This document shows positions 1 to 64,000 of a stretch of DNA of 64,000 nt, piece after piece. The position numbers and the translations under genes are program-made. How positions within the stretch are numbered: the first letter of the stretch is position 1; every line of letters starts with the position of its first letter. The notes below the pieces were generated by a model. The model did not search any database. It was not told the DNA's origin and worked only from the letters and a program-made list of their open reading frames with translations. Origin of the DNA: a bacterium (GTDB lineage Bacteria; SAR324; NAC60-12); assembly GCA_965205865.1 (NCBI GenBank), contig CBDBHR010000029.1, positions 817,334 to 881,333 on the forward strand. Direction: 5' to 3'.

Positions 1-115
1 CTGTCGACTCGAGCGATTCGTTCTTCGTAATCTTGAAGCGTAACGCAACCGGTGATAAAAAAAGCCGCCAATACGATAAAAAAACACTACTGCGATGAAA
101 ATTTCTACTTTCCAT
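1..115 (-). pseudogene. 5' end of a probable lipoprotein gene, interrupted by a 1-nt shift in a T7 run; runs off the window
   Basis: ATG at 115 reads MESRNFHRSSVF; after the T run another frame reads IVLAAFFITGCVTLQDYEERIARVD (lipobox-like ITGC). Confidence 0.4.
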
Positions 116-319
116 ATCTTGATCAGCTAAAATTAAATAATCCCATGCCAGCTTTTTATAAATCGGCGCCGAGTTTCCCTCGGCATTCTCTTCTACATAT
201 TCGTCTTTTGGATGTCAAGAAATTTTTGACATACACAGCTCATAATGCGTATATAACCGTCTTTCGCAGGAATGACAAGGTTTCTCCAAGATATGAAGAT
301 TCTATAAGATGCGGTGACC

Positions 320-672
320 CTGCTTATTATCGCTGGCCTGCGCGGGACGGGTTGGGCTGTTTCCCCAAGTTTCCCGAACGGACCTGCCTGTTCCATCTGT
401 TCAACTCCCACCGTTACCTGACAGCCCACTTATTGGCCAAGCCCATTGCGCTTGCAGCGATCGACAACTGCAGGATTGAACTGCTTCAACCCGCCGCCAT
501 GGGCTGGATCCCCGGCAAATTGGGAAGAAGCGCTTCTCGAACCTGCGTTGGATCATCGGCTGCAAGCGGCGCCTCATGCTCATCCGGTTCAGGCAGGTCG
601 TCGGCTGGAACTGCGACGCCACGTCGCCGACATTACCTTTCATCCACTGGTGAAGCGGTCGCCACATATTGA
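320..672 (+). pseudogene. Degraded DDE transposase fragment (IS982/IS4-like)
   Basis: Segments in different frames (YYRWPARD..FPKFPERTCLFHLFNSH, IDNCRIELLQP, RQIGKKRFSNLRWIIGCK, ADITFHPLVK) resemble a transposase family I recall; frameshifted. Confidence 0.55.
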
Positions 673-764
673 TATGAAACTTTGGAGATGTCAACACTTT
701 TTAAAAAAATATTCGGGACCCTTCAAAAATAGTAAAAAGTAGTTGACCGTTTGCCGCCTTCGTT

Positions 765-832
765 GTCATTCCTGCGCAGGCAGGAATCCAGTTGTAGTCA
801 CGAAGATGGATCCCCGCATTCGCGAGGATGAC
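765..832. repeat. REP/RPE-like palindromic element (GTCATTCCNGCG...GGAATCCA family)
   Basis: Arms gtcattcctgcgcaggcaggaatcca (765-790) and tggatccccgcattcgcgaggatgac (807-832) are imperfect inverted repeats; half copy at about 260-277. Confidence 0.75.
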
Positions 833-908
833 AGAGGAACTGTCAACTGGAAAATGAAAGAAAGGTAGGTGGATATCGAGGTATAGTGACGAAACGTTAA
901 CCACCATT

Positions 909-1258
909 TCAGATACCTAAATTGCCTCTTGGGTTCGTTCGGACCTTAATCAATGCTGGCTCACTTTCGCCATACACGTTCTTGGATCTGACTTCCAATT
1001 CATACTCACATCAGATTTTAAACCAACAAAACCGCATCCGGTTATAGGAGTTTCGAATCCAATGCTCCACTCGCTGGAACCCGCTTCCCTTATACGAACG
1101 ACATAAGTTATGGGAGGGGAGCATTTCGCTTCTATGCCATCCCCTTCTATTACACCCTTCAGCCCTTTCAATGCGATAGAGAAAGTTTTAGTCTTTCCAT
1201 CCCAAGAAACAGGGGGTTTGGTTTGTTTTTTCATCAACCACTGTTGCTTGCTCATCAC
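909..1258 (-). pseudogene. Small fibronectin type III-like protein with a frameshift near 1007
   Basis: PPITYVVRIREAGSSEW...VGLKSD, then in another frame EYELEVRSKNVYGESEP...stop at 909; FN3 signature. Confidence 0.55.
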
Positions 1259-1468
1259 CTATTCCTCCGGACTTATACCCTTGACTTTAACCATAGACCC
1301 CGCATCCGGAGAATTGACCGGTAATTCCAGACGACCTTCCAACCAAGCGACACACTCAGTAATGCCAGTGATTTTTTCGCCAATATGCCGGACGTCTTCG
1401 CGTGTCGCGGATTTTTCGACGAGCTCACTAATGCGACTTTCCAGACGTCGTTCCATTTTTGTCAGCAT
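1259..1468 (-). CDS. Small hypothetical coiled-coil protein
   Basis: 69-aa ORF abutting the FN3-like gene. Confidence 0.4.
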   Translation of the reverse strand: MLTKMERRLESRISELVEKSATREDVRHIGEKITGITECVAWLEGRLELPVNSPDAGSMVKVKGISPEE

Positions 1469-1898
1469 CCAATACCCTTAAACGATAAGAATAACGACTT
1501 CCGTCAAATTAGTTTCACGTATTAATTCTGTTATAATTGCATTCATCTTGTTTGCTATAATCGATCGCGCGTACGTGTTATGGCGAAAAAACCGACAAAG
1601 ATCATGGCTACGGCTGGCTAAATACTGTAATTATTTGATTATAAAAGCATTATATTAGCCCTACCGCGCTAGTCATGCCCAAAGTCAATTTTATTGGTCT
1701 ACACCGGGCAAAAGGCAAAAAATGATTGCGACCGGTAGTTGCTCAAGCCACCGTTTGAAGTATCAACCGTTGGCGCTGGTTGCATAATGAAACTCACCGC
1801 CCAGAGGCGCGCAAATGATTTAAAAAAGCGCAGCTAAAAGGAATTTCCCGCCTTCCTGCCGCGTGAGTTGAGATTATCAATCGGTTTCCCTGGTCATT

Positions 1899-2918
1899 TC
1901 AGCGTTTGAGGGTCATTAATACCGGGCAATGGTCGCTCAGTTTTTGCTGATTACGGTCCGCATATTCCGCATCCTCTTCATATCCCATGCTGATCTTTTT
2001 AAATTCCGCGGATATTCCGTTGCGGAGAATCGACTTGTCGACTACCACAAAATCAATGTGTTCATCATATCGTTTGGCGTGAGACGGCCAGCATACTTCG
2101 TCCTTTCCTTCAGGCCCCTTAACGAATTCCAGACCGCTGGGACTGCCATCATCGAGTTCCTTCCAGAAGTGCTCCGCTCCGGTGGAATTTGAATCGAGAA
2201 CATTCATCCTGCGATTGAAGTCGCCTGCGACAATGGTCGCAATTCCCTGCGCAGCCTGCTGTTCAAGCCAGTTTTCCAGAATCGCATGCTGCGCCACCAA
2301 GGTCCTGCAGGCGAAGCGTGAACCGAATTCTTCTTTTGTAACGAGATCTTCGTCCTCTACGGGAAATAATGGCCATTGGTGGCAAAACGATTTGAGATGC
2401 ACCGCAAGCAATTTGACCGGGAGGCCTTCCAACTCGAATTCGACGACCATCGCTGACCGCGTCCTGCGGTGCTCCGCATTTCCGTTGCGAACGTCGAGGT
2501 GCCGAATCGCAAGCGCGTCGAGAGTATAAACCTTGGGAATTTCGGGAAATTTTTCCTTCGAAATAGCGAATGCGACAAAAATGTCGCGTTGCTCGGGAGG
2601 TCGAAATTCCTCGCCCCGCTGGTACTGGTCCGAAACGATCAAATGGTATTTTTCTTCAGGAAAGATCAAGCGCAGCGCAGTGGGGGAGCCAATTTCCTGC
2701 GCGGCCACGATGTCGGCACGCAGACTCCGAGCCACTTGCCGAAGACGCTCGTAATCGCTGGCGTCTCGTGGGATGGCCCCGTTACGAAGGGGCACCCCGG
2801 CCTCATGATGCAGATTCGCGATATTCCAGCTTCCCACTCTCAGCAGTTCTGTTGCGGAGAGAGAGGATGGAATCGAAGCGGCAGCTAAAAGGGCAATGCT
2901 GAAAGCGAATTTGGGCAT
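1899..2918 (-). CDS. Secreted endonuclease/exonuclease/phosphatase (EEP) family protein
   Basis: Signal peptide; SWNI, QEI, VHLKS, GDFN, HIDF, SDHCP motifs. Confidence 0.9.
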   Translation of the reverse strand: MPKFAFSIALLAAASIPSSLSATELLRVGSWNIANLHHEAGVPLRNGAIPRDASDYERLRQVARSLRADIVAAQEIGSPTALRLIFPEEKYHLIVSDQYQRGEEFRPPEQRDIFVAFAISKEKFPEIPKVYTLDALAIRHLDVRNGNAEHRRTRSAMVVEFELEGLPVKLLAVHLKSFCHQWPLFPVEDEDLVTKEEFGSRFACRTLVAQHAILENWLEQQAAQGIATIVAGDFNRRMNVLDSNSTGAEHFWKELDDGSPSGLEFVKGPEGKDEVCWPSHAKRYDEHIDFVVVDKSILRNGISAEFKKISMGYEEDAEYADRNQQKLSDHCPVLMTLKR

Positions 2919-2951
2919 GTCGGATCTCCTGTCGGGTTTTTGAGAACGTGG

Positions 2952-4073
2952 TCAGGGTTGATGGTGAGGAACGCGGCACAAGTGGTGATGGAGGTGCTGA
3001 AGGAAGACCCTGTTGTCCAATGCCAGATAATGAAACTCGCCCCCCATACGCGCAAATGATTTACAAAAGCGCAGGTAATAGGCAGGATGGTCCTTGGGTG
3101 GCTCGCCCCGGCTCCAATTCCAATTGCCGGGTTGAATGTCATTGGCAACGATCAGGTAACGTTCCGGAGGGCGGTTGTCCCGGAGGGTTACATTCCGGGC
3201 CATGGCCATGGCTTTCTCGAAAACCATCGGTGCCATCACGGCCGAGCCGATGCAAAAGAAGATCCCGCCTTCGAGTTGCGTGAGACGTTGGGCGAACGTC
3301 AGAAAATCCTGCAGAGCCGCTTGTCCAATGGCTGCTCCGTTGTTGAGCGGGTGGGCATAAATGATATCGGCTCCGATTCCAGGGCACACGCTGAAGGGGA
3401 TCTGCAAGCGATACGCGGCTTCCTGAATACTGTAGCGCTTATAAGGGTGGCAGACCTCCATCCTGCCGGGAGCAAGCCGGAACTCTTCCAGCGTCCGGGC
3501 CAAACCCGCTTTTGCGGGGAATCGCGCGGAAAAAGACCCCTGCCGTATCTCACGGGTCAGTTCCTGCCGTAACGTTTCCACGGCAGGGAGCTCCAGTTGG
3601 TCCTCATGGATCATTTTCCCGACAGCAGCCCCGTATCCCAGTCCTCGAGAGGCACCCAAAATGAGAGCGAGATTGATAAAAAATCCGGTTTCCTGCCAAA
3701 TACCGAATTGGCCTTCCTCGAGGTACCGGCGGACGTCTTCTTCGGTTTTCCCTTGAAAGGCCATTTCCCAGTCATGGATGGACCCGGCGCCGTTGGTCAG
3801 CAGGTGCTGAAGATAGCCGGCCTCCATCAATTCAATGATCAAAGGCGCCAGCCCGTTCTTGAACAGATGCGCTCCATAAGCCATAATGATGGGAGCTCCT
3901 TTTTTTTTCGACGCTTTCATCTTTTCCGTCAATTGCTCGATGAATTGGGCCTCTTTTGTGGCAAGCGGAGGGAGTGGGGTTTCCCTGTCGATCATGATGC
4001 CGGTATCGGATTTGGATTGCCGAGAAGCCAAAGGTTTGATATTCAGACGACTTCTATCGAATTTTTCATGCAT
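2952..4073 (-). CDS. Deoxyhypusine-synthase-like fold protein (GSU2086-like)
   Basis: YGAHLFKNGL, TNGAGSIHDWE, GIGADII, IGSAVMAPMVFEKA motifs. Confidence 0.6.
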   Translation of the reverse strand: MHEKFDRSRLNIKPLASRQSKSDTGIMIDRETPLPPLATKEAQFIEQLTEKMKASKKKGAPIIMAYGAHLFKNGLAPLIIELMEAGYLQHLLTNGAGSIHDWEMAFQGKTEEDVRRYLEEGQFGIWQETGFFINLALILGASRGLGYGAAVGKMIHEDQLELPAVETLRQELTREIRQGSFSARFPAKAGLARTLEEFRLAPGRMEVCHPYKRYSIQEAAYRLQIPFSVCPGIGADIIYAHPLNNGAAIGQAALQDFLTFAQRLTQLEGGIFFCIGSAVMAPMVFEKAMAMARNVTLRDNRPPERYLIVANDIQPGNWNWSRGEPPKDHPAYYLRFCKSFARMGGEFHYLALDNRVFLQHLHHHLCRVPHHQP

Positions 4074-4210
4074 ACGAGCAAGCAGACAGGGGAACCTGGA
4101 GAATTAATAATCTTCACAAGGAAAAGACTCTGTCGAACAATGACGTGGATGCCTACTGTAGCCCAAGCAGGGCCAAGTTGAAACGATTTTTCTAATCCGG
4201 GAAAAAAATC

Positions 4211-4792
4211 ATGGTGCTTTCCGACGTTGAACTGAAGAAACTGATCGAAGACGGCTATTTACCGACAGGCTTGCACGTGGGGCCTTCGAGTGTCGATCTC
4301 ACTTTGTCCGATTCTTTCTGTTGGCCGGATCCCAAGGAAAACAGGATCGTGCTGGGAGAACCCGTTCATTACCAGCAGGCGCAATCCGATACTTTCACCC
4401 TCGCCGCCAATCGTTTTGTATTGGCAAGCACTGCCGAAATCATTCGGGTGCCGGATGATATGGCGGCCTACGTGGAGGGACGCTCCAGCATTGGGCGCTT
4501 GGGATTGCAAATCCAAAATGCCAGCTTCATCGATGGCGGTTTTTATGGCAAAATCACCCTGGAGTTGGAAAACCAGTCGTGTTTCCCCATTGAATTGCGG
4601 GCGGGGATTCGCATTTGCCAGATCGTGTTCTTCAGAATGACCACGGCGGCTGAAAATCCCTATCGTGGCAAATACAACGGACAGGATGGCGCCACTCCCA
4701 GCCGTTTGGAAGAGGATTTTGAAAGGAAGCCCGATTCCAGCGCCAAAATGAAGAGAGGAAGAGTGGATAACTTGCAAAATCGAGAAGAGTGA
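4211..4792 (+). CDS. dcd: dCTP deaminase
   Basis: PSSVDLTL, EGRSSIGRLG, IDGGFYGKITLE, YRGKYNGQ. Confidence 0.95.
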   Translation: MVLSDVELKKLIEDGYLPTGLHVGPSSVDLTLSDSFCWPDPKENRIVLGEPVHYQQAQSDTFTLAANRFVLASTAEIIRVPDDMAAYVEGRSSIGRLGLQIQNASFIDGGFYGKITLELENQSCFPIELRAGIRICQIVFFRMTTAAENPYRGKYNGQDGATPSRLEEDFERKPDSSAKMKRGRVDNLQNREE

Positions 4793-5838
4793 TGAGAGCT
4801 CGATTCCGTACTGATCTTCACGTCATCGCCGTCTCCTCCATTTCAATAGAGGAACTCTGGGGAGGTCGCAATCAATTCCAATTGATCGACGTGCGCACGC
4901 CGGATGAATTTGCGGCAGGCACCATTCCCGGCGCGATCAACGCGCCCTTATTATCGCAGGCGGATCATCGTCAGATCGGTACGCTCTATCGAGCCTTCGG
5001 CCAGGAAAAAGCTCTTGCCGCCGGCTATGATCAACTACGTGAGAAATGGCCGGAATTCCTGGATACTCTACTAAAAACCCCCACCACTCGTCCGCTAACG
5101 ATTTTTTGCGCTCGAGGCGGGATGCGCTCACGAATCATTGCTAATATCTTTGCCCTGCTCAACTATCACAACCTTGTCTTGGAAGGCGGTTACAAACGTT
5201 TCAGAAACTGGAATCTGGCCCGATTGGAGCATCTCACCTTTCCAACCCCCCTTTATGTTCTGGATGGTTTGACAGGCGTAGGAAAAACCAGAATTCTTCA
5301 AAAACTGAAAAACTGCATCGATCTGGAAGAACTGGCGCAGCATCGCAGTTCGGTTTTTGGAGACATTGGCAAAAAGCCCGTCTCCAGCAAATCATTCGAA
5401 GCGCGTTTGTTGGAAGCATGGGATGGTCTGGAGCGGGATGCTCCCCTGTTTCTTGAAGGCGAGAGCCGTAAGATCGGAAATGTCACCATTCCACGCCTTT
5501 TGTTTGAAAAAATGAAATCCGGCAGGCGTATCTTGCTGACGGCTTCCCTTGAAACACGGGTGAAACGGATCTCCAAAGACTATCTTCCCAAGACTGCGAA
5601 GGAACGCCATCAGTTGATCGGCAAAACGATCAGTCTGACTCCTTTGTTGGGAAAAAAAACGGTCACCGACCTGGTCGCCTGGTTGGAGAAGGAGTGGTAT
5701 CAGGAATTCTTCAAATTCATGCTGGAAGAGTATTATGACAAAAAATACGCAAACAGCGCGAAGGGCTATACCTACCACGCGGTCATTGACGCCGAAGACC
5801 TGGAGCTCGCGACAAAGAACGTTATGCGACTATTATGA
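4789..5838 (+). CDS. mnmH: tRNA 2-selenouridine synthase
   Basis: Rhodanese DVRTPDEF, CARGGMRS; P-loop GLTGVGKT; DLEELAQHRSSVFG; EGESRKIG. Confidence 0.93.
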   Translation: MMRARFRTDLHVIAVSSISIEELWGGRNQFQLIDVRTPDEFAAGTIPGAINAPLLSQADHRQIGTLYRAFGQEKALAAGYDQLREKWPEFLDTLLKTPTTRPLTIFCARGGMRSRIIANIFALLNYHNLVLEGGYKRFRNWNLARLEHLTFPTPLYVLDGLTGVGKTRILQKLKNCIDLEELAQHRSSVFGDIGKKPVSSKSFEARLLEAWDGLERDAPLFLEGESRKIGNVTIPRLLFEKMKSGRRILLTASLETRVKRISKDYLPKTAKERHQLIGKTISLTPLLGKKTVTDLVAWLEKEWYQEFFKFMLEEYYDKKYANSAKGYTYHAVIDAEDLELATKNVMRLL

Positions 5839-5894
5839 GCCTCGATTCGAGGTCTGCTTGCAGAAGGAAATTTTCGACTCGGAGATGGTATGAA

Positions 5895-6134
5895 ATGGTA
5901 TTGGATTATACTTTGATAATTGAAGAAGAAGAGGCGGGGCGCTTCCGTTTTTCTTCGCCGGATCTGGCAGGGTTTCAAGGCAAGGGATTTTCACTGGAAG
6001 ACTGCCTGCAACAAGCTCCCATGGCTATCGAGGAGCATTTGGCGCACCTCGAGGCCCTCAACTGTCCGATTCCCTCCAAATCCTCGGATCCTCAGATCAT
6101 TTTCCGGGGAGAAACCTGGCAATCCCTTGCTTGA
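5895..6134 (+). CDS. HicB-family antitoxin-like protein (orphan)
   Basis: YTLIIE..F.FSSPDLAGF...G.SLEDCL..A..AIEEHL pattern. Confidence 0.7.
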   Translation: MVLDYTLIIEEEEAGRFRFSSPDLAGFQGKGFSLEDCLQQAPMAIEEHLAHLEALNCPIPSKSSDPQIIFRGETWQSLA

Positions 6135-6143
6135 AATTGAAAT

Positions 6144-9100
6144 TCAAATTACCGGAACCGTGGCTTTCCGGGTTGTTGCGGAAGCGGTACCGGTGGCATG
6201 GTAACGTTTTATTTTCTCTTCCGCTTCTTTTCGGGTTTTGCGGATATTTTCCATTTTGATCTCTTCATAACCACGAACGTTGTCGGGAAGTGAAGCAATG
6301 ACAACGGCGTTTTGCAGCGTCTCTCCCGTCAGGCCGGAAAGGAGCTCTCGCACCAGGTTTTCATACCATGGAATCAATGCGGCTTCCGCCCTCCGTACGT
6401 TTGCGCGGGCAAACGGGTCCCATGGCGTACTACGAAGAACCTTGAAGCAGGCCAGTCCTTTCAAGAAAGGAAAGACCCAAGGCCCCATGGTCAGCTTATT
6501 TTTCAATCCCCACTTGCGCAACATCGGGGGATGGAGGTGGATAGAAACTTTGACTTGGCCTTGATAAGCATTTTTTGCGTTTTCCACGGCGGGATTCTGA
6601 GTCCACAAACGGGCCACTTCATATTCATCTTTATATGCCATCAGTTTGAAGAGCCATTTGGCTACCGTGGTGGTGAGAAGCACGTCTTCAGACTCGTCTG
6701 CCATCGTGGAAACTCGAGTTGTTTCTGACTGGTGGACTTGTTCGATGAAATTCAAGTATCGTTTCGCATAGTTTGTATTCTGAAAGAGGATCAAGTCGGA
6801 GACGCGAGGATAAAGGACCTCATGCAAAGCGCTATTTCCAGGAAACCGCGCAGCCAGTGATTCCATGGCAGCTACCTGTTGCGGGTCGAATTTTTTCAAT
6901 TTCACCAGCGCCGTTTCTTTGCAAGATTCGGGTTTCATCCTATCCTCAAAGAGCACCGCTTTGGCATTTTCAGGGTCCGTCGCGTATTTCCTGCCCCAGC
7001 GGAATGCATTGATATTTCGCTCCACCGCAACTCCATTGCCTGCTATGGCAGCTTCGATATAAGGAGCGTCGACAGGAAGCACCCCCTGTTGGTAAGCGAC
7101 TCCGAGCATGAAAATGTTGTTGGACTGCTCCGTTGCAAAAAGAGTCTCGGAAAACTGGTTGGCGTCTACATAATGATTCCGGTCGGCTTTCGTGCGCCGG
7201 TTCAATTGATGTCGCAAAAACGAATGTTTGGGAAACGGCGTTCTCGTGTCCGTGATGGTCAAGGCCGTATCGGTTTGATGCGAGTTGACGATCGCGGCGC
7301 TGCGAGCGGCATCGAGACGGTCCAGATTGTCCGGAGAAACGGAGGCAAGAAAATCGAATGCCAGCAGCAGGTCGGTTTGTCCGGAAGGGATACGAAAAGA
7401 TGATTCATAAGGCCGGTCACAGATGCTGATATTGGAAGTCACCGCCCCTCCTTTTTGAGCGAGTCCTGTTTGATCGAGCTGAGCTGCGTATTTTCCTTGC
7501 AAGTGGGCGGCTGCCACCAGAATCGCGCTGGCGGTCACTACTCCGGTTCCTCCTATTCCCACCATCAGGATGCGGTAGGGTGTTTGGCAATCGACCTTTT
7601 TTACAGGCGCTGGCAGCGTATCGATTTCTACTTTTTGAAAGTGACTCGGTTTGGTGATGCGATCAGCGCCTTCCTCCAGTTCCACTGTCATAAAAGACGG
7701 GCAATCTCCTTTCAAACAGGAATAATCAAAATTGCAGGAGGACTGGTGGATTTGAGTCTTCCGTCCATATTCCGTCTGCGCCGGAATCACGGAAAGACAA
7801 TTGGATTTCACGCCGCAATCGCCACATCCTTCGCAGACGGCTTCATTGATCAAAACGCGTTTGCGGGGAATTTCCAGTACGCCGCGTTTCCGATCCCGCC
7901 GTTTTTCGGCAGCGCATTGTTGGTCATAAATCAGGACGCTGACGCCTTTGACGTCTTTCATTCCCTCAACGACGCGGGGATATTGCGCTTTAGGAACGAC
8001 GTCGATTTTCTTGCTGATTCGTTTTTGGGGGTATTTTTCAGGAAGTTCCGTAACAATAGTGATTTTCCGCACCCCTTCCCATTCGAGTTTTCGTGCCAAA
8101 GACGTCGTATCCAACCCGCCCGAGACTTTTTGACCACCGGTCATTGCCACCGCCGAATTGTAAAGGATTTTGAATGTGATATTCACACCGGCATTGATAC
8201 AGGCTTCAATAGATTTGCTGCCCGAATGAAAATACGTGCCATCCCCGATGTTTTGGAAAAAATGTTCTTTTCCGGTGAAATGGGAAAGGCCAATCCAGTT
8301 GGCCCCTTCTCCTCCCATGTGGGTGATGAACTCGAGCCCCCGTCCCATCCACATGGCCATGGCGTGGCAGCCTATGCCGGCGCCTCCTATTTCGCCTTCA
8401 GGATTGACTGTCGAGGTACTGTGCGGACAGCCACTACAGAAATAAGGAATTCTGGGCATGACTTCTTCGTAGACGCGGGATTGGATTTCCACCATTCCGG
8501 CAGCTCTGGCAGGTAAATCCATGCCGGGAAAGCTATCGGCTAAAAAGCGAGCCAAAACCATCACGATTTCACTGACTTTAAGTTCACTCTGCGCATGGAA
8601 CATGATTTGACCCCGACGATCTTTCTTACCGTAAATGCGGGGAGGATGCGGAAGAGAATACAATTCATTGCGTATCAGCATCTCGGTAAATCCTCGTTTT
8701 TCCTCAACGAGGACAACCTCTTCCAGACCATCTGCGAATTCCCGCAAACGTTTGGGTTCGACGGGGGCGATCATACCCATTTTATAAAGTCGGACTCCCA
8801 TTTTCCGCAATGCCTGATCGTCCAAGCCGAGTGAATATAGAGCGTCCTTCAAGTCGTAATAGCTTTTTCCGAATGAAACGAATCCCATGCGATCGTTGCC
8901 GGATCGTACGGTGATTTTGTCGATTTCATTTTCATAAACATAAGCTTTGGCAGCCTCCGACTTGTCATAAAAGATCTGCCTTTCCGACTCCAGGCTGGCG
9001 TCCCCCACCAATTTCAGCGTTTGAAGTTTTTGGAAAGGTTTGCCGGCGATTTCAAATGCCGGTACGAGTTGCAGGGCTTGTTCCGGATAAACCTCGACAA

Positions 9101-9731
9101 TCGAGCCACTGTCTGCCACGTCGGTGACAATCTTGAGTGCCGTCCACAGTCCCGCGTAACGGGAAAGCCCGACACCTTTCAAGCCCATTTCAAGAAGTTC
9201 CTGCTGATTTCCCGGAAAAAGCACGGGTATACCGAGGTCAAATAAACCGGGAGTGTTATCACTGGGGATGGTTGAACTCTTACAGGAGGGATCATCGCCT
9301 GCGAGGGTCAGTACGGCTCCGTATTTGCTGGTTCCGGTAAAGTTGCCATGACGAAAGGCATCCCCCGTGCGGTCCACTCCGGGGCCTTTGCCGAACCACA
9401 TTCCCAAAACCCCGTCAAAGTCGGCATGCGGGAGAAATTCCAACAGTTGGGTGCCATTGAGGGCGGTTGCCGCTATATCTTCGTTTACTTCCGCGTGAAA
9501 ATAAATACGATGTTCTTCCAGCAAGGATGAAACCCGTCCAAAATGCGTATCCATGGTTCCCAAAGGTGATCCCTGGTATCCGCTCACGTAGGTTCCCAGT
9601 TTGATACCGTCTTTCGTGTCTTTGCGAGTTTGGTCGATGGGAATGCGCACCAACGCCTGGATTCCGGATAAAATGACATTGCCTTCCAGCACCCTGTAGC
9701 GGTCCATGAAATTAAATTCAGAAGGTTTCAT
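6144..9731 (-). CDS. Indolepyruvate:ferredoxin oxidoreductase, fused alpha/beta
   Basis: SGYQGSPLG, GKGPGVDR, FCSGCPH, GDGTYFHSG, CEGCGDCG, GIGGTGVVT, KLMAYKDEYEVAR. Confidence 0.92.
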   Translation of the reverse strand: MKPSEFNFMDRYRVLEGNVILSGIQALVRIPIDQTRKDTKDGIKLGTYVSGYQGSPLGTMDTHFGRVSSLLEEHRIYFHAEVNEDIAATALNGTQLLEFLPHADFDGVLGMWFGKGPGVDRTGDAFRHGNFTGTSKYGAVLTLAGDDPSCKSSTIPSDNTPGLFDLGIPVLFPGNQQELLEMGLKGVGLSRYAGLWTALKIVTDVADSGSIVEVYPEQALQLVPAFEIAGKPFQKLQTLKLVGDASLESERQIFYDKSEAAKAYVYENEIDKITVRSGNDRMGFVSFGKSYYDLKDALYSLGLDDQALRKMGVRLYKMGMIAPVEPKRLREFADGLEEVVLVEEKRGFTEMLIRNELYSLPHPPRIYGKKDRRGQIMFHAQSELKVSEIVMVLARFLADSFPGMDLPARAAGMVEIQSRVYEEVMPRIPYFCSGCPHSTSTVNPEGEIGGAGIGCHAMAMWMGRGLEFITHMGGEGANWIGLSHFTGKEHFFQNIGDGTYFHSGSKSIEACINAGVNITFKILYNSAVAMTGGQKVSGGLDTTSLARKLEWEGVRKITIVTELPEKYPQKRISKKIDVVPKAQYPRVVEGMKDVKGVSVLIYDQQCAAEKRRDRKRGVLEIPRKRVLINEAVCEGCGDCGVKSNCLSVIPAQTEYGRKTQIHQSSCNFDYSCLKGDCPSFMTVELEEGADRITKPSHFQKVEIDTLPAPVKKVDCQTPYRILMVGIGGTGVVTASAILVAAAHLQGKYAAQLDQTGLAQKGGAVTSNISICDRPYESSFRIPSGQTDLLLAFDFLASVSPDNLDRLDAARSAAIVNSHQTDTALTITDTRTPFPKHSFLRHQLNRRTKADRNHYVDANQFSETLFATEQSNNIFMLGVAYQQGVLPVDAPYIEAAIAGNGVAVERNINAFRWGRKYATDPENAKAVLFEDRMKPESCKETALVKLKKFDPQQVAAMESLAARFPGNSALHEVLYPRVSDLILFQNTNYAKRYLNFIEQVHQSETTRVSTMADESEDVLLTTTVAKWLFKLMAYKDEYEVARLWTQNPAVENAKNAYQGQVKVSIHLHPPMLRKWGLKNKLTMGPWVFPFLKGLACFKVLRSTPWDPFARANVRRAEAALIPWYENLVRELLSGLTGETLQNAVVIASLPDNVRGYEEIKMENIRKTRKEAEEKIKRYHATGTASATTRKATVPVI

Positions 9732-9983
9732 TGTCTCTCTCGATTCAAGTGAACACAATCTGTTGATTCGCGCTGCGAAACTGTGGTGACCTTTCTGAAA
9801 ATTGTTTCACGCAAGATGAATAAAGTCAATCACATCTATCAGCGCGTAATCATATTGTTGCGCAGCATCACCGGAGGAACGATATGCCAAAATCGACAAT
9901 CCCGATGATCAAAACGATCCAAAACGTCGCGCGGATGATATAGGCGGCAAAAAAAAATCAAGAAATTCCTTCGTAAATTTCTC

Positions 9984-10012
9984 TTGACACGCCTATTTAC
10001 GGAGGCTATGAT
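9984..10012 (+). promoter_or_regulatory. Sigma70-type promoter upstream of tldD
   Basis: TTGACA-17 bp-TATGAT. Confidence 0.6.
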
Positions 10013-10250
10013 CTTCTGTGATTTTTGATTTTCTTATGTGGTCGTGGGGTGACCGCAAACCGATTCGTATTGCTGCGAAACGTATCAAGAAGCATCCCGA
10101 CCCAAAGCGATTGAGAGTGTAAGGCAAGAAAATTTTTTAACATTTCCGCAATCCTCCATTTTCCGGTGAATCGAGGGGATTTTATATATTCAACTTTTAC
10201 AAAATAATCCTTGTTTGGTTCCGGCTGTGCCGGGTTAGGGAGGAATAAAA

Positions 10251-11747
10251 ATGGAGCACTTGGAAGAATTGGCTGCTCACCCAAGCGGAATTGATCTTTT
10301 GAAGGAAAACACTCCCTCTCGGGCGGCGAAAGCGGTCTTTGCAGAGCAGATGGGGGTCGATGAAGATATGATGCGAAAAATCCTGAAAGCGGCGATGAGC
10401 CTGGGGGGCGATTTTGCGGACCTTTTTTTTGAATACACACTGAGAAATTCGATTATCCTGGAAGAAGGGATCATCAAAAATTCGTCAAAAGTTGTCATCA
10501 TGGGAGTGGGCATCCGGGTTCTCAAAGGAGAACAAACGGGTTATGCCTATAGTGAAGATTTGAGTCTGAAACCCATGCTCCATGCAGCCCGCACGGCCGC
10601 TGCCATTGCAACAGGAGGCAAAGTAAAAATCGAAGACGTCGAGCAGTTCAATGAAACGGTTCCTCCTGACTACTACAGAGTCATAAATACTATCAGCGAC
10701 TTGGCCATTGCCGAGAAAATCCGCCTGCTCCGGGAAGTAGAAAAAAATTCTCACAACTATGATGAACGTATTATCAAAGTCACCGTCACTCTGACGGATT
10801 CCATCGAATATATTCAGATTGCAACCTCCGAGGGAAAAATCATACGGGACACCCGTCCTATGTTTCGCATGAGCGTCCAATGCCTTGCGCAACAGGAAGA
10901 GAATATTCAAATTGGATTTTCGGGAGTGGGTGGTCGAGTGGGGATGGATTTCCTGCAGCAAGACAATCATGCCCGCATAATAGGGGAAAAAGCGGCCTGG
11001 CAAGCCATTTTACTGCTTGGCGCTCAGCAAGCGCCTTCCGGGGAAATGCCGGTCATTTTAGGACCTGCCCAATCCGGCATCCTCTTGCACGAAGCAGTCG
11101 GACATCCCATCGAAGCGGATTTCAATCGCAAGGGGACTTCGGCCTACAGTGGTCGTGTTGGAGAAAAGGTGGCTTCTGAGTTATGTACGATTTATGATTC
11201 CGGCCAAATAGAATACGACCGGGGCGCCTTGAATTTTGACGACGAGGGAAACGAGTCACCTGCCAGTACGCTGATTGAAAATGGCATCCTGCGTAGTTAT
11301 ATGCATGACACTATCAGCAGCCGGTATTATCAAGTAGAGGCATCCGGAAATGGACGGCGAGAATCTTATGCTCACTACCCCACTCCACGAATGACGACCA
11401 CGTATCTTGCCAATGGCGAATCGCCGCCGGAAGAAATCATCCGCTCCGTTAAAAAGGGAATTTATTGCGAATCCTTCAGTGGGGGACAGGTGGACATTTC
11501 CAATGGAGATTTCGTTTTTGTGCCCACCGTTGCATACATGGTTGAAGAAGGCAAATGCGCCTATCCCATCAAAAATTTCACTTTAATAGGCAATGGACCG
11601 GATGCCATGTCCAAGGTCACGATGGTGGGAAACGATTTTGCTTTCAGTGAGGGCATCTGGACTTGTGGAAAACAAGGTCAGAGCGTACCCGTGGGAGTGG
11701 GACTACCCACAGTGCTTGTTTCCCGGTTGACAGTGGGAGGTATCTGA
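10251..11747 (+). CDS. tldD: TldD metalloprotease
   Basis: HEAVGHPIEAD, FDDEG, GNGRRESY, CGKQGQSVPVGVG. Confidence 0.93.
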   Translation: MEHLEELAAHPSGIDLLKENTPSRAAKAVFAEQMGVDEDMMRKILKAAMSLGGDFADLFFEYTLRNSIILEEGIIKNSSKVVIMGVGIRVLKGEQTGYAYSEDLSLKPMLHAARTAAAIATGGKVKIEDVEQFNETVPPDYYRVINTISDLAIAEKIRLLREVEKNSHNYDERIIKVTVTLTDSIEYIQIATSEGKIIRDTRPMFRMSVQCLAQQEENIQIGFSGVGGRVGMDFLQQDNHARIIGEKAAWQAILLLGAQQAPSGEMPVILGPAQSGILLHEAVGHPIEADFNRKGTSAYSGRVGEKVASELCTIYDSGQIEYDRGALNFDDEGNESPASTLIENGILRSYMHDTISSRYYQVEASGNGRRESYAHYPTPRMTTTYLANGESPPEEIIRSVKKGIYCESFSGGQVDISNGDFVFVPTVAYMVEEGKCAYPIKNFTLIGNGPDAMSKVTMVGNDFAFSEGIWTCGKQGQSVPVGVGLPTVLVSRLTVGGI

Positions 11748-11753
11748 AGAGCA

Positions 11754-12713
11754 ATGTCTCTGCCTCAACCACTTGCCCACATTCCTGTGCTGAAAAAGGA
11801 AATTCTCGCCCACGTCCCTCCCCACTCGAAAAAAATCCTCGATTGTACGGTAGGAGGTGGAGGCCACAGTGAAGCCTTGCTAAAGCAGTTCAACCGTGCG
11901 CAACTGTTGGCAATTGATCGAGATCCCATTGCTCTGGAGATTGCCAGCTCCCGATTGCTCCCTTACAAAACCCGCTTTCAACTCCATTATTCTCGATTTT
12001 CCGAACTGGCGGAAAAACTTGCTGAACGTTCATGGAAATTCGACTTCATTGTTGCCGATCTGGGAGTTTCTTCTTTTCAATTGGATCAACCGGAGCGGGG
12101 TTTTTCTTTCAGTCATGATGGTCCTCTGGACATGCGGATGGATCCCAAATCCGAAGAGAAAGATGCCGCACAATGGATTAATCATGCCAGCGAGCAAGAG
12201 TTGGTTACGATTTTTCAACGATTTGGAGAAGTGCGATTTGCCCGGAAAATCAGCCGTGGCATTGTCCAAAAACGAGAAGAAGAAAAATTCTCTTCCACGC
12301 GACAGTTGGCGGCCTTTGTCGCTTCTCTCATTCCTCAGCGATTTCACAAAAAGAAAATTCATCCTGCAACCCAGGTGTTTCAAGCCTTGCGAATTGCAGT
12401 CAATGATGAACTCCAAGAAGTGCGGACAATGTTGCAAACCGTATTTCCATATCTCAATGCAAGGGGGCGCTTGGCATGCATCGCGTTTCATTCGCTGGAA
12501 GACCGGCTGATCAAACGGCAATTTCAGCAATGGGGAAACCCATGCCAATGCCCACCGGAGTTGCCATACTGTGTTTGTGGGCTCCTGCCACTGGGGAAAA
12601 GGGTGGTGAAACGCCCTATAGTACCCACCACTGAAGAAATCGAAAACAACTCACGAAGCCGGAGTGCCAAACTGCGGATCTTTGAGCGATTCGGAGAGGA
12701 TCCGGCAGAATGA
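11754..12713 (+). CDS. rsmH: 16S rRNA m4C1402 methyltransferase
   Basis: HIPVL, DCTVGGGGHS, DLGVSSFQLD, PLDMRM, FHSLEDR, RSRSAKLR. Confidence 0.96.
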   Translation: MSLPQPLAHIPVLKKEILAHVPPHSKKILDCTVGGGGHSEALLKQFNRAQLLAIDRDPIALEIASSRLLPYKTRFQLHYSRFSELAEKLAERSWKFDFIVADLGVSSFQLDQPERGFSFSHDGPLDMRMDPKSEEKDAAQWINHASEQELVTIFQRFGEVRFARKISRGIVQKREEEKFSSTRQLAAFVASLIPQRFHKKKIHPATQVFQALRIAVNDELQEVRTMLQTVFPYLNARGRLACIAFHSLEDRLIKRQFQQWGNPCQCPPELPYCVCGLLPLGKRVVKRPIVPTTEEIENNSRSRSAKLRIFERFGEDPAE

Positions 12714-12919
12714 GGAGATGTCCCATTCAAAGAGAAAAAGGGGAAAAAGTTGCCCGCTTAAAATAGACTCGGCAGGAAACATTCCGGAATTCTGCAGAAG
12801 AGGATGAATTTGGATTGCTAAAAATATGTTTTGGATTTATATTGAAATCTGCTTTATCCGCAGTGACAAGACTGCCAATCCTTTCCAATGCTTGTTGACC
12901 TCTTTCAAGAAGGAACACC

Positions 12920-14374
12920 ATGAAAAATCTAGAAAACAAAAACCTTTTTCGGCAACAGGGATACCTGAACGGAAAATGGGTGGATGCCGATAACAACGCG
13001 GTGATCGAAGTAACGAATCCGGCAACCGGCGAAATCCTGGGAAGCATTCCCAATATGGGACCCGCAGAAACCCGCAGAGCGATTGAAGCGGCCAACGCGG
13101 CATTTCCCGGCTGGCGCGCCTTGACCGCAAAACAGCGGGCCGCTTATATGCGCTGCTGGTACGATTTGATTCAAGTAAACAAAGACGATCTTGCCTTACT
13201 GATGACCCTGGAACAGGGAAAACCACTGACGGAAGCGGCGGGAGAAGTGCAATACGCGGCTGCTTTTATCGAATGGTTCGCAGAAGAAGCCAAACGGGCT
13301 TATGGGGACATCATTCCCACCCACAAAGCCGATGCGCGAATTGTGGTGACTCGAGAACCGGTGGGGGTCGTGGCGGCAATCACTCCCTGGAATTTCCCAT
13401 CGGCAATGATTGCCCGGAAACTGGGACCAGCAATTGCGGTGGGTTGTACAATGGTTTTCAAACCGGCCAAATACACTCCATATAGCGCCTTTGCCCTGGC
13501 CTATCTGGCGGAGCAGGCAGGGATTCCCGAAGGGGTCATCAATGCGGTCACCGGGGAATCGGTACCGATTGGTAAAGAACTGACCTCCAACCCCCTGGTA
13601 CGCAAAGTGACCTTTACGGGATCCACCGGAATTGGAAAAAAGCTGCTGGAACAATCGGCTCGCACCGTTAAGAAAGTTTCGATGGAATTGGGGGGGAATG
13701 CCCCTTTTATCGTCTTTGATGACGCGGATCTGGAAGCCGCTGTGACTGGAGCCGTGGCTGCCAAATATCGCAATACCGGACAAACCTGCGTTTGCACCAA
13801 CCGTTTTTTTGCGCAGTCCGGGATCTATGAAACGTTTGTCGAAAAGCTTTCGGAAAAGGCGCGCAACCTGAAAGTAGGTAGTGGCCTCGAAGAAGGAGTG
13901 ACTCAAGGTCCTCTGATCGATATGGCAGCAGTCGACAAAGTGGAATCTCATATCAAAGATGCCCTGGCCCAGGGTGCTCGACTAACAGCAGGCGGGGAAA
14001 GACACGCGCTGGGAGGTACTTTTTTTCAACCAACGGTGCTGCGCGACGTCACTCCCAGCATGCGAATCTGCCGGGAAGAAACGTTTGGCCCTGTTTCCGC
14101 CGTCTGCAAATTTGAAAGCGAAGCCGAAGCCATAGCCCTGGCCAATGATACTGAATTTGGTCTGGCGGCATATTTCTATACCCGGGATCTTGGCCGGGCA
14201 TGGCGAGTCGGTGAAGCCTTGGAGTATGGAATCGTGGGGATCAATGAAGGGATCATTTCTACGGAGACGGCTCCCTTTGGCGGTTTCAAGGAATCCGGAA
14301 TTGGTCGGGAAGGTTCCAAATACGGTATTGATGATTACACCGAAATCAAATATATGCTGATGGGCGGTATCTAA
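12920..14374 (+). CDS. gabD: NAD(P)-dependent succinate-semialdehyde dehydrogenase
   Basis: ITPWNFP, FTGST, MELGGNAP, GQTCVC, EETFGP, GREGSKYG. Confidence 0.92.
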   Translation: MKNLENKNLFRQQGYLNGKWVDADNNAVIEVTNPATGEILGSIPNMGPAETRRAIEAANAAFPGWRALTAKQRAAYMRCWYDLIQVNKDDLALLMTLEQGKPLTEAAGEVQYAAAFIEWFAEEAKRAYGDIIPTHKADARIVVTREPVGVVAAITPWNFPSAMIARKLGPAIAVGCTMVFKPAKYTPYSAFALAYLAEQAGIPEGVINAVTGESVPIGKELTSNPLVRKVTFTGSTGIGKKLLEQSARTVKKVSMELGGNAPFIVFDDADLEAAVTGAVAAKYRNTGQTCVCTNRFFAQSGIYETFVEKLSEKARNLKVGSGLEEGVTQGPLIDMAAVDKVESHIKDALAQGARLTAGGERHALGGTFFQPTVLRDVTPSMRICREETFGPVSAVCKFESEAEAIALANDTEFGLAAYFYTRDLGRAWRVGEALEYGIVGINEGIISTETAPFGGFKESGIGREGSKYGIDDYTEIKYMLMGGI

Positions 14375-14625
14375 CGAGTTTCGCTACTTCTTCGTAAGCA
14401 GTCAATGCAATGTCGGCCTTCGTTTTTCCGGATTTTTTAACAGGAACAACGGAGGCGACACTTTCCATTCTGTAACTCGACACTAAAAATTCTTCGTCCC
14501 TGTTGAATTGACAGGCATGAATCTCCTCTCAGCTAAAGGGAGGTGGGGGAGAATTTCCACGTCTGAAAAAATTCGCTCCGGAATGGCGCGTAGTTGTGTC
14601 TGGTGTTGAGTTCGACGCTTGATTG

Positions 14626-15015
14626 TCATTGAATTTCAATCGTAGCGCCAGCAGCTTCCAGTTTTTCTTTGATTTCATCCGCTTCGGCTTTAGGAATTCC
14701 TTCCTTTACAGGTTTCGGTGCCGATTCGACGAATTCTTTGGCTTCTTTCAATCCCAGTCCGGTAAGGGCGCGAACCTCTTTAATGACATTGATCTTTTTT
14801 TCTCCAAAAGAGGCGAGGATTACGTTGAATTCATCCCTTGCTTCTTCAACCACTCCCACTGCTTCTCCTTCTCCGGCAGCAGGGACCGCGACCGTGGTGG
14901 CAGCGGCAGCGCTGACTCCGAATTTTTCTTCCAGTTCTTTAACCATCTCCGATAATTCCAGAACGGACATACCGGAGATAAAATCAATGACTTGTTCTTT
15001 GCTGATTTCAGGCAT
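14626..15015 (-). CDS. rplL: 50S ribosomal protein L7/L12
   Basis: [30 protein letters not shown]. Confidence 0.98.
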
Positions 15016-15027
15016 GGTTTTTCCTTT

Positions 15028-15564
15028 TCATGAAACGTTATTTTTTGCATCCGCTATCGCGGACAAAGTACGGACAAATTTTGCGGGTATCTCATTGAGC
15101 AGGCGAACAAATTGAAAGATGGGGGCATTGAACAGGAAAAGCAGTTTTGCCGCTAGTTCTTCTTTGGAAGGCAAATTGGCCAGGGTGTTGACCTCCTCTG
15201 GCTGAAGCAAGGAGAATTTCCCTTCACTGCGCAACAAACCCATTTTGACCTGCAATGCTTCATTCCTTTTTGCGAACCCACTGACGACTTTAGCCGGCCC
15301 AATCGCGTTTTTGTAACTGAAGACCAGCGCGCGCGTATCCAAAAACTGCTCTTTCATGCCCTCAAACGGGGTTCCTTCCAAGGCAATAATTGCCAACGTG
15401 TTTTTCACAATGCGCATCTTGGAATCCGTTTGGTTGAGTTCCTTACGCAACTCCACCGCCTTATTGGCCGACAACCCCTTGGGGTCCACTAATACGGCCG
15501 ATGCAACACTGCTGAATAACTCTCTCAACTCCGTTACAATAGCTTCTTTGGTTGATTTTTCCAC
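15028..15564 (-). CDS. rplJ: 50S ribosomal protein L10
   Basis: VKNTLA, LPSKEELAAKLL; position upstream of rplL. Confidence 0.96.
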   Translation of the reverse strand: MEKSTKEAIVTELRELFSSVASAVLVDPKGLSANKAVELRKELNQTDSKMRIVKNTLAIIALEGTPFEGMKEQFLDTRALVFSYKNAIGPAKVVSGFAKRNEALQVKMGLLRSEGKFSLLQPEEVNTLANLPSKEELAAKLLFLFNAPIFQFVRLLNEIPAKFVRTLSAIADAKNNVS

Positions 15565-15674
15565 ACTACCTCACAAAATAAAGCGAATCCTGCCTTCCGG
15601 ACAGAATCCGATTATGGTTAAAAACGATTAAAACAGAGACAGGCAAAGAAGAAAGAAAAATCGGCAGGATATTT

Positions 15675-15736
15675 CTTGTCTCGGCGGGGTGGGATTTTAA
15701 GCCTTCAGATCAGAGGGCCCCTGCTGTCTTCGACAA
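15675..15736 (-). promoter_or_regulatory. L10 leader (ribosomal protein autoregulatory RNA)
   Basis: Minus strand GAAGACAGCAGG...TTAA...CCCGCCGAG between rplA and rplJ. Confidence 0.7.
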
Positions 15737-15839
15737 TCGCTTTAAAATTGGTACAATTTTGGCCTTTTCGAAGAAAGGCGCCGTGTTGAATTCAGATTAT
15801 GCGCTGGTTTTCACTCCTCTCAGAGGGTTGTAATTGGCA

Positions 15840-16529
15840 TTATTGGTTCACAGAAACTTTCAATCCCGGACCCATGGTCGAACTAATGGAAATGTTTTTG
15901 AGATAGATACCTTTTGACGTCGAGGGTTTCAAACGCACCACCGTGTTTACAAAAGTTTTAATATTATCCGACAGTTTGTCTGTTGTGAAAGAAGCCTTAC
16001 CGACTGGAATATGAAGATTTCCCTTTTTATCCACTTTGAACTCCACTTGGCCGGCCTTGATACTCCGGATAACGTTCGTTAGTTCGAATGTGACGGTTCC
16101 CACTTTAGGATTAGGCATCAGGCCTCGTGGTCCCAGGATTCTACCCAATTTACCGACCATGGCCATCATATCCGGAGTGGCAACCACGCGATCGAACTCA
16201 AACCAGCCTTCCTCTTGGATTTTTTTAACATATTCTTCACCCCCCACATAGTCAGCACCCGCATTGCGGGCCTCGAGTAGCTTCTCTCCCTTGGCAAATA
16301 CCAGAACTCGAATCACTTTCCCCAATCCATGAGGTAACGCGCATGTGCCCCGCACCATCTGTTCCGCTTTTCGAGGATCGACCCCTAATCGAATCGCCAC
16401 GTCCACGGTTTCATCAAACCTGGTAGTTTTGACTCCTTTGATTAAATCCAGGGCATCTTCCAAAGGGTATACCTGCATTTTGTCGATTTTTTCCAGGATG
16501 GCACTGTTCCGTTTGCTTCTCTTTTTCAT
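15840..16529 (-). CDS. rplA: 50S ribosomal protein L1
   Basis: FDETVD, LGVDPR, LGPRGLMPNPKVGTV, STMGPG. Confidence 0.98.
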   Translation of the reverse strand: MKKRSKRNSAILEKIDKMQVYPLEDALDLIKGVKTTRFDETVDVAIRLGVDPRKAEQMVRGTCALPHGLGKVIRVLVFAKGEKLLEARNAGADYVGGEEYVKKIQEEGWFEFDRVVATPDMMAMVGKLGRILGPRGLMPNPKVGTVTFELTNVIRSIKAGQVEFKVDKKGNLHIPVGKASFTTDKLSDNIKTFVNTVVRLKPSTSKGIYLKNISISSTMGPGLKVSVNQ

Positions 16530-16596
16530 CAAGACCTCACTTATTGAATGACGATAGGATTGTACACTTTAACTGATTCGAATGAAATTTTCCACA

Positions 16597-17019
16597 TTAT
16601 CTTTCAATTTCCACACCCATGTTCCGGGCTGTTCCTGCTACAATTCGTTTGGCGGCATCAATATCATAGCAATTCAAATCCGGCATTTTGATTTGGGCGA
16701 TTTCTTCCAGTTGGTGCTGAGACAAGGTGCCCACTTTGGCCGTATTTGGAGTGGGGGAGCCCTTTTCAAGCTTGAGCGCTTGCATGATCAAAAACGCGGC
16801 AGGAGGTGTTTTCATGATGTAGGTAAAAGAGCGGTCTGAAAAAACCGTAATAACGACCGGAATGATAGTATCCTGCCCCTGTGTCTGCGCGTTGAAGCTC
16901 TTGCAAAACTCCATGATATTGACCCCGTGTTGACCCAGGGCAGGGCCGATGGGAGGAGAGGGATTGGCCTTGCCCGCAGGCACCTGTAATTTGATGTAAC
17001 CCATTACTTTTTTTGCCAT
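16597..17019 (-). CDS. rplK: 50S ribosomal protein L11
   Basis: [26 protein letters not shown]. Confidence 0.98.
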
Positions 17020-17049
17020 AACATTCCACCAAGAATTGTTGATAATTTC

Positions 17050-17754
17050 TTAGATACTTTTCACTTTGTCAAATTCAATTTCAACAGGAGTGGGACGTCC
17101 AAAAATACTGACCAACACTTTCAGTTTTCTTTTTTCCCGATTGATTTCATCAATGGTGCCATTGAAATTATTAAAAGGCCCTTCAGAAATCATCACTTTT
17201 TGTCCCACCACATATTCTTCCTCCAGGACTGCTTGTTGGGCGCCGCTATCAATTTGCTGAACGATTTTTTCCAGTTCTTTTTCATCGAGAGGCAAGGGAT
17301 TTTTTTGAGTCCCTCCTACAAATCCCGAAATTCGGGAAGTGTTCATCAGCAAATGCCACAGTTCCGGTGTCAGTTTGGCCTGAATGAGAATATAGCCTGG
17401 AAAATATTTCTGATTGACGGTTTGGTGTTTGCCTCCCTTCGTTTTTGTCACATTTTCGGAAGGGATGAATATTTGCTGCACCAGGTGTTCCAATTTTTCA
17501 ATGCGCAGTTTTTCTCGAACCGTCTTTTCAACACGAGATTCATACTGCGCGTAAGCCTGCAGGATGTACCACTTGTAATCAGGATCTCTCGCATTGTTTT
17601 CAGCAACCGTTCCGTCAGCAGTCGTTTCAGCAGAAGTTTCTTCAGAAACAATATCGGCAAGATTTTTCCCGGGAACCGATTCATCCGAGATGACTTCTTC
17701 AGACAGGTCCGCGCTCTGCTTTAAAGCTTGTTCCGCTGTTTTTTCCTCAGACAT
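17050..17754 (-). CDS. nusG: Transcription factor NusG with acidic N-terminal extension
   Basis: WYILQAY, FPGYILI, KOW GPFNNFNG, SIFGRPTPVEIEF. Confidence 0.96.
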   Translation of the reverse strand: MSEEKTAEQALKQSADLSEEVISDESVPGKNLADIVSEETSAETTADGTVAENNARDPDYKWYILQAYAQYESRVEKTVREKLRIEKLEHLVQQIFIPSENVTKTKGGKHQTVNQKYFPGYILIQAKLTPELWHLLMNTSRISGFVGGTQKNPLPLDEKELEKIVQQIDSGAQQAVLEEEYVVGQKVMISEGPFNNFNGTIDEINREKRKLKVLVSIFGRPTPVEIEFDKVKSI

Positions 17755-17762
17755 CGAGTAAC

Positions 17763-17951
17763 TCAAGTAGAAATAATCAATTGCATTAGCTCAGAGAGAC
17801 CCAAATCCACGATTCCCAAAAAGAGCGAAATGGTGATGGTCACCCCAAGCACCACGTATGTCGATTTAATCGTGGCTTCGCGGGTCGGCCATTGGATGCG
17901 CTTGAATTCTGAACGAACATCTTCTAAAAATTGCCTTATTCTTTTAAACAT
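17763..17951 (-). CDS. secE: Preprotein translocase SecE
   Basis: FLEDVRSEFKRIQWPTR plus one TM helix. Confidence 0.93.
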   Translation of the reverse strand: MFKRIRQFLEDVRSEFKRIQWPTREATIKSTYVVLGVTITISLFLGIVDLGLSELMQLIIST

Positions 17952-18019
17952 ATCCTCTTCTCCGAGCCAGGTTTCTCCCTTTTTCTGAAAATACCTCGTT
18001 TCCGGAAGAGTGGGAGTGA

Positions 18020-18095
18020 TGGCAGGCCAGACAGGAGTCGAACCTGCGACCCTCGGTTTTGGAGACCGATGCTCTGCCAACTGAGCTACTGGCCT
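18020..18095 (-). tRNA. tRNA-Trp (CCA)
   Basis: AGGCCAGTAGCTCAGTTGG...CTCCAAA...GGTTCGACTCC...CCA. Confidence 0.96.
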
Positions 18096-18132
18096 ACTTG
18101 ATTCTATTTAAACAATGCCACCATGCAGAAAG

Positions 18133-18297
18133 CTATTTGGTTTCCTTATGCATCGTGTGGCGACGATCCCACTTGCAATACTTCATAATTTCCATACGGC
18201 TTTGCTTCAGACTTTTGTTGCGGGAAGTCGTATAATTTTTACGATTGCATTCCTTGCATTCGAGTTGAATGATATCTCGTTTACTTTTTCCTGCCAT
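18133..18297 (-). CDS. rpmG: 50S ribosomal protein L33 (Zn-type)
   Basis: RDIIQLECKECNRKNYTT..KYCKWDRRHTMHKE. Confidence 0.96.
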   Translation of the reverse strand: MAGKSKRDIIQLECKECNRKNYTTSRNKSLKQSRMEIMKYCKWDRRHTMHKETK

Positions 18298-18312
18298 AAT
18301 TTCCTCTTCTAC

Positions 18313-18387
18313 TGGAGCCTGGGAGCAGGATTGAACTGCCGACCTCTTCCTTACCAAGGAAGCGCTCTGCCACTGAGCTACCCAGGC
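18313..18387 (-). tRNA. tRNA-Thr (GGT)
   Basis: Cloverleaf, anticodon loop TTGGTAA, 3' CCA. Confidence 0.96.
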
Positions 18388-18498
18388 AAATCCGCTCTTT
18401 TATGCTGATCAAACAATCGAAACCCACCTCGAGATGACAGGCCTGGGTTGTCTCAGACTTCAACTCCGTTTAATAGATTTGCTCTTTCGTTATATATG

Positions 18499-18583
18499 TG
18501 GTGGGGAGAGAAGGAGTCGAACCTTCGAAGGCTTCGCCGTCAGATTTACAGTCTGATCCCTTTGACCACTCGGGAATCTCCCC
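18499..18583 (-). tRNA. tRNA-Tyr (GTA)
   Basis: 85 nt with long variable arm, loop CTGTAAA, 3' CCA. Confidence 0.96.
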
Positions 18584-18645
18584 AATACTTTGACTTCAGA
18601 AAGGTTTTCTTCTTGGCTGCCAGCCATCGACCTTTCTTTTTTAAC

Positions 18646-18721
18646 TGGAGCTGGCAAAGGGACTTGAACCCACAACCTGCTGATTACAAATCAGCTGCTC
18701 TACCAATTGAGCTATGCCAGC
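18646..18721 (-). tRNA. tRNA-Thr (TGT)
   Basis: Cloverleaf, loop TTTGTAA, 3' CCA. Confidence 0.96.
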
Positions 18722-18730
18722 AAAACTGAT

Positions 18731-18760
18731 ATTTTTATGTTAAAAATTCGAATTTGTCAA
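18731..18760 (-). promoter_or_regulatory. Probable sigma70 promoter of the tRNA/ribosomal cluster
   Basis: Minus strand TTGACA-17 bp-TAAAAA just upstream of tRNA-Thr. Confidence 0.5.
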
Positions 18761-18784
18761 ACTTAAAAAGAAATTCACGAATCT

Positions 18785-20284
18785 TCAAATTTTGAGATGG
18801 CCTCCAATGTAAGCCATCAATCCCCGGGCAGAGGTAAAACCAATCGGTTTCCCATCGTCCAGAACCGGAAGGTGGTGAGTTCCGGCAATCACCATTTGGT
18901 TGAAGGCAAAAGCAATGGAATCCTTTTGATCCACGCAAACCGGATTGGCGCGCATCAATTGAGAAACGGGGAGGGTTTTCAAGTCCAAACCGCGACCGAT
19001 GATTTTATCGACAACGTCCTCATCCGTAAAAATCCCAATCAGTTTGCCATCCTCATGTACGTGTACACAGCCATAATTTTTTCCCAACATCAACTCAATT
19101 GCATGGGCCACACTGTCTGAAGGCGCCACCACCAACGCTTGTGGAGGCTCGAGGACGCTGATGGGTTCTTCCATGAGATCCTTTTGTCCTCCTTTGGGAA
19201 TCTCCGGAAAAATATCGATATCCTGCAGCTCCGGATCATCGTCCAAATCCTGACCCACCTTGATTGCCGAGATTTCCCATACCTGACCGCTATAAAGCAA
19301 TTGTCGCAAATCGCCGCGGCCTTTTTTCGCCACTTGGTCTTCCACTTTGAAGCTTAGTAAGTCTTCATAGGTACCCCGCTCTTTTTGATACAAAATTCCC
19401 ATGGGAACAGGAAAATCAGGATAATTCAATTGAGATAACAATTCTGCCTCCATAGCATTGCCGACATCATGGACAATCAGGTCTTCTTCACTGATCCCAT
19501 TACCCAAAGTGACTACCTCGGGTTTGAGCTGATCGAGTCGAATTCCCCTGTCTCGATTTTTACCAAAGACGAGGGGTTGTCCATCTTCAAGCTTCAGCAT
19601 TCGCTCTTCGCGGACTGCGCGATTACTCATATATTCAAAGGCATTGTCGTTGAATATATTGCAATTTTGATAAATTTCCACAAACGACGCGCCTTTGTGG
19701 GCAGGTACGGCTTTGAGGATACTTTGCAACCCTTTGGGATCAACGTCGAGGCTGCGCGCCACAAAAGAAGCTCCGGAGGCCAAAGCCAATCGGGTGGGTT
19801 CCAAAGGAAAATCAACCGATCCGAAAGGAGTGCTTTTCGTTGTCTTTCCCAATTCGGAGGTGGGTGAATATTGTCCTTTTGTCAAACCATAGATACGGTT
19901 ATTGAAAAGCAAGATATTGACGTCGACATTACGGCGCAAGATATGGATAAGGTGATTGCCCCCAATGCTCAAACCATCGCCATCGCCGGTTACCACCCAA
20001 ACAGAGAGATCCGGACGGCTCACTTTCAGCCCTGTCGCAAAAGCCGGCGCTCTTCCGTGGATGGTATGAAATCCATAAGTGTTCATATAATAAGGAAAGC
20101 GACTGGAACAACCAATCCCGGAAATGAAAACGATTTTTTCTCGAGGTACTCCGATTTCCGGCATCACCTTTTGGACATTTGCCAAAATGGAATAATCACC
20201 GCATCCCGGACACCAACGTACATTTTGATCAGAAACAAAATCTGCTTTGCTTAATTTTTTCATTTCCAGTGGTTGCGCACTCAT
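18785..20284 (-). CDS. korB: 2-oxoacid:ferredoxin oxidoreductase beta subunit fused to a C-terminal CBS pair
   Basis: WCPGCGD, GIGCSSR, HGRA, GDGD, GLTKGQYSPT; last ~130 aa CBS-like (GIFTDED, HLPVLDDGKPIG). Confidence 0.9.
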   Translation of the reverse strand: MSAQPLEMKKLSKADFVSDQNVRWCPGCGDYSILANVQKVMPEIGVPREKIVFISGIGCSSRFPYYMNTYGFHTIHGRAPAFATGLKVSRPDLSVWVVTGDGDGLSIGGNHLIHILRRNVDVNILLFNNRIYGLTKGQYSPTSELGKTTKSTPFGSVDFPLEPTRLALASGASFVARSLDVDPKGLQSILKAVPAHKGASFVEIYQNCNIFNDNAFEYMSNRAVREERMLKLEDGQPLVFGKNRDRGIRLDQLKPEVVTLGNGISEEDLIVHDVGNAMEAELLSQLNYPDFPVPMGILYQKERGTYEDLLSFKVEDQVAKKGRGDLRQLLYSGQVWEISAIKVGQDLDDDPELQDIDIFPEIPKGGQKDLMEEPISVLEPPQALVVAPSDSVAHAIELMLGKNYGCVHVHEDGKLIGIFTDEDVVDKIIGRGLDLKTLPVSQLMRANPVCVDQKDSIAFAFNQMVIAGTHHLPVLDDGKPIGFTSARGLMAYIGGHLKI

Positions 20285-20293
20285 AAAGCTTTC

Positions 20294-22141
20294 TCATAAT
20301 AATTCAAGCATACGGTTTCGTAACTCGGACACCAGGAAGGGTTTTCCTTGCACTTTGTTGAAAGGAATCGCATCGATCAAGAACTCGGACCTCAATATTT
20401 GACAGAGTTGCCCCAGATTCAACTCAGGGACCAACACTCTTTTATAGTTTTTCAACAAGTCCCCCAAATTTCGTTGCAAAGGGTAAAGATAACGCAAATG
20501 CGCGGAGGCGACTGCTTTTCCTTCAGCTTGTAACGCCTCCACGGCTGAAATGACGGAGCCATAAGTTCCGCCCCAGCTCAAAACGAGGAGGTCCCCCTGT
20601 TTGGGGCCCCGGACTTGAAGAAGGGGAAGATCCCTGGCAATTCCCTTGATTTTAGCCGCCCGGGTGTCGACCATTTTTTGGTGATTGAGAGGATCATAGC
20701 TCACATTTCCGGTCACGCTATCCTTTTCCAAGCCACCCAACCGGTGTTCAAGTCCTGGTGTTCCGGGAACAGCCCAGGCACGCGCCAGAGTTTCCGGGTT
20801 GCGCAGATAAGGCGTGAAGCCTTCGGGATCGGTATGAAAGGTGGGTTCCAAGTTCGGAAGATCTTCGATTTCAGGCAACATCCAGGGCTCCGCGCCGTTT
20901 GCCAAGTAGCCATCACTCAATACCATCACTGGGGTCATGTACTTCAAAGCCAGACGATAAGCTTCCACCATGATATAGAAACAATCTCCCGGGGTTTGCG
21001 GGGCAATCACGACAACCGGACATTCTCCATGTCGACCATTGATAGCCATTAACAGGTCGGCCTGTTCGGTTTTAGTGGGCATGCCCGTGGAAGGCCCGGC
21101 GCGCTGGACGTCTATTACGACCAGCGGCAATTCGGCAGTGACGGCCAGACTGATGCCTTCCCCCTTCAGTAAGATTCCCGGACCGCTGGAAGTCGTTAAG
21201 CCCAAGATTCCACCAAATGCGGCGCCAATGGTCGCGCAAATGGCAGAAATTTCATCCTCGGCTTGAAAGGTTTTGATGCCAAAATTTTGATATCCGGACA
21301 ATTCGTGGAGGATATCGGAAGCCGGCGTAATAGGGTATGACGAGAGCAACAAAGGACGTTTAGCTTGTACAGCGGCTGCCACAGATCCCAGAGCAAGCGC
21401 CTGGTTTCCGGTAATCTGACGATACACTCCTGGAGGCAACGTTGCCGGTTTGACCTTGTAATGCTCGGCAAATTCCATGGTAATGCCATAGTTATAGCCT
21501 GCATCGAGGGCCAATTGGTTGGCTTGCCTGATCAAAGGCAGTTTACTGAATTTGCTCTCAATCCATTTCAGGGTGTGCTCCATAGGGCGATCAAACAACC
21601 AGAAGATCATCCCCAAGGCGAACAGATTTTTACACCGCTCCGCCTGACGCTTGGACAATCCTACCTCCTCCACCGCCTTCAACGTCAAGGAACTCAAAGG
21701 GACTCCATAGACTCGATAATCCTTCAAGGAATCTGATTCGAGGGGATTTTCCGCATAGGTGGCTTTTCTCAAGTCGTTTTCGGAGAAATTGTCGGAATTG
21801 ACAATCAGGATTCCTCCTTTTTTCAAGTCCCGATGATTGACTCGTAAGGCGGCAGGATTCATGGCAACCAGCACATCAACGATATCCCCGATTGTGTAAA
21901 TATCATGATGAGAGAAGCTTACCTGGAATCCGGAAACTCCTGGCAGGGTTCCGGCAGGCGCACGGATTTCTGCAGGAAAATCAGGGAAAGTACTGACATC
22001 ATTGCCGGCCAGTGCGGAAGTGACAGTGAACTGGTCCCCGGTGAGTTGCATGCCGTCTCCGGAATCTCCGGCAAAACAGATAGTGATTGTTTCACGCTCC
22101 TGACGAACCACCGGAGGGCGGGCAAGCACTGTTTGTTCCAT
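20294..22141 (-). CDS. korA: 2-oxoacid:ferredoxin oxidoreductase alpha subunit
   Basis: [37 protein letters not shown]. Confidence 0.92.
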
Positions 22142-22202
22142 TTTTCAAACCTTTAGTAAACCGGCATTATCGTGATGCTAACATGATGGAAAAGCGTTTA
22201 GG

Positions 22203-22679
22203 TCAGGCACCATCAGGAGTTGAGCTGACTTGGCGAGGATCCGGAGGCAGATTATAAACGGCTGCCGGAAAGTAAGCTGCAATATGGCTGATTAAAGCCC
22301 GCACTGTTGCCACTCCCACAATTTTTCCTTCTTCATCCACGATAGGCAACGCCCGGCGATTTTCCATGCGCAACAAATCAATCGTTTCCCGCAAGGTTGT
22401 TGTGAGCATCAATGTTTGGGGATGAGGCGCCATAATGGTTTCGACTGCGTTATTCAAATCAACGTCAGAGAGAGCCAATTTGAGCATGGTGATATGCTGG
22501 TTGAGGATACCCACCGGCTTTCCTCCCTCAACCACTATCGTGGTTTGAATGCCGGAGCCTTCTCTCATTTTTTCGATGGTTTGCAAAATGGAAGTGGATA
22601 TTTCCACAACAACATGAGAGTCCAGTTCTACCTGCCGGAGTTGTTGAGTTTGAAGAATATTTTCAATATCAACTGTCAT
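22203..22679 (-). CDS. Stand-alone CBS-pair protein
   Basis: VVEGGKPVGIL, LPIVDEEGKIVGV; C-terminal NLPPDP. Confidence 0.85.
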   Translation of the reverse strand: MTVDIENILQTQQLRQVELDSHVVVEISTSILQTIEKMREGSGIQTTIVVEGGKPVGILNQHITMLKLALSDVDLNNAVETIMAPHPQTLMLTTTLRETIDLLRMENRRALPIVDEEGKIVGVATVRALISHIAAYFPAAVYNLPPDPRQVSSTPDGA

Positions 22680-22958
22680 AATAAGACGCTAATAGTTAGC
22701 CCCGAAAAGAGTGAAGTTTTCTCTGTTTTATCAAGCCATGCGACAAGCTGCTCTTTTCTATGCAGCATAGAGTTTCCAATTTTTATACATATATTTATCA
22801 AATTTGTCTGCAAAAAAAAATCCATTTGCAAACAACTATTGAGATTGCCAACCTTGGTGAAATCGGAAATGTCCGGAGAAAAAGCTCGCCAGATCGCCGG
22901 ACTCTGTCTTGCCCAAGTTTGATTCGCGCCAGTCAATGGTTTCAGGTAGTTACGGTGC

Positions 22959-23915
22959 TCAGCCGACTTGACCAATGGGCGGAAATCCGTGTTGCTCCCG
23001 ATGGTATTGCGAATCGAAGAATTGCGTGCTTTTGAACCATTCGTAACGACCATCGGAGGCTTCCTTGCTGACACTTTTCAGCAAATTCTTGTGCTCCGCT
23101 TCCAAGATGGACGAAAAGGCGTGAGCAATTTCTATATCTTGTTTCAAATTTTCCAGCGATTCGATGCCGCAGACAAGGGTGCTGATGGGCAAGGATAGGG
23201 CAAAACCCCGGCACTGTTTAGCAGTCAGTCCAAGTTCAGTGATTGGTTGTCCGCGTCCTCCCAGACTTTTCATGCCAATCACCCCAATATTTCGGCGTTT
23301 CAGTTCCGGTAGGGTTTCGTTTTGAAAACTGCGGTAATGGGCGTCAAAAATGTTGATGGGCAACTGACAGGTATCCCAGTCAAAGTTTTTTGCGAGCATT
23401 TTCTTCATGATGTGCGGACTCTTGTGCCCGGTAAAACCGATGAAACGTATCTTTCCGGCCTGTCGTGCCGCCAGTGCCACTTCAAGAGCTCCATCGGCTT
23501 GGAAAATCCACTCAGGATCGTTGTCGTAGTTGATCTCGTGAAATTGCCAGACATCGATGACGTCGGTTTGCAGCCGACGCAGACTGTCGCGCAATTGCGC
23601 CTCGGCCGTTTGCCGGTCGCGCCCACAGACTTTGGTCATCAGCGTAACTTGGTCGCGACGGCCTTTCAGTGCCAATCCCATTCTGCGTTCAGATTCACCT
23701 TGATGGTATTCCCACGCATTGTCCATGAACGTCACACCCGCTTCGATTGCGCTATGTATCAATTGAACTGATGCTTTTTCATCGAGATGAGGACGGATAT
23801 AGTGCGCGCCACCAAAACCGATAATTGAGACCCTCAACCCAGTCTTTCCTAACTCACGGACTGGCATTCCAGCCGCATTTCGTTCCATTTCTTGCGTCAT
23901 TGATTTGCTCTCCAC
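22959..23915 (-). CDS. Aldo/keto reductase
   Basis: LGKTGLRVSIIGFG, DNAWEY, SLRRLQTDVID, GKIRFIGFTGH. Confidence 0.92.
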   Translation of the reverse strand: MESKSMTQEMERNAAGMPVRELGKTGLRVSIIGFGGAHYIRPHLDEKASVQLIHSAIEAGVTFMDNAWEYHQGESERRMGLALKGRRDQVTLMTKVCGRDRQTAEAQLRDSLRRLQTDVIDVWQFHEINYDNDPEWIFQADGALEVALAARQAGKIRFIGFTGHKSPHIMKKMLAKNFDWDTCQLPINIFDAHYRSFQNETLPELKRRNIGVIGMKSLGGRGQPITELGLTAKQCRGFALSLPISTLVCGIESLENLKQDIEIAHAFSSILEAEHKNLLKSVSKEASDGRYEWFKSTQFFDSQYHREQHGFPPIGQVG

Positions 23916-23971
23916 TGTTTTTATTATGAATTTAATTAACGGTTATATTTTTTTCTGCAACTACCAGCATT

Positions 23972-24568
23972 TCAAAACAGCTGACGGCCTGAAAATGCTT
24001 CAATCAACGTCACATCATCCACATATTCCAAATCACCCCCCGCCGGGATTCCCCGCGCCAATCGAGTGATCTTTACAGCTTTTTGCCCAAAAGCTTGCTG
24101 TAGAAACAGAGAAGTTGCTTCTCCTTTGACCGTAGGGTGGGTCGCTAAGATCAATTCCTGTACGTCCCCGCTTTGCAGACGGTGTTTCAATTCCGAAATT
24201 TTGAGCTGCTCCGGTCCTATGCCATCCAAAGGAGAAATTGTCCCCATGAGAACATGATACAATCCGTAATAAACACCGCTTTTTTCGATGGGGAAAACAT
24301 TGTTTGGTTGCTCGACTACGCAAATAATACTGCGGTTGCGAGTTTCATCCCGGCAAATAGGACAGGGATCGGATTCGGTAAAGGAAAAACAAATCGAGCA
24401 ATGGCGTATGCGCCGCTTGACGTCCATAATGGCTTCCGCCAAATTTTTAACTTCATCTTCCGAGTATTGTAATATACCGAATACCAGTCGTAGCGCAGTT
24501 TTTCGGCCAATGCTGGGAAGTTTGGACAGTTCTTGCATGAGACGATCCAGGGATTCCGGGATTTGCAT
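23972..24568 (-). CDS. recR: Recombination mediator RecR
   Basis: LPSIGRKTALR, C4 zinc finger, YHVLMGTISPLDGIGP. Confidence 0.96.
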   Translation of the reverse strand: MQIPESLDRLMQELSKLPSIGRKTALRLVFGILQYSEDEVKNLAEAIMDVKRRIRHCSICFSFTESDPCPICRDETRNRSIICVVEQPNNVFPIEKSGVYYGLYHVLMGTISPLDGIGPEQLKISELKHRLQSGDVQELILATHPTVKGEATSLFLQQAFGQKAVKITRLARGIPAGGDLEYVDDVTLIEAFSGRQLF

Positions 24569-24580
24569 AGTTGTGTTTCA

Positions 24581-25090
24581 TTATTTCTGTTTTGTTTGAG
24601 GAAAATGTTTATCAGCCTGTCGGACATTCGTGATCAAGATACCGGTTGGTTGCGCCTTAACGAATTCAATCCCATTTTCCAGAGGGTCCCATTCGTCCAA
24701 ATAGGGAGTTACCTTTTCTTTGGCTATCAATTCCAAACGGTGCTGGAATTCCCTCTCATTGGCCTTGATTTGTTCCAACAACTGCTCATTCCCCAGCCAC
24801 TTGCGGATAATTTTGTTTTTGATATCCGATATTTTTCCGGACACTTTTTCCAAGATTGCCAGGTTACGCTGGGAGATGGTATATTCGGCACGCGCGTCAA
24901 TGGCCACTTCCACCTCTTCTACAAGCGTACCACATTTATGAATCCTGCCCCCTGGCATCTGCAATTCGGTGTATTCGGTAGCTTGACAAGTGGGGCAATG
25001 CATCCACACAATTATTGCGGGAATGGGTGCTGATTTGTCAGCGATTTCTTTTTTTTGCCGCCATTGTTTGAGATCAATCACCTTGTTCAT
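24581..25090 (-). CDS. Hypothetical protein with putative Zn ribbon
   Basis: 169-aa ORF; HCPTC...HKCG; co-oriented with recR. Confidence 0.7.
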   Translation of the reverse strand: MNKVIDLKQWRQKKEIADKSAPIPAIIVWMHCPTCQATEYTELQMPGGRIHKCGTLVEEVEVAIDARAEYTISQRNLAILEKVSGKISDIKNKIIRKWLGNEQLLEQIKANEREFQHRLELIAKEKVTPYLDEWDPLENGIEFVKAQPTGILITNVRQADKHFPQTKQK

Positions 25091-25273
25091 GCCTGCTCCC
25101 GTTGAAATAGATATGTTTCTATTATAAAGTAATCGCCCGAAAATGCCAAATCAGTAATGACTCGAATTTGCGTTCAACTTGGGTTTTTTCTGGCTTGTCT
25201 GAATGGGCAAGAGACAAGGACTCTTTTCGCGTCCAATTATTAAAGACGTTATTTGCATTCTTAAACAAGAACA

Positions 25274-26230
25274 ATGAAACAGAATTTTTCGAAATTCCTC
25301 CCTCTTTTGATTTTGGGATTGATCTTTTTCTGGATTCCCACTCTTGCCATTGCGGAAGACCGGCAAATCGCAGGGCAGCCTTGGTGGATCTGGCCCATCT
25401 TGCTCTTTGGGCTGACGTTTTTTATCGGAGTTGGTGGAGTAATGGCAGGAATTGGTGGGGGAGTCTTGTTCGTACCGTTTGTCAGCGGATTTTTCCCCTT
25501 TCACATTGATTTTGTGAGAGGAGCCGGATTGATGATTGCATTGGGCAGCTCCCTGGCTGCGGCTCCCAATTTGCTCAAAACAAACGTTGCCAGTCTCAAA
25601 CTAGCTCTGCCTGCGGCATTGATTGCCTCCGGTTTTTCCATCATCGGCGCTCTCAGCGGCCTGTGGTTATCGCAGATCAATCCGGCATATATACAGATCA
25701 GTCTGGGAATTTTGATTTTCCTCATTGTTTTGCTCATGCTTTTTTCCAGTAATACGCTCTATCCGGAGGTCAAATCGGGAAATATTCTCACTGAAGCCCT
25801 GGGACTGAATGGTGTTTTTTATGAACCAACCCTGAATCGTCAAGTATCATGGAGCGTGCATCGAACAGCCAAGGGGTTAATGGCTTTCAGCCTGAGTGGC
25901 TTTCTGTCAGGTATGTTTGGATTAGGTGCAGGTTGGGCCAATGTTCCGATATTCAACCTGATCATGGGGGCTCCCTTAAAAATTTCAGTAGCCACCAGCA
26001 GCTTTGCCCTTTCCATCACCGACACCACGGCAATTTGGATTTACTTCAACCAAGGAGCGATTCTCCCCATTATCGTTATTCCCTCTCTGGCGGGTGTCAT
26101 GATTGGTGGCAAAATCGGAGGACATTTGCTGCCCAAAGTCAATCCCACTCTGACACGAAAATTTGTGATTGGCGTCTTAGCGCTGGCCGCCTTTTGCTCT
26201 TTGCTGAAAGGGATTTGGATTGTGATTTAA
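25274..26230 (+). CDS. Sulfite exporter TauE/SafE family
   Basis: Multi-TM; GIGGGVLFVP, GMFGLGAGWANVP, ATS motifs. Confidence 0.88.
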   Translation: MKQNFSKFLPLLILGLIFFWIPTLAIAEDRQIAGQPWWIWPILLFGLTFFIGVGGVMAGIGGGVLFVPFVSGFFPFHIDFVRGAGLMIALGSSLAAAPNLLKTNVASLKLALPAALIASGFSIIGALSGLWLSQINPAYIQISLGILIFLIVLLMLFSSNTLYPEVKSGNILTEALGLNGVFYEPTLNRQVSWSVHRTAKGLMAFSLSGFLSGMFGLGAGWANVPIFNLIMGAPLKISVATSSFALSITDTTAIWIYFNQGAILPIIVIPSLAGVMIGGKIGGHLLPKVNPTLTRKFVIGVLALAAFCSLLKGIWIVI

Positions 26231-26282
26231 AACTTTATATTTGAAGATATGGTCTGATAATGTTATTATAAATGGAAATCGT

Positions 26283-26696
26283 ATGAAATTGAAATATGAG
26301 AACCTGGAAATTCAACGTCGCTATGCGGAAGTGTTGAGACGGGTCTGTAATTTAGGTCTGGTCTTCCTTTTTCTCACCTTTGCGCTCTATGTACTCGGCA
26401 TTGTCAAACCCCTGATACCCTTGGAATCAATGCCTCAGTATTGGAACCTGCCTCTGCAAGAATTCTTGCTGCAAACCGGCGCCCCCAGAGGTTGGGAATG
26501 GATCGAGCATATCGGAAAGGCCGATTATCTCACCTTCATCGGACTGATCATTCTTGCAGGCGTGACTGGAGTTTGTTACCTCTTATTACTGTTCTTTTTT
26601 GTTAAAACAAGGAAGCTATTGTATATTGTTTTGGTTAGTACGGAGTTTTTATTGATTGCTTTTGCTGCCTCCAACCTTTTCGAATTGGGACATTGA
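26283..26696 (+). CDS. DUF1634-like membrane protein (TauE partner)
   Basis: 3 TM helices, GWEW motif, directly after TauE. Confidence 0.6.
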   Translation: MKLKYENLEIQRRYAEVLRRVCNLGLVFLFLTFALYVLGIVKPLIPLESMPQYWNLPLQEFLLQTGAPRGWEWIEHIGKADYLTFIGLIILAGVTGVCYLLLLFFFVKTRKLLYIVLVSTEFLLIAFAASNLFELGH

Positions 26697-26717
26697 TCAG
26701 CAAAATCCGGAGCCGTC

Positions 26718-27890
26718 ATGAGTGATGTAACCAGCATGAAAACCGCATTCAGAGAAGGGTATACGACTTTATTTGGTCGGCAATGGCCCTATTGGGTGGC
26801 AGGTATTTTGCTTGGAGGGATCAATGTATTCATGTTTGCTTACGCACGTCCCTGGAGTTCGGCGGATGGCATCAGAAATTGGGGAGATTGGTTTTATAAG
26901 ACAATCGGAGCATCTGATCAAATCATCATCGATCCCCATCTTTACTCCACCTCCGTGCTCAACTTTGGTTTGATTGTCGGAAGCATGGCTGCTGCTTTGT
27001 TTGCCAGGCAGTTTGCTGTGCGGATCGCTCCTTTTCGTGAGCTTCTCAAAGGGTTAGTCGGAGGAACTTTGATGGGAATTGGCTCCAGCCTTGCCTTTGG
27101 TTGCAACATCGGGGGATTTTTCAGCGCCACCAGCGCCTTGTCTCTATCAGGACCCACCATGATGCTGGGATTGCTCATGGGGGCGGTTATCGGACTAAAA
27201 TTGCTCATTTGGGAAGTTGAATTCCTACCTGCTTCTACTGCCTCTCCTTCACGGCCTGCCTCTACAAAGCAGAGGCAGAGACAACCGGCAATAGCGGTCG
27301 TTCTTCTTCTTCTGGCCACGATCATAGTCTTCCTGTACGATGGCTTCGAGTATCAAGAGCGGGCAGGGTTGCTGTTTTTTGGTTTGCTGATCGGCATTGT
27401 TATGCAACGTTCCCAATTTTGTTTTGTACGCGCTTTTCGCGAGCCTTTTATGACAGGACAGGGTGATGCTACCAAAGCAGTCGCCTTAGCTATCATCATA
27501 AGCGTCAGTGGTTTTAGTATTTTAAAATGGACAGATCTACGAGAATGGGATACAATGGTATCTTCCGGATTCTGGATTGGTAGTCTGATCGGAGGAATCG
27601 TTTTCGGAATCGGCATGTCCTTTGCGGGAGGGTGCGGTTCAAGCTGCATTTGGAGAGCAGGGGAAGGCCATGTGAAGTTGTGGCTGGCTCTGTTGACTTT
27701 TTCGTTGGTCGGCTCTTATTTCAGAGGATGGCTTGACGAGAGCGGCTGGCTGATGAAATTAGGAACCCAGGTATTTCTGCCTGACGTCATGGGTTGGAAA
27801 CTGGCATATCTTACCATCATCGCCATCATGCTGCTTTGGTACTTGGTAGCAAGTTGGAATGAAATCAAGGGGAAACTGATCATTTCTTGA
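26718..27890 (+). CDS. YeeE/YedE sulfur-compound (thiosulfate) transporter
   Basis: GCNIG, SQFCF, GGCGS motifs; multi-TM. Confidence 0.9.
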   Translation: MSDVTSMKTAFREGYTTLFGRQWPYWVAGILLGGINVFMFAYARPWSSADGIRNWGDWFYKTIGASDQIIIDPHLYSTSVLNFGLIVGSMAAALFARQFAVRIAPFRELLKGLVGGTLMGIGSSLAFGCNIGGFFSATSALSLSGPTMMLGLLMGAVIGLKLLIWEVEFLPASTASPSRPASTKQRQRQPAIAVVLLLLATIIVFLYDGFEYQERAGLLFFGLLIGIVMQRSQFCFVRAFREPFMTGQGDATKAVALAIIISVSGFSILKWTDLREWDTMVSSGFWIGSLIGGIVFGIGMSFAGGCGSSCIWRAGEGHVKLWLALLTFSLVGSYFRGWLDESGWLMKLGTQVFLPDVMGWKLAYLTIIAIMLLWYLVASWNEIKGKLIIS

Positions 27891-28021
27891 GTCATGTCTT
27901 TGCTGTCTCTCTTTTGATCAGTAGAATTATTAAATGAAGCAGTTCTGGAACAAGTTGATCTGAGTCAATCTCAAAAAGGGTGAATGTCGCTCTTGTCTTT
28001 CATCACTGGGAAAGGGAAAAT

Positions 28022-29341
28022 ATGAAAAAAAAATTCAGTCTATATTCAATCTTTTTAATCGTGCTCTTATGCTTTGCCGCAAACAGCGCGATGGCCGGTA
28101 AAAAATTTGGCGCTCCTACCGAAGGAATGACAAGTGCCGAGTATCAGAATTTGGTTTTCCTCGATCCTCAAAATACGGTCCGCATGGACTGGGATGCGGT
28201 GCGTAACCTGTCGGGGTATTTTTTCATAGACAATCAGGGAGAACCCACGGTTTCCGTCGTGGATTACTTCCAAGAAAAAACGATCAAAAAAATCGATATG
28301 GGAGAGAATGGGAACCATCATATTTTTGTGATTCCAGGAGCTCGATACGTCTACTCTTCCCAGCGTTATGAAAAAGATGTAATCTGGGTCATTGATCTGT
28401 TGACACTGGAGGTGGCCAAAAAAATCCATTTGAGCCGAGGTGGCAAACAAGTGATTGCCCCTCTGCACATTGGCTTTGCTTACACCCAAGCGCTGGCTGT
28501 TACGGGAAATATTCTCGATAAAGAACATGGATATTTGACTTTCATAAACACTGCCACCCACGAAACAGATAGCATTGTGGAATTGACGTGCCATGGCGCT
28601 CGTGATGCCATGTTCACTCTGGACGATTCCAAAGTTTTTACGAGTTGTCAACAAGAGCCGAAAGGAATGGCAGTTGTCGACGTTCAGAAAAGAAAACAGA
28701 TCAAAATAGTACCTCTCAAGGGCAGTAGAACCGGAGCCATGACACCTGATGGTCAATATTATATCGTCGGAGCCTCCGGAGCATTTCATATTTTTGATAC
28801 CGGTACCACTGAGTTGGTCAGATCTATCGAAGTGCCGGGCGGGGCTGGAAATGTGACCTGTCTCAAAGATAGTTCCAAATGCTATGGCGGTTTGAGAAAA
28901 GCAAAGGCTGTGGCAGTGTTGGATATGAAGAAGCTGGAGTTGATCAAAACAATCGAGACCGGTCCTGATGCCAACAGGCTTTATTTAAACCCCGCCAATC
29001 CTCGTTATGGAATTTTTGCCAATGAAGGTGGTAAGTCCGATTTCGTCACTGTCATTGACACGGTGGCCGATGTTGCGATGAAAAACATCTACACAGGTCT
29101 GGGACCGCACAACGTAGCGTTCAATCCTGCAGGAACCCATGCGATTGTTTCCACCAAAAAAGAGCCGGTGGCCACCCTGATAGATACGTCATCAGCCAAT
29201 CCTATGGATTGGGAGACTCTCACCACTGATATCGATTCAGGTATCCAAAACAATGGGGTCCGCTGGGTTCCCCATCCGGATGAGTTGAAACAATTGTTGG
29301 GAATGGTGGTGACGAAGGAACTTATCCTGGCGAGTAAATAA
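28022..29341 (+). CDS. Secreted YVTN/YncE-type beta-propeller protein
   Basis: Signal peptide; repeated V.ID..T..V.K.I blades, GPHNVAFNP. Confidence 0.8.
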   Translation: MKKKFSLYSIFLIVLLCFAANSAMAGKKFGAPTEGMTSAEYQNLVFLDPQNTVRMDWDAVRNLSGYFFIDNQGEPTVSVVDYFQEKTIKKIDMGENGNHHIFVIPGARYVYSSQRYEKDVIWVIDLLTLEVAKKIHLSRGGKQVIAPLHIGFAYTQALAVTGNILDKEHGYLTFINTATHETDSIVELTCHGARDAMFTLDDSKVFTSCQQEPKGMAVVDVQKRKQIKIVPLKGSRTGAMTPDGQYYIVGASGAFHIFDTGTTELVRSIEVPGGAGNVTCLKDSSKCYGGLRKAKAVAVLDMKKLELIKTIETGPDANRLYLNPANPRYGIFANEGGKSDFVTVIDTVADVAMKNIYTGLGPHNVAFNPAGTHAIVSTKKEPVATLIDTSSANPMDWETLTTDIDSGIQNNGVRWVPHPDELKQLLGMVVTKELILASK

Positions 29342-29435
29342 AAGTTTGTCTCCTTGCCCCCTCTTCTCCCGGAAACAGGGCGGGGAGGGGTTTTTCACAA
29401 GTTCCTATTCAATCATGCAGTACGGAGGAAGAACG

Positions 29436-29915
29436 ATGAAATCAGAAAATGTCATCACAAGAAGAAAATTCTTGCAGTACGCGGCCATTGGAGGAATGGC
29501 AGTCCCGGTATTTTCCAACTTGGTAATGCCCAATGCGGTACAAGGGGCTGTGACTCGTGAAATTTTCCGTTTCCCTCGAGATCTGAAGAATCTGACTGAT
29601 GCGCAGCGCATGCATCTTCCCAAGGTCACTATGCCTCCCGTCGTTGAAGATGGCAGTCAGGCGCCGATTGTGGTGGAAATGGATCATCCGATGGACCCGG
29701 ACCACTATATCAGGAGTATCCAAATAGTCAGTTTTAATGATCCTGTCGTGAATAAGGGGCAGTTTTACTTCACTCCCGCCAATGGTGAAGTTTACCTGGG
29801 CACCCAAATTCGCTTGGATGGTGGTGAGAGTACCGTATGGGTCATTGCCGAGTGTAACCAGGACGGTCTGTTTGCAATCAGTAGATCCGTCAAGGTGGCT
29901 GCCGGGGGATGCTAG
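29436..29915 (+). CDS. soxY: Tat-exported SoxY-like sulfur carrier with SOR-like His motifs
   Basis: TRRKFL Tat motif; P.VVEDG..PIVV; C-terminal VKVAAGGC. Confidence 0.75.
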   Translation: MKSENVITRRKFLQYAAIGGMAVPVFSNLVMPNAVQGAVTREIFRFPRDLKNLTDAQRMHLPKVTMPPVVEDGSQAPIVVEMDHPMDPDHYIRSIQIVSFNDPVVNKGQFYFTPANGEVYLGTQIRLDGGESTVWVIAECNQDGLFAISRSVKVAAGGC

Positions 29916-29917
29916 TG

Positions 29918-31552
29918 ATGTGGAGAAGAATTGCCTCGATACTGGTCAAGATAACCAACCTTTTGATCCTGTTCCTTTTCACATTCACGGGAAACTCTCC
30001 GCAAGCCTCCGAGATTGAGGGTTCCCACCCGATCGATCAGAAAAAAACGTGGGAGGAAATTCGGATTATCTCGACCAATGATATCCACTATTACTTACAC
30101 CCACTCTACTATCGATATATCGATGAAGTTCGACCTTGGGGAGCTCAATCCAGGGACGGGAATTATATTGCAAAAGCAAGACTCGAGGGGAAAATTGGGG
30201 GGATGGCCCATGTGGCCACGGTGATCGAGAGGCTTCGCGGCGAAAAACCTGGAAAATCACTGGTTGTGGATGCCGGAGATACCTGGCATGGCTCTGCATT
30301 TTCGCTCGTGGACCGGGGTGAATCGATGGTCAGGATCTTGAATACTATCGGCTATGACGTGATGGCGCTCGGCAATTGGGATTTTTACTATGAGGAAGAG
30401 CAGTTTCTGAATTTAGTGGAACAAGCCCGATTCCCGGTACTGGCTTACAATCTCGTTGACAAAGAATGGGAAGAGCCGGTCCTGGAGCAATTTACAATCA
30501 AGCAGGTAGGAAAACTGAAAGTCGCGATCGTGGGGATGACCTATCCCTGGACTGCCCTTACATCTGCAATTACAGGTGCTGCTCGATCGTACAAATTCGG
30601 AATCAGGGAAAATGAAGCTCAACTCTTGATCCGGCAAATCAGGGAGGAAGAAGATCCGGATCTCGTGATATTTGTCTCTCATGGCGGCTATGGTCTGGAT
30701 CAAAAGTTTGCGAAACGAGTGGATGGTATTGATGTTATAGTTAGCAGTCATACGCATGATGAAATTTTTCAACCCCTTGTCTGGAACGATACGATAATTT
30801 ATCAAGCAGGCGCTCATGGAAAATATGTGGCCAAACTGGATCTCTGGGTCAAAGACAAGAAAGTGGTCGACTTCGATTATCAGTTGATCAAGATCAATAA
30901 AAAACGCATCCCAGCCCATCCTGAAGTCGCTCAAATCATTGAGGAAGCCTACCGTCCCCACAAAAAAAAACTGGAAGAGATCGTTGGAATATCCAAAAGC
31001 ATGCTTTACCGGCGAGATTTTTGGCAAAGTACGCTGGGAAATCTGATCACCACCGCATTGCAGGATTCTGCCAAAACCGATATCGCTTTTTTCCCTGCCT
31101 GGAGGTTCGGCGCCACGCTGCTTCCGGGTAAAATCACTGTCGGAGACGTTTACAATATGGTACCCACCCATGGACGGATCATCACTTATTCCATGCAGGG
31201 AGAGCAAATCAAAATGCTGCTGGAAAATATTCTGGGAAGTTTCACGGATGCGGATCCTTATGCTCGCGTGGGAGGGGATATGATCCGCTTTTCAGGTCTC
31301 AAAATCCGCTACGATTTGAACAGGAGAGTGAGAGATCGCATTGTTTCGCTGCGGATCGGAGACCAACCTGTTGATTTAAATAAGTCCTACAGCATTGCAT
31401 CCGTGCATACCCGTTTTCAAAACAATCCCCTCTTCGGGGCAACGAATATCAAAGATACCGGCAAAATATTTGTTGAGGAACTTATCCAATACATCCGAGA
31501 ACACTCACCCCTCGTCTCTGAACTCGATGATAGGATAATGCCAGTTCAATGA
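29918..31552 (+). CDS. soxB: SoxB-like thiosulfohydrolase (5'-nucleotidase family)
   Basis: TNDIH, DAGDTWHGS, GNWDF, SHTHD, LYRR, WRFGAT, GGDMIR; between soxY and soxZ. Confidence 0.75.
   Translation: MWRRIASILVKITNLLILFLFTFTGNSPQASEIEGSHPIDQKKTWEEIRIISTNDIHYYLHPLYYRYIDEVRPWGAQSRDGNYIAKARLEGKIGGMAHVATVIERLRGEKPGKSLVVDAGDTWHGSAFSLVDRGESMVRILNTIGYDVMALGNWDFYYEEEQFLNLVEQARFPVLAYNLVDKEWEEPVLEQFTIKQVGKLKVAIVGMTYPWTALTSAITGAARSYKFGIRENEAQLLIRQIREEEDPDLVIFVSHGGYGLDQKFAKRVDGIDVIVSSHTHDEIFQPLVWNDTIIYQAGAHGKYVAKLDLWVKDKKVVDFDYQLIKINKKRIPAHPEVAQIIEEAYRPHKKKLEEIVGISKSMLYRRDFWQSTLGNLITTALQDSAKTDIAFFPAWRFGATLLPGKITVGDVYNMVPTHGRIITYSMQGEQIKMLLENILGSFTDADPYARVGGDMIRFSGLKIRYDLNRRVRDRIVSLRIGDQPVDLNKSYSIASVHTRFQNNPLFGATNIKDTGKIFVEELIQYIREHSPLVSELDDRIMPVQ
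30017..30052 (+). repeat. Single 36-bp dispersed repeat inside soxB
   Basis: gagggttcccacccgatcgatcagaaaaaaacgtgg. Confidence 0.85.
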
Positions 31553-31600
31553 GCTAAAACAGTTTGCATTAAAATATGGACCGTATCGAAAAAGGAAACC

Positions 31601-31951
31601 ATGGCTGAAAAAATCGCCCCCCCCCGCCTCCGTTTGCCGAGACGGATCAAGAAAGATCAAGTATTCAAAGTGAAGGTTAAATTCGACCACCCTTCGTTCA
31701 CCGGGTTAGGACGGGTGGATGAGAAAACCCTGCCTCGTTTCAATCGGGCGGTACCAACTTCGTTCATCCGCACAATGCTGGTTTACTATGGAGATGAGTT
31801 GGTCAACCGTTTCGCCATGAGTTCCGCGATTGCTGACTTTCCCCTCTTTACCTTCAAATTAAAAGCAACCAAGGAAGCACCCGTCAAGGTGGTTTTTATC
31901 AACAATCATGGAGAACGTTGGGAAGTCTCCAAAGATGTAAAGCCCCGTTAA
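31601..31951 (+). CDS. soxZ: SoxZ-like protein
   Basis: VKVKFDHPSFTG, FI..M.V.Y, SSAIADFPLFTFK, NNHGE. Confidence 0.7.
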   Translation: MAEKIAPPRLRLPRRIKKDQVFKVKVKFDHPSFTGLGRVDEKTLPRFNRAVPTSFIRTMLVYYGDELVNRFAMSSAIADFPLFTFKLKATKEAPVKVVFINNHGERWEVSKDVKPR

Positions 31952-31997
31952 ATGAATATTTTATTTTTCAAAATAAAACGAGAATTGAGGGTCATTC

Positions 31998-32708
31998 ATG
32001 AATAATAGATTTACCACCTTGCTCCTCTTTTCCTTCATGGCAGGTTTGATTTTGAATACAATTGCTCAGCATTCAGTGGCCAATGCCGAGAAAGCTCAAT
32101 TTGAAATCGAGGGATTGATTTCTCCTGTCAGTCCAAAAGCTCTGACCAAAGGGCTGCTGGACAAGCTGAGGGTGAAGGTGACTGACCTGAATTTGAAAAA
32201 CACGCCGAGTGGTTGGCCAGTATTGACCGTCGAATTTGATGCCGCTACTGTCAGCAAAGAAGCAATTGAATCCGCCATTGCCTCAATCGAAGATCCGGCA
32301 GGTCACCATTTTCAAGTGCGCAAAGGACCTCCACGGGTGGAAGCCCCTTTGCTCAAGGAAGAAATGGACGCCATAGCTGTCATCCCCGCATCTGTTCCTC
32401 AGATCCCATCTCTGGAAAATCCCATTCCACGCACCAGTGAATCGGAGGCACTCGGCCAAACGCTGTATCGAAGAAACTGTGCCAAATGCCACGGCTTGGA
32501 TGGAGGGGGACAAGGCCCCAGTGCGCATGGATTCCTCAGCAATCCCCGAAAACTTTATGTCTGGTTCAATACCGACTCCTCGACGGATGGTTATTTGTTT
32601 TGGTATATAACCCAAGGGCGCAACGACATGCCTCCCTGGGGACTGGTGCTCTCGGAAGAGGAGCGCTGGCATCTGGTCAACTACGTCAAATCCATGAAAC
32701 AACCTTAG
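31998..32708 (+). CDS. Secreted monoheme cytochrome c with N-terminal HMA-like domain
   Basis: CAKCH, MPPWG..LSEEERWHLVNYV; N-terminal FEIEGL..V.FD...VS.E.I..AI. Confidence 0.8.
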   Translation: MNNRFTTLLLFSFMAGLILNTIAQHSVANAEKAQFEIEGLISPVSPKALTKGLLDKLRVKVTDLNLKNTPSGWPVLTVEFDAATVSKEAIESAIASIEDPAGHHFQVRKGPPRVEAPLLKEEMDAIAVIPASVPQIPSLENPIPRTSESEALGQTLYRRNCAKCHGLDGGGQGPSAHGFLSNPRKLYVWFNTDSSTDGYLFWYITQGRNDMPPWGLVLSEEERWHLVNYVKSMKQP

Positions 32709-32757
32709 CTTCCAAGGAGGGTCTGGCTCAACAAACTAAACCTCAACGAGTTTTTAG

Positions 32758-33180
32758 ATGGAGATCGCTCGGGATATCGTGACCCAATCTTTTCACGATA
32801 TGAAATTTGAAGAACTCCTTGAAGATTTGGTCAAAGAAATCGAGTTGCGTAATTATCGCATCACTCGTGTTTATAACATTGACAATATCAAAGAGCGTAA
32901 AGAATTACTGCAAGATTTCCAGGTGGAATTCGAGCATTACAAGATCGTGGAATTTTGCAATTTGACCAAATGCGCAACTTTGATTTCTTCCCATCTTTTA
33001 GTAGGCGTTTTCATGCCGCTGAAATTCGTTGTCTATCAGGAAGTCACGCAAAGCCAAGTGGAGGTTGCGTTTTTAAAACCAACTGCCTTTGCCAAGATTT
33101 TTGACTCTGCCTCTCTCACTGAGATAGCCGCAGTGTTGGAGAAAGATATGCGCTATGTACTGGAAGAAATCGATTTTTAA
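32758..33180 (+). CDS. DUF302 family protein
   Basis: YKIVEFCN, GVFMPLKFVVYQ, FLKPT. Confidence 0.75.
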   Translation: MEIARDIVTQSFHDMKFEELLEDLVKEIELRNYRITRVYNIDNIKERKELLQDFQVEFEHYKIVEFCNLTKCATLISSHLLVGVFMPLKFVVYQEVTQSQVEVAFLKPTAFAKIFDSASLTEIAAVLEKDMRYVLEEIDF

Positions 33181-33742
33181 AATACATCTGCTGACGGGGC
33201 TTGTTTTCCTGATGATGGGGGCTTTTTGTTATACCATGGCTCAGGATTCAAAACCAAAACCCGGGGGCGATTTCACCCTGCAATCGCTACGCGGCCCCGT
33301 GTCGCTCCATGATTTTCAAGGCAAAGTGGTTTTGCTGTTTTTTGGATACACGAGTTGTCCTTCAATGTGTCCGCTTTCCCTATCGACCATGGAAAGTACT
33401 TTCTCCAAAATGCCACCGGAGACCTTGCAGAAAATACAAGCCCTTTTTATCAGCTTGGATCCGGAAGAGGACACTTTGACGAAGTTGAAACAATACACAG
33501 AATTTTTTCATCCAAATATTCTTGGTGTGACCGACCAGCCAGAAAGTATCGCTCGGGTTGCGCAACAATATGGGGTGGTTTATGAGAGAGAATTATTGAG
33601 CCATTCAGCCCTGGGATATATCATCAATCACACAGCTGATATCTTCCTGGTCGATCCTCAAGGAAAATTACAAGAATCGGTGGCCCATGATTCTCCCCCT
33701 CAACTGCTTCGCGAGTCTATCCATCGACTTCTTTCCCGATAA
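33155..33742 (+). CDS. SCO1/SenC copper chaperone
   Basis: FFGYTSCPSMCP, ISLDPE, NHT motifs. Confidence 0.9.
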   Translation: MYWKKSIFKIHLLTGLVFLMMGAFCYTMAQDSKPKPGGDFTLQSLRGPVSLHDFQGKVVLLFFGYTSCPSMCPLSLSTMESTFSKMPPETLQKIQALFISLDPEEDTLTKLKQYTEFFHPNILGVTDQPESIARVAQQYGVVYERELLSHSALGYIINHTADIFLVDPQGKLQESVAHDSPPQLLRESIHRLLSR

Positions 33743-33786
33743 AGAGCCCGGACGGACTTTTAACCTTTCATTTTCAATTTCAGACT

Positions 33787-35364
33787 ATGGCTCTGTTGCG
33801 AACCTGCTTATTTTTTCCGGCAATCTGGATTGCCTTGATCATCTCTGCCCACGCTTTCGAACATGAGCATTCTCCCGTTCAATTTTTGGAATACCACCCC
33901 ACCATCATTGACAATCAAAAATTCCGGAAAAAACCTTTTTATCTGCTCTTCTCAGCGCAATGGTGTCATTGGTGTAAGATCTTTGCCAACAAGACATTGA
34001 TGGATCCCAACGTACACGCCTTTCTCAATGAGAATTTTGTCAATATCTTCATTGATGCCGATATCCACCCGACCGTTTTTAAAAAATTCAAGGCAACAGG
34101 CTGGCCCTACACAGTTTTTTTGAATCCCGATACTAGTGTTCACTATCAGTACGCGGGTACCGTTTATCCCAAAGATTTCGTTAAAGTACTGTATGAAGTC
34201 AAGCAAAATGTAGACGAAGGACGGACGATCCCCGGGTTTGAAACGATTGCTTATGAATATGATCCTCCCAAAGAATTGGAAAAGGAAAGAATGCAGTCGT
34301 TCCAGGAATTGTTTCAGCAAACGATTTTGGAGAATTTTGACCTGAGCGAAGGAGGGATCGGCAAAAAAGAAAAAGCCATTTTTCCCGGAACCCTTCTCTA
34401 TCTGTTGGACACGGCCAATGCGGAAGACCGGGCTGAGGTCATCGAGTCGATCCACCTGACTTTGAAGAAAGCAATCCTGCGCATCTATGATCCCATTGAA
34501 GGAGGATTTTTCCGCTATGCGGAGAAACGGGAGTGGCAAATCCCACATTATGAAAAAATGGCGGATTTGAATGCGGGAAATATTTTGCTTCTTTACAAAA
34601 TGGCGCGCGAGACTAAAGATGCCGAATTGAAGAAAATCGCAGACCAAACGCTGAAATATCTGGTCACGACTCTCTTTGATTCAAAGACCGGTATCTTTTT
34701 GAGCTTCCAAGAAGCCGACACGCATTACTATTTCTTTGATGCCAAGCAACGAAAAACCATGCAAGCTCCCTTCGTGATTCAAAAGGTCTTTGTCAACCGT
34801 GTGGCTCCTACGCTCGACTATCTGATCGATGTCCTTGAATATTCTGATGGATTTGCTCTTGAACATAAAATAAAACAATCTCTTGATTTGCTGGCATCGA
34901 TGATCCGGCAAAATGATCGACTCTCCCACTATTACTCGGTGACCCGGAACAAATGGATGGGTGAAAGCCGGCTGGCGAATTATGCGTACTTGGCATATTT
35001 ATTCCAGAAAGCCGCCACTCGTTTTGAAAATCCCCATTTTGAGGAAACGGCATTGATAGTTTTGCAATCAACCAAGAACCAGTTTTTTGACCGAGACCTG
35101 CGTATTTTTGCTGATAGTCTTTCCCTGCATTGGGGAGATATTGAATATCACATGGAAATGAACGGTTTCCTGGCGCAAATGCTCTTGCATACCAAAAAAG
35201 TGAGCAACAGCAGAGCGGCTGAAGGGCTGCTGACCTATTTTCTCGCCATGGATGAATATCTCGAAGAACAAGCCTGGGATGCTCGTGAATGGGAATTTCT
35301 GGAACGCTATGTTCCTTATCTGAAAGCGCTCGGACTGCGCAATGAAAAAGCAAAAAACCGATGA
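33787..35364 (+). CDS. Secreted thioredoxin-domain protein (YyaL/DUF255-like)
   Basis: WCHWC, GWPYTVFLNP, GGFFRY...W.IPHYEKM. Confidence 0.85.
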   Translation: MALLRTCLFFPAIWIALIISAHAFEHEHSPVQFLEYHPTIIDNQKFRKKPFYLLFSAQWCHWCKIFANKTLMDPNVHAFLNENFVNIFIDADIHPTVFKKFKATGWPYTVFLNPDTSVHYQYAGTVYPKDFVKVLYEVKQNVDEGRTIPGFETIAYEYDPPKELEKERMQSFQELFQQTILENFDLSEGGIGKKEKAIFPGTLLYLLDTANAEDRAEVIESIHLTLKKAILRIYDPIEGGFFRYAEKREWQIPHYEKMADLNAGNILLLYKMARETKDAELKKIADQTLKYLVTTLFDSKTGIFLSFQEADTHYYFFDAKQRKTMQAPFVIQKVFVNRVAPTLDYLIDVLEYSDGFALEHKIKQSLDLLASMIRQNDRLSHYYSVTRNKWMGESRLANYAYLAYLFQKAATRFENPHFEETALIVLQSTKNQFFDRDLRIFADSLSLHWGDIEYHMEMNGFLAQMLLHTKKVSNSRAAEGLLTYFLAMDEYLEEQAWDAREWEFLERYVPYLKALGLRNEKAKNR

Positions 35365-35433
35365 TTGTAAAGGTTTCCCTCTCCCGGATCAAAAATAATC
35401 AAAAGGCGATATTGCAAAGAGAAAAAATATATT

Positions 35434-35462
35434 TTGACATTTGGGTTTTCATTAATTAGAGT
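35434..35462 (+). promoter_or_regulatory. Sigma70-type promoter of the molybdoenzyme operon
   Basis: TTGACA-17 bp-TAGAGT. Confidence 0.5.
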
Positions 35463-35657
35463 ACCTGATTGAAAACCTTATCAGACTGTATTCAACTACG
35501 ATCGAAGGTTTTTTAGTCGCAAAGATTTAGCGATTTGCTGCGTTCTTTTTGTCCTGCTCCCGGATTCTCAGTCTCGATGCTCATTGTCGAGGGCAATAAG
35601 TTGGGTAGCGATCTGTAAAAATCTTCGTTTCAAGAGACATCATTTTAGGAGAAATGA

Positions 35658-36512
35658 ATGAAATATGTAGCACCAAAATCAGTCGAGGAGGCACTTGCTC
35701 TACTTGGTACGGAACCAGACTATTGTGTGTTCGCCGGAGCAACTGATATTGTCCCACAGATGCGAGCGGGACGACCCGAACCGAAACTGATGGTTAATCT
35801 GAAGAGCATCCCGGACTTGATTGGTATGGAATGCGAAAATGGCGCATGGACCGTAGGGGCCGCTACGCCAGTGGCCTCTATCCATGGAAGCGCGGACTTT
35901 CAGGCGGATTTCCCGGGGATTGCTGAATCCAGTGGACTGATCGGTTCCGATCAGATCCAAAACAGGGCTAGTTGGGGAGGTAATGTTTGCAATGCGTCTC
36001 CGGGAGCAGACACCGTACCGGCTTTAATCGTCAATGACGCGCAAGCCGTGATTGCAACCAATGGAGGCACTCGCGCGATACCCGTGTCCGAGGTGGCCAC
36101 TGGCCCGGGGCAGACGTCGCTGGCATCAGGTGAGTTTGTCGTCGAATTTAAAATTGAACGCCCGTCTCCGCGCACCTCTGATGCCTATGAGCGGTTTATT
36201 CCCCGCACGGAGATGGATATCGCAGTCGTTGATGCGGCAGCGAGGATTACGCTGGATGAGAATGATCATTGCAAAGAGGCAACAATCGCTGTTGGTGCGG
36301 CAGCCCCCACTATCGTTCGAGTACCAGCGGCTGAGGATGCGCTGCGGGGTCAGCCTATCAACGATCAGACATTGGCCGCCGTCGGTGCCGCCGCCAGTGC
36401 CGCATGTAGCCCAATCAATGATAAACGAGGTACCATTGAATATCGTACTCAGGTCGCTGGGGTTCTAGCGAAACGGGTTGTCAAATTAGCAGCGGAACGT
36501 GCACGCAAATGA
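35658..36512 (+). CDS. Xanthine dehydrogenase family FAD-binding subunit
   Basis: AGATD, QIQNRASWGGNVCNASPGAD, PINDKRGT. Confidence 0.92.
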   Translation: MKYVAPKSVEEALALLGTEPDYCVFAGATDIVPQMRAGRPEPKLMVNLKSIPDLIGMECENGAWTVGAATPVASIHGSADFQADFPGIAESSGLIGSDQIQNRASWGGNVCNASPGADTVPALIVNDAQAVIATNGGTRAIPVSEVATGPGQTSLASGEFVVEFKIERPSPRTSDAYERFIPRTEMDIAVVDAAARITLDENDHCKEATIAVGAAAPTIVRVPAAEDALRGQPINDQTLAAVGAAASAACSPINDKRGTIEYRTQVAGVLAKRVVKLAAERARK

Positions 36513-36522
36513 GGAGAATAGT

Positions 36523-36999
36523 ATGAATCGAACACATGTAGTATGTAATATTAATGGCGACGAGGTCGAGTTTCTTTGTGATGACGATGAATCATTGCTC
36601 GATGCGTTGCGCGACGAAGTTGGACTAACAGGGGCAAAGGAAGGCTGCGGTACCGGAGACTGTGGCGCTTGTTCAATAATTTTCGATGGCCTCTTGATTT
36701 GTTCATGCCTGGCATTTGCTCCCGAAGCAAATGGCGCGCACATTGAAACAGTCGAAGGAATGGCCGACGGGGAGACGCTCCATCCCTTGCAAACAGCTTT
36801 TCTCGAAGGAGCCGCTCTGCAATGTGGGGTTTGTACTCCGGGATTTCTCGTTGCTGCCAAAGCATTGCTCGAGCGCAATTCCGATCCCACGGAAACCGAA
36901 ATTCGTTATGCCCTGGCTGGCAATCTTTGCCGTTGTACCGGATATGACAAAATCGTGCGCTCGGTGATTGATGCCGCCGCACAAATGAATAACGCATAA
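36523..36999 (+). CDS. Xanthine dehydrogenase family 2Fe-2S subunit
   Basis: GCGTGDCGAC, QCGVCTPG, NLCRCTGY. Confidence 0.94.
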   Translation: MNRTHVVCNINGDEVEFLCDDDESLLDALRDEVGLTGAKEGCGTGDCGACSIIFDGLLICSCLAFAPEANGAHIETVEGMADGETLHPLQTAFLEGAALQCGVCTPGFLVAAKALLERNSDPTETEIRYALAGNLCRCTGYDKIVRSVIDAAAQMNNA

Positions 37000-37016
37000 A
37001 GGAAAGGGGAAATATT

Positions 37017-39269
37017 ATGACAATTGCTAATGAAACTTCTGAAACCAAAACCCCCTATAAATGGATCGGAACCCGACCCGTACGACACGATGGGTTGGAA
37101 AAAGTGACCGGTCGTGCCCGCTTTGCCGCGGATATGATCATGCCCAGGATGATCCATGGTCACGTCTTACGCTCCCCTCATGCCCATGCGCGTATTCTTT
37201 CCATCGATACGACGGAAGCGGAAGCCATGGCCGGAGTGAGAGCCATCGTCACAGGCAAGGATTTTCCGGATCCGAATCCCTCGGACAACGTTTCACGCAA
37301 TTTGATGGCACGCGACAAGGTGCGCTATGAAGGGCAGGTAGTGGCCGCCGTGGCTGCCAATACTCGTCGTCAGGCCAAAGCGGCTGCCGAGAAGATCGCG
37401 ATTGAATACGAAGTACTGGGTCATGTAATAACCGTCGATGAAGCCATGGCCGATGACGCGCCTTTGCTCCACGAAAACTTGATAACCAAGGGTGTCGACC
37501 CGGTTCCCACCAAACCCTCTAACATTGCCAACCGGTCTCACTACGAGCGTGGTGACCTCGAAGCTGGTTTTGCAGAGGCAGACGTGGTGTATGAGCACGA
37601 GTTTACCACCAAGGTTGTTCATCAAGGCTATATTGAACCACACGCCGCCGTTGCCGATACCGGCACAGACGGTCGCTCGACCATTTGGTGCTCCTCTCAG
37701 GGACATTTTCGGGTCCGTTCCCAGACCGCGAAAATGTTAGGTTGGGAAACTTCCCAAATCAAAGTGATCCCGGCCGAGATTGGAGGAGGATTTGGTGGCA
37801 AAACCACCATATATCTCGAACCACTGGCAGTGAGGCTCTCTGAGCTTGCGAAGCGGCCGGTAAAAATCGTCATGAGTCGTGATGAAGTCTTTCGAGCAAC
37901 CGGACCCACCCCCGGTACGCGGGTTAAGGTCAAACTTGGAGCTCGTAAGGACGGCACGCTTGTGGCGGGTAAAGCCTGGCTCGCATATGAGAGTGGGGCC
38001 TTCCCTGGAATTTGGGGAATGCTGGGCGCCTGGTGTGTCTTTGCGCCTTACAAAATCCCCAACTTTAAAATCGAAGCCTTTGAGGTAGTGGTCAATAAAC
38101 CCGTCAATGTCGCCTATCGAGCTCCGTCAGCGCCTATGGCTGCCTTTGCTACGGAGACCGTTCTTGACCAGATCGCTTGCGAGATAAAAATGGATCCAAT
38201 CGATTTGCGATTGCTCAATGCGGCGGAGGAAGGCCATCAGAGGCCGGAAGGGCCGATATACGGACCGATAGGGCTCAAGGCAACCTTGGAAGCCATTCGC
38301 GACCATCCCCATTACAAAGCGCCGTTGGCTCCCAATCAAGGACGTGGGGTCGCGACCGGGTTTTGGTTCAACATCGCGGAATCTTCAAGCGCGACGGTTA
38401 ATCTTACCGAAAATGGCACTGCAGTCGTGGTCACCGGTAGTCCGGATATTGGCGGCAGTCGCGCTTCAATGGCACTCTTTGCCGCCGAAGAGCTCGGCAT
38501 CGACGTCAAACTGATTCAACCCGTCGTGGGCGATACCGAATCCGTTGGCTTCACTGATGTTACCGAGGGAAGTCGCGCCACTTTCGCCACAGGATGGGCG
38601 GTAGTGGAAGCCTGTCGTAAACTCGTTGTTCAACTGCGGGAACGAGCGGCTATCATGTGGGACTGCAATGTCGATGAGGTTGAATGGATCGATGGCAGTG
38701 CCTACCATACTGGCAAAAATGAGCCACCGCTCTCACTGGCAGAGATCACTGGCGCAGCGAAACAGACCGGAGGTCCGCTCACGGCAACGGGTTCTCTCGA
38801 GGCCAAAGGCCAAGGTCCGGCCTTTTCCTCTCATATCTGTGACCTTGAAGTCGATCCTGAAACAGGAAGGGTCACCATTGTGAGATACACCACGGCTCAG
38901 GATGCCGGCACGGCCATTCATCCCAGTTATGTGGAAGGACAAATGCAAGGAGGAGTGGCGCAGGCCATTGGCTGGGCGCTCAATGAGGAATATATCCATG
39001 ACGACAAAGGAGTTATGGAAAACCCGAGTTTTCTGGATTATCGTATTCCTGTTGCTTCGGATCTTCCCATGATCGAAACGATCATTGTCGAAGTACCCAA
39101 TCCCAATCATCCTTATGGGGTGCGAGGAGTTGGTGAGGTGGGCATTGTGCCTCCTATTCCTGCGATTGCAAACGCCATCTCTGATGCGGTTGGAGTACGT
39201 TTGCGCGATCTTCCCATGTCTCCGGTCGCGCTTCTCGATGCATTGAACAAACACAACGGCGCTGGCTGA
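37017..39269 (+). CDS. Xanthine dehydrogenase family molybdopterin-binding subunit
   Basis: RSPHAHA, IGGGFGGK, AYRAPSAP, EGQMQGG, RGVGE. Confidence 0.93.
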   Translation: MTIANETSETKTPYKWIGTRPVRHDGLEKVTGRARFAADMIMPRMIHGHVLRSPHAHARILSIDTTEAEAMAGVRAIVTGKDFPDPNPSDNVSRNLMARDKVRYEGQVVAAVAANTRRQAKAAAEKIAIEYEVLGHVITVDEAMADDAPLLHENLITKGVDPVPTKPSNIANRSHYERGDLEAGFAEADVVYEHEFTTKVVHQGYIEPHAAVADTGTDGRSTIWCSSQGHFRVRSQTAKMLGWETSQIKVIPAEIGGGFGGKTTIYLEPLAVRLSELAKRPVKIVMSRDEVFRATGPTPGTRVKVKLGARKDGTLVAGKAWLAYESGAFPGIWGMLGAWCVFAPYKIPNFKIEAFEVVVNKPVNVAYRAPSAPMAAFATETVLDQIACEIKMDPIDLRLLNAAEEGHQRPEGPIYGPIGLKATLEAIRDHPHYKAPLAPNQGRGVATGFWFNIAESSSATVNLTENGTAVVVTGSPDIGGSRASMALFAAEELGIDVKLIQPVVGDTESVGFTDVTEGSRATFATGWAVVEACRKLVVQLRERAAIMWDCNVDEVEWIDGSAYHTGKNEPPLSLAEITGAAKQTGGPLTATGSLEAKGQGPAFSSHICDLEVDPETGRVTIVRYTTAQDAGTAIHPSYVEGQMQGGVAQAIGWALNEEYIHDDKGVMENPSFLDYRIPVASDLPMIETIIVEVPNPNHPYGVRGVGEVGIVPPIPAIANAISDAVGVRLRDLPMSPVALLDALNKHNGAG

Positions 39270-39514
39270 TGGTTCGAGTCATTCTTGCATCAAATCTGCA
39301 AAGCTTCACCGATGGGGTTGAAGTAGTCGAAGTGCAAGCCTCTTCGGTGAAGTCACTTGTAAAAGAACTCGACCGGCGCTACCCTGGTATCGCCAATGCG
39401 CTCAAATCCGGCTTTGCTGTCGCCATCAACGGCGAAGTCGTCGCCCACCCCACCTATGAACGGATCCCTGAAGGTGCGGAAGTTCACGTCCTTTCTGCAA
39501 TCCAGGGGGGGTAG
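39269..39514 (+). CDS. MoaD/ThiS family sulfur carrier
   Basis: AVAINGE, C-terminal IQGG. Confidence 0.9.
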   Translation: MVRVILASNLQSFTDGVEVVEVQASSVKSLVKELDRRYPGIANALKSGFAVAINGEVVAHPTYERIPEGAEVHVLSAIQGG

Positions 39515-39532
39515 TTTCGCGGGGGTCTGTTT

Positions 39533-39961
39533 TTATCCTGAAAGGTTGCCCCAACTGGCAACCTTCAACATTCTGATCGCAATGACAGGAAGATCATTCA
39601 ACACCATGGCTTCATATTGCGGATATCGCTGTTTCAGTAATTCCTGAGCATGGTCATGTTCAACACCATTCTCGAGGATTTCTGCGCGACCCTGCAACAT
39701 TACCCATCCCAATTGTGACCAGTCGGTATCGTCATAGTGGTCAGCAACAAGAGCGACTTGTGGATTTTCCCGGATATTGCGAATTCTCTTCAGTATACGG
39801 TTTGTATTTTGCTTTGGTTTTTTATCTACGGTGATGTAAGCCGTGTTTCCATGCAGCGTAAAACAAACGGGTACAACATGTGGCTGGCATTGGAAATTTG
39901 CGGTGGCCAAGCGGGCCACTCGCCGGGTTTCTAAAAATTGGGATTCCTTTTCTGTGAGCAT
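39533..39961 (-). CDS. PPOX-class putative F420-dependent oxidoreductase (Rv0121-like)
   Basis: RVARLAT, PHVVPVCF, VDKKPK, LKRIRNIRENPQVAL.ADHY.DDWSQLGWV. Confidence 0.85.
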   Translation of the reverse strand: MLTEKESQFLETRRVARLATANFQCQPHVVPVCFTLHGNTAYITVDKKPKQNTNRILKRIRNIRENPQVALVADHYDDTDWSQLGWVMLQGRAEILENGVEHDHAQELLKQRYPQYEAMVLNDLPVIAIRMLKVASWGNLSG

Positions 39962-40135
39962 GGAATGATGCCAATGATTGTAGAAAAGACTTGGGACGGT
40001 TTTTAAAAGAATTATTCGACCATAAACGAAATTCAAGAAAAATTGAAGAAATGATGGTGGATTGTTTCAATTGCTTGTGAGAAAAAATGTTTTTCAGGCT
40101 GCTTACGAATCATCCAAACCTCGAAAGGAGAAGAG

Positions 40136-40609
40136 ATGTTAAATGCTTTTATGACTGGATTGCTCCAGATAGTTGTTTATTTCAGTATTGGATTGATTGC
40201 CCTCATGCTGGGGCGGAAATTCTTTGATTGGATCACTTCCTATGATTTGACCCATGAGACCTCGGAAAAGGACAATCGCGCGGTTTCCTGCGCGGAAGCC
40301 GGATTTTATATTGGGATCGCCATTATTATCCACGCTTCAGTGGCAGGAGAAGTCAATTATGCTTTGTTTCCATTTTTAGAGGGAGAGACCCCGAGTATCT
40401 GGGCAATTCTGGCTGCTGAACTGATCACAACGGTGCTTTATTTTTTAGCAGGGATCATCTGTCTGGGATTGGGACGCAAGGGGCTGCACAAAATCATTCC
40501 CTACGATATGGACAAAGAAATGGTGGAAGACCGTAATGTCGGTGTGGGATTACTGGAAGCAGGCTTTTACGTGTCTTCCGCAATTATCATACATGGCATT
40601 CTCATTTGA
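40136..40609 (+). CDS. DUF350 membrane protein
   Basis: Duplicated YDL..E...N.AV...AG.Y motif. Confidence 0.8.
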   Translation: MLNAFMTGLLQIVVYFSIGLIALMLGRKFFDWITSYDLTHETSEKDNRAVSCAEAGFYIGIAIIIHASVAGEVNYALFPFLEGETPSIWAILAAELITTVLYFLAGIICLGLGRKGLHKIIPYDMDKEMVEDRNVGVGLLEAGFYVSSAIIIHGILI

Positions 40610-40628
40610 TGGAAAAGAGGAAACGCAT

Positions 40629-40868
40629 TCAGTTCTTTTGAATGAAAAAGACATGCGCGTTTCCTTCCACCTCCGTTTTGAGAATTGAATTCCCGGTACG
40701 AGTACTCCAGGTTCTCATGTCACTGATGAAGCCCGGATCCGTCGAAGCCATTTTCAGCACTTGTCCGGGGGATAACTTGGACAACGCCTTTTTTGTTTGC
40801 AGCGCGGGCATCGGACAAGTGAGATTTCGGCAATCCAAATACTGATCAAAGTTCATATCTTGCCGCAT
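40629..40868 (-). CDS. TusA/SirA family sulfurtransferase
   Basis: LDCRNLTCPMP, STDPG. Confidence 0.92.
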   Translation of the reverse strand: MRQDMNFDQYLDCRNLTCPMPALQTKKALSKLSPGQVLKMASTDPGFISDMRTWSTRTGNSILKTEVEGNAHVFFIQKN

Positions 40869-40917
40869 TGACTTTTCTCCTTGCCAAATGGCATTTTACG
40901 TTGCTGATTGTTTTTTT

Positions 40918-41637
40918 TCAAAGATCGGTATGTAGCCCGCATTCTGTTTTTTCACACTGATTCCACCGGTCCTCTCTTCCATTGATTCCCACACCCTTTG
41001 TGCAGGGAACACATCCCAGGCTTTGATCTTTTCCTGAAATATGGAGAGGATGGACAGGGATTCGCTTTTTTTTCATATAAGTAAAAACTTCGTCGGAAGT
41101 CCAATCCAGGAAGGGATGGAGTTTATATATTTCCTTTTTTGTCAAGATGGCACGCGCAAAGCTGCTTCTCTGATGGGTCTGACTTTTGCGCACCGCGGAA
41201 ATCCACGCCCGAACGCCATACTGGTTGATATAGTCTTCCAGTGGTTGAACTTTATTCATGGCACAGCACAAATCGGGATTGGACAAGTACAATCTCCCAT
41301 GTTTTTTTAAAAAATCCTCTTTTGTGAGTTTTGGCAATGCTTCCACGAAATCCAGTTTCCTATAATTTGCTTTCAAGGTCTCGAAGTAATCCAGGGTTTC
41401 CTGAAACAAGAAACCGGTGTTGACAAAAACGACGCGGATGGGCAATTCGAGTTCGGACAAAAAATGAACCAGCACTCCTGAGCTGATACCGCAGGAGGTC
41501 GTAGCGATTAATTTGTCACCGAAAATATCATAGGCTTCCCGAATGAGCCGCGCCGTATCCAGGTGATTGAGTTTGCGCAATACAGCCTGTATTTGCGTAA
41601 AGTGCTCGCCAATCGGCATTTGATTCGACATGTTCAT
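40918..41637 (-). CDS. cysH: APS/PAPS reductase (Fe-S APS-type motifs)
   Basis: NTGFLFQET, CCAMNKV.PL, SLGCVPCT, ECGLH. Confidence 0.9.
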   Translation of the reverse strand: MNMSNQMPIGEHFTQIQAVLRKLNHLDTARLIREAYDIFGDKLIATTSCGISSGVLVHFLSELELPIRVVFVNTGFLFQETLDYFETLKANYRKLDFVEALPKLTKEDFLKKHGRLYLSNPDLCCAMNKVQPLEDYINQYGVRAWISAVRKSQTHQRSSFARAILTKKEIYKLHPFLDWTSDEVFTYMKKKRIPVHPLHISGKDQSLGCVPCTKGVGINGREDRWNQCEKTECGLHTDL

Positions 41638-41653
41638 GACTTCCATTTTGGCT

Positions 41654-43807
41654 TCAGGCAGCAACATCATTGGCGCTTTGGGCAATCCGGCTATAGACCA
41701 CATGCGCTTCCTCGACAAACAGGATCGCCTGTTCAATGGTATAGCGGATATTGGTTTCATCCAGCGATGCAAAATCTTCGTCCAGAGTTTTTAAATAGTA
41801 GGCAGCCGGTTTGGCAAAGAAGATGGACGTTTCCACAAAGTGGCTCTTGAAGGCATCGGCGGTCACATAATCTCCGAATTCTTCGTAGCCCTGAGTGAGT
41901 AGCAATGCTATTGAGGCTTTTTCCATCGAGGACTTTGCCAGCTGATAAGCTTCCCGGGACCGGCTTTCTTCCAGCATAATAGCCGCCTGCGCGTTATTTC
42001 GGTCGCATTCTTCCAATAAAAATTCAGTACGGGGCAGCAATACCCCGGCGCATTCACCTTTTTCCGTACTCAACTTGAATGCGGTTTCCTCTCCCACATC
42101 CGTGAAAAAATCGGGATTGTCTTCATAAGTGGGTAAGGTCATCAAATCGGCTAATTCCTCTTTGACTTTCTTTTTACCAACCCGTTCCACAAACTGAGAG
42201 AAACTTTCATCTACCTCTCCGAAGTTCTCATAAAAACGGTTCACCCGCTCAATGGCTTCCGGAATGCGGTGTGGGGATATTTTCCCGACAGCCAAGCCAT
42301 ACGATTGCGCGTTGCCGGAAGTGGTGCCTCCCAGAAGCATCTGAAATACGGGTGCAATCCGGCCTTCCTTGGATTGGGCCGAACCAAAGAAACCGAGATC
42401 GGCAATGTGGTGCTGTCCACAGGAATTGGGGCAACCACTGACTTTGATCTTCATTCCTGTTTTTTCACCCAGTTCGTACAATTCATTCTGAAATTGCTCG
42501 TGAAGCATGGTTGCAAGCCCCCTGGACGCGGTGATTCCCAGTTTGCAGGAATCGGTGCCCGGGCAGGCGGTGACATCACTGAGGGTGTTGCCGTAGCCAT
42601 GCAACCCCAACTGTTTGAGGTCTTCATATAGAAACGGCAACTCTGCATTCGAAACCCAGCGAAACACGATGTTTTGTTCCGCACTCAAGCGGATCGTGTC
42701 TTTAATATACTGGTGGGAAATCTCCACCAATCGGCGTAATTGATCGCCGGTGACATCGCCCAAAAGACAAAATATATGCGCGATGGAATATCCTTCCTGC
42801 TGTTGGGCTTCCACATTGTGTTGGAACCATTTTTTGAATTCGTCGCTCTGTGCTTCCAGATCCAGGGAAGACGGGGGTTTATAGGGAGATTCACTGTAAC
42901 TCGAGTACTTGGAGAAAATGCTGGCTCCCACTTTTTTACGGCCGATTTTGCTCCGTTCTTCTTCGATCATCTCACGCACCGGATCAATTCCGAGTTTATC
43001 CACTACAAATTTAAATCGTGCTCGATTGCGGTTGCGACGCTCCCCATGGCGAGTAAAAACCCGGGCAATGGCCTGAGCCACGGAAAAAAGCTCTTCCCGT
43101 GGAATAAATTCATACAATTGCCGGGCTTTTCGAGGGACAGCCCCCAAACCACCTCCGATGAGCAATTCAAATCCTGCCACCGGTTTTCCTTCAATTTGTC
43201 GTACTTGCGCAATGGCTCCGATGTCGTGCATGTGGGCCAGTCCACACATCTCATCGGCGCAGCCGGAGTATGAAATTTTGAATTTCCGACCGAAATCCTG
43301 AGCTTCGGGATGCTTCAATAAAAATTCAGACATGGCAAGAGCATCCGGGGTGGTATCAAACACGGCGGACGCGCAAACTCCACTTTTGGTGCATGCGCAA
43401 ACATTGCGGACCACGTTTCCGCACGCTTCCAAGGTCGTAATTCCCACTTGGGCCAGCCGTCTCAGTAATTCTGGCGTATCCCGGATGTTGACGTTATGAT
43501 ACTGGATATCCTGGCGAGTCGTGACATGCGAAACCCCATCCGCCAGTTCGTCAGACAAATCGGCCATGGTTTTCAACTGCTCAGTGGAGACCATGCCCAG
43601 AGGCAGTTTGATGCGTATCATCTGTTGATTTGGTTGGCGCTGTCCATAAACACCATGGCGCAGACGAAATTCCGTGAAAATCGCTTCCGGAACTTCTCCA
43701 TTCAGCCAACGGTTGAGTTCGGTTTCGTAGAGCTCCAAATACTTGGACAGATCTACTTCGTTAATAATGTGCTGCCAACTCTCTTGGGTGTGTTCAATTG
43801 CTGTCAT
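41654..43807 (-). CDS. Ferredoxin-type sulfite/nitrite reductase with C-terminal HEPN-like domain
   Basis: GVYGQR, TTRQDIQ, RNV, RKFKI, ACPG..SC, SGCPNSCGQH. Confidence 0.9.
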   Translation of the reverse strand: MTAIEHTQESWQHIINEVDLSKYLELYETELNRWLNGEVPEAIFTEFRLRHGVYGQRQPNQQMIRIKLPLGMVSTEQLKTMADLSDELADGVSHVTTRQDIQYHNVNIRDTPELLRRLAQVGITTLEACGNVVRNVCACTKSGVCASAVFDTTPDALAMSEFLLKHPEAQDFGRKFKISYSGCADEMCGLAHMHDIGAIAQVRQIEGKPVAGFELLIGGGLGAVPRKARQLYEFIPREELFSVAQAIARVFTRHGERRNRNRARFKFVVDKLGIDPVREMIEEERSKIGRKKVGASIFSKYSSYSESPYKPPSSLDLEAQSDEFKKWFQHNVEAQQQEGYSIAHIFCLLGDVTGDQLRRLVEISHQYIKDTIRLSAEQNIVFRWVSNAELPFLYEDLKQLGLHGYGNTLSDVTACPGTDSCKLGITASRGLATMLHEQFQNELYELGEKTGMKIKVSGCPNSCGQHHIADLGFFGSAQSKEGRIAPVFQMLLGGTTSGNAQSYGLAVGKISPHRIPEAIERVNRFYENFGEVDESFSQFVERVGKKKVKEELADLMTLPTYEDNPDFFTDVGEETAFKLSTEKGECAGVLLPRTEFLLEECDRNNAQAAIMLEESRSREAYQLAKSSMEKASIALLLTQGYEEFGDYVTADAFKSHFVETSIFFAKPAAYYLKTLDEDFASLDETNIRYTIEQAILFVEEAHVVYSRIAQSANDVAA

Positions 43808-43866
43808 GTTTACCTTTTGAAAAATTCCTTTCTCCCAGACCTCTCCAGTTGTGGGAGCTTTTATAA

Positions 43867-44322
43867 TTAAATATAATAAATGAAACCCTGGTTGTTCCGA
43901 GAACTCACTTTGGCTTCCCGTCTCAGAATATCCTGCATACTGATAGTGTCTAAAACCCTGGCTATTGCTTCCTGAACTTCGGCCCATACTCCAAAAAAAT
44001 GAAGGCGACCTTCTCCCACGGATTGCAAATGAGTCAGGGGATCCGAATGTTCCGGAGAGAACCAGCGTTTATCAACCAAGCGAATGATATCCCCCAAAAA
44101 AATTTCATCCGGTGGCTTTGCCAGAGCATAACCCCCACTTGGCCCTTTTCTGCTTTCCACATATCCTGCTTTTTTCAACTGTAACATGATTTGTTCGAGA
44201 TACTTGTTCGGGATATCTTGAGCTTTGGAAAGATCCGAGACCCGTACCAGTTTGTTGTTGTAATAATGCGATAGCTCCAAAACTGCGCGCAGCGCATAAT
44301 TACATCGGGTTGAGCGCTTCAT
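43867..44322 (-). CDS. Rrf2 family regulator (CymR-like, no Cys triad)
   Basis: YALRAVLEL, YLEQIM..LK..G.VESRKG..GGY.LAK. Confidence 0.92.
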   Translation of the reverse strand: MKRSTRCNYALRAVLELSHYYNNKLVRVSDLSKAQDIPNKYLEQIMLQLKKAGYVESRKGPSGGYALAKPPDEIFLGDIIRLVDKRWFSPEHSDPLTHLQSVGEGRLHFFGVWAEVQEAIARVLDTISMQDILRREAKVSSRNNQGFIYYI

Positions 44323-44433
44323 ATGCACTCCTTCATTATCTGAGTAAATTAATATGAAATTTAAACGAATAAGTCAAGATTTATTTTTTTATTTTTTAAT
44401 ATAAATTATATCAGTGTCTTATAGATTTATAAT

Positions 44434-44517
44434 AACATACTAAAAAAATAGGAAATTCTAATTTATCTCTTGAAAACACCTCATCTTAGCTATAAACATA
44501 CTAAAAAACTAGGAAAT
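44434..44517. promoter_or_regulatory. Two 23-bp near-identical boxes, probable Rrf2 operators
   Basis: aacatactaaaaaaataggaaat (44434-44456) and aacatactaaaaaactaggaaat (44495-44517). Confidence 0.6.
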
Positions 44518-44636
44518 AATGAGAGTGCCAGTCAAGAAATTCAGACAAAATTCATCCTTTGGCAGGAGGGATTGTGGCAGGATTTGAGTAGAGCGCATAA
44601 GAAACTCTGCCGTGAGACGCCCTGTTCATTAGCGAC

Positions 44637-46133
44637 TCAGGGTTGAAACGAAAAGCAAACATTGCGTGCTTGTTCCAATTGATTCCTCGCTTGTTGCAGG
44701 AACCGGGAATGCTCTGTGAGGGAATTGGAAAGCGCTTCGATTTGGGTTGGTAAGGATTCCGGATTGGGAGCGCCCTGGTGTTGCCGTTGTTTGAGAAGGG
44801 AGGAAGGATCATTCAGGGAATCGACCGTTTCCGGAGAAATTTCCCCAAGGCAACCAGATTCCCGCATAGCATGCTGTAAAGCGGGGTGCGTGATACGGCC
44901 GGCTTCCTGGGAATATTTAACGGCCAACGCTAAAACATGGTAACACTCCCGGAACGGCATATCGAGGGTACGTGCCAGATAATCAGCCACATCAACGGCA
45001 TTGACAAACCCTTCCTGACAATACTGGCGCATCACCTCTTCATGTACCGTTAAACCCTCGAAAACACTTTTGAGGATCAAAGGGGCTGGCTCACATTCAC
45101 GAATGACGTCCATCACCAGGTATTTGGTTAGCTGCGTATCCCGATTGAAGCCGCTCAAGCTTCCCTTTTGAATGCCCAACAGGCTCATCAGGATTCCGTG
45201 GCTCAACGATGCTTTGGCTTTAATCACTTCTGCAAAATCAGGATTTTTTTTCTGGGGCATGATGGAAGATCCCGTGACCATGCTCTCTTCAATTTCTATC
45301 ATTCCTATATAGGGTGAACTGAGGAAAATCAAATCCTGGGCTATAGTACTCAGATGATTCATCAACACGGCATAGGTTTGCGTCAGTTGCGCTTCATTTT
45401 CCCAACGAGAGACAATGCAGTCCAAGGTATTGGTGTCGACACAATCGAACCCCAGCAGATCCGAGGTCCGTTGACGGTTGATCTGCCATGAAGTGCCGAA
45501 AGACGCTGCAGCTCCCAACGGATTTCGGTTGATCAATTGGTAGGTAAAACCAACCCGCTCCAAGTCCCGACAGATCCCCTGGACATAAGAACACACCCAA
45601 TGCCCCCAGCTGGTCACCATTCCAGGCTGATAATGAGTGAATCCGGGCATGGCGGTTTGGACATGCTTTTTCGCGTGAGCGAGCAAGGCTGTGGAAAACG
45701 TGGTCGAATTCGCTCCCAATTGTAAGCATGCCTCACGCATGTAAAGCCGCATGTCACAGACGATTTGATCGTTGCGACTCCGCCCTGTATGCAGGGTTCC
45801 CCCAACCGCAAGCCCATATTTTTCCGTCAGGTACGATTCGATATTGAGATGCGCATCCTCTTTTTGAGGATCCAATGCGAATTGACCGGCCTCTATCATT
45901 TCCTCCAACTCAGCAAGCCCTTGCAGAATCAGGGAGAGGGTCTGCGAAGTCATGATTTTTTGTTCATAGAGCATGATCGCGTGGGCGCGATTGGTCCAAA
46001 GATCATAAGGCAGCAACACGTCATCGGCCATTGGTAAGGATTGCACGTCCCGTCCTGCGCAAAAAAGGACATTTTGTTCGGCAGGGTTCCGCTTCAGATG
46101 GCTGCTCCAAATCTGTTGTTTGTTTCCGGTCAT
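44637..46133 (-). CDS. argH: Argininosuccinate lyase
   Basis: HTGRSRNDQ, MPGFTH.Q, TGSSIMPQKKNPD. Confidence 0.93.
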   Translation of the reverse strand: MTGNKQQIWSSHLKRNPAEQNVLFCAGRDVQSLPMADDVLLPYDLWTNRAHAIMLYEQKIMTSQTLSLILQGLAELEEMIEAGQFALDPQKEDAHLNIESYLTEKYGLAVGGTLHTGRSRNDQIVCDMRLYMREACLQLGANSTTFSTALLAHAKKHVQTAMPGFTHYQPGMVTSWGHWVCSYVQGICRDLERVGFTYQLINRNPLGAAASFGTSWQINRQRTSDLLGFDCVDTNTLDCIVSRWENEAQLTQTYAVLMNHLSTIAQDLIFLSSPYIGMIEIEESMVTGSSIMPQKKNPDFAEVIKAKASLSHGILMSLLGIQKGSLSGFNRDTQLTKYLVMDVIRECEPAPLILKSVFEGLTVHEEVMRQYCQEGFVNAVDVADYLARTLDMPFRECYHVLALAVKYSQEAGRITHPALQHAMRESGCLGEISPETVDSLNDPSSLLKQRQHQGAPNPESLPTQIEALSNSLTEHSRFLQQARNQLEQARNVCFSFQP

Positions 46134-46361
46134 GTTGTCCCGTGGGAAAGGAAACGCTTCCGCGAAGGGATCGTCAAACGCGTGATGGATTGGTCTCCGT
46201 TTTGCATTTGTTCATATAATTGCTGCAATCAGCCTACACCAAAATCAGAAAAAAAACAGATTTTCCACAGAGAAAGTCCAGTGACAGGGACTCGTTTCTC
46301 ATCCTCCAAATTTCTCGAATTTAAAAATCACGATGGAGGTTCAGGAAACAAGAAGGGTAAC

Positions 46362-46661
46362 GTGAAAAGCATCACACCGGACAATCATCGCCAAAGTTTC
46401 TCTGAAAAGGACGGGAAGTTCAGGACGGAAAATAGAAAACCGGATGACAACTCGGCATTCCAGCAGACTTTGCAATCGAGCATTGAACGGATGAATGACA
46501 TTTCAGAGCGAGCGGATGCGGCTTTACAATCTCTTCCCGGTACCAATCAAGACGAATTTGAATCCATCATCGAGCAGGCCTGTTCCATCCACCGCAGGAT
46601 GATGCAGGTACAGTACAATTTAGCAACCCTGTATCAAAAAATGAAAGTCAACAAAAAATAG
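46362..46661 (+). CDS. Small helical protein, FliE-like
   Basis: F...L...I..MN....AD...MMQVQ.NL..LYQKM resembles the FliE pattern; GTG start inferred. Confidence 0.45.
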   Translation: MKSITPDNHRQSFSEKDGKFRTENRKPDDNSAFQQTLQSSIERMNDISERADAALQSLPGTNQDEFESIIEQACSIHRRMMQVQYNLATLYQKMKVNKK

Positions 46662-46670
46662 GGAACGAAT

Positions 46671-47468
46671 ATGAATGCGCAGAGGGATGAAGGGGTCAGC
46701 AGAGATATCTCGGTCGAAGTAGCCGACTATGTAGCGCGTGTCGAGATTCGCCGTCCACCCAATAACTTTTTCGACTTCACTCTCATTCATGAACTTGCAG
46801 ACGTCTACGAGTCACTTGATGCGCGTGAGGACTGCCGCGCCATCGTACTCTGCTCGCAAGGCAAACACTTTTGCGCCGGTGCGGAACTGACAGCGCAACA
46901 ATCGTGGGGAAAAGAGCGGCTCGAAAGCCAAGCTGGTAACCTTTATATGGAAGCGGTGCGCTTGTTTCGCGCTTCGACACCCGTTGTCGCAGCCGTGCAT
47001 GGAGCCGCCATCGGAGGTGGACTGGGACTGGCGTTGTCCGCCGATTTTCGGGTTACTTGTCCCGAAGCGCGCTTTTCCGCCAATTTTGCCCGTCTCGGCT
47101 TCCATCACGGCTTCGGTCTGAGTGTCACCTTACCACGCATAATCGGTCATGCCCGTGCCGAAATGCTCTTGCTCACCGGTCGTCGCGTGAAAGGCGAGGA
47201 GGCTTTGGCGATGGGTCTGGCCGAAGAATTGGTTCCGCGTGATTCGCTGCGCTCGCGCTCGCACGCTCTTGCCTCGGAGATTGCCGAGTCGGCCCCGCTT
47301 TCCCTGCGCGAAATCCGCGCTACCATGCGCGCTGCTCTTGCCGACGAAGTGGCACGGGCTACTGAGCACGAACTCGCCGTGCAAAGCGAGCTTGGCGCCA
47401 CCTCCGATTTTCGTGAAGGAGTCCGGGCGATGGCAGAGAGGCGCGCCCCGCGGTTCACCGGATCTTGA
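46671..47468 (+). CDS. Enoyl-CoA hydratase/isomerase family
   Basis: FCAGAEL, AVHGAAIGGGLGLA, DFREGV. Confidence 0.92.
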   Translation: MNAQRDEGVSRDISVEVADYVARVEIRRPPNNFFDFTLIHELADVYESLDAREDCRAIVLCSQGKHFCAGAELTAQQSWGKERLESQAGNLYMEAVRLFRASTPVVAAVHGAAIGGGLGLALSADFRVTCPEARFSANFARLGFHHGFGLSVTLPRIIGHARAEMLLLTGRRVKGEEALAMGLAEELVPRDSLRSRSHALASEIAESAPLSLREIRATMRAALADEVARATEHELAVQSELGATSDFREGVRAMAERRAPRFTGS

Positions 47469-47668
47469 CCCGACATTCGCCGGTTTATGCGGGAAAAACA
47501 GGATTTAGCAAAATCGTATCAGAAATTGAAAGTTGGCGGAAAACAGGAAAAGGCGCGGATTGCCGATGCTACAGGAATATCCCTCGGGGACCGGATGGCA
47601 TCCTTTACCGAAGAAGCGCGTGCTGACCTTGCACTCGATCGCCTGATCACGGTGGCATAAAACCGTCT

Positions 47669-47869
47669 TCAATCTCGAATTGTATGAAGTTTAATTACTT
47701 TTTGCTCCAGTTTGTCCAAGCGATTTTCAAGCGCTTCCAGAAATTTCAATAGGGCCGGAGAAATATTCAACTCTTGGGCTCTGTCTTCACTTTGCTGCCG
47801 CGCTTTTTCCTTGACAGCGGCTTCCATCTTCTTTTGAAGATCCAACAATTTCCCGGATTCGTCCATCAC
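47669..47869 (-). CDS. Small coiled-coil hypothetical protein
   Basis: 66-aa ORF with GGAGG SD. Confidence 0.55.
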   Translation of the reverse strand: MMDESGKLLDLQKKMEAAVKEKARQQSEDRAQELNISPALLKFLEALENRLDKLEQKVIKLHTIRD

Positions 47870-47875
47870 TTCCTC

Positions 47876-47947
47876 CTTCAGTATCCTCTGATCGATTGGG
47901 CGGAAACCCTCCCACGGTATTCTCTGATCGATTGGTCGGGAACCCTC
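47876..47947 (-). repeat. Tandem pair of the 36-bp dispersed repeat (intergenic)
   Basis: gagggttcccgaccaatcgatcagagaataccgtgg / gagggtttccgcccaatcgatcagaggatactgaag. Confidence 0.85.
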
Positions 47948-47951
47948 CTAT

Positions 47952-49037
47952 TCAGGGCCGTATTTCATAGTAAAGATTGGCCGGGTCGTCAAAATCATGC
48001 TCCTTGAATTGGGTGAAGCCGGCCTCGCTGGTCATTTTGCGGGCGACTTCCGGATTGAATCCCAGCGTGCCCAATCCCATACCATCAGGCTCCGACATGG
48101 CGGAAGACATGCACGAGGCGACAGAAAACCCGTACATCATGGCCAACACCGGATTTTTCATGTTTTCTTCGAAATCGGGGTGGCTTCTGATGTCTTTGAT
48201 CAGCCAGGTTCCTTCCGGTTTGAGAGCTTTGTGAATGGCGGCGATGACTTTGTCCGGTCGTGTCATATCATGGAGACAATCCAAGGTGATTAAAAAGTCA
48301 TAGGTGGGTTCCTCCGGCAAATCCTCACCCCGCGCCACGTGGAACGTCACATTCTCCACCCCCGCTTCAGCTGCCCTCTCCTCTGCCTGTTCGATGGCAA
48401 AAGAAGAGGTATCGTAGCCATGAAATTCCGCGTGAGGGAAGGCTTTGGCAAGTACGGTCAAAGCTACGCCCGCACCGCAGCCGACATCAGCGGCGATTCC
48501 CCCATGCTTCAATTTAGGCACGACTCCCTCCAGAGCCGGTAAAATGGTAGGAACGAGCGCCAGTCGCGACCAAGGCCCCAGCGTGCGAGCAATTTGGCGT
48601 GCCGTGGTCGGACCCAGATCCTGATAGGTCAATCCAATTCCCGTGCGAAATGCCCCTGCAAGACACTCAACGATATCCGGATGCAAAGGTTCGCCAAAAG
48701 CGCCCGTTGCAAACCACAAACTACTTTCCTCATTTACCAGGACTTCCCGGCCAATGGCGGTCAATTCAAAGCGATCCCCCGATTCGCGTTCCAATAAACC
48801 TGCAGCCGCTTGGCTGCGCAACCACTCCAGTAGCCAGCGTTCGTGCAAACCAGTGTGCTCTGCCAGTGCCTTTGCAGTCATATACCCGCCTCCATCCATT
48901 GCTCGATAAAGCCCCAAGCGGTCTCCCAGATGGATCATTAAAGAGACCATTTCCCCTTCCTTGTATTTCCAGACTTTCAGGGAAAACTCCTCCAATTCTT
49001 CCTGATCCAGTTCTTTTTTTTCGACTTTTTCCACCAT
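47952..49037 (-). CDS. Class I SAM-dependent methyltransferase with N-terminal wHTH (Rv2258c-like)
   Basis: LGDRLGLY, ERWLLEWL, ADVGCGAG, DCLHDM. Confidence 0.9.
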   Translation of the reverse strand: MVEKVEKKELDQEELEEFSLKVWKYKEGEMVSLMIHLGDRLGLYRAMDGGGYMTAKALAEHTGLHERWLLEWLRSQAAAGLLERESGDRFELTAIGREVLVNEESSLWFATGAFGEPLHPDIVECLAGAFRTGIGLTYQDLGPTTARQIARTLGPWSRLALVPTILPALEGVVPKLKHGGIAADVGCGAGVALTVLAKAFPHAEFHGYDTSSFAIEQAEERAAEAGVENVTFHVARGEDLPEEPTYDFLITLDCLHDMTRPDKVIAAIHKALKPEGTWLIKDIRSHPDFEENMKNPVLAMMYGFSVASCMSSAMSEPDGMGLGTLGFNPEVARKMTSEAGFTQFKEHDFDDPANLYYEIRP

Positions 49038-49136
49038 GTTATTGCTCTATTTATTGAAGTTGGAAGATACTTTTTATTGCTGTTTTTTCCAATCCCTTCT
49101 GATAAAAAGTGGTACCACCACATCGGCGTACCGTCT

Positions 49137-49736
49137 TTACTTTCTTTGCGCTTGTTGAAACACCATGGCGCTGTTACCTGCTACCACTTGCCATGCACCT
49201 TCCCGGACTTCTTGTTCCAATTGGCCCGGCCACCAGCCTGCATATCCCAAATAAACCCGAAATTGTTCCTCGGGATAGTTGAATTGGAGAATTGTTTCGA
49301 AGAGTCTGCGACTGTTGCCGAAATAGATATCTTCCAGAACGTGAATCACTTCGTCAGGGGGAGATGGGGTTTGGATCAAAAGAAATGCCCGGTTCCTGGC
49401 CACAGGTCCGCCAACGTATAAGTGATCTTCCCTGTGACTCCCCTTGAATTCCGGCCCCAAGGCTGAAAGATCGATGGACGTGGGGCGATTGACGATCAAC
49501 CCCATACTTCCGGAGGTATCATGATCGGTCAGCAGAATGACGGTTTCCCCAAAGTAAGTGCCTTGCAATTGCGGACTGGCAATCAAAAACTTCCCTTTTG
49601 CTAATTCCTCGCGCACCGGACGCTTGGAAAGGGCCGCAAATCGGGCGGCGGAGTTGGCCATCAGATCCCGGTCCGCCATTTCTGCTAATACCCAACTCAG
49701 TAAAACAAAGCACCCCAATATGAAGAGTTTTTTCAT
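49137..49736 (-). CDS. YqgE/AlgH family protein with N-terminal signal
   Basis: LIASP, GSMGLIVNRP, GGPV, LGYAGWWPGQLEQE. Confidence 0.88.
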   Translation of the reverse strand: MKKLFILGCFVLLSWVLAEMADRDLMANSAARFAALSKRPVREELAKGKFLIASPQLQGTYFGETVILLTDHDTSGSMGLIVNRPTSIDLSALGPEFKGSHREDHLYVGGPVARNRAFLLIQTPSPPDEVIHVLEDIYFGNSRRLFETILQFNYPEEQFRVYLGYAGWWPGQLEQEVREGAWQVVAGNSAMVFQQAQRK

Positions 49737-49950
49737 ATCATCTCCAAGCTGAATTAGTGATATTGATAAGAATTGTGATTATTTGACAAAGCGACTTCAA
49801 AAGTCCAGCAAATTCTTTTCAATCGGCCACTTTGTCATAGTTGGCCATATGCATATAAATTGACTTTGTACAACCTGTCGATATATTAACCTCAATTTTA
49901 ACAGGAAAAGTAGCAGAATTAATAAATTTGCCAATCCGGATCCAAGCTTT

Positions 49951-51720
49951 ATGCGCAGACGAACAGGAGGACATATTTTAGCCGATCAACTCAAAATCCA
50001 GGGAGTGGAACGTGTTTTCTGTTTGCCGGGTGAAAGTTTTCTCGAGTTGTTGGACGGGCTTTATGAACACCGGGACTCTATTCAAGTGATCACAACCCGA
50101 CACGAGGGAGGGGCGGCAAATATGGCCGAGGCGTCTGCCAAATTGACCGGTCGTCCGGGAGTGTGTCTGGTGACCCGCGGGCCGGGTGCCACGAACGCCT
50201 CGATCGGAATCCACACGGCCTTTCAGGATTCCACTCCCGTGATTCTCCTCATTGGTCAGGTAGAACGTTCGATGATGGACCGGGAAGCCTTTCAAGAAAT
50301 CGATTTCCGCCGTATGTATGGAGAAATGGCAAAATGGGTGGCGCAAATCGATAGCTCTTCCCGAATTCCGGAATACGTCAGCCGGGCTTTTCACGTCGCT
50401 CTTTGCGGACGCCCGGGTCCGGTGGTGCTTGCCTTGCCGGAGGATATGCTTCGCGAAGAGGCCAATGTGGAGGACGGCAAACCCGCGCATCGGGTGCAAG
50501 CTGCCCCTTCTCCCCAGTCCATGGAAACATTTCGGACGCATCTGCAAGGCGCCGAATCTCCTTTGCTAATAGTCGGGGGCGCCACCTGGACAGAAGAAGC
50601 GGTTGTCCGGATCACGGAGTTCGTGGAAGCGAATCGACTACCAGTTGCAGCATCTTTTCGCTCCCAGGACTGTTTTGACAATCGGCATCCCCAGTATGTA
50701 GGCGACATTGGCATCGCCCTCAATCCGTACCTGGAAAAATTCGTCAGAACCAGTGATTTACTGATTGTTGCCGGGCCAAGGCTGGGAGAAATGACGACAT
50801 CCGGCTACACGCTGCTCGACGTTCCCAATCCGACCCAGAAGCTGATCCATATTCATCCGGGTGCCGAAGAGTTAGGCCGTGTTTTTTATCCCACGTTGGC
50901 GATCAACGCCTCCATGGAGGAATTTACCGCGGCTCTGCCTAAGGTTTTTCCCGTGGATAGCGGGCGCTGGCGAGGAAACATTGCCAAGCACCGTGAATCG
51001 TATTTGGAATATAACATTCCCACTCCAGTCCCCGGATCTCTCAATTTTGGTGAAATCGTCGCGCATTTGAGTAAGGTGTTGCCTGAAGACGCCATCATTA
51101 CCAATGGCGCCGGGAATTACACGGTGTGGGTGCATCGTTTTTTTCAGCACAAACGCTACCGCACGCAAATTGCTCCCAGCAATGGTGCGATGGGATACTC
51201 GGTGCCAGCAGCTATCGGCGTAAAACTGGCAGCGCCGGAACGGTGTGTGGTCAGCTTCAACGGAGATGGATGTTTTCAAATATTCGGACAAGAACTGGGG
51301 ACAGCCATGCAATACGGGGTCGCGGTGATTTTCATCGTGGTCAACAATGGCATGTTGGGCACCATCCGTATGCACCAGGAACGTCATCATCCCGCACGCG
51401 TGATGGCAACCTCTTTGAAGAACCCCGATTTTGCAGCTCTCGCTCGAGCTTATGGCGCGTTTGGGGAACGGGTTCTCCAAACCAAAGCGTTTCCTGCAGC
51501 CTTTGAGAGGGCCAGGACAAGTGGAAAACCTGCTCTTTTGGAATTGATTGTCGACCCGGAAGCTCTCACCCCAAAACAATCTCTCAGTGCCATTCGAGAA
51601 GCCTCGCAAATGGCCATGAGTTTATACTATGGAGAAAAAAGATGTCACCAGTCACCCCAGTCGATCTGCCACGTGATTACTCCCAACGTATCAGGAACGC
51701 CCGGGACCTCAAAGGGTTGA
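49951..51720 (+). CDS. TPP-dependent enzyme (acetolactate synthase large-subunit-like)
   Basis: [31 protein letters not shown]-terminal tail overlaps the next gene. Confidence 0.9.
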
Positions 51721-54700
51721 CGCAAACGCAATTCGCAGAGTTGATTGGCGTTTCCTTCGCCTCGGTCAATCGCTGGGAGAATGGACAATCTCGCCCCAAC
51801 AATCTTGCTTGGCGGCGCATTCTCGAGATCGAAAATTCGTCGGCAAGCGATGTCGTCAACGACTCTCCGGTTGTTTCTGAAAAAGAATCATCGAGGCGCT
51901 TCAGAGAAACTCCCTTGCAGGTACCCTTTCAGCAGAAATTGAATTTTTCTGCTGATGCGAATGCCGTTTCGACCGTCGCCGAGGCGCATCGACTGGCTTA
52001 CGGTCATCTCTTCAATCCCTCGTTCGCAACTGAAACGTCCCGGATCGACCCCCTGCCTCATCAACGAATCGCCGTCTACGAGCACATGCTGCAACAGTCC
52101 CCGCTACGATTTCTGCTGGCTGACGATGCGGGAGCCGGCAAGACGATCATGACGGGTCTGTATGTGCGCGAAATGCTGTCCCGACAGCTTATCCGTCGCG
52201 TGCTCATTGTGCCACCAGCCGGACTGCTAGGCAACTGGGAAAGCGAAATGTGGAACCTGTTTCGCTTGCAATTTCGCATCATCAGCGGCAGCGATGCGCG
52301 ATCAGGCAATCCCTTCCTTGGGCCGGAGAGCGACCTGGTCATCGTCAGCATCGACACTTTGGCCGGGGATCGACTCTTCGGTCAACTCAAAGACCCGAGG
52401 ACAGAGGCCTACGACCTCGTGGTCTTCGACGAGGCTCACAAACTCTCCGCGAATCGTCAGCCGGATTTTCGGGTACGCAAGACGGGTCGCTACAAGCTGG
52501 CAGAAGCCATCGCCGGAGGCGGAGCCGACAGTGAGCAATGGGCGCTGCCCTGGTCTGCCCGGCATTTGCTGTTGCTGACGGCAACGCCACACATGGGAAA
52601 GGACCATCCCTACTATTTCCTGTGGCGCTTGCTGCTGCCGGAAACACTCTCGACCTACGATGCATTCGCCAGCTTCTCCGCTGATTCCCGACAAAGGCAT
52701 TTTATTCGCCGCACCAAGGAGGAGATGGTTCAGTTCGATGGTCTTCCGCTCTATCCCCGCAGAACCTGCAACACGTTAAGCTACCAACTGACGCAGGGAC
52801 CGGAAAACGAACAGGAACTCTACGATGAAACGACGGACTACATCCGCAACAACTACAACCGGGCCAGGATTCTGAATCGATCCGCCGCCCGGCTGGCGAT
52901 GAGCGTCTTCCAGCGGCGTCTCGCCAGTTCCACCTATGCCCTTATGCGCTCCTTCGAGCGTCGCCGAGACAAGCTCACGGCTTTTATTAACGACATTCGG
53001 AACGAGCGGCTCACCGAGGAACAACTTGCGCAACAACAACGACGCCTTGATAACCTCGACGACCAATTCGAAACGAGGACGGCTGACGAGGACGCCGCGT
53101 CCGGAGACGGCCGCGAGCAACATGAAGATTTCGAGTCCAGCGCTCTTGCCGGCACCGTCGCGGTCAGTCTCGCCGAGCTCGAGAAGGAACGTTTCCGGGT
53201 CGCAGAGTTGCTCGACAAAGCACGGAAACTGTACAACGCCGGCGAGGAATCCAAATTCGAGAGACTCCGCGATGTGCTCCAAAATCCCGAATACGCCGAC
53301 CAGAAATTCATTATCTTCACCGAGCACCGCGATACGGCAAACTTCCTCGTGCGCAGACTCGAAAAACTCGGCTTCACCGGTCAGGTCTCCCTGATCCATG
53401 GTGGCATGCCGTACCGGGAGCGTGAGCGACAGGTGGAGTTTTTCCGCAAGCCCTCGACTGGAGAGGGAGCCAACTACCTTGTCGCCACCGACGCTGCCGG
53501 AGAAGGCATCAATCTCCAGTTTTGCTGGTTGATGGTGAACTACGATATCCCCTGGAATCCGGCAAGGCTCGAGCAACGGATGGGACGCATTCATCGCTAT
53601 GGCCAGACGCACGATCCGGTGATCATCATCAACCTGGTGGCAGGAAGCACGCGCGAGGGACGGGTTCTGAAGACGTTGCTCGACAAACTCGAAACAATCC
53701 GTCTCCAACTCCAATCCGACAAGGTATTCGACGTCATCGGCCACCTTTTCCGGGACCTGTCCATCAAGGACTATCTCGAGCAGGCGCTCACGGAAGAAGA
53801 CCCTGCAGCCGCCGTTGAACGTTTGCAAGGCAACCTCACAGGGGAACAAGTCCGGGCTCTCGAGGAAAAGGAGCGCCTGCTATTCGGGGAAGGTGGCGAC
53901 GTCTCCCGCGAACTGGCGCGTCTCAACGATCAGGTGGAGCAGGAAAGTTATCGACGGCTTCTGCCCGGCTACGTGAGACGTTTCCTGGAGAAAGCGGCAC
54001 CGCTGCTCGACCTGCGTATCAAGGGAAATCCGGAAGTTACCTTCGCGCTCTCCCCTGAACAACCCCGTGCGCTCGATGCGTTGTTACCGGTACTTGAAAT
54101 GTATCCCGCAAACACCCGCGATCGTCTGACTGTACATAAACCCGGCAAGAACGAAGAGGTGATCTGGATGCACCCGGGGGAACCGCTGTTTGATCGAATC
54201 TCCACCTCGATTTTAAACCGTTTCGGGCTTGAAGGACTGAAGGGTTCCGTGTTCATCGATCCAAACGCAGCCGAGCCTTATCTGTTCCACGTCGTTTCGG
54301 TTTCCATTGAAAGGTCCTGCAATCAGAACAACACGCAATCGGCCGCTCTGTTGAACGAACCCGGCAACGCCGGAACAGGCACGGGGATTCCCACCTCTTC
54401 GACTGAAAGATACGGTGGGAGCGTTCCCACTCCTTCGATCAATAAATACTGTGGTAGGGTGGTCGATTCGAGACTGCTCGGCCTGCGTCAAATGAACGAC
54501 GGTACCGTTACGCAGTGTCCGGTCGAGCATCTGCTCCTCTTGAGAGAGACCCGGGGCTTCGCTCCGAGCCGGATACCGTTGGCTGCCCGAGCACGCCGGA
54601 TGGCTTCCGCGGCGCTTGAATTTGTTCGGGACGAGGTAGCGGAAGGACTGGCGCAGACCCATCGACGACGACTCCTCGACGAATTACCGGCCCGTATGGA

Positions 54701-55469
54701 GCTCCTCAAACGGGGCTTCGACCATCAGGAAGCCGAACTCGTGCAGGCCCGGGATCGCTGCAATAAAAAAGCCAGCGCCGGTGATCGCCACGCCGGGGAA
54801 GAACTCCCCAGGATCAAAGAACGGCAGCGGAGTCTGAAGGCAGCAAGAACTCGCAGGCTCACCGAACTGAAAGCCGAACCCCAACTCATTCAGACCGGCA
54901 AAGTCGAATTCCTCGTGCACGCGCTCGTGGTGCCCGTTCAGCACCCCGAGGAGGCCGAGCGCTATGATGCCGACGTCGAGGCCATCGCCATGAAAGTGGT
55001 CACTGCCTACGAGGAGCGTTATGGGGCCGAGGTGATAGACGTTTCGCAACCTGAACTTGCGCGTCGCGCGGGGTTGGACAACTGGCCGGGCTTCGATCTC
55101 TTGTCCCGCCCCGCAAACGCCCATGGTCCCGTAGAGAATTCCCACCCTATCGATCCAATGACACTGTGGGAGGGTTCCCACCCGATCGATCAAGAAAAAC
55201 TTTGGGAGCAGCGAGCCATCGAGGTCAAAGGTCGCGCCGGTACCACTAATGTCGAGATGAGCGCCAACGAATGGACCAGGGCCTGCAATCTCCGCGATAA
55301 ATACTGGCTCTACGTCGTCTTTGACTGCGCCACGCCGCGCCCGCGTTTGCTGCGGGTGCGCGATCCGTTTGCAAGGCTGATCGCCGCAAGCCGCGAATCT
55401 TTTGCGTACACGATCACTCCGAAGTCCCTGCACGAGGTGGCAGAGCTCTCGGGGGATATGGAGACCTGA
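51642..55469 (+). CDS. XRE-HTH + SNF2 helicase + DUF3883-type nuclease fusion (defence-associated)
   Basis: LTQ..FA..IGVS..SVNRWENG; LLADDAGAGKT, DEAH, TATP, GEGINLQ, WNPARLEQRMGRIHR; GFDLLS..IEVKG...NEW. Confidence 0.9.
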   Translation: MSPVTPVDLPRDYSQRIRNARDLKGLTQTQFAELIGVSFASVNRWENGQSRPNNLAWRRILEIENSSASDVVNDSPVVSEKESSRRFRETPLQVPFQQKLNFSADANAVSTVAEAHRLAYGHLFNPSFATETSRIDPLPHQRIAVYEHMLQQSPLRFLLADDAGAGKTIMTGLYVREMLSRQLIRRVLIVPPAGLLGNWESEMWNLFRLQFRIISGSDARSGNPFLGPESDLVIVSIDTLAGDRLFGQLKDPRTEAYDLVVFDEAHKLSANRQPDFRVRKTGRYKLAEAIAGGGADSEQWALPWSARHLLLLTATPHMGKDHPYYFLWRLLLPETLSTYDAFASFSADSRQRHFIRRTKEEMVQFDGLPLYPRRTCNTLSYQLTQGPENEQELYDETTDYIRNNYNRARILNRSAARLAMSVFQRRLASSTYALMRSFERRRDKLTAFINDIRNERLTEEQLAQQQRRLDNLDDQFETRTADEDAASGDGREQHEDFESSALAGTVAVSLAELEKERFRVAELLDKARKLYNAGEESKFERLRDVLQNPEYADQKFIIFTEHRDTANFLVRRLEKLGFTGQVSLIHGGMPYRERERQVEFFRKPSTGEGANYLVATDAAGEGINLQFCWLMVNYDIPWNPARLEQRMGRIHRYGQTHDPVIIINLVAGSTREGRVLKTLLDKLETIRLQLQSDKVFDVIGHLFRDLSIKDYLEQALTEEDPAAAVERLQGNLTGEQVRALEEKERLLFGEGGDVSRELARLNDQVEQESYRRLLPGYVRRFLEKAAPLLDLRIKGNPEVTFALSPEQPRALDALLPVLEMYPANTRDRLTVHKPGKNEEVIWMHPGEPLFDRISTSILNRFGLEGLKGSVFIDPNAAEPYLFHVVSVSIERSCNQNNTQSAALLNEPGNAGTGTGIPTSSTERYGGSVPTPSINKYCGRVVDSRLLGLRQMNDGTVTQCPVEHLLLLRETRGFAPSRIPLAARARRMASAALEFVRDEVAEGLAQTHRRRLLDELPARMELLKRGFDHQEAELVQARDRCNKKASAGDRHAGEELPRIKERQRSLKAARTRRLTELKAEPQLIQTGKVEFLVHALVVPVQHPEEAERYDADVEAIAMKVVTAYEERYGAEVIDVSQPELARRAGLDNWPGFDLLSRPANAHGPVENSHPIDPMTLWEGSHPIDQEKLWEQRAIEVKGRAGTTNVEMSANEWTRACNLRDKYWLYVVFDCATPRPRLLRVRDPFARLIAASRESFAYTITPKSLHEVAELSGDMET
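54383..54454 (+). repeat. Tandem pair of degenerate 36-bp repeats inside the helicase gene
   Basis: ggggattcccacctcttcgactgaaagatacggtgg / gagcgttcccactccttcgatcaataaatactgtgg. Confidence 0.7.
55134..55205 (+). repeat. Tandem pair of 36-bp repeats inside the DUF3883 domain
   Basis: gagaattcccaccctatcgatccaatgacactgtgg / gagggttcccacccgatcgatcaagaaaaactttgg. Confidence 0.85.
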
Positions 55470-55516
55470 AGGTCTCCAAGATGAAAGTGGTCAATTTGAA
55501 TCTTACGCTTGCAATA

Positions 55517-55542
55517 GCAGGGGCATCCCTTGTGGGTGCCCT
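55517..55542 (+). repeat. GTAG-family REP-like hairpin
   Basis: gcaggggcatcccttgtgggtgccct. Confidence 0.55.
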
Positions 55543-55565
55543 TTTCCATATCGTTTCCAACTCAC

Positions 55566-55829
55566 TTGAAAAAAGAGCATGAAACGTCAGCGGAATACCG
55601 GCTGCATCTTCAAATCAGGCGATTGAAAACCGGTGAATACCTTGCGACTTCGGATGATTTCCCCGCTCTGGTTGCCCAAAGGAGAACCGTAGCCGAAACG
55701 GTTGAAATTTGCCGGGATGTGGCAAGAAAGTTGATGGAATCTCTACGGGAACATGGCGACCCCCTGCCCAAGACCTTGCGTGCCATCAATACGCAAGTCT
55801 TCGAGTTAGATGTCGCTGTGGGCGTCTGA
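55566..55829 (+). CDS. HicB/DUF1902-like antitoxin (start uncertain)
   Basis: YLATSDDFPALVAQ.RTVAETVEICRDVARKL. Confidence 0.7.
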   Translation: MKKEHETSAEYRLHLQIRRLKTGEYLATSDDFPALVAQRRTVAETVEICRDVARKLMESLREHGDPLPKTLRAINTQVFELDVAVGV

Positions 55830-55858
55830 TGGGTGGCTGGCAGGTTTCACTTGTCGAT
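55829..55858 (+). pseudogene. Remnant 5' end of a hicA-like toxin gene
   Basis: ATG overlaps the hicB stop; restoring one base gives MGRLAGFTCR, a HicA-like N-terminus; nothing follows. Confidence 0.35.
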
Positions 55859-56187
55859 GGATGAATTGAAGACACCGTTTTCTTGTCGGACCGAACGACA
55901 GTTGCGTCACGTTTTCAATGGACAAGTTTAATGATCACCTGTATGCTATGCGTATTTCAAACTGAGAAATTGTGCGATCTGGAATTTATGGGCCTGCATA
56001 CCATTATTCTCATTGAGGAGATGCCGCCGTATTCTCCGACGAAACCACGACTCTTTCGCACAATTTATTGGTGGAGAAGCCGAACTATGGAGCGCTTCAC
56101 CTGAATGACCGGTAAGGCATTGAAAAATTAAAGGCCTGTCAACAGGTTGAAGAAACGCCTGGGTATACCGAAGGAAAGGTTAATAAA

Positions 56188-56601
56188 ATGGGAGCAACTC
56201 ACGTCACCGTTACCATTCGGAACCCGGCTGATCCGGACAGAAGTTGGGAAGAGCTGTTTCTGGTCGATACGGGTGCGACCGATTCGCTCGTGCCCAGACC
56301 ACACCTGGAAGCCATCGGTCTCAAGCCCAAAGGCCAGCGGGTATATGAACTGGCCGATGGTCGTGAGATCAAAATGGATATTACGACCGCGGACATTGAA
56401 TTCATGGGCGAAATCGTCGGCGGAACGATTTTATTCGGCGAGGCGAATGCCGAACCGCTGTTGGGTGTCACCGCCTTGGAATCGGTGGGTATCGAAGTCG
56501 ACCCGAGCAACCAACGATTGAAGAGACTGCCCGCCGTGCGGCTCAAGACCCTGCGGAGAATAAATCGAGCCCGGCTGAACGAAACTACTTGCTTATTTTG
56601 A
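56188..56601 (+). CDS. Clan AA aspartic protease (AF_0612-like)
   Basis: LVDTGATDS, LADG, EPLLGVTALE. Confidence 0.88.
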   Translation: MGATHVTVTIRNPADPDRSWEELFLVDTGATDSLVPRPHLEAIGLKPKGQRVYELADGREIKMDITTADIEFMGEIVGGTILFGEANAEPLLGVTALESVGIEVDPSNQRLKRLPAVRLKTLRRINRARLNETTCLF

Positions 56602-56605
56602 CGCA

Positions 56606-59062
56606 ATGTATAAGAAAATCACAGCAACAATTCGGAATTGGTATTGTCGTTTCTTGCGCTCCGGACTATTCAAGTCAGCTGATAATCATGAAATCTCGCC
56701 AACGATTCTCAGAGGTGAGTCGGTAGATAGAAACTCTGATGGCAACGACATACCGCAGCAACCCGAATCCGGAGATCAAGTTGTAAATCCGGGCGCAGAA
56801 CCATCAGATGATTATTCGGAAAAGGTCCATCCCAGTGGAAGTGACGACGAAACTGAGTCCGACAGTTGCTACACCGCCGATGGTCAGGACAATTCGTCCG
56901 AAATACCAGTCCACCAAATTGACCGACCGACGGCCAATGACGAATCGGCCGAGTTCGGCGACGCTACGGACAGTTGGCAGTGCCCTCGGACCTTCACGGA
57001 GAGCGAGCAGGACATACCGAGCAGCGACGATTCACTGAGTGAGTTGTCTGCCCATCCGCCGGAAGACATTGCGCAGAAACCGGATTCGCCTTCCGCGCAC
57101 CCTACTGAAGAGACCGCGATAACGCCTCAGAGTGGCAGCTCCAACATCGGCAACGATTCATCGGAGGATTCGTCGAAGCGGGCTGAAGAACCTGAATCGA
57201 CAGAACCTCGCCAGATTGGCGGAAGGCGACCGCGCCCGACTCGCAACCAACCATCGCCCAAGGAGAATCCCGGCGCGAGGCCACAATTCACGCCCAGACC
57301 CGAACTCATCTGCCGCAAGGTTCCCGGATCGTGGCAATGGGAGGTGGTGCTGCTTGCGGCTGAAGAGTGCCGCATCAAGGAAGTGCGGCACGGTGGGGAA
57401 TCCTTGGTCCCGACGAACGGCGAATACCGCTTATCATCCTTGGCTGGCGAATTGTCCATTGACTATGAAGATCGAAAGCAGGATAAGTTCCCGCTCTTCG
57501 ATGGTAGGCCAATGGTGTTCAAATCTCGGAATGACTGGCGTGGCGATGGTCAGAGGGTTAGTGGCATCACCAGCGGACACTACATCGTCATCACACCGAA
57601 GGAGTGGAAACGCACGGGTCGCGCTCCCGTTGAACAGGAAGGATGCGCAGATACGGATTTCATGGCGCACTACTTCTACCTGCGGAAAGGCGAGTCGGCG
57701 GGAGATATAGACCGGTTCGAGGGATACGAACTGCCACTGACCGAATCCGGCTTTGAGCTGACCGGTGACCGCGTCTTCGATGACTCCAAAGACGGCGAAT
57801 TGTTCGTTGGCGCTCCTCCAAGACTGCTCCCTGCCTCCGGTATCGTGTGGGCACGAATCGGCGAGGAAAAGGAAGGTGGTTGGAAAGGCGAGAACTTCGA
57901 GCCGGTCGCGCGATCTCTTGCTGATGTTTTACAGGGCCGTGAAGGGCGGTTTTTCGTCCGTGTATACGACGATGACGCCAAGTTGCTGGATAGTGGCGAG
58001 TTTCGATATTTGCGTAATCTTCGAGAAATACGCGTGAATGACGAACTCTACAGTGCAGACACGCTACTGGTGCCACCCTCCGCTGGTCATACTTCGGCGC
58101 AGGTGAAATTTATTGGTGTTGGGGACGCCGCCATTCGCCCAATCCTGCCGACCGAGATTACGCTTGCGCTCGTGGGGCAGGGAGATGTCCTCATCGTCGA
58201 GCCGCATCCGGAAGGCGACGACATATCCTGTACTCTGACTTCCGGTACAAACCGAGTTGATACCGTAATCAAGCTGCCGCGTATCTGGTGGCGGATGGAG
58301 CGAGATGAAGGCGAGTCCGATGAATGGCGCGATACTCCCCTGGCGATGACGCGACAAGAATTTCGCAAGTACGCTGAGACGGGAACGGAGATTCGATTGC
58401 GCTTGCCTCCGCGGATCACGTCGATCAAGTCAGGATTCGATGAAAAAGTGGACCGAGTCTACCGCCCTTCCGGCAAAGGAGCTGAAATCGAGATCCCCCT
58501 GGATCACTTTGTCGACTACTCGCAGATTGACCGGAAACCTTACGAGGATGCCTCGTTCAAGGTCCAATGTGAAGAAGCGGCCCTGACACTCATCCGGATT
58601 AACGCCGACCCGGTGCCGACGATCATCTCCTTTACGTCGGAACCGACGGTGGTCGTCAAGGGAGAGGCTGCGACATTGTATTGGGTTACCCGGAATACGG
58701 AGTCCGATGACGTCGCGATCGAGCCCGGAATCGGCTCAGTGAAGTCGAGCGGGAGCATTTCGGTCGTGCCCACCGAAACCACGACCTACACGTTGACGCT
58801 GATGGCTTCCGACAGGGATAACGTGGCCAAAGACCTTGTTCTGACAGTTCACTCCCATCCACTGGCTGGAGAGCGGCCGGTTGCTCACGCCAAACGTACA
58901 GGTAGAAGCTGGCGACAAGGCAAGGGATTCAGCCGGGCCGAGATTCGCGCCGCAGGTCTCACTGACACCGACGCGGCGCGTCGGTCCATCTCCATCGATA
59001 AGCGCCGCCGGAGTATGCACCAAGACAACATAGAGACAATTCGGAGGTCGATCGATGACTGA
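56606..59062 (+). CDS. Multidomain protein: acidic disordered N-terminus, beta-rich core, Ig-like domain, C-terminal eL13-like domain
   Basis: C-terminal RQGKGFSRAEIRAAGL...RRSISIDKRRRSMHQDNIETI; Ig-like PTIISF..P..V..GE..TL.W...PTETTTYTLT. Confidence 0.8.
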   Translation: MYKKITATIRNWYCRFLRSGLFKSADNHEISPTILRGESVDRNSDGNDIPQQPESGDQVVNPGAEPSDDYSEKVHPSGSDDETESDSCYTADGQDNSSEIPVHQIDRPTANDESAEFGDATDSWQCPRTFTESEQDIPSSDDSLSELSAHPPEDIAQKPDSPSAHPTEETAITPQSGSSNIGNDSSEDSSKRAEEPESTEPRQIGGRRPRPTRNQPSPKENPGARPQFTPRPELICRKVPGSWQWEVVLLAAEECRIKEVRHGGESLVPTNGEYRLSSLAGELSIDYEDRKQDKFPLFDGRPMVFKSRNDWRGDGQRVSGITSGHYIVITPKEWKRTGRAPVEQEGCADTDFMAHYFYLRKGESAGDIDRFEGYELPLTESGFELTGDRVFDDSKDGELFVGAPPRLLPASGIVWARIGEEKEGGWKGENFEPVARSLADVLQGREGRFFVRVYDDDAKLLDSGEFRYLRNLREIRVNDELYSADTLLVPPSAGHTSAQVKFIGVGDAAIRPILPTEITLALVGQGDVLIVEPHPEGDDISCTLTSGTNRVDTVIKLPRIWWRMERDEGESDEWRDTPLAMTRQEFRKYAETGTEIRLRLPPRITSIKSGFDEKVDRVYRPSGKGAEIEIPLDHFVDYSQIDRKPYEDASFKVQCEEAALTLIRINADPVPTIISFTSEPTVVVKGEAATLYWVTRNTESDDVAIEPGIGSVKSSGSISVVPTETTTYTLTLMASDRDNVAKDLVLTVHSHPLAGERPVAHAKRTGRSWRQGKGFSRAEIRAAGLTDTDAARRSISIDKRRRSMHQDNIETIRRSIDD

Positions 59063-60281
59063 CGAACTCCTCTCCAACTCTCGCAGTCTGATTGCCGGCA
59101 AAGATAGCAATCGGGCACAACCAAACCAGGAACAGGACAGCAACCAGGAACAAGTCCCAATAACGCAGCCCAATTACGACGTCGAGAAAGATCCGGACAG
59201 TGGTCTCGAAGCCGAAAAAGACGATCCGGAAATAAAGATCGAACGCCCCTTTGATCCTGAGAAAATTAAGGTTCGGACTACCACTATCGTCGTGGAATTG
59301 CTGGTTTCGAGACTCTCATATAAAGAGATTGATCTGGAACCCGACTTTCAACGTTCGTTCGTTTGGGATGACAAGCGCAGATGCCGGTTGATAGAATCCC
59401 TTCTCTTGCGCATTCCCATCCCTGTTTTTTATGTGGCTGCGGATGAAAATGAAAATTGGTCCGTAGTCGACGGAGTTCAGCGCATGTCGACCATATATAA
59501 ATTCGTGAATGGTGAATTTCCACTCAGTCAACTCGAGTATCTCTTACAACTCGATGGACTGAAATACAGCGCCCTTCCGCGATCGATGCAACGGCGGATC
59601 AACGAGACGCAACTTGTCGTGAATATCATAGAACCGGGCACGCCGGAAGACGTGATGTTCAACATTTTCCGGCGCATCAACACTGGTGGCATGACGTTGA
59701 AGGGACAAGAAATCCGTAATGCTCTGCATCGCGGTCCGGTCCGGCAATATCTGAAAGAACTCGCAGAGACCGAGGAATTTCTCGATGCCACGGATCGTTC
59801 GATCAAAAAAAACAGAATGGCCGATCGCGAATGCGTTTTACGCTTCCTGGCATTTTACATCGATCGCTGGGAAGACTATGGCGCTAATGAACTTGATGGC
59901 TATCTCAACTGGACCATGACGAAGATAAACGGAATGACGTTGGAACAATGCGACGCAATTGCCAAAGATTTTAAAAAAGCCATGCAAGCAGCTTGTGACA
60001 TTTTCGGCCAAGACTCGTTTCGTAGACGTTACAACCGGAGTGATTCCCGTCGTCCCGTCAGCAAGGCATTGTTCGAAGCCTGGAGCGTTCGATTGGCGCG
60101 CTGCTCACCCGAGCAGATCAACAGGCTGGTCAAAAGACGGGAGGAGGTCATTGATCAATTCATATCGCTTATGAACCGAGACAGGGAATTCGATAAAGCG
60201 ATCTCATCTTCGACCGGAATACCACGGCATGTCAAAAAACGCTTTAGCACGATCGAAAAGTTGGTTGGGGAGATGGTGTAA
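59055..60281 (+). CDS. DUF262 (ParB-like/GmrS) protein, NsnA-like
   Basis: PDFQRSFVW, LIESLLLRIPIP, VVDGVQR, FRRINTGG. Confidence 0.9.
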   Translation: MTDELLSNSRSLIAGKDSNRAQPNQEQDSNQEQVPITQPNYDVEKDPDSGLEAEKDDPEIKIERPFDPEKIKVRTTTIVVELLVSRLSYKEIDLEPDFQRSFVWDDKRRCRLIESLLLRIPIPVFYVAADENENWSVVDGVQRMSTIYKFVNGEFPLSQLEYLLQLDGLKYSALPRSMQRRINETQLVVNIIEPGTPEDVMFNIFRRINTGGMTLKGQEIRNALHRGPVRQYLKELAETEEFLDATDRSIKKNRMADRECVLRFLAFYIDRWEDYGANELDGYLNWTMTKINGMTLEQCDAIAKDFKKAMQAACDIFGQDSFRRRYNRSDSRRPVSKALFEAWSVRLARCSPEQINRLVKRREEVIDQFISLMNRDREFDKAISSSTGIPRHVKKRFSTIEKLVGEMV

Positions 60282-61405
60282 TGCTCAGCAGTATCAAACT
60301 TTCAAATTTCAAGTGCTTCCAAAGTCTGGAGTTGAATTGTGCTCCGCTTACGCTCTTGAGTGGCTTGAACGGTATGGGAAAAAGCAGCGTGATTCAGGCG
60401 TTACTTATCTTGCGACAATCGTTTCTATCGGGAGACCTGACTGACGGTAAGTTAGTCCTGGGCGGAGAACTCGCGGACCTCGGGACCGGCGTGGACGTGC
60501 TCTTCGAAGACTCGGAGAGTGATAGCGTCGGATTTGAGCTCCATAGTGACAAAATTCGGACCCCATGGGCACTCGCATTCGATTATTCGAAGGCCACCGA
60601 TCAATTGTCCGTTAGCTCCGCTCACCCGAATAGGACCACTCCTCTGGTACCGGCGGCATGGAGTGAAGTCCCGCCTTTTGTGAGCCTGATCTATATCGAT
60701 GCGGAACGGATCGGCCCTCGAAAATTCTATCCACTTTCGGAAACCCGGGGTCGCCGAGGCGACTTCGGAGCGGGCAGTGAATACGCCTTGAATTACTTGA
60801 ACCTGCATCAGGACGAGCGACTGCCGGATGAAGACCCACGTTTCCCCGACACTCGCAGTGGCCGTTTGATCAGCGTCGTCAATCGGTGGTTACAGGAAGT
60901 GACTCCGGGCGCCGAACTGCAACTTGAAACCGTTTCCGCTGCTGATGCCCTGATCGCTGGTTTTTCATTCGATCGACCGGGAGACATCGCAACGCGGCGC
61001 TATCGCACGACGAACGTGGGATTCGGTTTATCTTATACGTTGCCGGTGTTGCTCGCTCTACTGGCGCCTGTGGGTACGTTATGCTTGATTGAGAATCCCG
61101 AGGCGCACCTGCATCCACGCGGGCAGACCAAACTGGCGGAGCTTGCGGTCCGCGCCTCCCTGGCTGGCGTTCAGGTGGTCGTCGAAACCCACAGCGACCA
61201 CTTCATAGACGGAGTTCGTATTGCCGTCCGAGAGAAACTGATACGTCCGCAGGGAGTTGAATTTCACTACTTTGAGCGCATGGACGGCATGACCGTCGTT
61301 TCCTCGCCGCAAGTCGATACGGATGGGCGTTTGTCGTCATGGCCTTCCGGCTTCTTCGAGCAGCACGAAGAAAATCTGGCGAAACTCCTTGCCCCACGGT
61401 CCTGA
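60281..61405 (+). CDS. ABC/AAA ATPase + DUF3696, NsnB-like
   Basis: GLNGMGKSS, NVGFGLSY.LP, IENPEAHLHP, ETHSDH, G....WP.GFF.Q. Confidence 0.9.
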   Translation: MLSSIKLSNFKCFQSLELNCAPLTLLSGLNGMGKSSVIQALLILRQSFLSGDLTDGKLVLGGELADLGTGVDVLFEDSESDSVGFELHSDKIRTPWALAFDYSKATDQLSVSSAHPNRTTPLVPAAWSEVPPFVSLIYIDAERIGPRKFYPLSETRGRRGDFGAGSEYALNYLNLHQDERLPDEDPRFPDTRSGRLISVVNRWLQEVTPGAELQLETVSAADALIAGFSFDRPGDIATRRYRTTNVGFGLSYTLPVLLALLAPVGTLCLIENPEAHLHPRGQTKLAELAVRASLAGVQVVVETHSDHFIDGVRIAVREKLIRPQGVEFHYFERMDGMTVVSSPQVDTDGRLSSWPSGFFEQHEENLAKLLAPRS

Positions 61406-61406
61406 C

Positions 61407-62330
61407 ATGCGAGAGATGGTTCTTAATCATGCGAGCGTTGTATCGCCCGATAGCCACACAGCCGTTGAATGGCTGAAGGACGTAGGTACCGGTATGGCGC
61501 AACTCGTCGCCAAAGGTGTAGCAGAATCAAGTCTGAGGATGTGCCGTCACCCATCCGAAATCAACTGCGTGCTCGGTTGTTCATTATTCGATGCTTACCT
61601 GGAGTTACTGAAGGATGGAGATCGGGACAAGGGTAAATTCCTCATGCGTCTGAGCGAGAAACGTCCGCTTCTGAGCGACGTCGAGTTGGATGTCAAGGAC
61701 CGGTTTCTTGCTTGTGAGGCAAAAGATTTGTCGCCGGAAAACGGAGAACCGCTGGTCTTGTGTGCCATCACTGATTGGATTGCAGTCGGGTTTCCGTCGG
61801 CTCCGGGTTGGGATCACGACTGCCTCACGGTCAGCTTCAACGAGCTACTGCCCGACGGCAGCATTGAGGAAACCTCCGAAACAATAGACAATCTCACTCG
61901 ATCCGTTCATGCTTTGTCGATTTGCGAGCGTCGCCATGCTATCCTTCTTCGTTGCCTAAGTCCCTTGGCATTGTGGGAGCGAAGGGAAGAGGTGTTCCAG
62001 AATCTTATTTTCGGGCCGGACGTAAAAATAGACCCAGAGTTTTTTGGGCCTACTGTCAAAAAGTTTATTGCCCTCGACGAATCGGCCGCTAAATGGCGCA
62101 AGGTCGGAGGGAGTGTGCCTCCATGGACTTGTACGGTAACACCCGAAACCGTCAACCTGAAGAATAATCCTAAACTCCGTGAGGCGCGCCGATTCAAATC
62201 ACAGGCTGGTACGCGAGAACTATTCGACTGGCATGCCAAATTCAGCAATGGCCGACGCATTCACCTTCGTTTCAATGCGGACTCGCGAAAAATCGAAATT
62301 GGGTACATAGGTCCCCATCTGCCACTCTGA
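61407..62330 (+). CDS. Putative effector with C-terminal RelE/colicin D-like RNase motif, NsnC-like
   Basis: C-terminal FDWHAKF...RIHL......IEIGYIGPHLP; ATG follows the ATPase stop. Confidence 0.6.
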   Translation: MREMVLNHASVVSPDSHTAVEWLKDVGTGMAQLVAKGVAESSLRMCRHPSEINCVLGCSLFDAYLELLKDGDRDKGKFLMRLSEKRPLLSDVELDVKDRFLACEAKDLSPENGEPLVLCAITDWIAVGFPSAPGWDHDCLTVSFNELLPDGSIEETSETIDNLTRSVHALSICERRHAILLRCLSPLALWERREEVFQNLIFGPDVKIDPEFFGPTVKKFIALDESAAKWRKVGGSVPPWTCTVTPETVNLKNNPKLREARRFKSQAGTRELFDWHAKFSNGRRIHLRFNADSRKIEIGYIGPHLPL

Positions 62331-62390
62331 GGTTTGCTGCAATCGATTTCACAGTCAATTCGGGTCGGAACAACACGAATACAGCCTATA

Positions 62391-62599
62391 TAGTGCTTGG
62401 CAGAAAAATATTCAAATTGCTGATATTAAATGACATTTCTTCAATTTCATAGGATGAAGATTTGTTTGATACAGTGTTCAGATGGCAAAAATCAGCAAAA
62501 AATGGGATTTTTGATAAGTTTTCCAAAAATCTTCGTTTCTTGAAAATAGGTGAATACCATTAAATATCATGTAGTTATCTAATTTTCGGCCAAGCACTA
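62391..62599. mobile_element. MITE-like element with 42-bp imperfect terminal inverted repeats
   Basis: Left tagtgcttggcagaaaaata..tgatattaaatg versus reverse complement of right tagtgcttggccgaaaatta..tgatatttaatg; AT-rich non-coding interior. Confidence 0.65.
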
Positions 62600-62719
62600 G
62601 TTAGATCCTAGCCGAAAAGGTATTTTTTAGAATTATATCTTTAACTTGAGGTTAGAAAGTGCCATAATTCATTGAAATAACTGTGAATAACTTCAATATT
62701 AAGAATTATGGCACCCAAA

Positions 62720-64000
62720 ATGAAACCATTCATTCGAGCAGAAAAACATCTTTTTTTAAGCGCTCCTGATACAGAATTTGAAAATTTCTTATCAGAACTT
62801 GATCAATTGTCTGAGCGAGAGCCGGAGATATTGGACAAAATTGAACAGGATTTGGAGAAATACGCAAGAAATAAAAAGAAAGAGCGTTTAGAGGATAAAC
62901 GATGGCAGGAAGCCCGGAATCCATGGCTTCCTCATCTTCCCGTAGAAGATGAGGAATTGAAGCCGGAAGAACTGAGGCTGGAAATAGGGTGTCCTCGGAT
63001 GTCGGCTTTTTTAGTCTACCTTTTTATGATGATTCGGGGATACTTAGGAAGTATCAAATCCCAAACGGCCCAAATATTTCTTTCAGAGTCAATCACACTG
63101 CATCTGCTTCTGCTCAACCGTGGATTGAAAATGCCGGGAGCGAGTACAATCCTTGATAATGTCAATGCTGTCAGCAACGAGACCAGACAGTTTATTTTCG
63201 ATGCTCAAATTCGAATGGTTCTCAATAAAGAGTTGGACGATTTTGATATTTTAAAACTGGATAGCACCTCTGTAAAAGGAAATACAGCTTGGCCTACTGA
63301 TTCGTCGATATTGACTCGTCTCGTGGAGCGAAGCTACCATCGAGGGCGTTCCCTTGATACATTTGGAATCGCTAAGATCAGTGAAAGAAATTTTGATTTC
63401 CTCATCAAGGAGATGAATAAGCTCTCTAAGATGATTGCTTTTGAGACAGGTAAAAAGGACAGTAAAACGAAGCGAAAAAAACATTACAAAACCCTATTGA
63501 AGAAAGCTCAAAGCGCTCATGGGAAATTTTTAAAAGAAATGGCAAAGGTGGATATCCGTGCCCAAAAAGCTCTTCTCCCCCCTTCTCGGAAAACGCGTTT
63601 GATTCGCCTCATTGAAATGATGAATGAAGATATTTCTAATTTGCAACGGGTAATCATCTACTGTCATCAAAGAGTTTTTGAAGAAAAGAAGGTTCCTTCC
63701 ACTGAGAAAGTATTGAGTCTTTCCGATCAGAGCTCGGCTTATATTCAAAAGGGAGATCGAGAAGCGCTTATCGGATATAAGCCTCAATTAGGAAGGAGCG
63801 GAAATGGTTTTATTTCCGTGTTAATTACTCCGGAGGGCAATGCTGCTGATTCAGGGCAACTCGACCCTGCCCTTGTTGAACATTTGCGATGCACCATCAC
63901 CATTCCCTCTGAAGTGAGCCTTGATGATGGATATGCCAATCAGGCAATCAGAGAAAAGTGGATGGGCAAAGGCGTTAAGGTTTTTAGTATTAGTGGGGCA
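62720..64000 (+). mobile_element. ISNCY/IS5-like DDE transposase, runs off the window end (absent from the ORF track because it has no stop)
   Basis: Frame MKPFIRAEK...KLDSTSVKGNTAWPTDSSIL...IQKGDREALIGYKPQLGRS...DDGYAN. Confidence 0.85.

Follow-up and report, generated by a model that had tools for sequence, protein, structure and literature searches.

A conserved nine-gene cassette in SAR324 and other bacteria that resembles a re-engineered Sox sulfur-oxidation module

In the 64,000-nucleotide stretch of bacterial DNA analysed here (the window), a run of genes resembles a Sox cluster without SoxAX or SoxCD, which raises the question of whether such genes constitute a Sox-type system of their own and, if so, how the sulfur carrier might be loaded. 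The nearest named record to the ribosomal protein L1 of the window was from SAR324 (76%). An ORF check of the window showed that all 11 genes between positions 25274 and 35364 are co-oriented on the plus strand, and Pfam and NCBIfam searches upheld the labels that 10 of the 11 had been given (Table 1). The exception was the small hydrophobic protein, previously labelled "DUF1634-like", for which Pfam and NCBIfam yielded nothing at E values up to 10. The original prediction of a non-canonical Sox-like cluster, in which soxB lies between soxY and soxZ and thereby splits them, was borne out by the ORF coordinates and by the position of the encoded SoxB outside the canonical clade (see below).

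Table 1. Genes of the Sox-like region and a neighbouring TusA gene, with window coordinates
Feature	Coordinates	Strand	Remarks
TauE/SafE-family anion exporter, 318 aa	25274..26230	+	Pfam PF01925, 108 bits
Small hydrophobic protein, 151 aa	26241..26696	+	no known family
YeeE/YedE (SoxT-like) sulfur transporter	26718..27890	+	PF04143 / Sulf_transp, 181 bits; first cassette gene
Periplasmic beta-propeller (YVTN / cytochrome-d1 / NosZ-like fold)	27980..29341	+	likely start 28022 (Met15)
SoxY-like carrier	29346..29915	+	likely start 29436; Pfam SoxY 65 bits, Desulfoferrodox 31 bits, both above cut-offs
SoxB-like dinuclear metallohydrolase	29909..31552	+	TIGR04486 406, below cut-off of 550
SoxZ-like partner of the SoxY-like carrier	31601..31951	+	Pfam SoxZ 49.9 bits; no signal peptide
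Periplasmic monohaem cytochrome c	31998..32708	+	PF13442 60 bits, residues 152-230
DUF302 protein, accessory	32758..33180	+	PF03625 38.9 bits
SCO1/SenC-type copper chaperone or thiol-disulfide protein, membrane-anchored	33155..33742	+	PF02630 129 bits
Secreted thioredoxin-like protein (DUF255, WCHWC) with alpha/alpha-barrel-like domain	33787..35364	+	PF03190 64 bits, weak LANC_like; last cassette gene
TusA-family sulfur carrier	40632..40883	-	5.3 kb downstream of cassette; tblastn 81% identity to L001 TusA-cluster protein

The synteny survey suggested with the original prediction revealed a fixed cassette of nine genes (YeeE, beta-propeller, SoxY, SoxB, SoxZ, cytochrome c, DUF302, SCO1 and the thioredoxin-like protein) whose order was identical at each of 39 independent loci; these belong to SAR324, Arenicellales, other Gammaproteobacteria and Binatia. 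SoxB identity across related cassette loci was 57-83%. Such recurrence across several phyla shows that the arrangement is not due to chance. The carriers span at least three phylum-level groups, and the flanks vary while the gene order does not. YeeE, the propeller, SoxY, SoxB, SoxZ and the cytochrome c were found wherever the contig reaches. We conclude that the cassette is a real, tightly conserved unit of deep-sea and sponge-associated bacteria, and that its nine genes are transferable; no description of it was found in the literature searched. Judged by its proteins, it looks like a re-engineered Sox sulfur-oxidation module. Our preferred reading, held tentatively and at slightly less than an even chance, is that the region encodes a self-contained variant periplasmic Sox module that has loading and electron-transfer components of its own.

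The 11-gene unit first proposed thus stands for nine genes. A TauE homologue upstream of the cassette was found in only 1 of the 39 loci (L001), and the same locus alone holds a copy of the small hydrophobic protein, at 70% identity. These two genes are lineage-specific additions outside the conserved cassette. Sulfite export, originally counted as part of the system, is therefore at most an add-on of this lineage.

The cassette SoxB was more similar to SoxB 2wdc from the PDB (207 bits) than to the best-scoring nucleotidase (94 bits). It retained all metallophosphoesterase metal-ligand motifs, and a SoxB-type Trp replaced the nucleotidase catalytic His. The motif columns of the alignment read GNH[ED]F in nucleotidases, GHWEF in canonical SoxB and GNW[DE][FY] in the cassette proteins (G155-N-W-D-F159 in the window), in agreement with the earlier observation that GNWDF lies between the two. 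In the phylogeny, which had also been proposed, the cassette sequences formed a clade of their own (SH-aLRT 100) within a larger clade (98) shared with canonical SoxB; they fell neither inside canonical SoxB nor with the nucleotidases. By sequence, then, the cassette SoxB is a sister lineage to the canonical thiosulfohydrolase. The downstream SoxZ was present as an ORF in 38 of the 39 loci and was detected by tblastn at a contig end in the 39th.

The placement of SoxB in a clade that also holds the canonical enzymes would also fit an accessory role, in which SoxAX encoded elsewhere loads the carrier or carriers of an ordinary truncated Sox pathway, the cassette SoxB serves as the SoxB of the genome, and the propeller, cytochrome c, SCO1 and thioredoxin-like protein assist in electron transfer, carrier repair or the entry of another substrate. 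No soxA, soxX, soxC or soxD was detected by Pfam among the 39 other ORFs of the 64-kb window (ORFs of at least 90 aa plus one CBS-domain ORF, with 12 short ORFs left out), nor did tblastn with the canonical SoxX, SoxY, SoxZ, SoxA and SoxAX-binding protein (SAXB) of locus L027 find any of these in the window. The predicted absence of SoxAX and SoxCD thus held for the window, but not for all relatives: 4 of the 39 loci (L012, L027, L029 and L031) had canonical soxX-Y-Z-A no more than 10 kb from the cassette, three of them with SAXB, and a further locus (L003) contained canonical soxYZ. As no canonical soxB was in view in those four loci, the cassette SoxB might serve an ordinary SoxAX pathway there. 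Moreover, soxXAYZBCD is reported for a cultured strain of UBA868, a family of Arenicellales, that is not known to carry the cassette (bioRxiv 10.64898/2026.04.01.715867). However, the other 35 loci had no soxAX within the flanks examined, and deep SAR324 populations are described as having of Sox only SoxYZ and SoxB, together with rDsr, Apr and Sat and without SoxXA (PMC8364033). That the propeller and the cytochrome c are strictly linked to SoxY, SoxB and SoxZ also argues for a complete functional unit, and where a genome has a canonical SoxYZ as well, the cassette pair departs from it at precisely the ligand positions described below and in the residues after the Cys. We therefore regard the accessory role as rather unlikely.

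The most unusual feature of the cassette SoxY, overlooked in the original prediction, is a superoxide-reductase (SOR)-type ligand set. From its likely start at Met31, the protein begins with a twin-arginine RRKF signal, and its C-terminal arm ends in VAAGGC, with a terminal Cys, in 35 of 35 orthologues. Its match to Pfam PF01880 exceeded that model's cut-off, whereas it scored below the cut-off of the superoxide reductase model TIGR00332 (16.6 against 61.9); in Foldseek searches, SORs ranked level with SoxY. The putative ligand columns align in register with the HxP, HPxxxxH and CNxHGxW motifs of SOR 4brj, which we take to be its iron ligands (four His and one Cys). Among 29 cassette SoxY sequences, H90, H114 and C170 were invariant and H120 and H173 at least 90% conserved; canonical SoxY of the same genomes is without these residues by sequence comparison. 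The window protein has H90, H114, H120 and C170, but D173 at the position where most orthologues have His, and this Asp at the fifth ligand position counts against our preferred reading.

Given this conserved ligand set, the cassette could instead serve periplasmic redox defence or persulfide detoxification rather than energy conservation: superoxide would be reduced, or reactive sulfur species dealt with, at the SOR-type centre with electrons from the cytochrome c, and the thioredoxin-like and SCO proteins would repair thiols. Some sources label this SoxY 'desulfoferrodoxin (superoxide reductase-like protein)'. The cassette has two thiol-redox proteins: C60 and C63 of the thioredoxin-like protein are conserved, as are the CxxxC pair (C68, C72) and H159 of SCO1, and a DsbD_N-domain gene follows the thioredoxin-like gene in 6 SAR324 loci. 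Such a role would, however, not account for the SoxB-type hydrolase, which is invariant, nor for the SoxZ partner, the Cys at the end of the carrier, the YeeE transporter or the recurring TusA/DsrE2/DsrEFH/DsrMKOP neighbours, and we consider it very improbable.

The beta-propeller, found in 35 of 35 loci in view, had only weak matches in Pfam and NCBIfam, the best being L-NosZ (61.6 bits against a cut-off of 700). Its AlphaFold2 model (pLDDT 88.5, pTM 0.84) matched generic propellers in Foldseek, NosZ among them, with TM scores up to 0.62 when normalised by query length, and similarity to thiocyanate dehydrogenase (TcDH) was at E about 0.07-0.1. Four His (H113, H114, H163, H377) and four Cys (C204, C223, C294, C301) were invariant in 32 sequences. 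The protein is a secreted propeller of an undescribed family and a candidate metal enzyme. The generic fold matches and the weak similarity to copper propellers were counted against our preferred reading.

This repeated weak similarity, and the SCO1 copper chaperone within the cassette, would also suit the same architecture acting on another substrate: a copper propeller would remove or oxidise the sulfur of another compound and hand it to SoxY, and the physiological substrate would be not thiosulfate but sulfide or polysulfide, polythionates, thiocyanate or a thiol such as methanethiol. Polythionates were also a candidate in the original prediction, as were organosulfur compounds. The co-occurrence of cassette and canonical SoxXYZA in some genomes suggests non-redundancy, and in Erythrobacter flavus, SoxB-like enzymes that fall outside the canonical clade are reported to process tetrathionate with no need of SoxYZ (PMC7608252). 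Nevertheless, the propeller did not match TcDH, NosZ or SBP56-type methanethiol oxidase at family level, and a SoxB-type sulfonate hydrolase argues for a sulfonate-bearing adduct; we judge a different substrate to be improbable.

The remaining genes suggest routes for electrons and sulfur. The cytochrome c is of class I and is presumed to be the electron acceptor; CxxCH occurs once in the window protein and once in each of the 36 orthologues, and the N-terminal domain of about 130 aa had no Pfam match. SCO1 was present after the propeller in 31 loci and missing from 2 SAR324 loci (L011, L022), and DUF302, whose C67 and C72 are at least 95% conserved, was missing from 4 otherwise complete Arenicellales loci (L013, L017, L018, L019), so that neither is essential everywhere. 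YeeE was found in all 33 loci whose contig reaches its position; C129, C235 and C306 are at least 95% conserved, and its matches to the NCBIfam YedE/TsuA models lay below the cut-offs. The TusA protein of the window, a possible cytoplasmic sulfur acceptor, also scored below the NCBIfam cut-off (35.9 bits). Beside the cassette there are TusA genes in the window and in 5 of the 39 loci, DsrE2 occurs in the flanks of 5 loci (NF047629, 221 bits, above the cut-off of 210), DsrE/DsrH/DsrE sets (DsrEFH) in those of 4-6, and DsrMKOP-like genes, named from their Pfam domains, in those of 3. The invariant YeeE and these neighbours fit the predicted coupling to sulfur import, as does the role in sulfur import published for the YeeE-like SoxT (PMC11582611).

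The identities and conservation of the genes, the place of SoxB in the tree, the conserved ligand residues and the gene neighbourhoods are observations; for a self-contained module, we infer the substrate, the metals, the order of steps and the independence from SoxAX as follows. A sulfur compound that bears a sulfonate group or gains one, thiosulfate being the simplest case, would be joined oxidatively to the terminal cysteine of SoxY-SoxZ, with electrons leaving via the monohaem cytochrome c. Loading would be performed by cassette parts rather than SoxAX, the candidates being the His-lined propeller, probably copper-loaded by SCO1, and/or the SOR-type metal site on SoxY. The dinuclear SoxB would then remove the sulfonate as sulfate. 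As SoxCD is absent, the sulfane sulfur would stay on the carrier and then pass through the YeeE/SoxT-like protein to cytoplasmic TusA/DsrE-type carriers and reverse Dsr. The thioredoxin-like, SCO1 and DUF302 proteins may act in carrier maturation or re-reduction, and in this lineage the added TauE could export the sulfite produced.

Compared with the canonical Kelly-Friedrich system (SoxXA-SoxYZ-SoxB(-SoxCD)), the cassette shares a SoxY/SoxZ-type carrier with its GGC-arm cysteine and SoxY TAT signal, a SoxZ without signal peptide, a SoxB-type dinuclear hydrolase, a c-type cytochrome and the periplasmic location of all parts. It differs in having no soxA, soxX, soxC or soxD, in the position of soxB, and in its added invariant propeller and YeeE genes. 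Its SoxB, SoxY and SoxZ score below the NCBIfam equivalog cut-offs (406 against 550; TIGR04488, 59.7 against 125; TIGR04490, 45.5 against 76), and its SoxY stops at the Cys where the canonical arm reads GGCGG and adds the SOR-type ligands. With superoxide reductase/desulfoferrodoxin centre II (neelaredoxin; 4brj, 2amu), SoxY shares the Ig-like fold and five ligand positions, but it is TAT-secreted, has SoxZ as its partner and ends in a SoxY-type arm with a terminal Cys; the window copy has Asp at the last ligand position of the putative metal site. Like NosZ (CuZ domain) and thiocyanate dehydrogenase, the cassette combines a secreted His-bearing propeller with a co-encoded copper chaperone and cytochrome c, although the propeller similarity is far below family thresholds, only four His are invariant and there is no cupredoxin domain.

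Two variant systems are also comparable. By its description, the TsdA-SoxB pathway for tetrathionate in Erythrobacter flavus 21-3 (PMC7608252) resembles the cassette in that its SoxB-related hydrolase, which bears the annotation 5'-nucleotidase, acts outside the SoxAX-dependent scheme; that route starts with TsdA and needs no SoxYZ, whereas the cassette always has SoxY and SoxZ, with no tsdA in view at its loci. The truncated Sox system of Hyphomicrobium denitrificans, which is combined with cytoplasmic oxidation and the YeeE-like importer SoxT1A (PMC11582611), resembles the cassette in encoding a YeeE/YedE-family protein with sox, a likeness at the level of that family, in having no SoxCD and in having cytoplasmic relay proteins (TusA, DsrE-type) nearby; there, canonical SoxXA, SoxYZ and SoxB feed sHdr, whereas the cassette has Dsr-type neighbours and variant periplasmic parts.

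Eleven plus-strand ORFs, separated by short gaps or overlapping slightly, span positions 25274-35364 of the window, and ten of them could be named by Pfam and NCBIfam (see the table). When the second ORF, a small hydrophobic protein, was searched against both collections, no family match was obtained even at E values of up to 10; the label 'DUF1634-like' that the original prediction had given it is therefore unsupported. Other parts of that prediction agreed with what was found: soxB separates soxY from soxZ, and the GNWDF motif is present in the SoxB-like protein (residues 155-159). Likewise, soxA, soxX, soxC and soxD, said to be missing, were absent by Pfam from 39 further ORFs of the 64-kb window (38 of the 44 non-cluster ORFs of at least 90 aa, plus one CBS-domain ORF), and tblastn with SoxX, SoxY, SoxZ, SoxA and the SoxAX-binding protein (SAXB) as queries found no canonical copies in the same 64 kb. 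Scans for promoters (16 sites versus 15.5 in shuffled sequence) and terminators (13 versus 12.0) did not exceed the shuffled background and say nothing about operon structure.

Features of the cluster, of the window and of related loci. Counts of related loci take in only those whose contig reaches the position.
Feature	Positions	Strand	Basis or remark	Related loci with the gene
TauE	25274-26230	+	Pfam/NCBIfam	
Hydrophobic ORF without family match	26241-26696	+	Pfam/NCBIfam	
YeeE/Sulf_transp	26718-27890	+	Pfam/NCBIfam	33/33 in view
YVTN/cytochrome-d1-type beta-propeller	27980-29341	+	Pfam/NCBIfam	35/35 in view
SoxY (SoxY*)	29346-29915	+	Pfam/NCBIfam	35/35 in view
SoxB-like 5'-nucleotidase-family protein (SoxB*)	29909-31552	+	Pfam/NCBIfam	
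SoxZ (SoxZ*)	31601-31951	+	Pfam/NCBIfam	39/39, one by tblastn only, at a contig end
Class-I cytochrome c	31998-32708	+	Pfam/NCBIfam	36/36 in view
DUF302	32758-33180	+	Pfam/NCBIfam	30; truly missing from 4 Arenicellales loci
SCO1/SenC	33155-33742	+	Pfam/NCBIfam	31; missing from 2 SAR324 loci
Thioredoxin/DUF255 protein with long C-terminal domain (Trx-like)	33787-35364	+	Pfam/NCBIfam	30; other loci mostly cut by contig ends
tRNA 2-selenouridine synthase MnmH	4789-5838			
Molybdenum hydroxylase, three genes	35658-39269	+		
PPOX-class F420-dependent oxidoreductase	39533-40036	-	TIGR03668	
TusA homologue	40632-40883	-	81% identical to TusA of L001, the window's closest relative	
TusA with 777-aa sirohaem protein	40632-43987	-		
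Probable defence or mobile island	51642-61405		G+C 0.53-0.58	
Canonical soxXYZA, locus L012	3480-5493			
Canonical soxXYZA, locus L027	17804-20278			
Canonical soxXYZA, locus L029	16168-18571			
Canonical soxXYZA, locus L031	15746-18516			
IS1182-family transposase, locus L027	13119-14528			
BamE-domain and DsbD_N-domain genes, locus L004	15493-16412			

The remaining window is ordinary chromosome, including an L11-L1-L10-L7/L12 operon, NusG, SecE and 2-oxoacid:ferredoxin oxidoreductases. Its ribosomal protein L1 shares 90-92% identity with unnamed records, and the nearest named records are SAR324 cluster bacteria (76%). MnmH was recognized above its cut-off (328 bits), and the organism therefore probably uses selenium; the TIGR03668 match (157 bits, above cut-off) hints at the use of F420 in this lineage. 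Directly downstream of the cluster, on the same strand, lies a molybdenum hydroxylase with FAD, 2Fe-2S and Mo subunits, which is xanthine-dehydrogenase- or CoxL-like, scores below all equivalog cut-offs and does not belong to the corresponding gene set of other lineages. An island of raised G+C encodes a 1275-aa HTH-SNF2/helicase-NOV_C protein, a small aspartyl-protease-like ORF, an 818-aa protein without known family, a GmrSD_N (DUF262) protein and an AAA_15/AAA_21 ATPase with DUF3696.

The conservation of the cluster was assessed through its SoxB-like protein. In a word-indexed search, 747 of 8000 candidate proteins had E <= 1e-20. The best 120 of these were all at least 58% identical; where a source was named among them, it was SAR324, Arenicellales, Desulfatiglandales or Pseudomonadota, and the source annotations read either 'SoxB' or '5'-nucleotidase'. 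When one genome per species was scanned with the same query, 55 loci were obtained. In 39 of them the encoded protein was 57-83% identical over its best segment; the other 16 held only relatives of 27-35% identity, without any other gene of the set. Across the 39 loci, the synteny survey proposed with the original prediction revealed one fixed order of nine genes, hereafter the cassette: YeeE, propeller, SoxY*, SoxB*, SoxZ*, cytochrome c, DUF302, SCO1 and Trx-like, the asterisk marking the cassette's variant versions of the Sox proteins. Of the 39 loci compared, L001 alone shares TauE and the small membrane gene with the window. Because the neighbourhoods outside the nine genes differ between lineages, the nine behave like a single unit. 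At L027, in a gammaproteobacterial genome, an IS1182-family transposase (378 bits) lies between DUF302 and SCO1.

SoxB* belongs to the calcineurin-like metallophosphoesterase/5'-nucleotidase superfamily (PF00149, 34.9 bits; PF02872, 97.2 bits). On the SoxB equivalog TIGR04486 it scored 406.2 bits, below the cut-off of 550, and P0121, the family's representative from a search of protein representatives, scored 401 bits; among 90 scanned relatives, 13 exceeded the cut-off, at 598-855 bits. These 90 were the first of 100 relatives of 440-660 aa (150 listed), with fragments and multidomain proteins omitted. SoxB* matched Thermus SoxB (2wdc) at 207 bits, whereas nucleotidases reached no more than 94 bits. 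When 1.84 billion representatives were searched exhaustively, the family was found to have a single full-length cluster at 50% identity (P0121, 754 bits), and the next full-length relative was already down at 377 bits and 40% identity.

The original prediction had also proposed a SoxB phylogeny. The tree (IQ-TREE short search, LG+G4) comprised 71 rows: the window, nine family members (eight SoxB* search matches and P0121) and 61 of the 90 scanned relatives, the other 28 being omitted arbitrarily. The cassette family formed one clade (10 rows, SH-aLRT 100) separate from the canonical SoxB clade (14 rows, SH-aLRT 99). Both, together with four other sequences, made up a 28-row clade (SH-aLRT 98) as an unresolved polytomy, outside which the nucleotidase-like rows fell; SoxB* thus stands outside canonical SoxB and apart from nucleotidases. 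In the corresponding alignment columns, nucleotidases carry GNH[ED]F, canonical SoxB GHWEF (His replacing Asn, and Trp replacing the catalytic His), the cassette family GNW[ED][FY] and a neighbouring SoxB-like clade mostly GNW[ED]x. Among the 39 loci the motif was GNWEF in 24, GNWEY in 11 and GNWDF in 2, with 2 truncated ORFs lacking it. The window's GNWDF departs from GHWEF, having its Trp in common with SoxB and its Asn with nucleotidases. The tree and the lost catalytic His rule out an ordinary nucleotidase. The alignment also showed that the metal-ligand motifs DxH, GDxx, GN, SH and GHTH are retained; the 5'-nucleotidase C-terminal domain is present by the Pfam match. Judged by these sequence comparisons, SoxB* is a sister-level relative of SoxB and most likely an active dinuclear hydrolase which, like SoxB, lacks the phosphoesterase catalytic His.

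The sulfur carrier showed two signatures. SoxY* scored 65.1 bits on Pfam PF13501 (gathering threshold 28.4) and 59.7 bits on TIGR04488 ('SoxY_true_GGCGG'), below the cut-off of 125, and lacks the C-terminal GGCGG; its C-terminus reads VAAGGC in 35 of 35 orthologues, so that the carrier Cys, which aligns with that of Thermus SoxY (4uwq_B), is the final residue. Translation probably begins at Met31, which precedes a twin-arginine signal. SoxY* also matched PF01880 (Desulfoferrodoxin) at 31.2 bits, above the threshold of 22.2, and TIGR00332 at 16.6 bits, below its cut-off of 61.9; both Pfam domains, SoxY and Desulfoferrodoxin, were present in 119 of 120 listed homologues. In an alignment of 29 sequences, H90, H114 and C170 (window numbering) were invariant, and H120 and H173 were at least 90% conserved. 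When the SoxY* profile was compared with the Ignicoccus superoxide reductase (SOR) 4brj, H90 fell on HtP, H114 and H120 on HPneaaH, and C170 and H173 on CNlHGlW, motifs that we take to supply the four His and one Cys that ligate iron in centre II. Most orthologues have all five positions; the window has four, with Asp at position 173, as does L033. The same profile search found none of the five in Thermus SoxY. Two genomes, those of L027 and L003, contain both carrier paralogues, and their canonical SoxY proteins (168 bits on TIGR04488, ending in GGCGG, and 142 bits, ending in GGCN, respectively) lack all five. The AlphaFold2 model of SoxY* was weak overall (pLDDT 63.5), at about 80-88 over most of the domain, and Foldseek ranked SORs and SoxY structures side by side. 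SoxY* is, as far as its signatures tell, a hybrid of SoxY and SOR with a putative metal site, which would hold iron. Its partner SoxZ* scored 49.9 bits on PF08770 (cut-off 25) and 45.5 bits on TIGR04490, below the equivalog cut-off of 76.

The propeller has a Sec-type signal, a confident AlphaFold2 model (pLDDT 88.5, pTM 0.84), and H113, H114, H163, H377 and four Cys as invariant residues. PDB sequence and profile searches, Foldseek and the ESM Atlas assigned it to no specific family and returned generic YVTN/cd1/NosZ-type neighbours: an archaeal YVTN propeller, NirF/NirN, cd1 nitrite reductase, NosZ, hydrazine synthase beta and, very weakly, thiocyanate dehydrogenase (TcDH). Membership in the NosZ or TcDH families was rejected: L-NosZ gave 61.6 bits versus 700, TcDH chains gave E values of 0.07-0.12, and only the four invariant His, not a full Cu ligand set, are present; by Foldseek, the TM score with NosZ was 0.50-0.55, normalised by query length. 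An argument from periodicity that the four His cluster failed against the DSSP strand list. The best non-generic PDB profile matches, 8q9x and 8yu5, are named merely 'TAT signal domain-containing protein', and the literature searched held nothing relevant on their identity. The propeller thus appears to lie outside every described family, and copper on it is putative.

The other cassette proteins are also conserved at residues of interest. YeeE matched PF04143 (181 bits in two stretches), scored below the cut-offs of the NCBIfam TsuA and YedE equivalogs, and conserves C129, C235 and C306. In SCO1/SenC (PF02630, 129.4 bits), conservation across 31 sequences is 95% or higher at C68 and C72 (CxxxC) and at H159. 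WCHWC of the Trx-like protein, a Cys pair of the DUF302 protein and the one haem motif of the cytochrome c are conserved as well. In six SAR324 loci (L004, L005, L009, L015, L022 and L025), the cassette continues beyond the Trx-like gene with a small BamE-like and a DsbD_N-domain gene, in the same position in each, an extension that suggests a possible thiol-reduction relay for the Trx-like protein.

Genes of sulfur relay adjoin the cassette. Among the 39 loci, TusA lies beside it in five, DsrE2 in five (NF047629, 221 bits versus a cut-off of 210), and DsrE/DsrH/DsrE sets in 4-6 Arenicellales loci; in three, DsrM/K/O/P-like genes, read from Pfam Nitrate_red_gam, Fer4, Fer4_11 and NrfD, lie upstream. 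In the window, TusA adjoins a 777-aa NirA/sulfite-reductase-like sirohaem protein. This protein has two NIR_SIR halves, stays under every NCBIfam cut-off (243 versus 523 bits for the best model, NirA family) and could be a sulfur-pathway partner or serve plain assimilation.

Canonical soxX-soxY-soxZ-soxA was found on the opposite strand, within 10 kb of the cassette, at L012, L027, L029 and L031, in three of them with a SoxAX-binding protein, and L003 has canonical soxYZ directly upstream. Because canonical soxXYZA adjoins the cassette in four loci, the reading that the cassette may be an accessory to ordinary Sox stays alive. Neither SoxA nor SoxX was found in the examined flanks of 35 of the 39 loci, and no canonical soxB was found in the examined stretches of these four loci or of L003. 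Where canonical soxXYZA is present, two carrier types coexist, and SoxY* and canonical SoxY are therefore unlikely to be redundant.

The most parsimonious reading is that the cassette is a variant Sox module with its own loading and electron-transfer parts, which would pass sulfane sulfur to the cytoplasm. The comparisons establish which parts it has and how conserved they are, where SoxB* falls in the tree, the ligand signature of SoxY* and the sulfur-relay genes around it; its substrate, the iron and copper sites, the order of its steps and its independence from SoxAX are what we infer. A more specific version, which we regard as rather unlikely, is that SoxY* is a metallo-carrier, with an SOR-type Fe(His)4Cys centre beside a swinging terminal Cys, and that the oxidative loading done elsewhere by SoxAX would fall to it, acting jointly with a copper propeller and the cytochrome c. 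If so, abundant dark-ocean bacteria (SAR324, Arenicellales, sponge symbionts) would oxidize sulfur independently of SoxAX, and SoxY* would be a surviving intermediate form linking the SoxY and SOR folds. The idea of a carrier with an SOR-type metal site is new and amenable to biochemical testing, and such a SoxY* would join two protein families so far treated apart.

Hundreds of close relatives of the SoxB* family exist in public data. Metagenomic surveys count these genes as 'SoxY', 'SoxZ' and 'SoxB' and then judge the pathway incomplete, as in PMC8364033. If the cassette is self-sufficient, the sulfur-oxidation potential of SAR324, Arenicellales relatives and sponge symbionts has been misread, and a large share of dark-ocean 'partial Sox' calls would be explained. 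The literature searched, with supplements and subscription journals outside its scope, held no description of the cassette or of an SOR-type SoxY; in a 2026 survey of Sox evolution (PMC13500833), the terms looked for found no SoxB-like clade, SAR324 or propeller. According to a SAR324 metapangenome study (PMC8364033), SoxYZ and SoxB are the sole Sox parts in populations below 200 m, together with rDsr, Apr, Qmo and Sat, and its authors read this as a branched pathway; an earlier SAR324 paper (PMC4782131) describes an 'incomplete sox complex' and places SoxB and SoxZ on one contig together with a membrane redox cluster. Among other known systems, the YeeE-like SoxT1A of Hyphomicrobium is described in PMC11582611 as importing sulfur for cytoplasmic oxidation, and a SoxB-like '5'-nucleotidase' of Erythrobacter flavus, according to PMC7608252, processes tetrathionate without SoxYZ.

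Follow-up and report, generated by a model that had tools for sequence, protein, structure and literature searches.

A candidate insertional repeat of 36 bp at four loci within a 64-kb bacterial sequence

The stretch of DNA analysed here (64 kb, hereafter referred to as the window) contained seven units of a 36-bp repeat at four loci, in arrays of one, two, two, and two units. Three of the four loci lie inside two unrelated genes and the fourth lies between genes. The first host gene (29909..31552, + strand) encodes a SoxB-like metallophosphatase/5'-nucleotidase of 547 aa and forms part of a soxY-soxB-soxZ cluster, as assigned with Pfam. Its product aligned to the PDB SoxB entry 2wdc (E = 3.2e-60) over a core of residues 85-504, and the 12-residue insert is therefore located N-terminal of this core. 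The second host gene (51642..55469, + strand; 1275 aa) carries HTH, SNF2-type helicase, and NOV_C domains (Pfam), corresponds to an HmaA-like defence helicase (PADLOC HmaA, E = 1.3e-170), and harbors both intragenic two-unit arrays. The structure predicted for the C-terminal 195 residues of the helicase had a mean pLDDT of 46.7, which was too low to place the insert. In the third host transcription unit (47669..49037, - strand), the intergenic array separates a methyltransferase gene (47952-49037) from a small coiled-coil ORF (47669-47869).

The single unit in the SoxB-like gene (30017-30052, + strand) encodes EGSHPIDQKKTW (residues 37-48) in unit frame 1, and GAGG (30053-30056) comes directly after it. 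In the intergenic array, both units are on the minus strand: the first (47912-47947) starts 4 bases past the methyltransferase stop codon (47952-47954), and the second (47876-47911) is followed by GAGG (47872-47875). The figures 47947 and 47911 given earlier for this strand are the 5' ends of these two units. At helicase site 1, unit a (54383-54418, + strand) has its first position at codon position 3 and reads GIPTSSTERYGG, and unit b (54419-54454, + strand) reads SVPTPSINKYCG and is followed by TAGGGT. Helicase site 2 lies within the NOV_C (DUF3883) nuclease-like domain; there, unit a (55134-55169, + strand) reads ENSHPIDPMTLW in unit frame 1, and unit b (55170-55205, + strand) reads EGSHPIDQEKLW and is followed by GAG. 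The sequence check reproduced all seven unit positions of the preliminary description and its account of the units as exactly 36 bp, head-to-tail, and without any spacer between neighbours, which held at all arrays.

The units were clearly distinct from chance similarity. Pairwise identity between units ranged from 21 to 31 of 36 bases, against a mean of 9.0 (sd 2.6) for random 36-mers of the window. The unit nearest to the consensus was 55170-55205 (33/36) and the most diverged was 54383-54418 (26/36); the first 23 bases were identical between the SoxB unit and the helicase unit at 55170. A unit-derived 20-mer with up to 3 mismatches matched four places in the window and none in 100 dinucleotide shuffles, and a degenerate pattern of 32 columns matched five of the seven units, again with no match in 100 shuffles. 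When the seven units were made into a profile, it recovered just those seven (E <= 1.2e-7, by construction); its next-best place had an E value of 0.26, which leaves no eighth copy in the window. Tandem Repeats Finder (minimum score 30) listed one of the three two-unit arrays (55139-55208, period 36). Across the units, conservation was higher in the first 23 bases and in the terminal GTGG than in the A-rich middle.

All four loci lie within 25 kb of one another, and the repeat is in sense orientation relative to the host transcript at each of them. GC skew of the window was uninformative on the direction of replication. The consensus is open in all three sense frames and in two of the three antisense frames. 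Frame 1 is used at 30017, 55134, and 55170, another frame is used at 54383 and 54419, and the array at 47876-47947 is intergenic. The repeat is thus a DNA-level repeat and not a protein motif.

Regarding internal motifs, ATCGAT was present in five of the seven units and CCCAC...GTGGG was complete in three. The stem that the latter had been proposed to form was no more stable than shuffled sequence and has no thermodynamic meaning: folding the DNA of the four loci on both strands (eight folds) gave no stable hairpin, with z values from -0.43 to +0.87 against shuffles. Terminal inverted repeats of the unit were likewise absent, as neither end of the 32-bp core (the unit less the GAGG discussed below), read from the sequence, is an inverted copy of the other. 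TCCCAC...GTGGGA was considered as the terminal inverted repeats of a 32-bp element and was rejected, as it left two extra bases at the SoxB junction unexplained. With neither terminal inverted repeats nor a stable hairpin, the unit matches no known transposition chemistry.

The left edge was sharp at every array, with no match between the left flank and the unit end. The right flanks were GAGGAA (SoxB), GAGGAA (intergenic), TAGGGT (helicase site 1), and GAGCAG (helicase site 2), and they extended into a next unit by 4, 4, 5 (of 6), and 3 bases (GAGG, GAGG, AGGGT, and GAG), respectively. Three of the four thus start with GAG, in line with the earlier remark that units are usually followed by GAG(G); at the window's own GAG frequency, the chance of at least three of four flanks doing so is approximately 1.3e-5. 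Insertion of a 32-bp core at GAGG, with the formation of a 4-bp direct repeat, would account for this pattern. All four arrays are bordered by GAGG or part of it. The support for a duplication comes from protein alignments, in which the residues E-E at the empty site of SoxB and of helicase site 2 would allow for one GAGG. The GAGG pair may represent a target-site duplication; four loci are too few to prove GAGG as the target.

The comparison of homologues indicates insertion. Among 52 aligned sequences, the SoxB site was filled only in the window protein and in P0124 (98% identical), and it was empty in the other 50, including P0125 (83% identical), all of which have ASEI|EEIRII with a gap of exactly 12 residues. 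For the helicase, inserts at both sites were found in 8 of 42 aligned sequences and in none of the remaining 34. The preliminary description had raised the case of orthologues carrying the same peptides ancestrally; most homologues of both proteins lack them. The eight insert-bearing helicases formed one clade with a support of 1.0 in a tree calculated without the insert columns. At site 1, one unit was present in P0004-P0009 (unit a missing) and two in the window protein and P0010, with clean gaps of 12 aa. At site 2, carriers had two units, but P0010 had four nearly identical ones. The A-run of the unit coincides with an apparent frameshift that truncates P0010. In relatives of the helicase, the units have diverged more quickly than the sequence around them (EGCRTIDQKISW/THSCPVDPNVRY in P0005, against an identity of 68% for the region). 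The helicase inserts are old and inherited, and recent movement is therefore documented by the SoxB event only.

No gene that could mobilise the repeat was apparent in the window. A Pfam scan of its ORFs (61 + 16 + 4 + 1, 82 in all) detected no RAYT/Y1 or other transposase apart from a partial ISNCY-family one (62708-64000), the upstream region of which contained no unit-like sequence; the linked RAYT/HUH transposase suggested at the outset is thus missing from the 64-kb window. Rfam at gathering thresholds returned four tRNAs only, and permissive scans of the arrays gave chance matches (E >= 0.95). A blastn search of a 76-bp array against phages found no match. The same search against plasmids gave one 30-base match in a gene of a Halalkalicoccus plasmid, without 36-bp periodicity, which was judged a coincidence. 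The view that the repeat belongs to no described family agreed with these results, there being no match in Rfam, plasmids, phages, or the literature on described repeat families.

Further copies were sought in other genomes and proteins. The degenerate pattern, which matches five of the seven units in the window, hit 35 loci in 185,579 species genomes, one match each. All 35 were regarded as chance matches: they scored at most 16.2 bits with the profile, against 27.7-33.6 bits for the real units, none was tandem, and only the columns forced by the pattern were conserved. A 40-aa peptide of helicase site 2, searched against longer proteins among 5.8 billion protein clusters, yielded one match (P0004) among three candidates; this is a weak negative, as the search was insensitive enough to miss the four-unit protein P0010. 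A 30-aa two-unit peptide, searched with full HMMER against 1.84 billion representatives, gave three matches, all of them unrelated repeat proteins; this negative is also weak, because representatives of 50%-identity clusters that lack the inserts hide insert-bearing proteins. Weak as they are, the two peptide searches give no indication of a high-copy family.

Taken together, the repeat has the appearance of a hitherto undescribed insertional repeat of very small size. On balance, we consider it probable that it forms a lineage-specific insertional micro-repeat family, in which a 32-bp core enters at GAGG and leaves GAGG on both sides. The basic piece would be the core itself, and the tetranucleotide GAGG its point of entry; with GAGG left on either side, the net gain would be 36 bp, or 12 codons. 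Arrays may grow when further cores enter at a flanking GAGG, through slippage, or in both ways. Intragenic copies would persist where 12-24 additional residues can be accommodated in a loop or linker, because exactly 12 codons are added and none of the three sense frames contains a stop. Between genes, the duplicated GAGG may restore a ribosome-binding motif. The moving would presumably be done by a trans-acting enzyme encoded outside the window, and further copies of the family are expected elsewhere in the genome. The element that the preliminary description had supposed to colonise genes is retained here in part, namely as a DNA-level repeat that enters unrelated genes, keeps the frame by its 36-bp length, is read in two frames, and has one intergenic locus; its hairpin is not. 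The label of a selfish element would presuppose a large number of copies.

A possible but less likely account is that no dedicated element or enzyme exists, and that rare template switching during replication, or ectopic gene conversion, copied units from a donor such as a helicase array with GAGG(G) microhomology as the primer, slippage then resizing the arrays. The 3-6 bases of identity between target and unit start and the integral number of units at every junction are as this account predicts, and at helicase site 1 the identity reaches AGGGT, beyond what a fixed 4-bp duplication needs. The proximity of all loci (within 25 kb), changes of one unit in number, which are ordinary slippage, and the lack of a dedicated transposase, inverted repeats, or a hairpin among the findings also agree with it. 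Microhomology of four bases is abundant, however, with GAGG occurring 486 times in the window on both strands, so that some particular cause would be required for one and the same 36-bp donor to be used at three other loci. Moreover, the better-kept 5' 23 bases and 3' GTGG, compared with the A-rich middle, resemble a constraint of recognition rather than neutral copying.

It is quite improbable that the repeat is a selected cis-element, either a protein-binding site on the GATCGATC/ATCGAT palindrome or a ribosome-binding-motif module, of which the intragenic copies are by-products. ATCGAT is kept in five of the seven units, the 5' half is well conserved, and the orientation is sense throughout; in addition, the 3' end of the intergenic array together with GAGG (47872-47875) forms a GGAGG ribosome-binding motif that serves the next ORF (47669-47869, - strand; 65-66 aa). 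Three of the four loci are nevertheless within the coding sequence of unrelated proteins, the units of the helicase relatives decay faster than their flanks, and no match to a regulator or RNA family was found. A repeat at the protein level, that is, an ancestral or selected module of 12 residues, is barely conceivable. SoxB and helicase site 2 do have the peptide frame E-G-S-H-P-I-D-Q in common, but this reading is already contradicted by the different frame of helicase site 1 and by the intergenic array on the other strand. Further, 50 of 52 SoxB and 34 of 42 helicase homologues lack the peptide, and a shared role of the peptide appears unlikely, as one host presents a signal-peptide-like N terminus and the other is a helicase. 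Descent from a CRISPR array, or from some other known repeat or structured-RNA family, has next to nothing to commend it beyond the 36-bp length typical of CRISPR repeats, as the units abut without spacers, no cas domain occurs among the scanned ORFs of the window, and Rfam gave only the four tRNAs or chance matches, with none to CRISPR-DR.

One may tentatively go further, to a proposal that we consider rather unlikely: an undescribed class of ultra-small mobile DNA, in which a 32-bp core that has neither inverted repeats nor hairpins would integrate at the Shine-Dalgarno-like GAGG and duplicate it. Such an element would be harmless almost everywhere, contributing 12 open codons within genes and restoring the ribosome-binding motif between them, and would owe its movement to an enzyme or to nucleic-acid-templated copying outside known transposition mechanisms. 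To our knowledge, there are very few repeats below 50 bp with evidence of insertion. Those that insert either depend on a hairpin (REP/RAYT) or have no established mechanism (SDR, MIRU). The SoxB site offers a clean case, with an apparent gain of exactly 36 bp in a conserved enzyme between 83% and 98% identical relatives, a defined 4-bp junction, and no secondary structure that explains the insertion. If the family is multi-copy, it may provide a tractable system for how tiny sequences move. It also bears on annotation and protein evolution, as 12-48 extra residues are found in a periplasmic sulfur-oxidation enzyme and in the nuclease-like domain of a defence helicase.

Among known systems, MITEs differ from the present units, which have no terminal inverted repeats and no similar sequence upstream of the ISNCY-like transposase. 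SDRs of heterocystous cyanobacteria, said to have been described by Elhai and colleagues in 2008, are reportedly 21-27 nt long and nested, with small inverted ends and no known transposase. The 36-bp units resemble them in looking mobile far below the size of a MITE and in having no known transposase, but show neither nesting nor inverted ends. REPs are extragenic and typically arranged in inverted pairs, and the RAYT (Y1 HUH) gene is often flanked by the repeats. The size class of REP/REPIN (20-40 bp) and one highly conserved end are shared with our units; the direct arrangement, the mostly intragenic location, and the lack of a stable stem are not. No RAYT gene occurs among the 82 ORFs scanned in the window. 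Neither end of the unit carries the tag GTAG or CGTC of REPs, defined as imperfect palindromes with such a tag (PMC3733652). PARCELs are presented as tandem coding repeats that apparently move between genes (PMC2996958); they encode a 25-residue motif with dyad-symmetric DNA and form large portions of surface proteins. Our repeat is likewise a tandem coding repeat seemingly mobile between genes, but has 12-residue units, inserts of 1-4 copies, and enzymes as hosts.

The analogy with RPEs, drawn in the preliminary description, holds in part. In the portions of the sources referred to here, RPEs are palindromic and approximately 105-150 bp long (PMC3184786, PMC10969869), and insert in frame into unrelated genes, the added peptide being tolerated by the host protein (PMC10969869). 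In-frame insertion is what our repeat shares with them, with three intragenic sites in two unrelated genes. It differs in its length of 36 bp, its non-palindromic sequence, its direct tandem arrays, and the lack of a long stem; as the units are direct tandem copies and not palindromes, they do not parallel RPE and REP in structure. The architecture resembles that of MIRUs, which, in the passages of Delihas (2011, PMC3184786) that concern them, are head-to-tail short units at dispersed loci, with a strain-variable number, filled and empty sites, and tetranucleotide direct repeats, and occur inside operons, where they touch the translation signals of neighbouring genes. The same passages describe MIRUs as intergenic, 40-100 bp long, and with imperfect inverted repeats, whereas our units are of 36 bp, lie in coding sequence at three of four loci, and have no significant inverted repeat. 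The likeness, which is one of architecture, comprises the dispersed head-to-tail arrays (1, 2, 2, and 2 units, and in relatives 1 or 2 at the first helicase site and 2 or 4 at the second), the GAGG flanks, the empty SoxB site in P0125, and the intergenic array that contributes GGAGG to the ORF after it. A family that combines a MIRU-like architecture with an RPE-like colonisation of genes is the best reading of these features.

Copies of a 36-bp DNA unit have entered at least four unrelated sites. The window contained seven units, each of 36 bp, at four loci: a single unit on the plus strand in a SoxB-like gene (30017-30052), an intergenic pair on the minus strand (47947-47876), and two pairs on the plus strand in a helicase gene, hereafter site 1 (54383-54454) and site 2 (55134-55205). 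Paired units abutted directly (spacer of 0), and the coordinates bear out the copy number, exact length, spacerless head-to-tail arrangement and occurrence on both strands given in the preliminary description. A 20-mer from the unit, allowing up to 3 mismatches, matched 4 times in the window vs 0 in 100 shuffles, and a degenerate 32-column pattern matched 5 of the 7 units vs 0 in 100 shuffles. These two results, which are independent of the profile built from the seven units, indicate that the repeat is not due to chance. Identity between units was 21-31 of 36 positions, compared with a mean of 9.0 (sd 2.6) for random 36-mers of the window. No eighth copy was found in the window with the seven-unit profile (runner-up place, E = 0.26), and Tandem Repeats Finder listed one of the three pairs.

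The SoxB-like gene (29909-31552) encodes a protein of 547 aa with Pfam Metallophos and 5_nucleotid_C domains that matched the PDB SoxB entry 2wdc (E = 3.2e-60). Its unit (30017) is translated as EGSHPIDQKKTW, a 12-residue insert between a signal-peptide-like N terminus and the first conserved strand. The helicase gene (51642-55469) encodes an HmaA-like protein of 1275 aa (PADLOC HmaA, E = 1.3e-170) in which HTH, SNF2-type helicase and NOV_C domains are recognized. Its site 2 units share the SoxB reading frame (ENSHPIDPMTLW and EGSHPIDQEKLW); at site 1, the first base of the unit falls on the third position of a codon, giving GIPTSSTERYGG and SVPTPSINKYCG. The minus-strand intergenic array begins 4 bases past a methyltransferase gene's stop codon, and its 3' end is the GGAGG preceding an ORF of 65-66 aa. 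Because two reading frames are used and one array is non-coding, a protein-level motif was ruled out. The unit, a codon multiple as described earlier, does lie inside genes, adding 12 residues per copy at three of the four loci. No stop codon interrupts the consensus in any of its three sense frames or in two of the three antisense frames. At all four loci the unit runs in the direction of host transcription, which is only suggestive with so few loci.

At least one copying event was recent and precise. The window SoxB was aligned with the 51 best of 120 listed homologues (840 at E ≤ 0.001). The 12 residues were present in the homologue P0124 (98% identical), and in P0125 (83% identical) and the 49 other homologues aligned the sequence runs ASEI|EEIRII, with precisely 12 residues missing. 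This distribution places the entry of the 36 bp into SoxB after divergence from the P0125 lineage.

The helicase was aligned with the 41 best of 120 listed homologues (1332 at E ≤ 0.001). Inserts at both sites were found in eight proteins (that of the window and P0004-P0010) and in none of the other 34 aligned. In a FastTree tree of the 1103 columns with <20% gaps, which dropped the insert columns, these eight formed one clade with a support of 1.0; given this single clade of carriers, both helicase insertions are old and inherited. The arrays change by whole units. At site 1, P0004-P0009 have a single unit, and the window protein and P0010 have two, the differences being clean 12-residue gaps between proteins 93% and 92% identical overall; site 2 holds two units in seven proteins and four nearly identical ones in P0010. 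After its four units (residues about 1073-1136), P0010 shifts frame at the A-run of the unit and has lost the NOV_C domain; either the homopolymer of the repeat has truly inactivated the protein, or the assembly contains a sequencing error in a homopolymer run. The units of P0005-P0009 are far more decayed than the sequence flanking them, as would be expected of unconstrained inserts.

The window helicase is nearly identical to P0004 at residues 100-880 and 1070-1275 and much more diverged at 880-1070, and P0010 is P0005-like over its first 830 residues and P0004-like in the remainder, a mosaic pattern that suggests recombination between lineages. Read from its first ATG (51642), the helicase ORF shares 79 bp (51642-51720) with the TPP-enzyme gene upstream of it (49951-51720). 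The annotated proteins of its closest relatives, P0004-P0010, are shorter by about 100 residues and lack the HTH domain, which more distant homologues have.

Conservation was highest in the 5' 23 bases and the 3' GTGG, with a variable A-rich stretch between. Left edges were sharp at each locus, and the right flanks extended the unit by GAGG, GAGG, (T)AGGGT and GAG. The GAG(G) noted earlier as usually following the units thus began three of the four right flanks (P of at least three, about 1.3e-5 from the window's own frequencies). The simplest description is (GAGG + 32-bp core) × n, then GAGG, that is, a core inserted at GAGG with the tetranucleotide on both sides; in the protein alignments, E-E, the residue pair at the empty sites of SoxB and helicase site 2, would fit one GAGG there. 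The two ends of the 32-bp core do not form inverted repeats. The CCCAC...GTGGG stem proposed previously exists as sequence in some units, and in tandem copies GTGGGA/TCCCAC pairing also spans the unit junction, but no fold on either strand of the four loci exceeded shuffled sequence in stability (z of -0.43 to +0.87).

We regard the repeat as probably, though by no means securely, a lineage-specific insertional micro-repeat targeting GAGG, whose 32-bp core would enter at GAGG and leave GAGG on both sides through the action of a putative, unseen enzyme. The main alternative is enzyme-free: template switching or gene conversion would be primed on GAGG(G) microhomology, and slippage would enlarge the arrays. 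It is favored by the lack of a known transposition signature, by the match being longer at helicase site 1 and by all loci falling within 25 kb of each other, but GAGG is abundant (486 occurrences on both window strands) and conservation is uneven along the unit, and we consider it rather unlikely. A selected cis-element fits the data poorly and is improbable. A peptide module and a CRISPR or RNA relic are likewise poor fits, the former scarcely credible and the latter just as hard to entertain.

A linked RAYT/HUH transposase, considered in the preliminary description, was not among the Pfam-scanned ORFs of the 64-kb window, where neither a RAYT/Y1 enzyme nor a cas gene was found (61 ORFs; 16 unassigned at E ≤ 0.05; 5 more). 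The sole transposase was a partial ISNCY-family gene (62708-64000) cut by the end of the window (NCBIfam E = 7.1e-64, which falls short of the curated cut-off), and the unit-profile search of the window detected no unit-like sequence upstream of it. It is preceded, in a defence island (51642-62330 and 62708-64000), by the HmaA-like helicase and NsnA/NsnB/NsnC-like genes (59055-62327; PADLOC E = 6e-145, 5e-104 and 8e-50). The island also includes an 818-aa ORF (56606-59059) without a PADLOC match, whose one recognizable feature is that its C terminus matches the archaeal/eukaryotic ribosomal protein family L13e (Pfam E = 2.3e-7, NCBIfam E = 7e-12). G+C content was 54% in the 48-56 kb block, compared with 46-50% in the blocks preceding it and 51% in the final one. 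A sulfur-oxidation neighbourhood (27980-33742 and 40629-43987) comprises soxY-like, soxB-like and soxZ-like genes, cytochromes c, DUF302, SCO1/SenC, TusA and a 776-aa sulfite/nitrite reductase-like protein; pyruvate/2-oxoacid:ferredoxin oxidoreductase genes occur elsewhere in the window.

Rfam at gathering thresholds gave only four tRNAs, and permissive scans of the arrays only chance matches. In blastn searches with the array, no match was found in phages, and plasmids gave one isolated 30-base match (Halalkalicoccus jeotgali NC_014298.1, 405451-405480; E = 4e-3), which resembles the unit junction together with the GATCGATC core at 93% identity. This haloarchaeal stretch, a single copy without periodicity lying antisense in a glycosyltransferase gene (L036 151-180), is probably a chance match. 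A pattern scan of 185,579 species genomes yielded 35 single matches, about the number expected from the pattern's information content, all with profile scores at chance level. This collection contains no typical family member; evidently it also lacks the source genome and that genome's close relatives, or the stretches are masked. Two peptide searches, both insensitive for such copies, found no further in-frame copies. In the representative library, P0245 (153 aa) consists mostly of six 12-residue tandem repeats (DQKRPIDITRLW), hence a 36-bp period, and agrees with the peptide of the unit at P-I-D and L-W positions; these repeats could be a coincidence or a distant cousin of the unit.

As anticipated, no described family matched the repeat in Rfam or in the literature searched, which turned up only the families compared here. 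The repeat is therefore assigned to no named family; similar kinds of repeat are already known. Cyanobacterial SDRs are reportedly nearest to the unit in size. REP/RAYT, MITEs and CRISPR each differ from it in at least one defining feature tested, as do PARCELs (PMC2996958). Closest in architecture are mycobacterial MIRUs, which also form dispersed head-to-tail arrays that vary in unit number, have filled as well as empty sites and tetranucleotide direct repeats, and touch the translation signals of neighbouring genes, but are longer, are described as intergenic and bear imperfect inverted repeats (PMC3184786). Closest in gene effect are the Rickettsia RPEs, to which the repeat had been likened: the analogy holds for in-frame entry into unrelated genes but not for structure, RPEs being palindromes of 105-150 bp (PMC10969869), whereas the unit here is 36 bp and has no stable fold.

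Follow-up and report, generated by a model that had tools for sequence, protein, structure and literature searches.

An Ig-array protein with an archaeal-type eL13 tail, adjoining a Menshen operon, belongs to a family of DruE helicase partners

Druantia is widespread, and its type III-B is described as DruH plus a compact DruE helicase without PLD domains. Passages of two 2026 cryo-EM preprints present DruH as an array of Ig/Fn3-like domains and report it as a single-stranded DNA-binding protein and likely sensor, while indicating that the role of this non-helicase partner is still debated (10.64898/2026.05.12.722862; 10.64898/2026.05.13.724758). Part of a mycobacterial study further reports that DruE can be replaced by other helicases and that DruH alone is toxic (PMC13316683). 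Menshen has been described with three genes only, across 1997 systems (PMC12065111); that paper makes no mention of L13e, Druantia, Ig-like domains or a fourth gene, and "ribosomal" occurs in it twice, in the reference list only. The abstract of the same paper notes the habit of Menshen systems of exchanging their sensor domains.

We analyzed a 64-kb stretch of DNA (the window) that had been predicted to carry a four-gene, Menshen-like defence operon headed by a large protein, P0001, with an eL13-like ribosomal domain at its C-terminus. The eL13 module proved real and conserved, and it does form the end of a large protein with several domains and a defence setting, but P0001 is not the regular head of a Menshen operon. 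P0001 belongs to a previously unnamed family of DruE partners, here given the working name P1. We consider it the likelier reading that the helicase is gone from this locus, that the locus comprises two adjacent defence systems rather than one four-gene system, and that P1 is a sensing or targeting subunit. The features are as follows.

56606-59062, + strand: P0001 ORF, 818 aa with no internal stop; member of P1, the multi-Ig partners of compact DruE helicases
56609-56662, + strand: N-terminal basic amphipathic helix, residues 2-19 (AF2; block pLDDT 82 and 72; pI 10.6)
56663-57277, + strand: acidic, S/T/P-rich disordered linker, residues 20-224 (pLDDT <50)
57302-58855, + strand: Ig-like beta-sandwich array, residues 233-750 (AF2 all-beta, pLDDT mostly 84-96)
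58847-59059, + strand: eL13-core module, residues 748-818, strongly basic, pI 11.5 (Pfam, NCBIfam, PDB profile and Foldseek)
59055-59062, + strand: 8-nt overlap ATGACTGA of the P0001 stop and the NsnA start; putative deletion or recombination junction
59055-60281, + strand: NsnA, ParB/DUF262 sensor of Menshen (PADLOC NsnA, 6e-145; Pfam GmrSD_N, 8.6e-25)
60281-61405, + strand: NsnB, ABC/AAA ATPase with DUF3696 (PADLOC, 4.6e-104; Pfam AAA_15, AAA_21 and DUF3696)
61407-62330, + strand: NsnC (PADLOC, 7.7e-50, residues 29-335)
62708-64000, + strand: ISNCY-family transposase, running off the end of the window (NCBIfam NF033593, 7.1e-64, below its own 325-bit cut-off)

The three genes downstream of P0001 are Menshen proper: NsnA, NsnB and NsnC matched all three PADLOC models in canonical order at 59055-62330. 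The NsnC ORF is listed from 61323, but the ATG at 61407 is its probable start, because the PADLOC alignment begins at residue 29 of the listed ORF. The RNase effector role originally predicted for NsnC gained no support from sequence: no Pfam family matched, and the PDB offered nothing better than E=1.6.

P0001 itself had no match to any PADLOC model, even at E<=10. The acidic disordered N-terminus of ~220 aa and the Ig-like domain of the original prediction were both borne out: residues 25-224 have a pI of 4.1 (45 D+E vs 14 K+R), and the all-beta array resembled multi-Ig chains in Foldseek. A search with the full-length model returned only generic chains of this kind, such as contactin and titin (TM 0.1-0.2), and the DruH structure was absent among its matches in the PDB copy searched. 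The N-terminal helix is partly kept among close relatives, and the Ig-like region contains the invariant columns of the P1 family. Conservation is highest in the eL13 tail and lowest in the disordered linker (tail 84%, core 70% and linker 46% identity to relative P0008); against the closer relative P0006, the disordered stretch is 86% and the core 94% identical.

The C-terminal module shows true homology to the eL13 core and is nearest to that of archaeal L13e. The last ~60 residues on which the prediction was based are the exact translation of the end of the ORF. Pfam Ribosomal_L13e (gathering cut-off 24.9 bits) matched residues 748-810 of the whole protein at profile positions 39-103 of 180 (E=2.3e-7, 31.3 bits), and the tail alone at E=1.5e-8 and 35.2 bits. 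The NCBIfam model of archaeal 50S L13e (NF008914) matched residues 758-814 at model positions 15-73 of 83 (E=7.1e-12, 44.8 bits); this score falls below the cut-off of 96 bits for a full-length equivalog, as expected because the module is a domain, the C-terminal 7%, of a larger protein. Searched against the PDB, the P1 family profile returned only eL13 chains among the 60 matches listed, the best being 9e6q_AH from the Pyrobaculum 50S subunit (E=1.2e-8). When the tail was modelled by itself in AlphaFold (pLDDT 84.7), all 50 Foldseek matches listed for the model were ribosome entries, 9e6q_AH included (TMq 0.60-0.76, prob 1.00), and many of the matched chains are those named eL13 in the PDB profile search. 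An unbiased profile search of 1.84 billion proteins gave 1381 clusters at E<=1e-3 and recovered short stand-alone proteins at 1e-15 to 1e-17; four of the 10 stand-alone clusters looked up hold members named ribosomal protein L13e, which, where an organism is given, come from Bathyarchaeota and Korarchaeota/Thermoproteota.

The tail shares with archaeal eL13 (PF01294, NF008914) both the core G[KR]GFSxxELxxAGL...IPxDxRRR.xH..N and the predicted fold, and the invariant columns of the tail alignment are G17, G19, F20, S21, E24, D43, R45, R46 and H50. The archaeal protein, however, is a stand-alone ribosomal protein, whereas the P1 version is a 60-aa C-terminal module of an 818-aa bacterial protein; to our knowledge, bacteria lack eL13 and it is absent from their ribosomes. 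A module of ~55 aa that is rich in arginine might match by chance, and tandem AGFSxxEL repeat proteins also score on the profile (15 matched stretches in P0256). We nevertheless regard a chance match as very improbable, as four independent methods agree on eL13, all 34 P1 family tails examined match Ribosomal_L13e and no other Pfam family (E<=0.01), and the search of 1.84 billion proteins recovers archaeal L13e; the profile, PDB, structure and large-scale search results contradict this reading together.

At least 386 P1 homologues were found at E<=1e-3 among the candidates scored, and a tblastn search of a plasmid collection with P0001 gave no match. Members have a variable N-terminus, the Ig-like array and a C-terminal module from the gene-expression machinery, which by default is the eL13 core (109 of 120 database matches and 41 of 53 genomic loci from many phyla, the set used for neighbourhood comparison). 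In a few members other modules replace or join the eL13 tail: whole uS17 in P0090 (2e-30) and L036 (3e-27), whole uS2 in L052 (3.5e-92), sigma-70 regions 2-4 in L049 and L053, and an SNF2 module in L050. The alternative tails of P0031, P0101, P0052, L008, L013, L041, L051 and L026 had no Pfam match at E<=1, and those of L040 and L043 had weak, sub-threshold matches only (E=0.19 and 0.36). ESM Atlas gave no usable match for the basic helical tail of L013 and, for the P0101 tail, a best score of 0.80 to DUF3104, which is a lead only. We found no description of the P1 family or its eL13 tail in the literature searched, and no paper there that links L13e to anti-phage defence or names it in connection with Druantia or YprA.

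The neighbourhood survey confirmed that P1 homologues almost always lie beside a defence gene, as predicted, but the partner is a compact DruE and not Menshen. In 51 of the 53 loci P1 is followed directly, in the same orientation, by a DruE-like ORF, and neither NsnA nor NsnC occurs near P1 in any of the 53 related loci; an NsnB-like ATPase ORF, without NsnA or NsnC, lies 4.6-8 kb from P1 in three. On these grounds we read P1 as the DruH-positioned partner within a Druantia type III-like pair. Consistent with this, 12 of the 35 best P1 database matches have the same longest-contig size as a DruE match. The partner helicases are of the compact DruE type (YprA/MrfA; ~1400 aa), scored as DruE in PADLOC in all four cases tested (E=1e-144 to 1e-159) and, in all three tested against Pfam, contained only DEAD, Helicase_C and MZB, with no PLD domains. 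Junctions between P1 and DruE often overlap by 8 nt through the same ATGNCTGA as in P0001-NsnA.

The likeness to Druantia type III thus comprises an operon of two overlapping genes, the first for a large non-catalytic protein of Ig-like domains and the second for a DEAD/Helicase_C/MZB helicase that scores as DruE and, as in type III-B, lacks PLD domains. The differences are that P1 has no detectable DruH homology, that it is smaller (about 550-950 aa vs about 1100 aa for DruH), that it ends in a ribosomal-protein module, and that the helicase is absent from this window. Could P1 nonetheless be a true DruH orthologue, for instance the DruH of type III-B, diverged past sequence detection? Gene position, druE overlap and orientation are all as in DruH, the protein is large and carries an Ig-like array, and the partner helicases fit the description of type III-B. 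On the other hand, no PADLOC DruH model matched any of the five P1 members tested at E<=10, whereas 11 matched a canonical DruH used as control (best E=0); hhalign gave a probability of 0.3% for P1 against canonical DruH; and NCBIfam YjiT_fam matches DruH and not P0001. The compact DruE of Clostridium butyricum is moreover paired with yet another, unrelated protein (hhalign against P1, again 0.3%), which also argues against orthology. We therefore consider orthology somewhat unlikely, and the analogy of P1 with DruH is one of gene position and gross architecture.

At the junction in the window, the P0001 stop (TGA, 59060-59062) overlaps the NsnA ATG at 59055 by 8 nt, as had been noted for the DUF262 gene. 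P0001 ends in ...SIDD and its closest relatives, P0006 and P0007, in ...SIDA; the IDD end is seen in the window's protein alone and arises because the NsnA start, ATGACTGAC, forces the last codon. The same ATGACTGAC encodes MTD, with which proteins of this NsnA clade natively begin (the window's NsnA starts MTDELLSNS), and the junction lies inside the last codon of P1. We found no DruE within the 64-kb window, where tblastn with a DruE of the family gave only matches at E>=3. Because this usual Druantia-type helicase partner is missing here, P0001 is best described as abutting rather than heading the Menshen operon.

Longest-contig sizes suggest that P1 and NsnABC are neighbours in relatives, since P1 and NsnA clusters share sizes of 776,450 bp and 34,034 bp. 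The 776,450-bp size is also that of a DruE cluster, and none of the 120 DruE clusters listed has a longest contig of 34,034 bp. The DruE on the 776,450-bp contig starts MPDAND, compatible with an overlap to a ...SIDA end. The simplest reading of the window's arrangement is the loss of DruE, fusing two neighbouring systems, and what looks like a neat operon of four genes was most likely left behind when the DNA between them was deleted, a cautionary lesson. P0001 is intact, the 8-nt coupling is kept and the linker diverges from that of P0006 more than the core does, which would also fit a protein under selection; if so, its working partner could be Menshen or a DruE whose gene lies beyond the window.

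Under the preferred reading of two adjacent systems, P1 would often be coupled translationally to a downstream DruE through the ATGNCTGA overlap, taking the place of DruH, and would, by analogy with DruH, sense or target without being catalytic itself. The basic tail that it took from a ribosomal protein would bind ribosomes, structured RNA or nucleic acid in single-stranded form; the disordered, acidic region near the N-terminus may shield this tail; and engagement would license the partner motor protein. In the window, the helicase gene would have been lost, leaving the P1 stop overlapping the native start of a complete neighbouring NsnABC. P0001 without DruE is probably inactive or acting alone, and its coupling to Menshen, though possible, finds no support here.

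That coupling is central to an alternative, which we think unlikely, in which P0001 was added to Menshen as a sensor or targeting subunit after a partner swap, giving a rewired four-gene system. Its ORF is intact, its overlap with NsnA is kept and its tail is strongly conserved; the reported swapping of sensor domains by Menshen would fit too, and an orphan might need a new partner, as the reported toxicity of lone mycobacterial DruH and its acceptance of other helicases suggest. Yet a P0001-like gene is no component of Menshen in any other locus examined or in the published description, where the system has three genes throughout, and the arrangement looks young because only the window has the IDD end forced by fusion. 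Modelling P0001 (residues 225-818) and NsnA (residues 62-408) as a complex, with own alignments, yielded a score of 0.00 against a mark of 0.32, which is no evidence on binding either way.

The tail and its substitutes might instead be integrated decoys, copies of transcription or translation components attacked by phage proteins, with attack triggering the system; part of one study applies this idea, which comes from plant NLR receptors, to bacterial bNACHT11 (PMC11702601). As in the NLR receptors, an immune protein carries a fused module that varies and that was copied from a central pathway of the host, and the uS17, uS2, sigma-70 and SNF2 modules bind different sites, which argues against a single common docking site. 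The likeness is purely conceptual, however; bacteria offer no original that the default eL13 module could imitate, the proposed system is without a known trigger, and swaps are seen in few members, making decoys a doubtful account. Similarly improbable in our view is a bolder combination, in which P1 is a new class of immune sensor, the eL13, uS17, uS2, sigma-70 and RapA-like SNF2 modules are swappable plugs or decoys of the ribosome and RNA polymerase, and the window records a recoupling from Druantia to Menshen. Were it true, sensor and effector cassettes would be exchangeable at a conserved overlapping start/stop joint.

Returning to P1 as a DruE partner, the family puts an unrelated Ig-array protein with a ribosomal-protein end (eL13 by default, uS17 or uS2 in some) in the place of DruH. 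Its tail suggests that the cue or anchor of an otherwise DNA-centred system could be RNA, ribosomes or the machinery of gene expression. With P1, the core of a ribosomal protein known from archaea and eukaryotes would have been recruited into bacterial proteins, a case of which we found no report in the literature searched.

As for the surroundings, a small retropepsin-like ORF just upstream of P0001 (56188-56601) was dropped, having a counterpart in none of the related loci. A scan for promoter-like sites (10 vs 7.3 expected from shuffling) and terminator-like sites (3 vs 9.8 expected) did not define the operon. Downstream, GC content falls to 0.38-0.42 in the region of the ISNCY-family transposase, compared with about 0.55 upstream, and this transposase in low-GC DNA marks an island edge.

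P0001, a protein of the window whose C-terminal end was quoted in the original prediction with exactly the residues that translation gives, is the upstream neighbor of a Menshen system and is joined in this region by the following features:

56606-59062, plus strand: P0001 open reading frame, 818 residues (translation)
P0001 residues 2-19: basic helix (predicted)
62708-64000, plus strand: ISNCY-family transposase directly after NsnC (E = 7e-64, below the family cut-off)

The proposed eL13 (L13e) nature of the tail held up in profile and structure searches. Pfam Ribosomal_L13e matched P0001 residues 748-810 with E = 2.3e-7 and 31.3 bits, exceeding its curated threshold (24.9 bits), and the isolated tail at 35.2 bits. 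The NCBIfam archaeal 50S L13e model matched residues 758-814 at model positions 15-73 of 83 (E = 7.1e-12); its score, 44.8 bits, falls short of the 96-bit equivalog threshold, which is to be expected of a domain lying within a larger protein. A profile of 39 members of the P0001 family, which we call P1, found 73 PDB sequences at E ≤ 1; all 60 matches listed were eL13, the best being chain 9e6q_AH of the Pyrobaculum calidifontis 50S subunit (E = 1.2e-8, 50 residues aligned without gaps). For the isolated tail, a structure predicted from a 34-sequence alignment (pLDDT 84.7) had 134 Foldseek matches at E ≤ 10, and the 50 listed were all ribosome entries (TMq 0.60-0.76, probability 1.00), many of them chains named eL13. 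The remaining architecture was likewise as first described: an acidic disordered N-terminus (residues 20-224, pLDDT <50; pI 4.1 and D+E 45 vs. K+R 14 over residues 25-224), an Ig-like part modeled as an all-beta array (residues 233-750), and a stop codon sharing 8 nt with the next ATG. The tail has a pI of 11.5.

We then asked what accompanies P1 elsewhere. Searching with P0001 residues 225-818, we scored 7999 candidates and obtained 386 homologues at E ≤ 1e-3, the best 120 of which reach down to E = 1e-176. When one genome was scanned for each species, 53 P1 loci emerged, in Latescibacterota, Thermodesulfobacteriota, Limisphaerales, Binatia, Rhodothermales, Alpha- and Gammaproteobacteria, as well as in Acidobacteriota, Dehalococcoidia/SAR202, Gemmatimonadota, Oligoflexales, and Spirochaetia. 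The idea that such a protein regularly heads a Menshen operon found no support in this survey: NsnA and NsnC relatives were found in none of the 53 loci, and an NsnB-like ATPase ORF, without NsnA or NsnC, lay 4.6-8 kb away in three. Clustering of neighboring ORFs gave a single conserved neighbor, a protein of ∼1400 aa encoded immediately downstream on the same strand, which a direct search recovered in 51 of 53 loci; at one exception (L031) the contig ends inside the gene, and at the other (L045) it is the P1 ORF that is truncated. All that is left of this neighbor at L014 is a 156-aa fragment. PADLOC identified the neighbor as DruE, the Druantia helicase, in four of four cases tested (1e-144 to 1e-159), and its Pfam domains (three of three tested) were DEAD, Helicase_C, and MrfA zinc-binding only, with no PLD. 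This make-up matches that of the compact type III-B or type III-like Druantia helicases as described by Bell et al. (PMC12458937) and Himpich et al. (10.64898/2026.05.13.724758). The 8-nt overlap of the form ATGNCTGA seen between P0001 and NsnA recurs in 21 of 49 P1-DruE pairs (naive start calling).

P1 resembles DruH, the DruE partner in Druantia type III, in where its gene lies, in overlapping druE, and in a body predicted to consist of Ig-like domains; two cryo-EM preprints describe Ig/Fn3-like domain arrays in DruH, and one of them ssDNA binding inhibited by ATP (10.64898/2026.05.12.722862, 10.64898/2026.05.13.724758). Judged by profile searches, however, P1 is not DruH. No PADLOC model matched P0001 or four other P1 members even at E ≤ 10, whereas 11 PADLOC DruH models matched a canonical DruH encoded on a Marinobacter plasmid (best E = 0); NCBIfam YjiT_fam matched that DruH and left P0001 unmatched, and a profile-profile comparison of P1 with DruH gave a probability of 0.3%. 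A Clostridium butyricum plasmid (L054; NZ_CP013238.1, 1798-9683) encodes a compact DruE (1559 aa, PADLOC 6e-177); the hypothetical protein ahead of it (1069 aa) had no match to the P1 profile or to the DruH models and is a third kind of DruE partner, unrelated to both. We rate P1-DruE as a Druantia type III-like pair, which differs from Druantia type III in that the partner is not DruH and bears modules from ribosomal proteins. The text of the Druantia and Menshen papers examined makes no mention of L13e or ribosomal-protein fusions; "ribosomal" occurs in the Menshen survey paper (PMC12065111) in the reference list only, and literature searches for L13e with anti-phage, Druantia, or YprA returned nothing relevant.

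The eL13 module is a common, well-conserved part of the family. A 34-tail profile found it in 109 of the best 120 of 386 homologues and in 41 of 53 loci, Ribosomal_L13e was the only Pfam match for 34 of 34 tails, and the tail is the best-conserved segment of P0001: in comparison with the homologue P0008, identity is 84% in the tail, 70% in the core, and 46% in the disordered stretch. Searched against 1.84 billion protein representatives, the tail profile hit 1381 clusters at E ≤ 1e-3 (465 of them at E ≤ 1e-10), comprising P1-like proteins with a C-terminal module, fragments, and 64- to 142-aa proteins with an N-terminal module. Four of 10 short-protein clusters looked up contain members named ribosomal protein L13e, which, if an organism is stated, come from Bathyarchaeota and Korarchaeota/Thermoproteota; this makes archaeal L13e the closest match of the P1 module. 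Two proteins, P0256 (817 aa) and P0361 (913 aa), matched the profile through 15-19 stretches, and P0256 is made up mostly of tandem AGFSAxELKx repeats of ∼10 residues; the GFSxxEL core can occur as a repeat unit.

Other members carry different modules. A complete uS17 domain replaces the eL13 tail in P0090 (Pfam 2.4e-30) and in a Dehalococcoidia homologue (L036:9617-12586; 2.7e-27), the latter still upstream of DruE. In Candidatus Spongiisociaceae (L052:9293-12142), the tail gives way to a complete uS2 domain (profile positions 1-216 of 216; Pfam 3.5e-92) that follows the Ig core and precedes the DruE gene, which overlaps. The P0031 group, L008, and L013 have a basic helical tail instead, and several further members have replaced tails without an assigned family. 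Sigma-70 regions 2-4 form the N-terminus at two Thermoanaerobaculia loci (L049:7427-11473 and L053:7388-11458), whose ∼1350-aa ORFs carry them in frame, without a stop, and have a degenerate eL13-like end; L049 and L014 belong to one genome, which thus has two P1 loci. In Longimicrobiales (L050:8618-13885), an SNF2 helicase (SNF2-rel_dom 2e-61) and the P1 core form one fusion protein, which also has a weak NusG-like match; DruE comes next.

The window itself departs from this pattern. A tblastn search of its 64 kb with family DruE found none (best E = 3). The five closest relatives of P0001 all end in IDA (RRSIDA in P0006, P0007, and P0008, with 94-72% identity; RRLIDA in P0010 and P0011), whereas P0001 alone ends in RRSIDD. 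An overlap reading GAT GCC TGA pairs with a DruE starting M-P-D, and MPDAND begins the DruE cluster whose contig size, 776450 bp, is also that of P0007; in the window, GAT GAC TGA pairs with ATG ACT GAC, or M-T-D. The NsnA clade to which the window's NsnA belongs natively begins MTDELLSNS, a start also found in NsnA homologues on contigs matching none of the P1 hits listed. The native MTD start and the IDD/IDA difference together place the joint, on this sequence reading, inside the last codon of P1, the start regions on either side differing at ∼1 base in nine.

Contig sizes point to the surroundings in relatives. The 776450-bp size is common to P1, DruE, and NsnA clusters and a 34034-bp size to P1 and NsnA clusters, with no DruE cluster of that size among the 120 listed; 12 of the 35 best P1 hits match listed DruE clusters in contig size, including P0010 (70% identity, 11.9-kb contig). 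From these equal sizes, P1-DruE and Menshen seem to be adjacent in relatives. Given the absent DruE, the last-codon joint, and this apparent adjacency, the simplest history is that P1-druE adjoined nsnABC and druE was then lost. We rate the window as holding a decapitated copy of the P1-DruE pair fused to Menshen, with P0001 most likely left as an orphan; a functional link with Menshen may exist, and the one observation pointing to it is the preserved overlap.

The architecture, the homology of the tail, the pairing of the family with DruE, and the lack of DruE in the window are shown. Beyond these, we propose that P1 would act, without catalysis of its own, as the subunit for sensing or targeting. 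Structured RNA, ribosomes, or single-stranded nucleic acid would be bound by the basic tail, which the acidic stretch may mask, and engagement would license the motor that partners P1. Two readings would fit the variety of substitute modules, namely that they anchor P1 to the expression machinery or that they serve as decoys; the latter reading is weakened because bacteria, to our knowledge, have no eL13 to mimic.

As for the predicted Menshen-like operon, the three genes downstream of P0001 are Menshen proper (PADLOC NsnA 6e-145, NsnB 4.6e-104, NsnC 7.7e-50), and what falls away is P0001 as a regular member, with NsnA and NsnC missing from the 53 related P1 loci. The NsnC alignment starts at residue 29 of the listed ORF, so its start is probably the ATG at 61407, directly after the NsnB stop; Pfam and a PDB sequence search found neither a family nor a solved relative for its putative RNase effector domain. 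The ISNCY transposase lies in DNA of 38-42% GC, against ∼55% in the island, and the island is therefore mobile ground. Upstream on the plus strand, a 1275-aa protein (51642-55469) with HTH, SNF2 helicase, and NOV_C domains matches PADLOC HmaA (1e-170) and, below cut-off, an NCBIfam DrmD-like model; no methylase or ATPase partner was seen adjoining it, and it is probably a further defense gene of the same island. Between this gene and P0001, a small retropepsin-like aspartyl protease ORF (56188-56601, plus strand; Pfam gag-asp_proteas 28.8 bits, cut-off 28.2) stops 4 nt ahead of the P0001 start codon and has a counterpart in none of the 53 related loci. Four clustered tRNA genes (Trp, Thr, Tyr, Thr; 18020-18721, minus strand) lie in the housekeeping part of the window.
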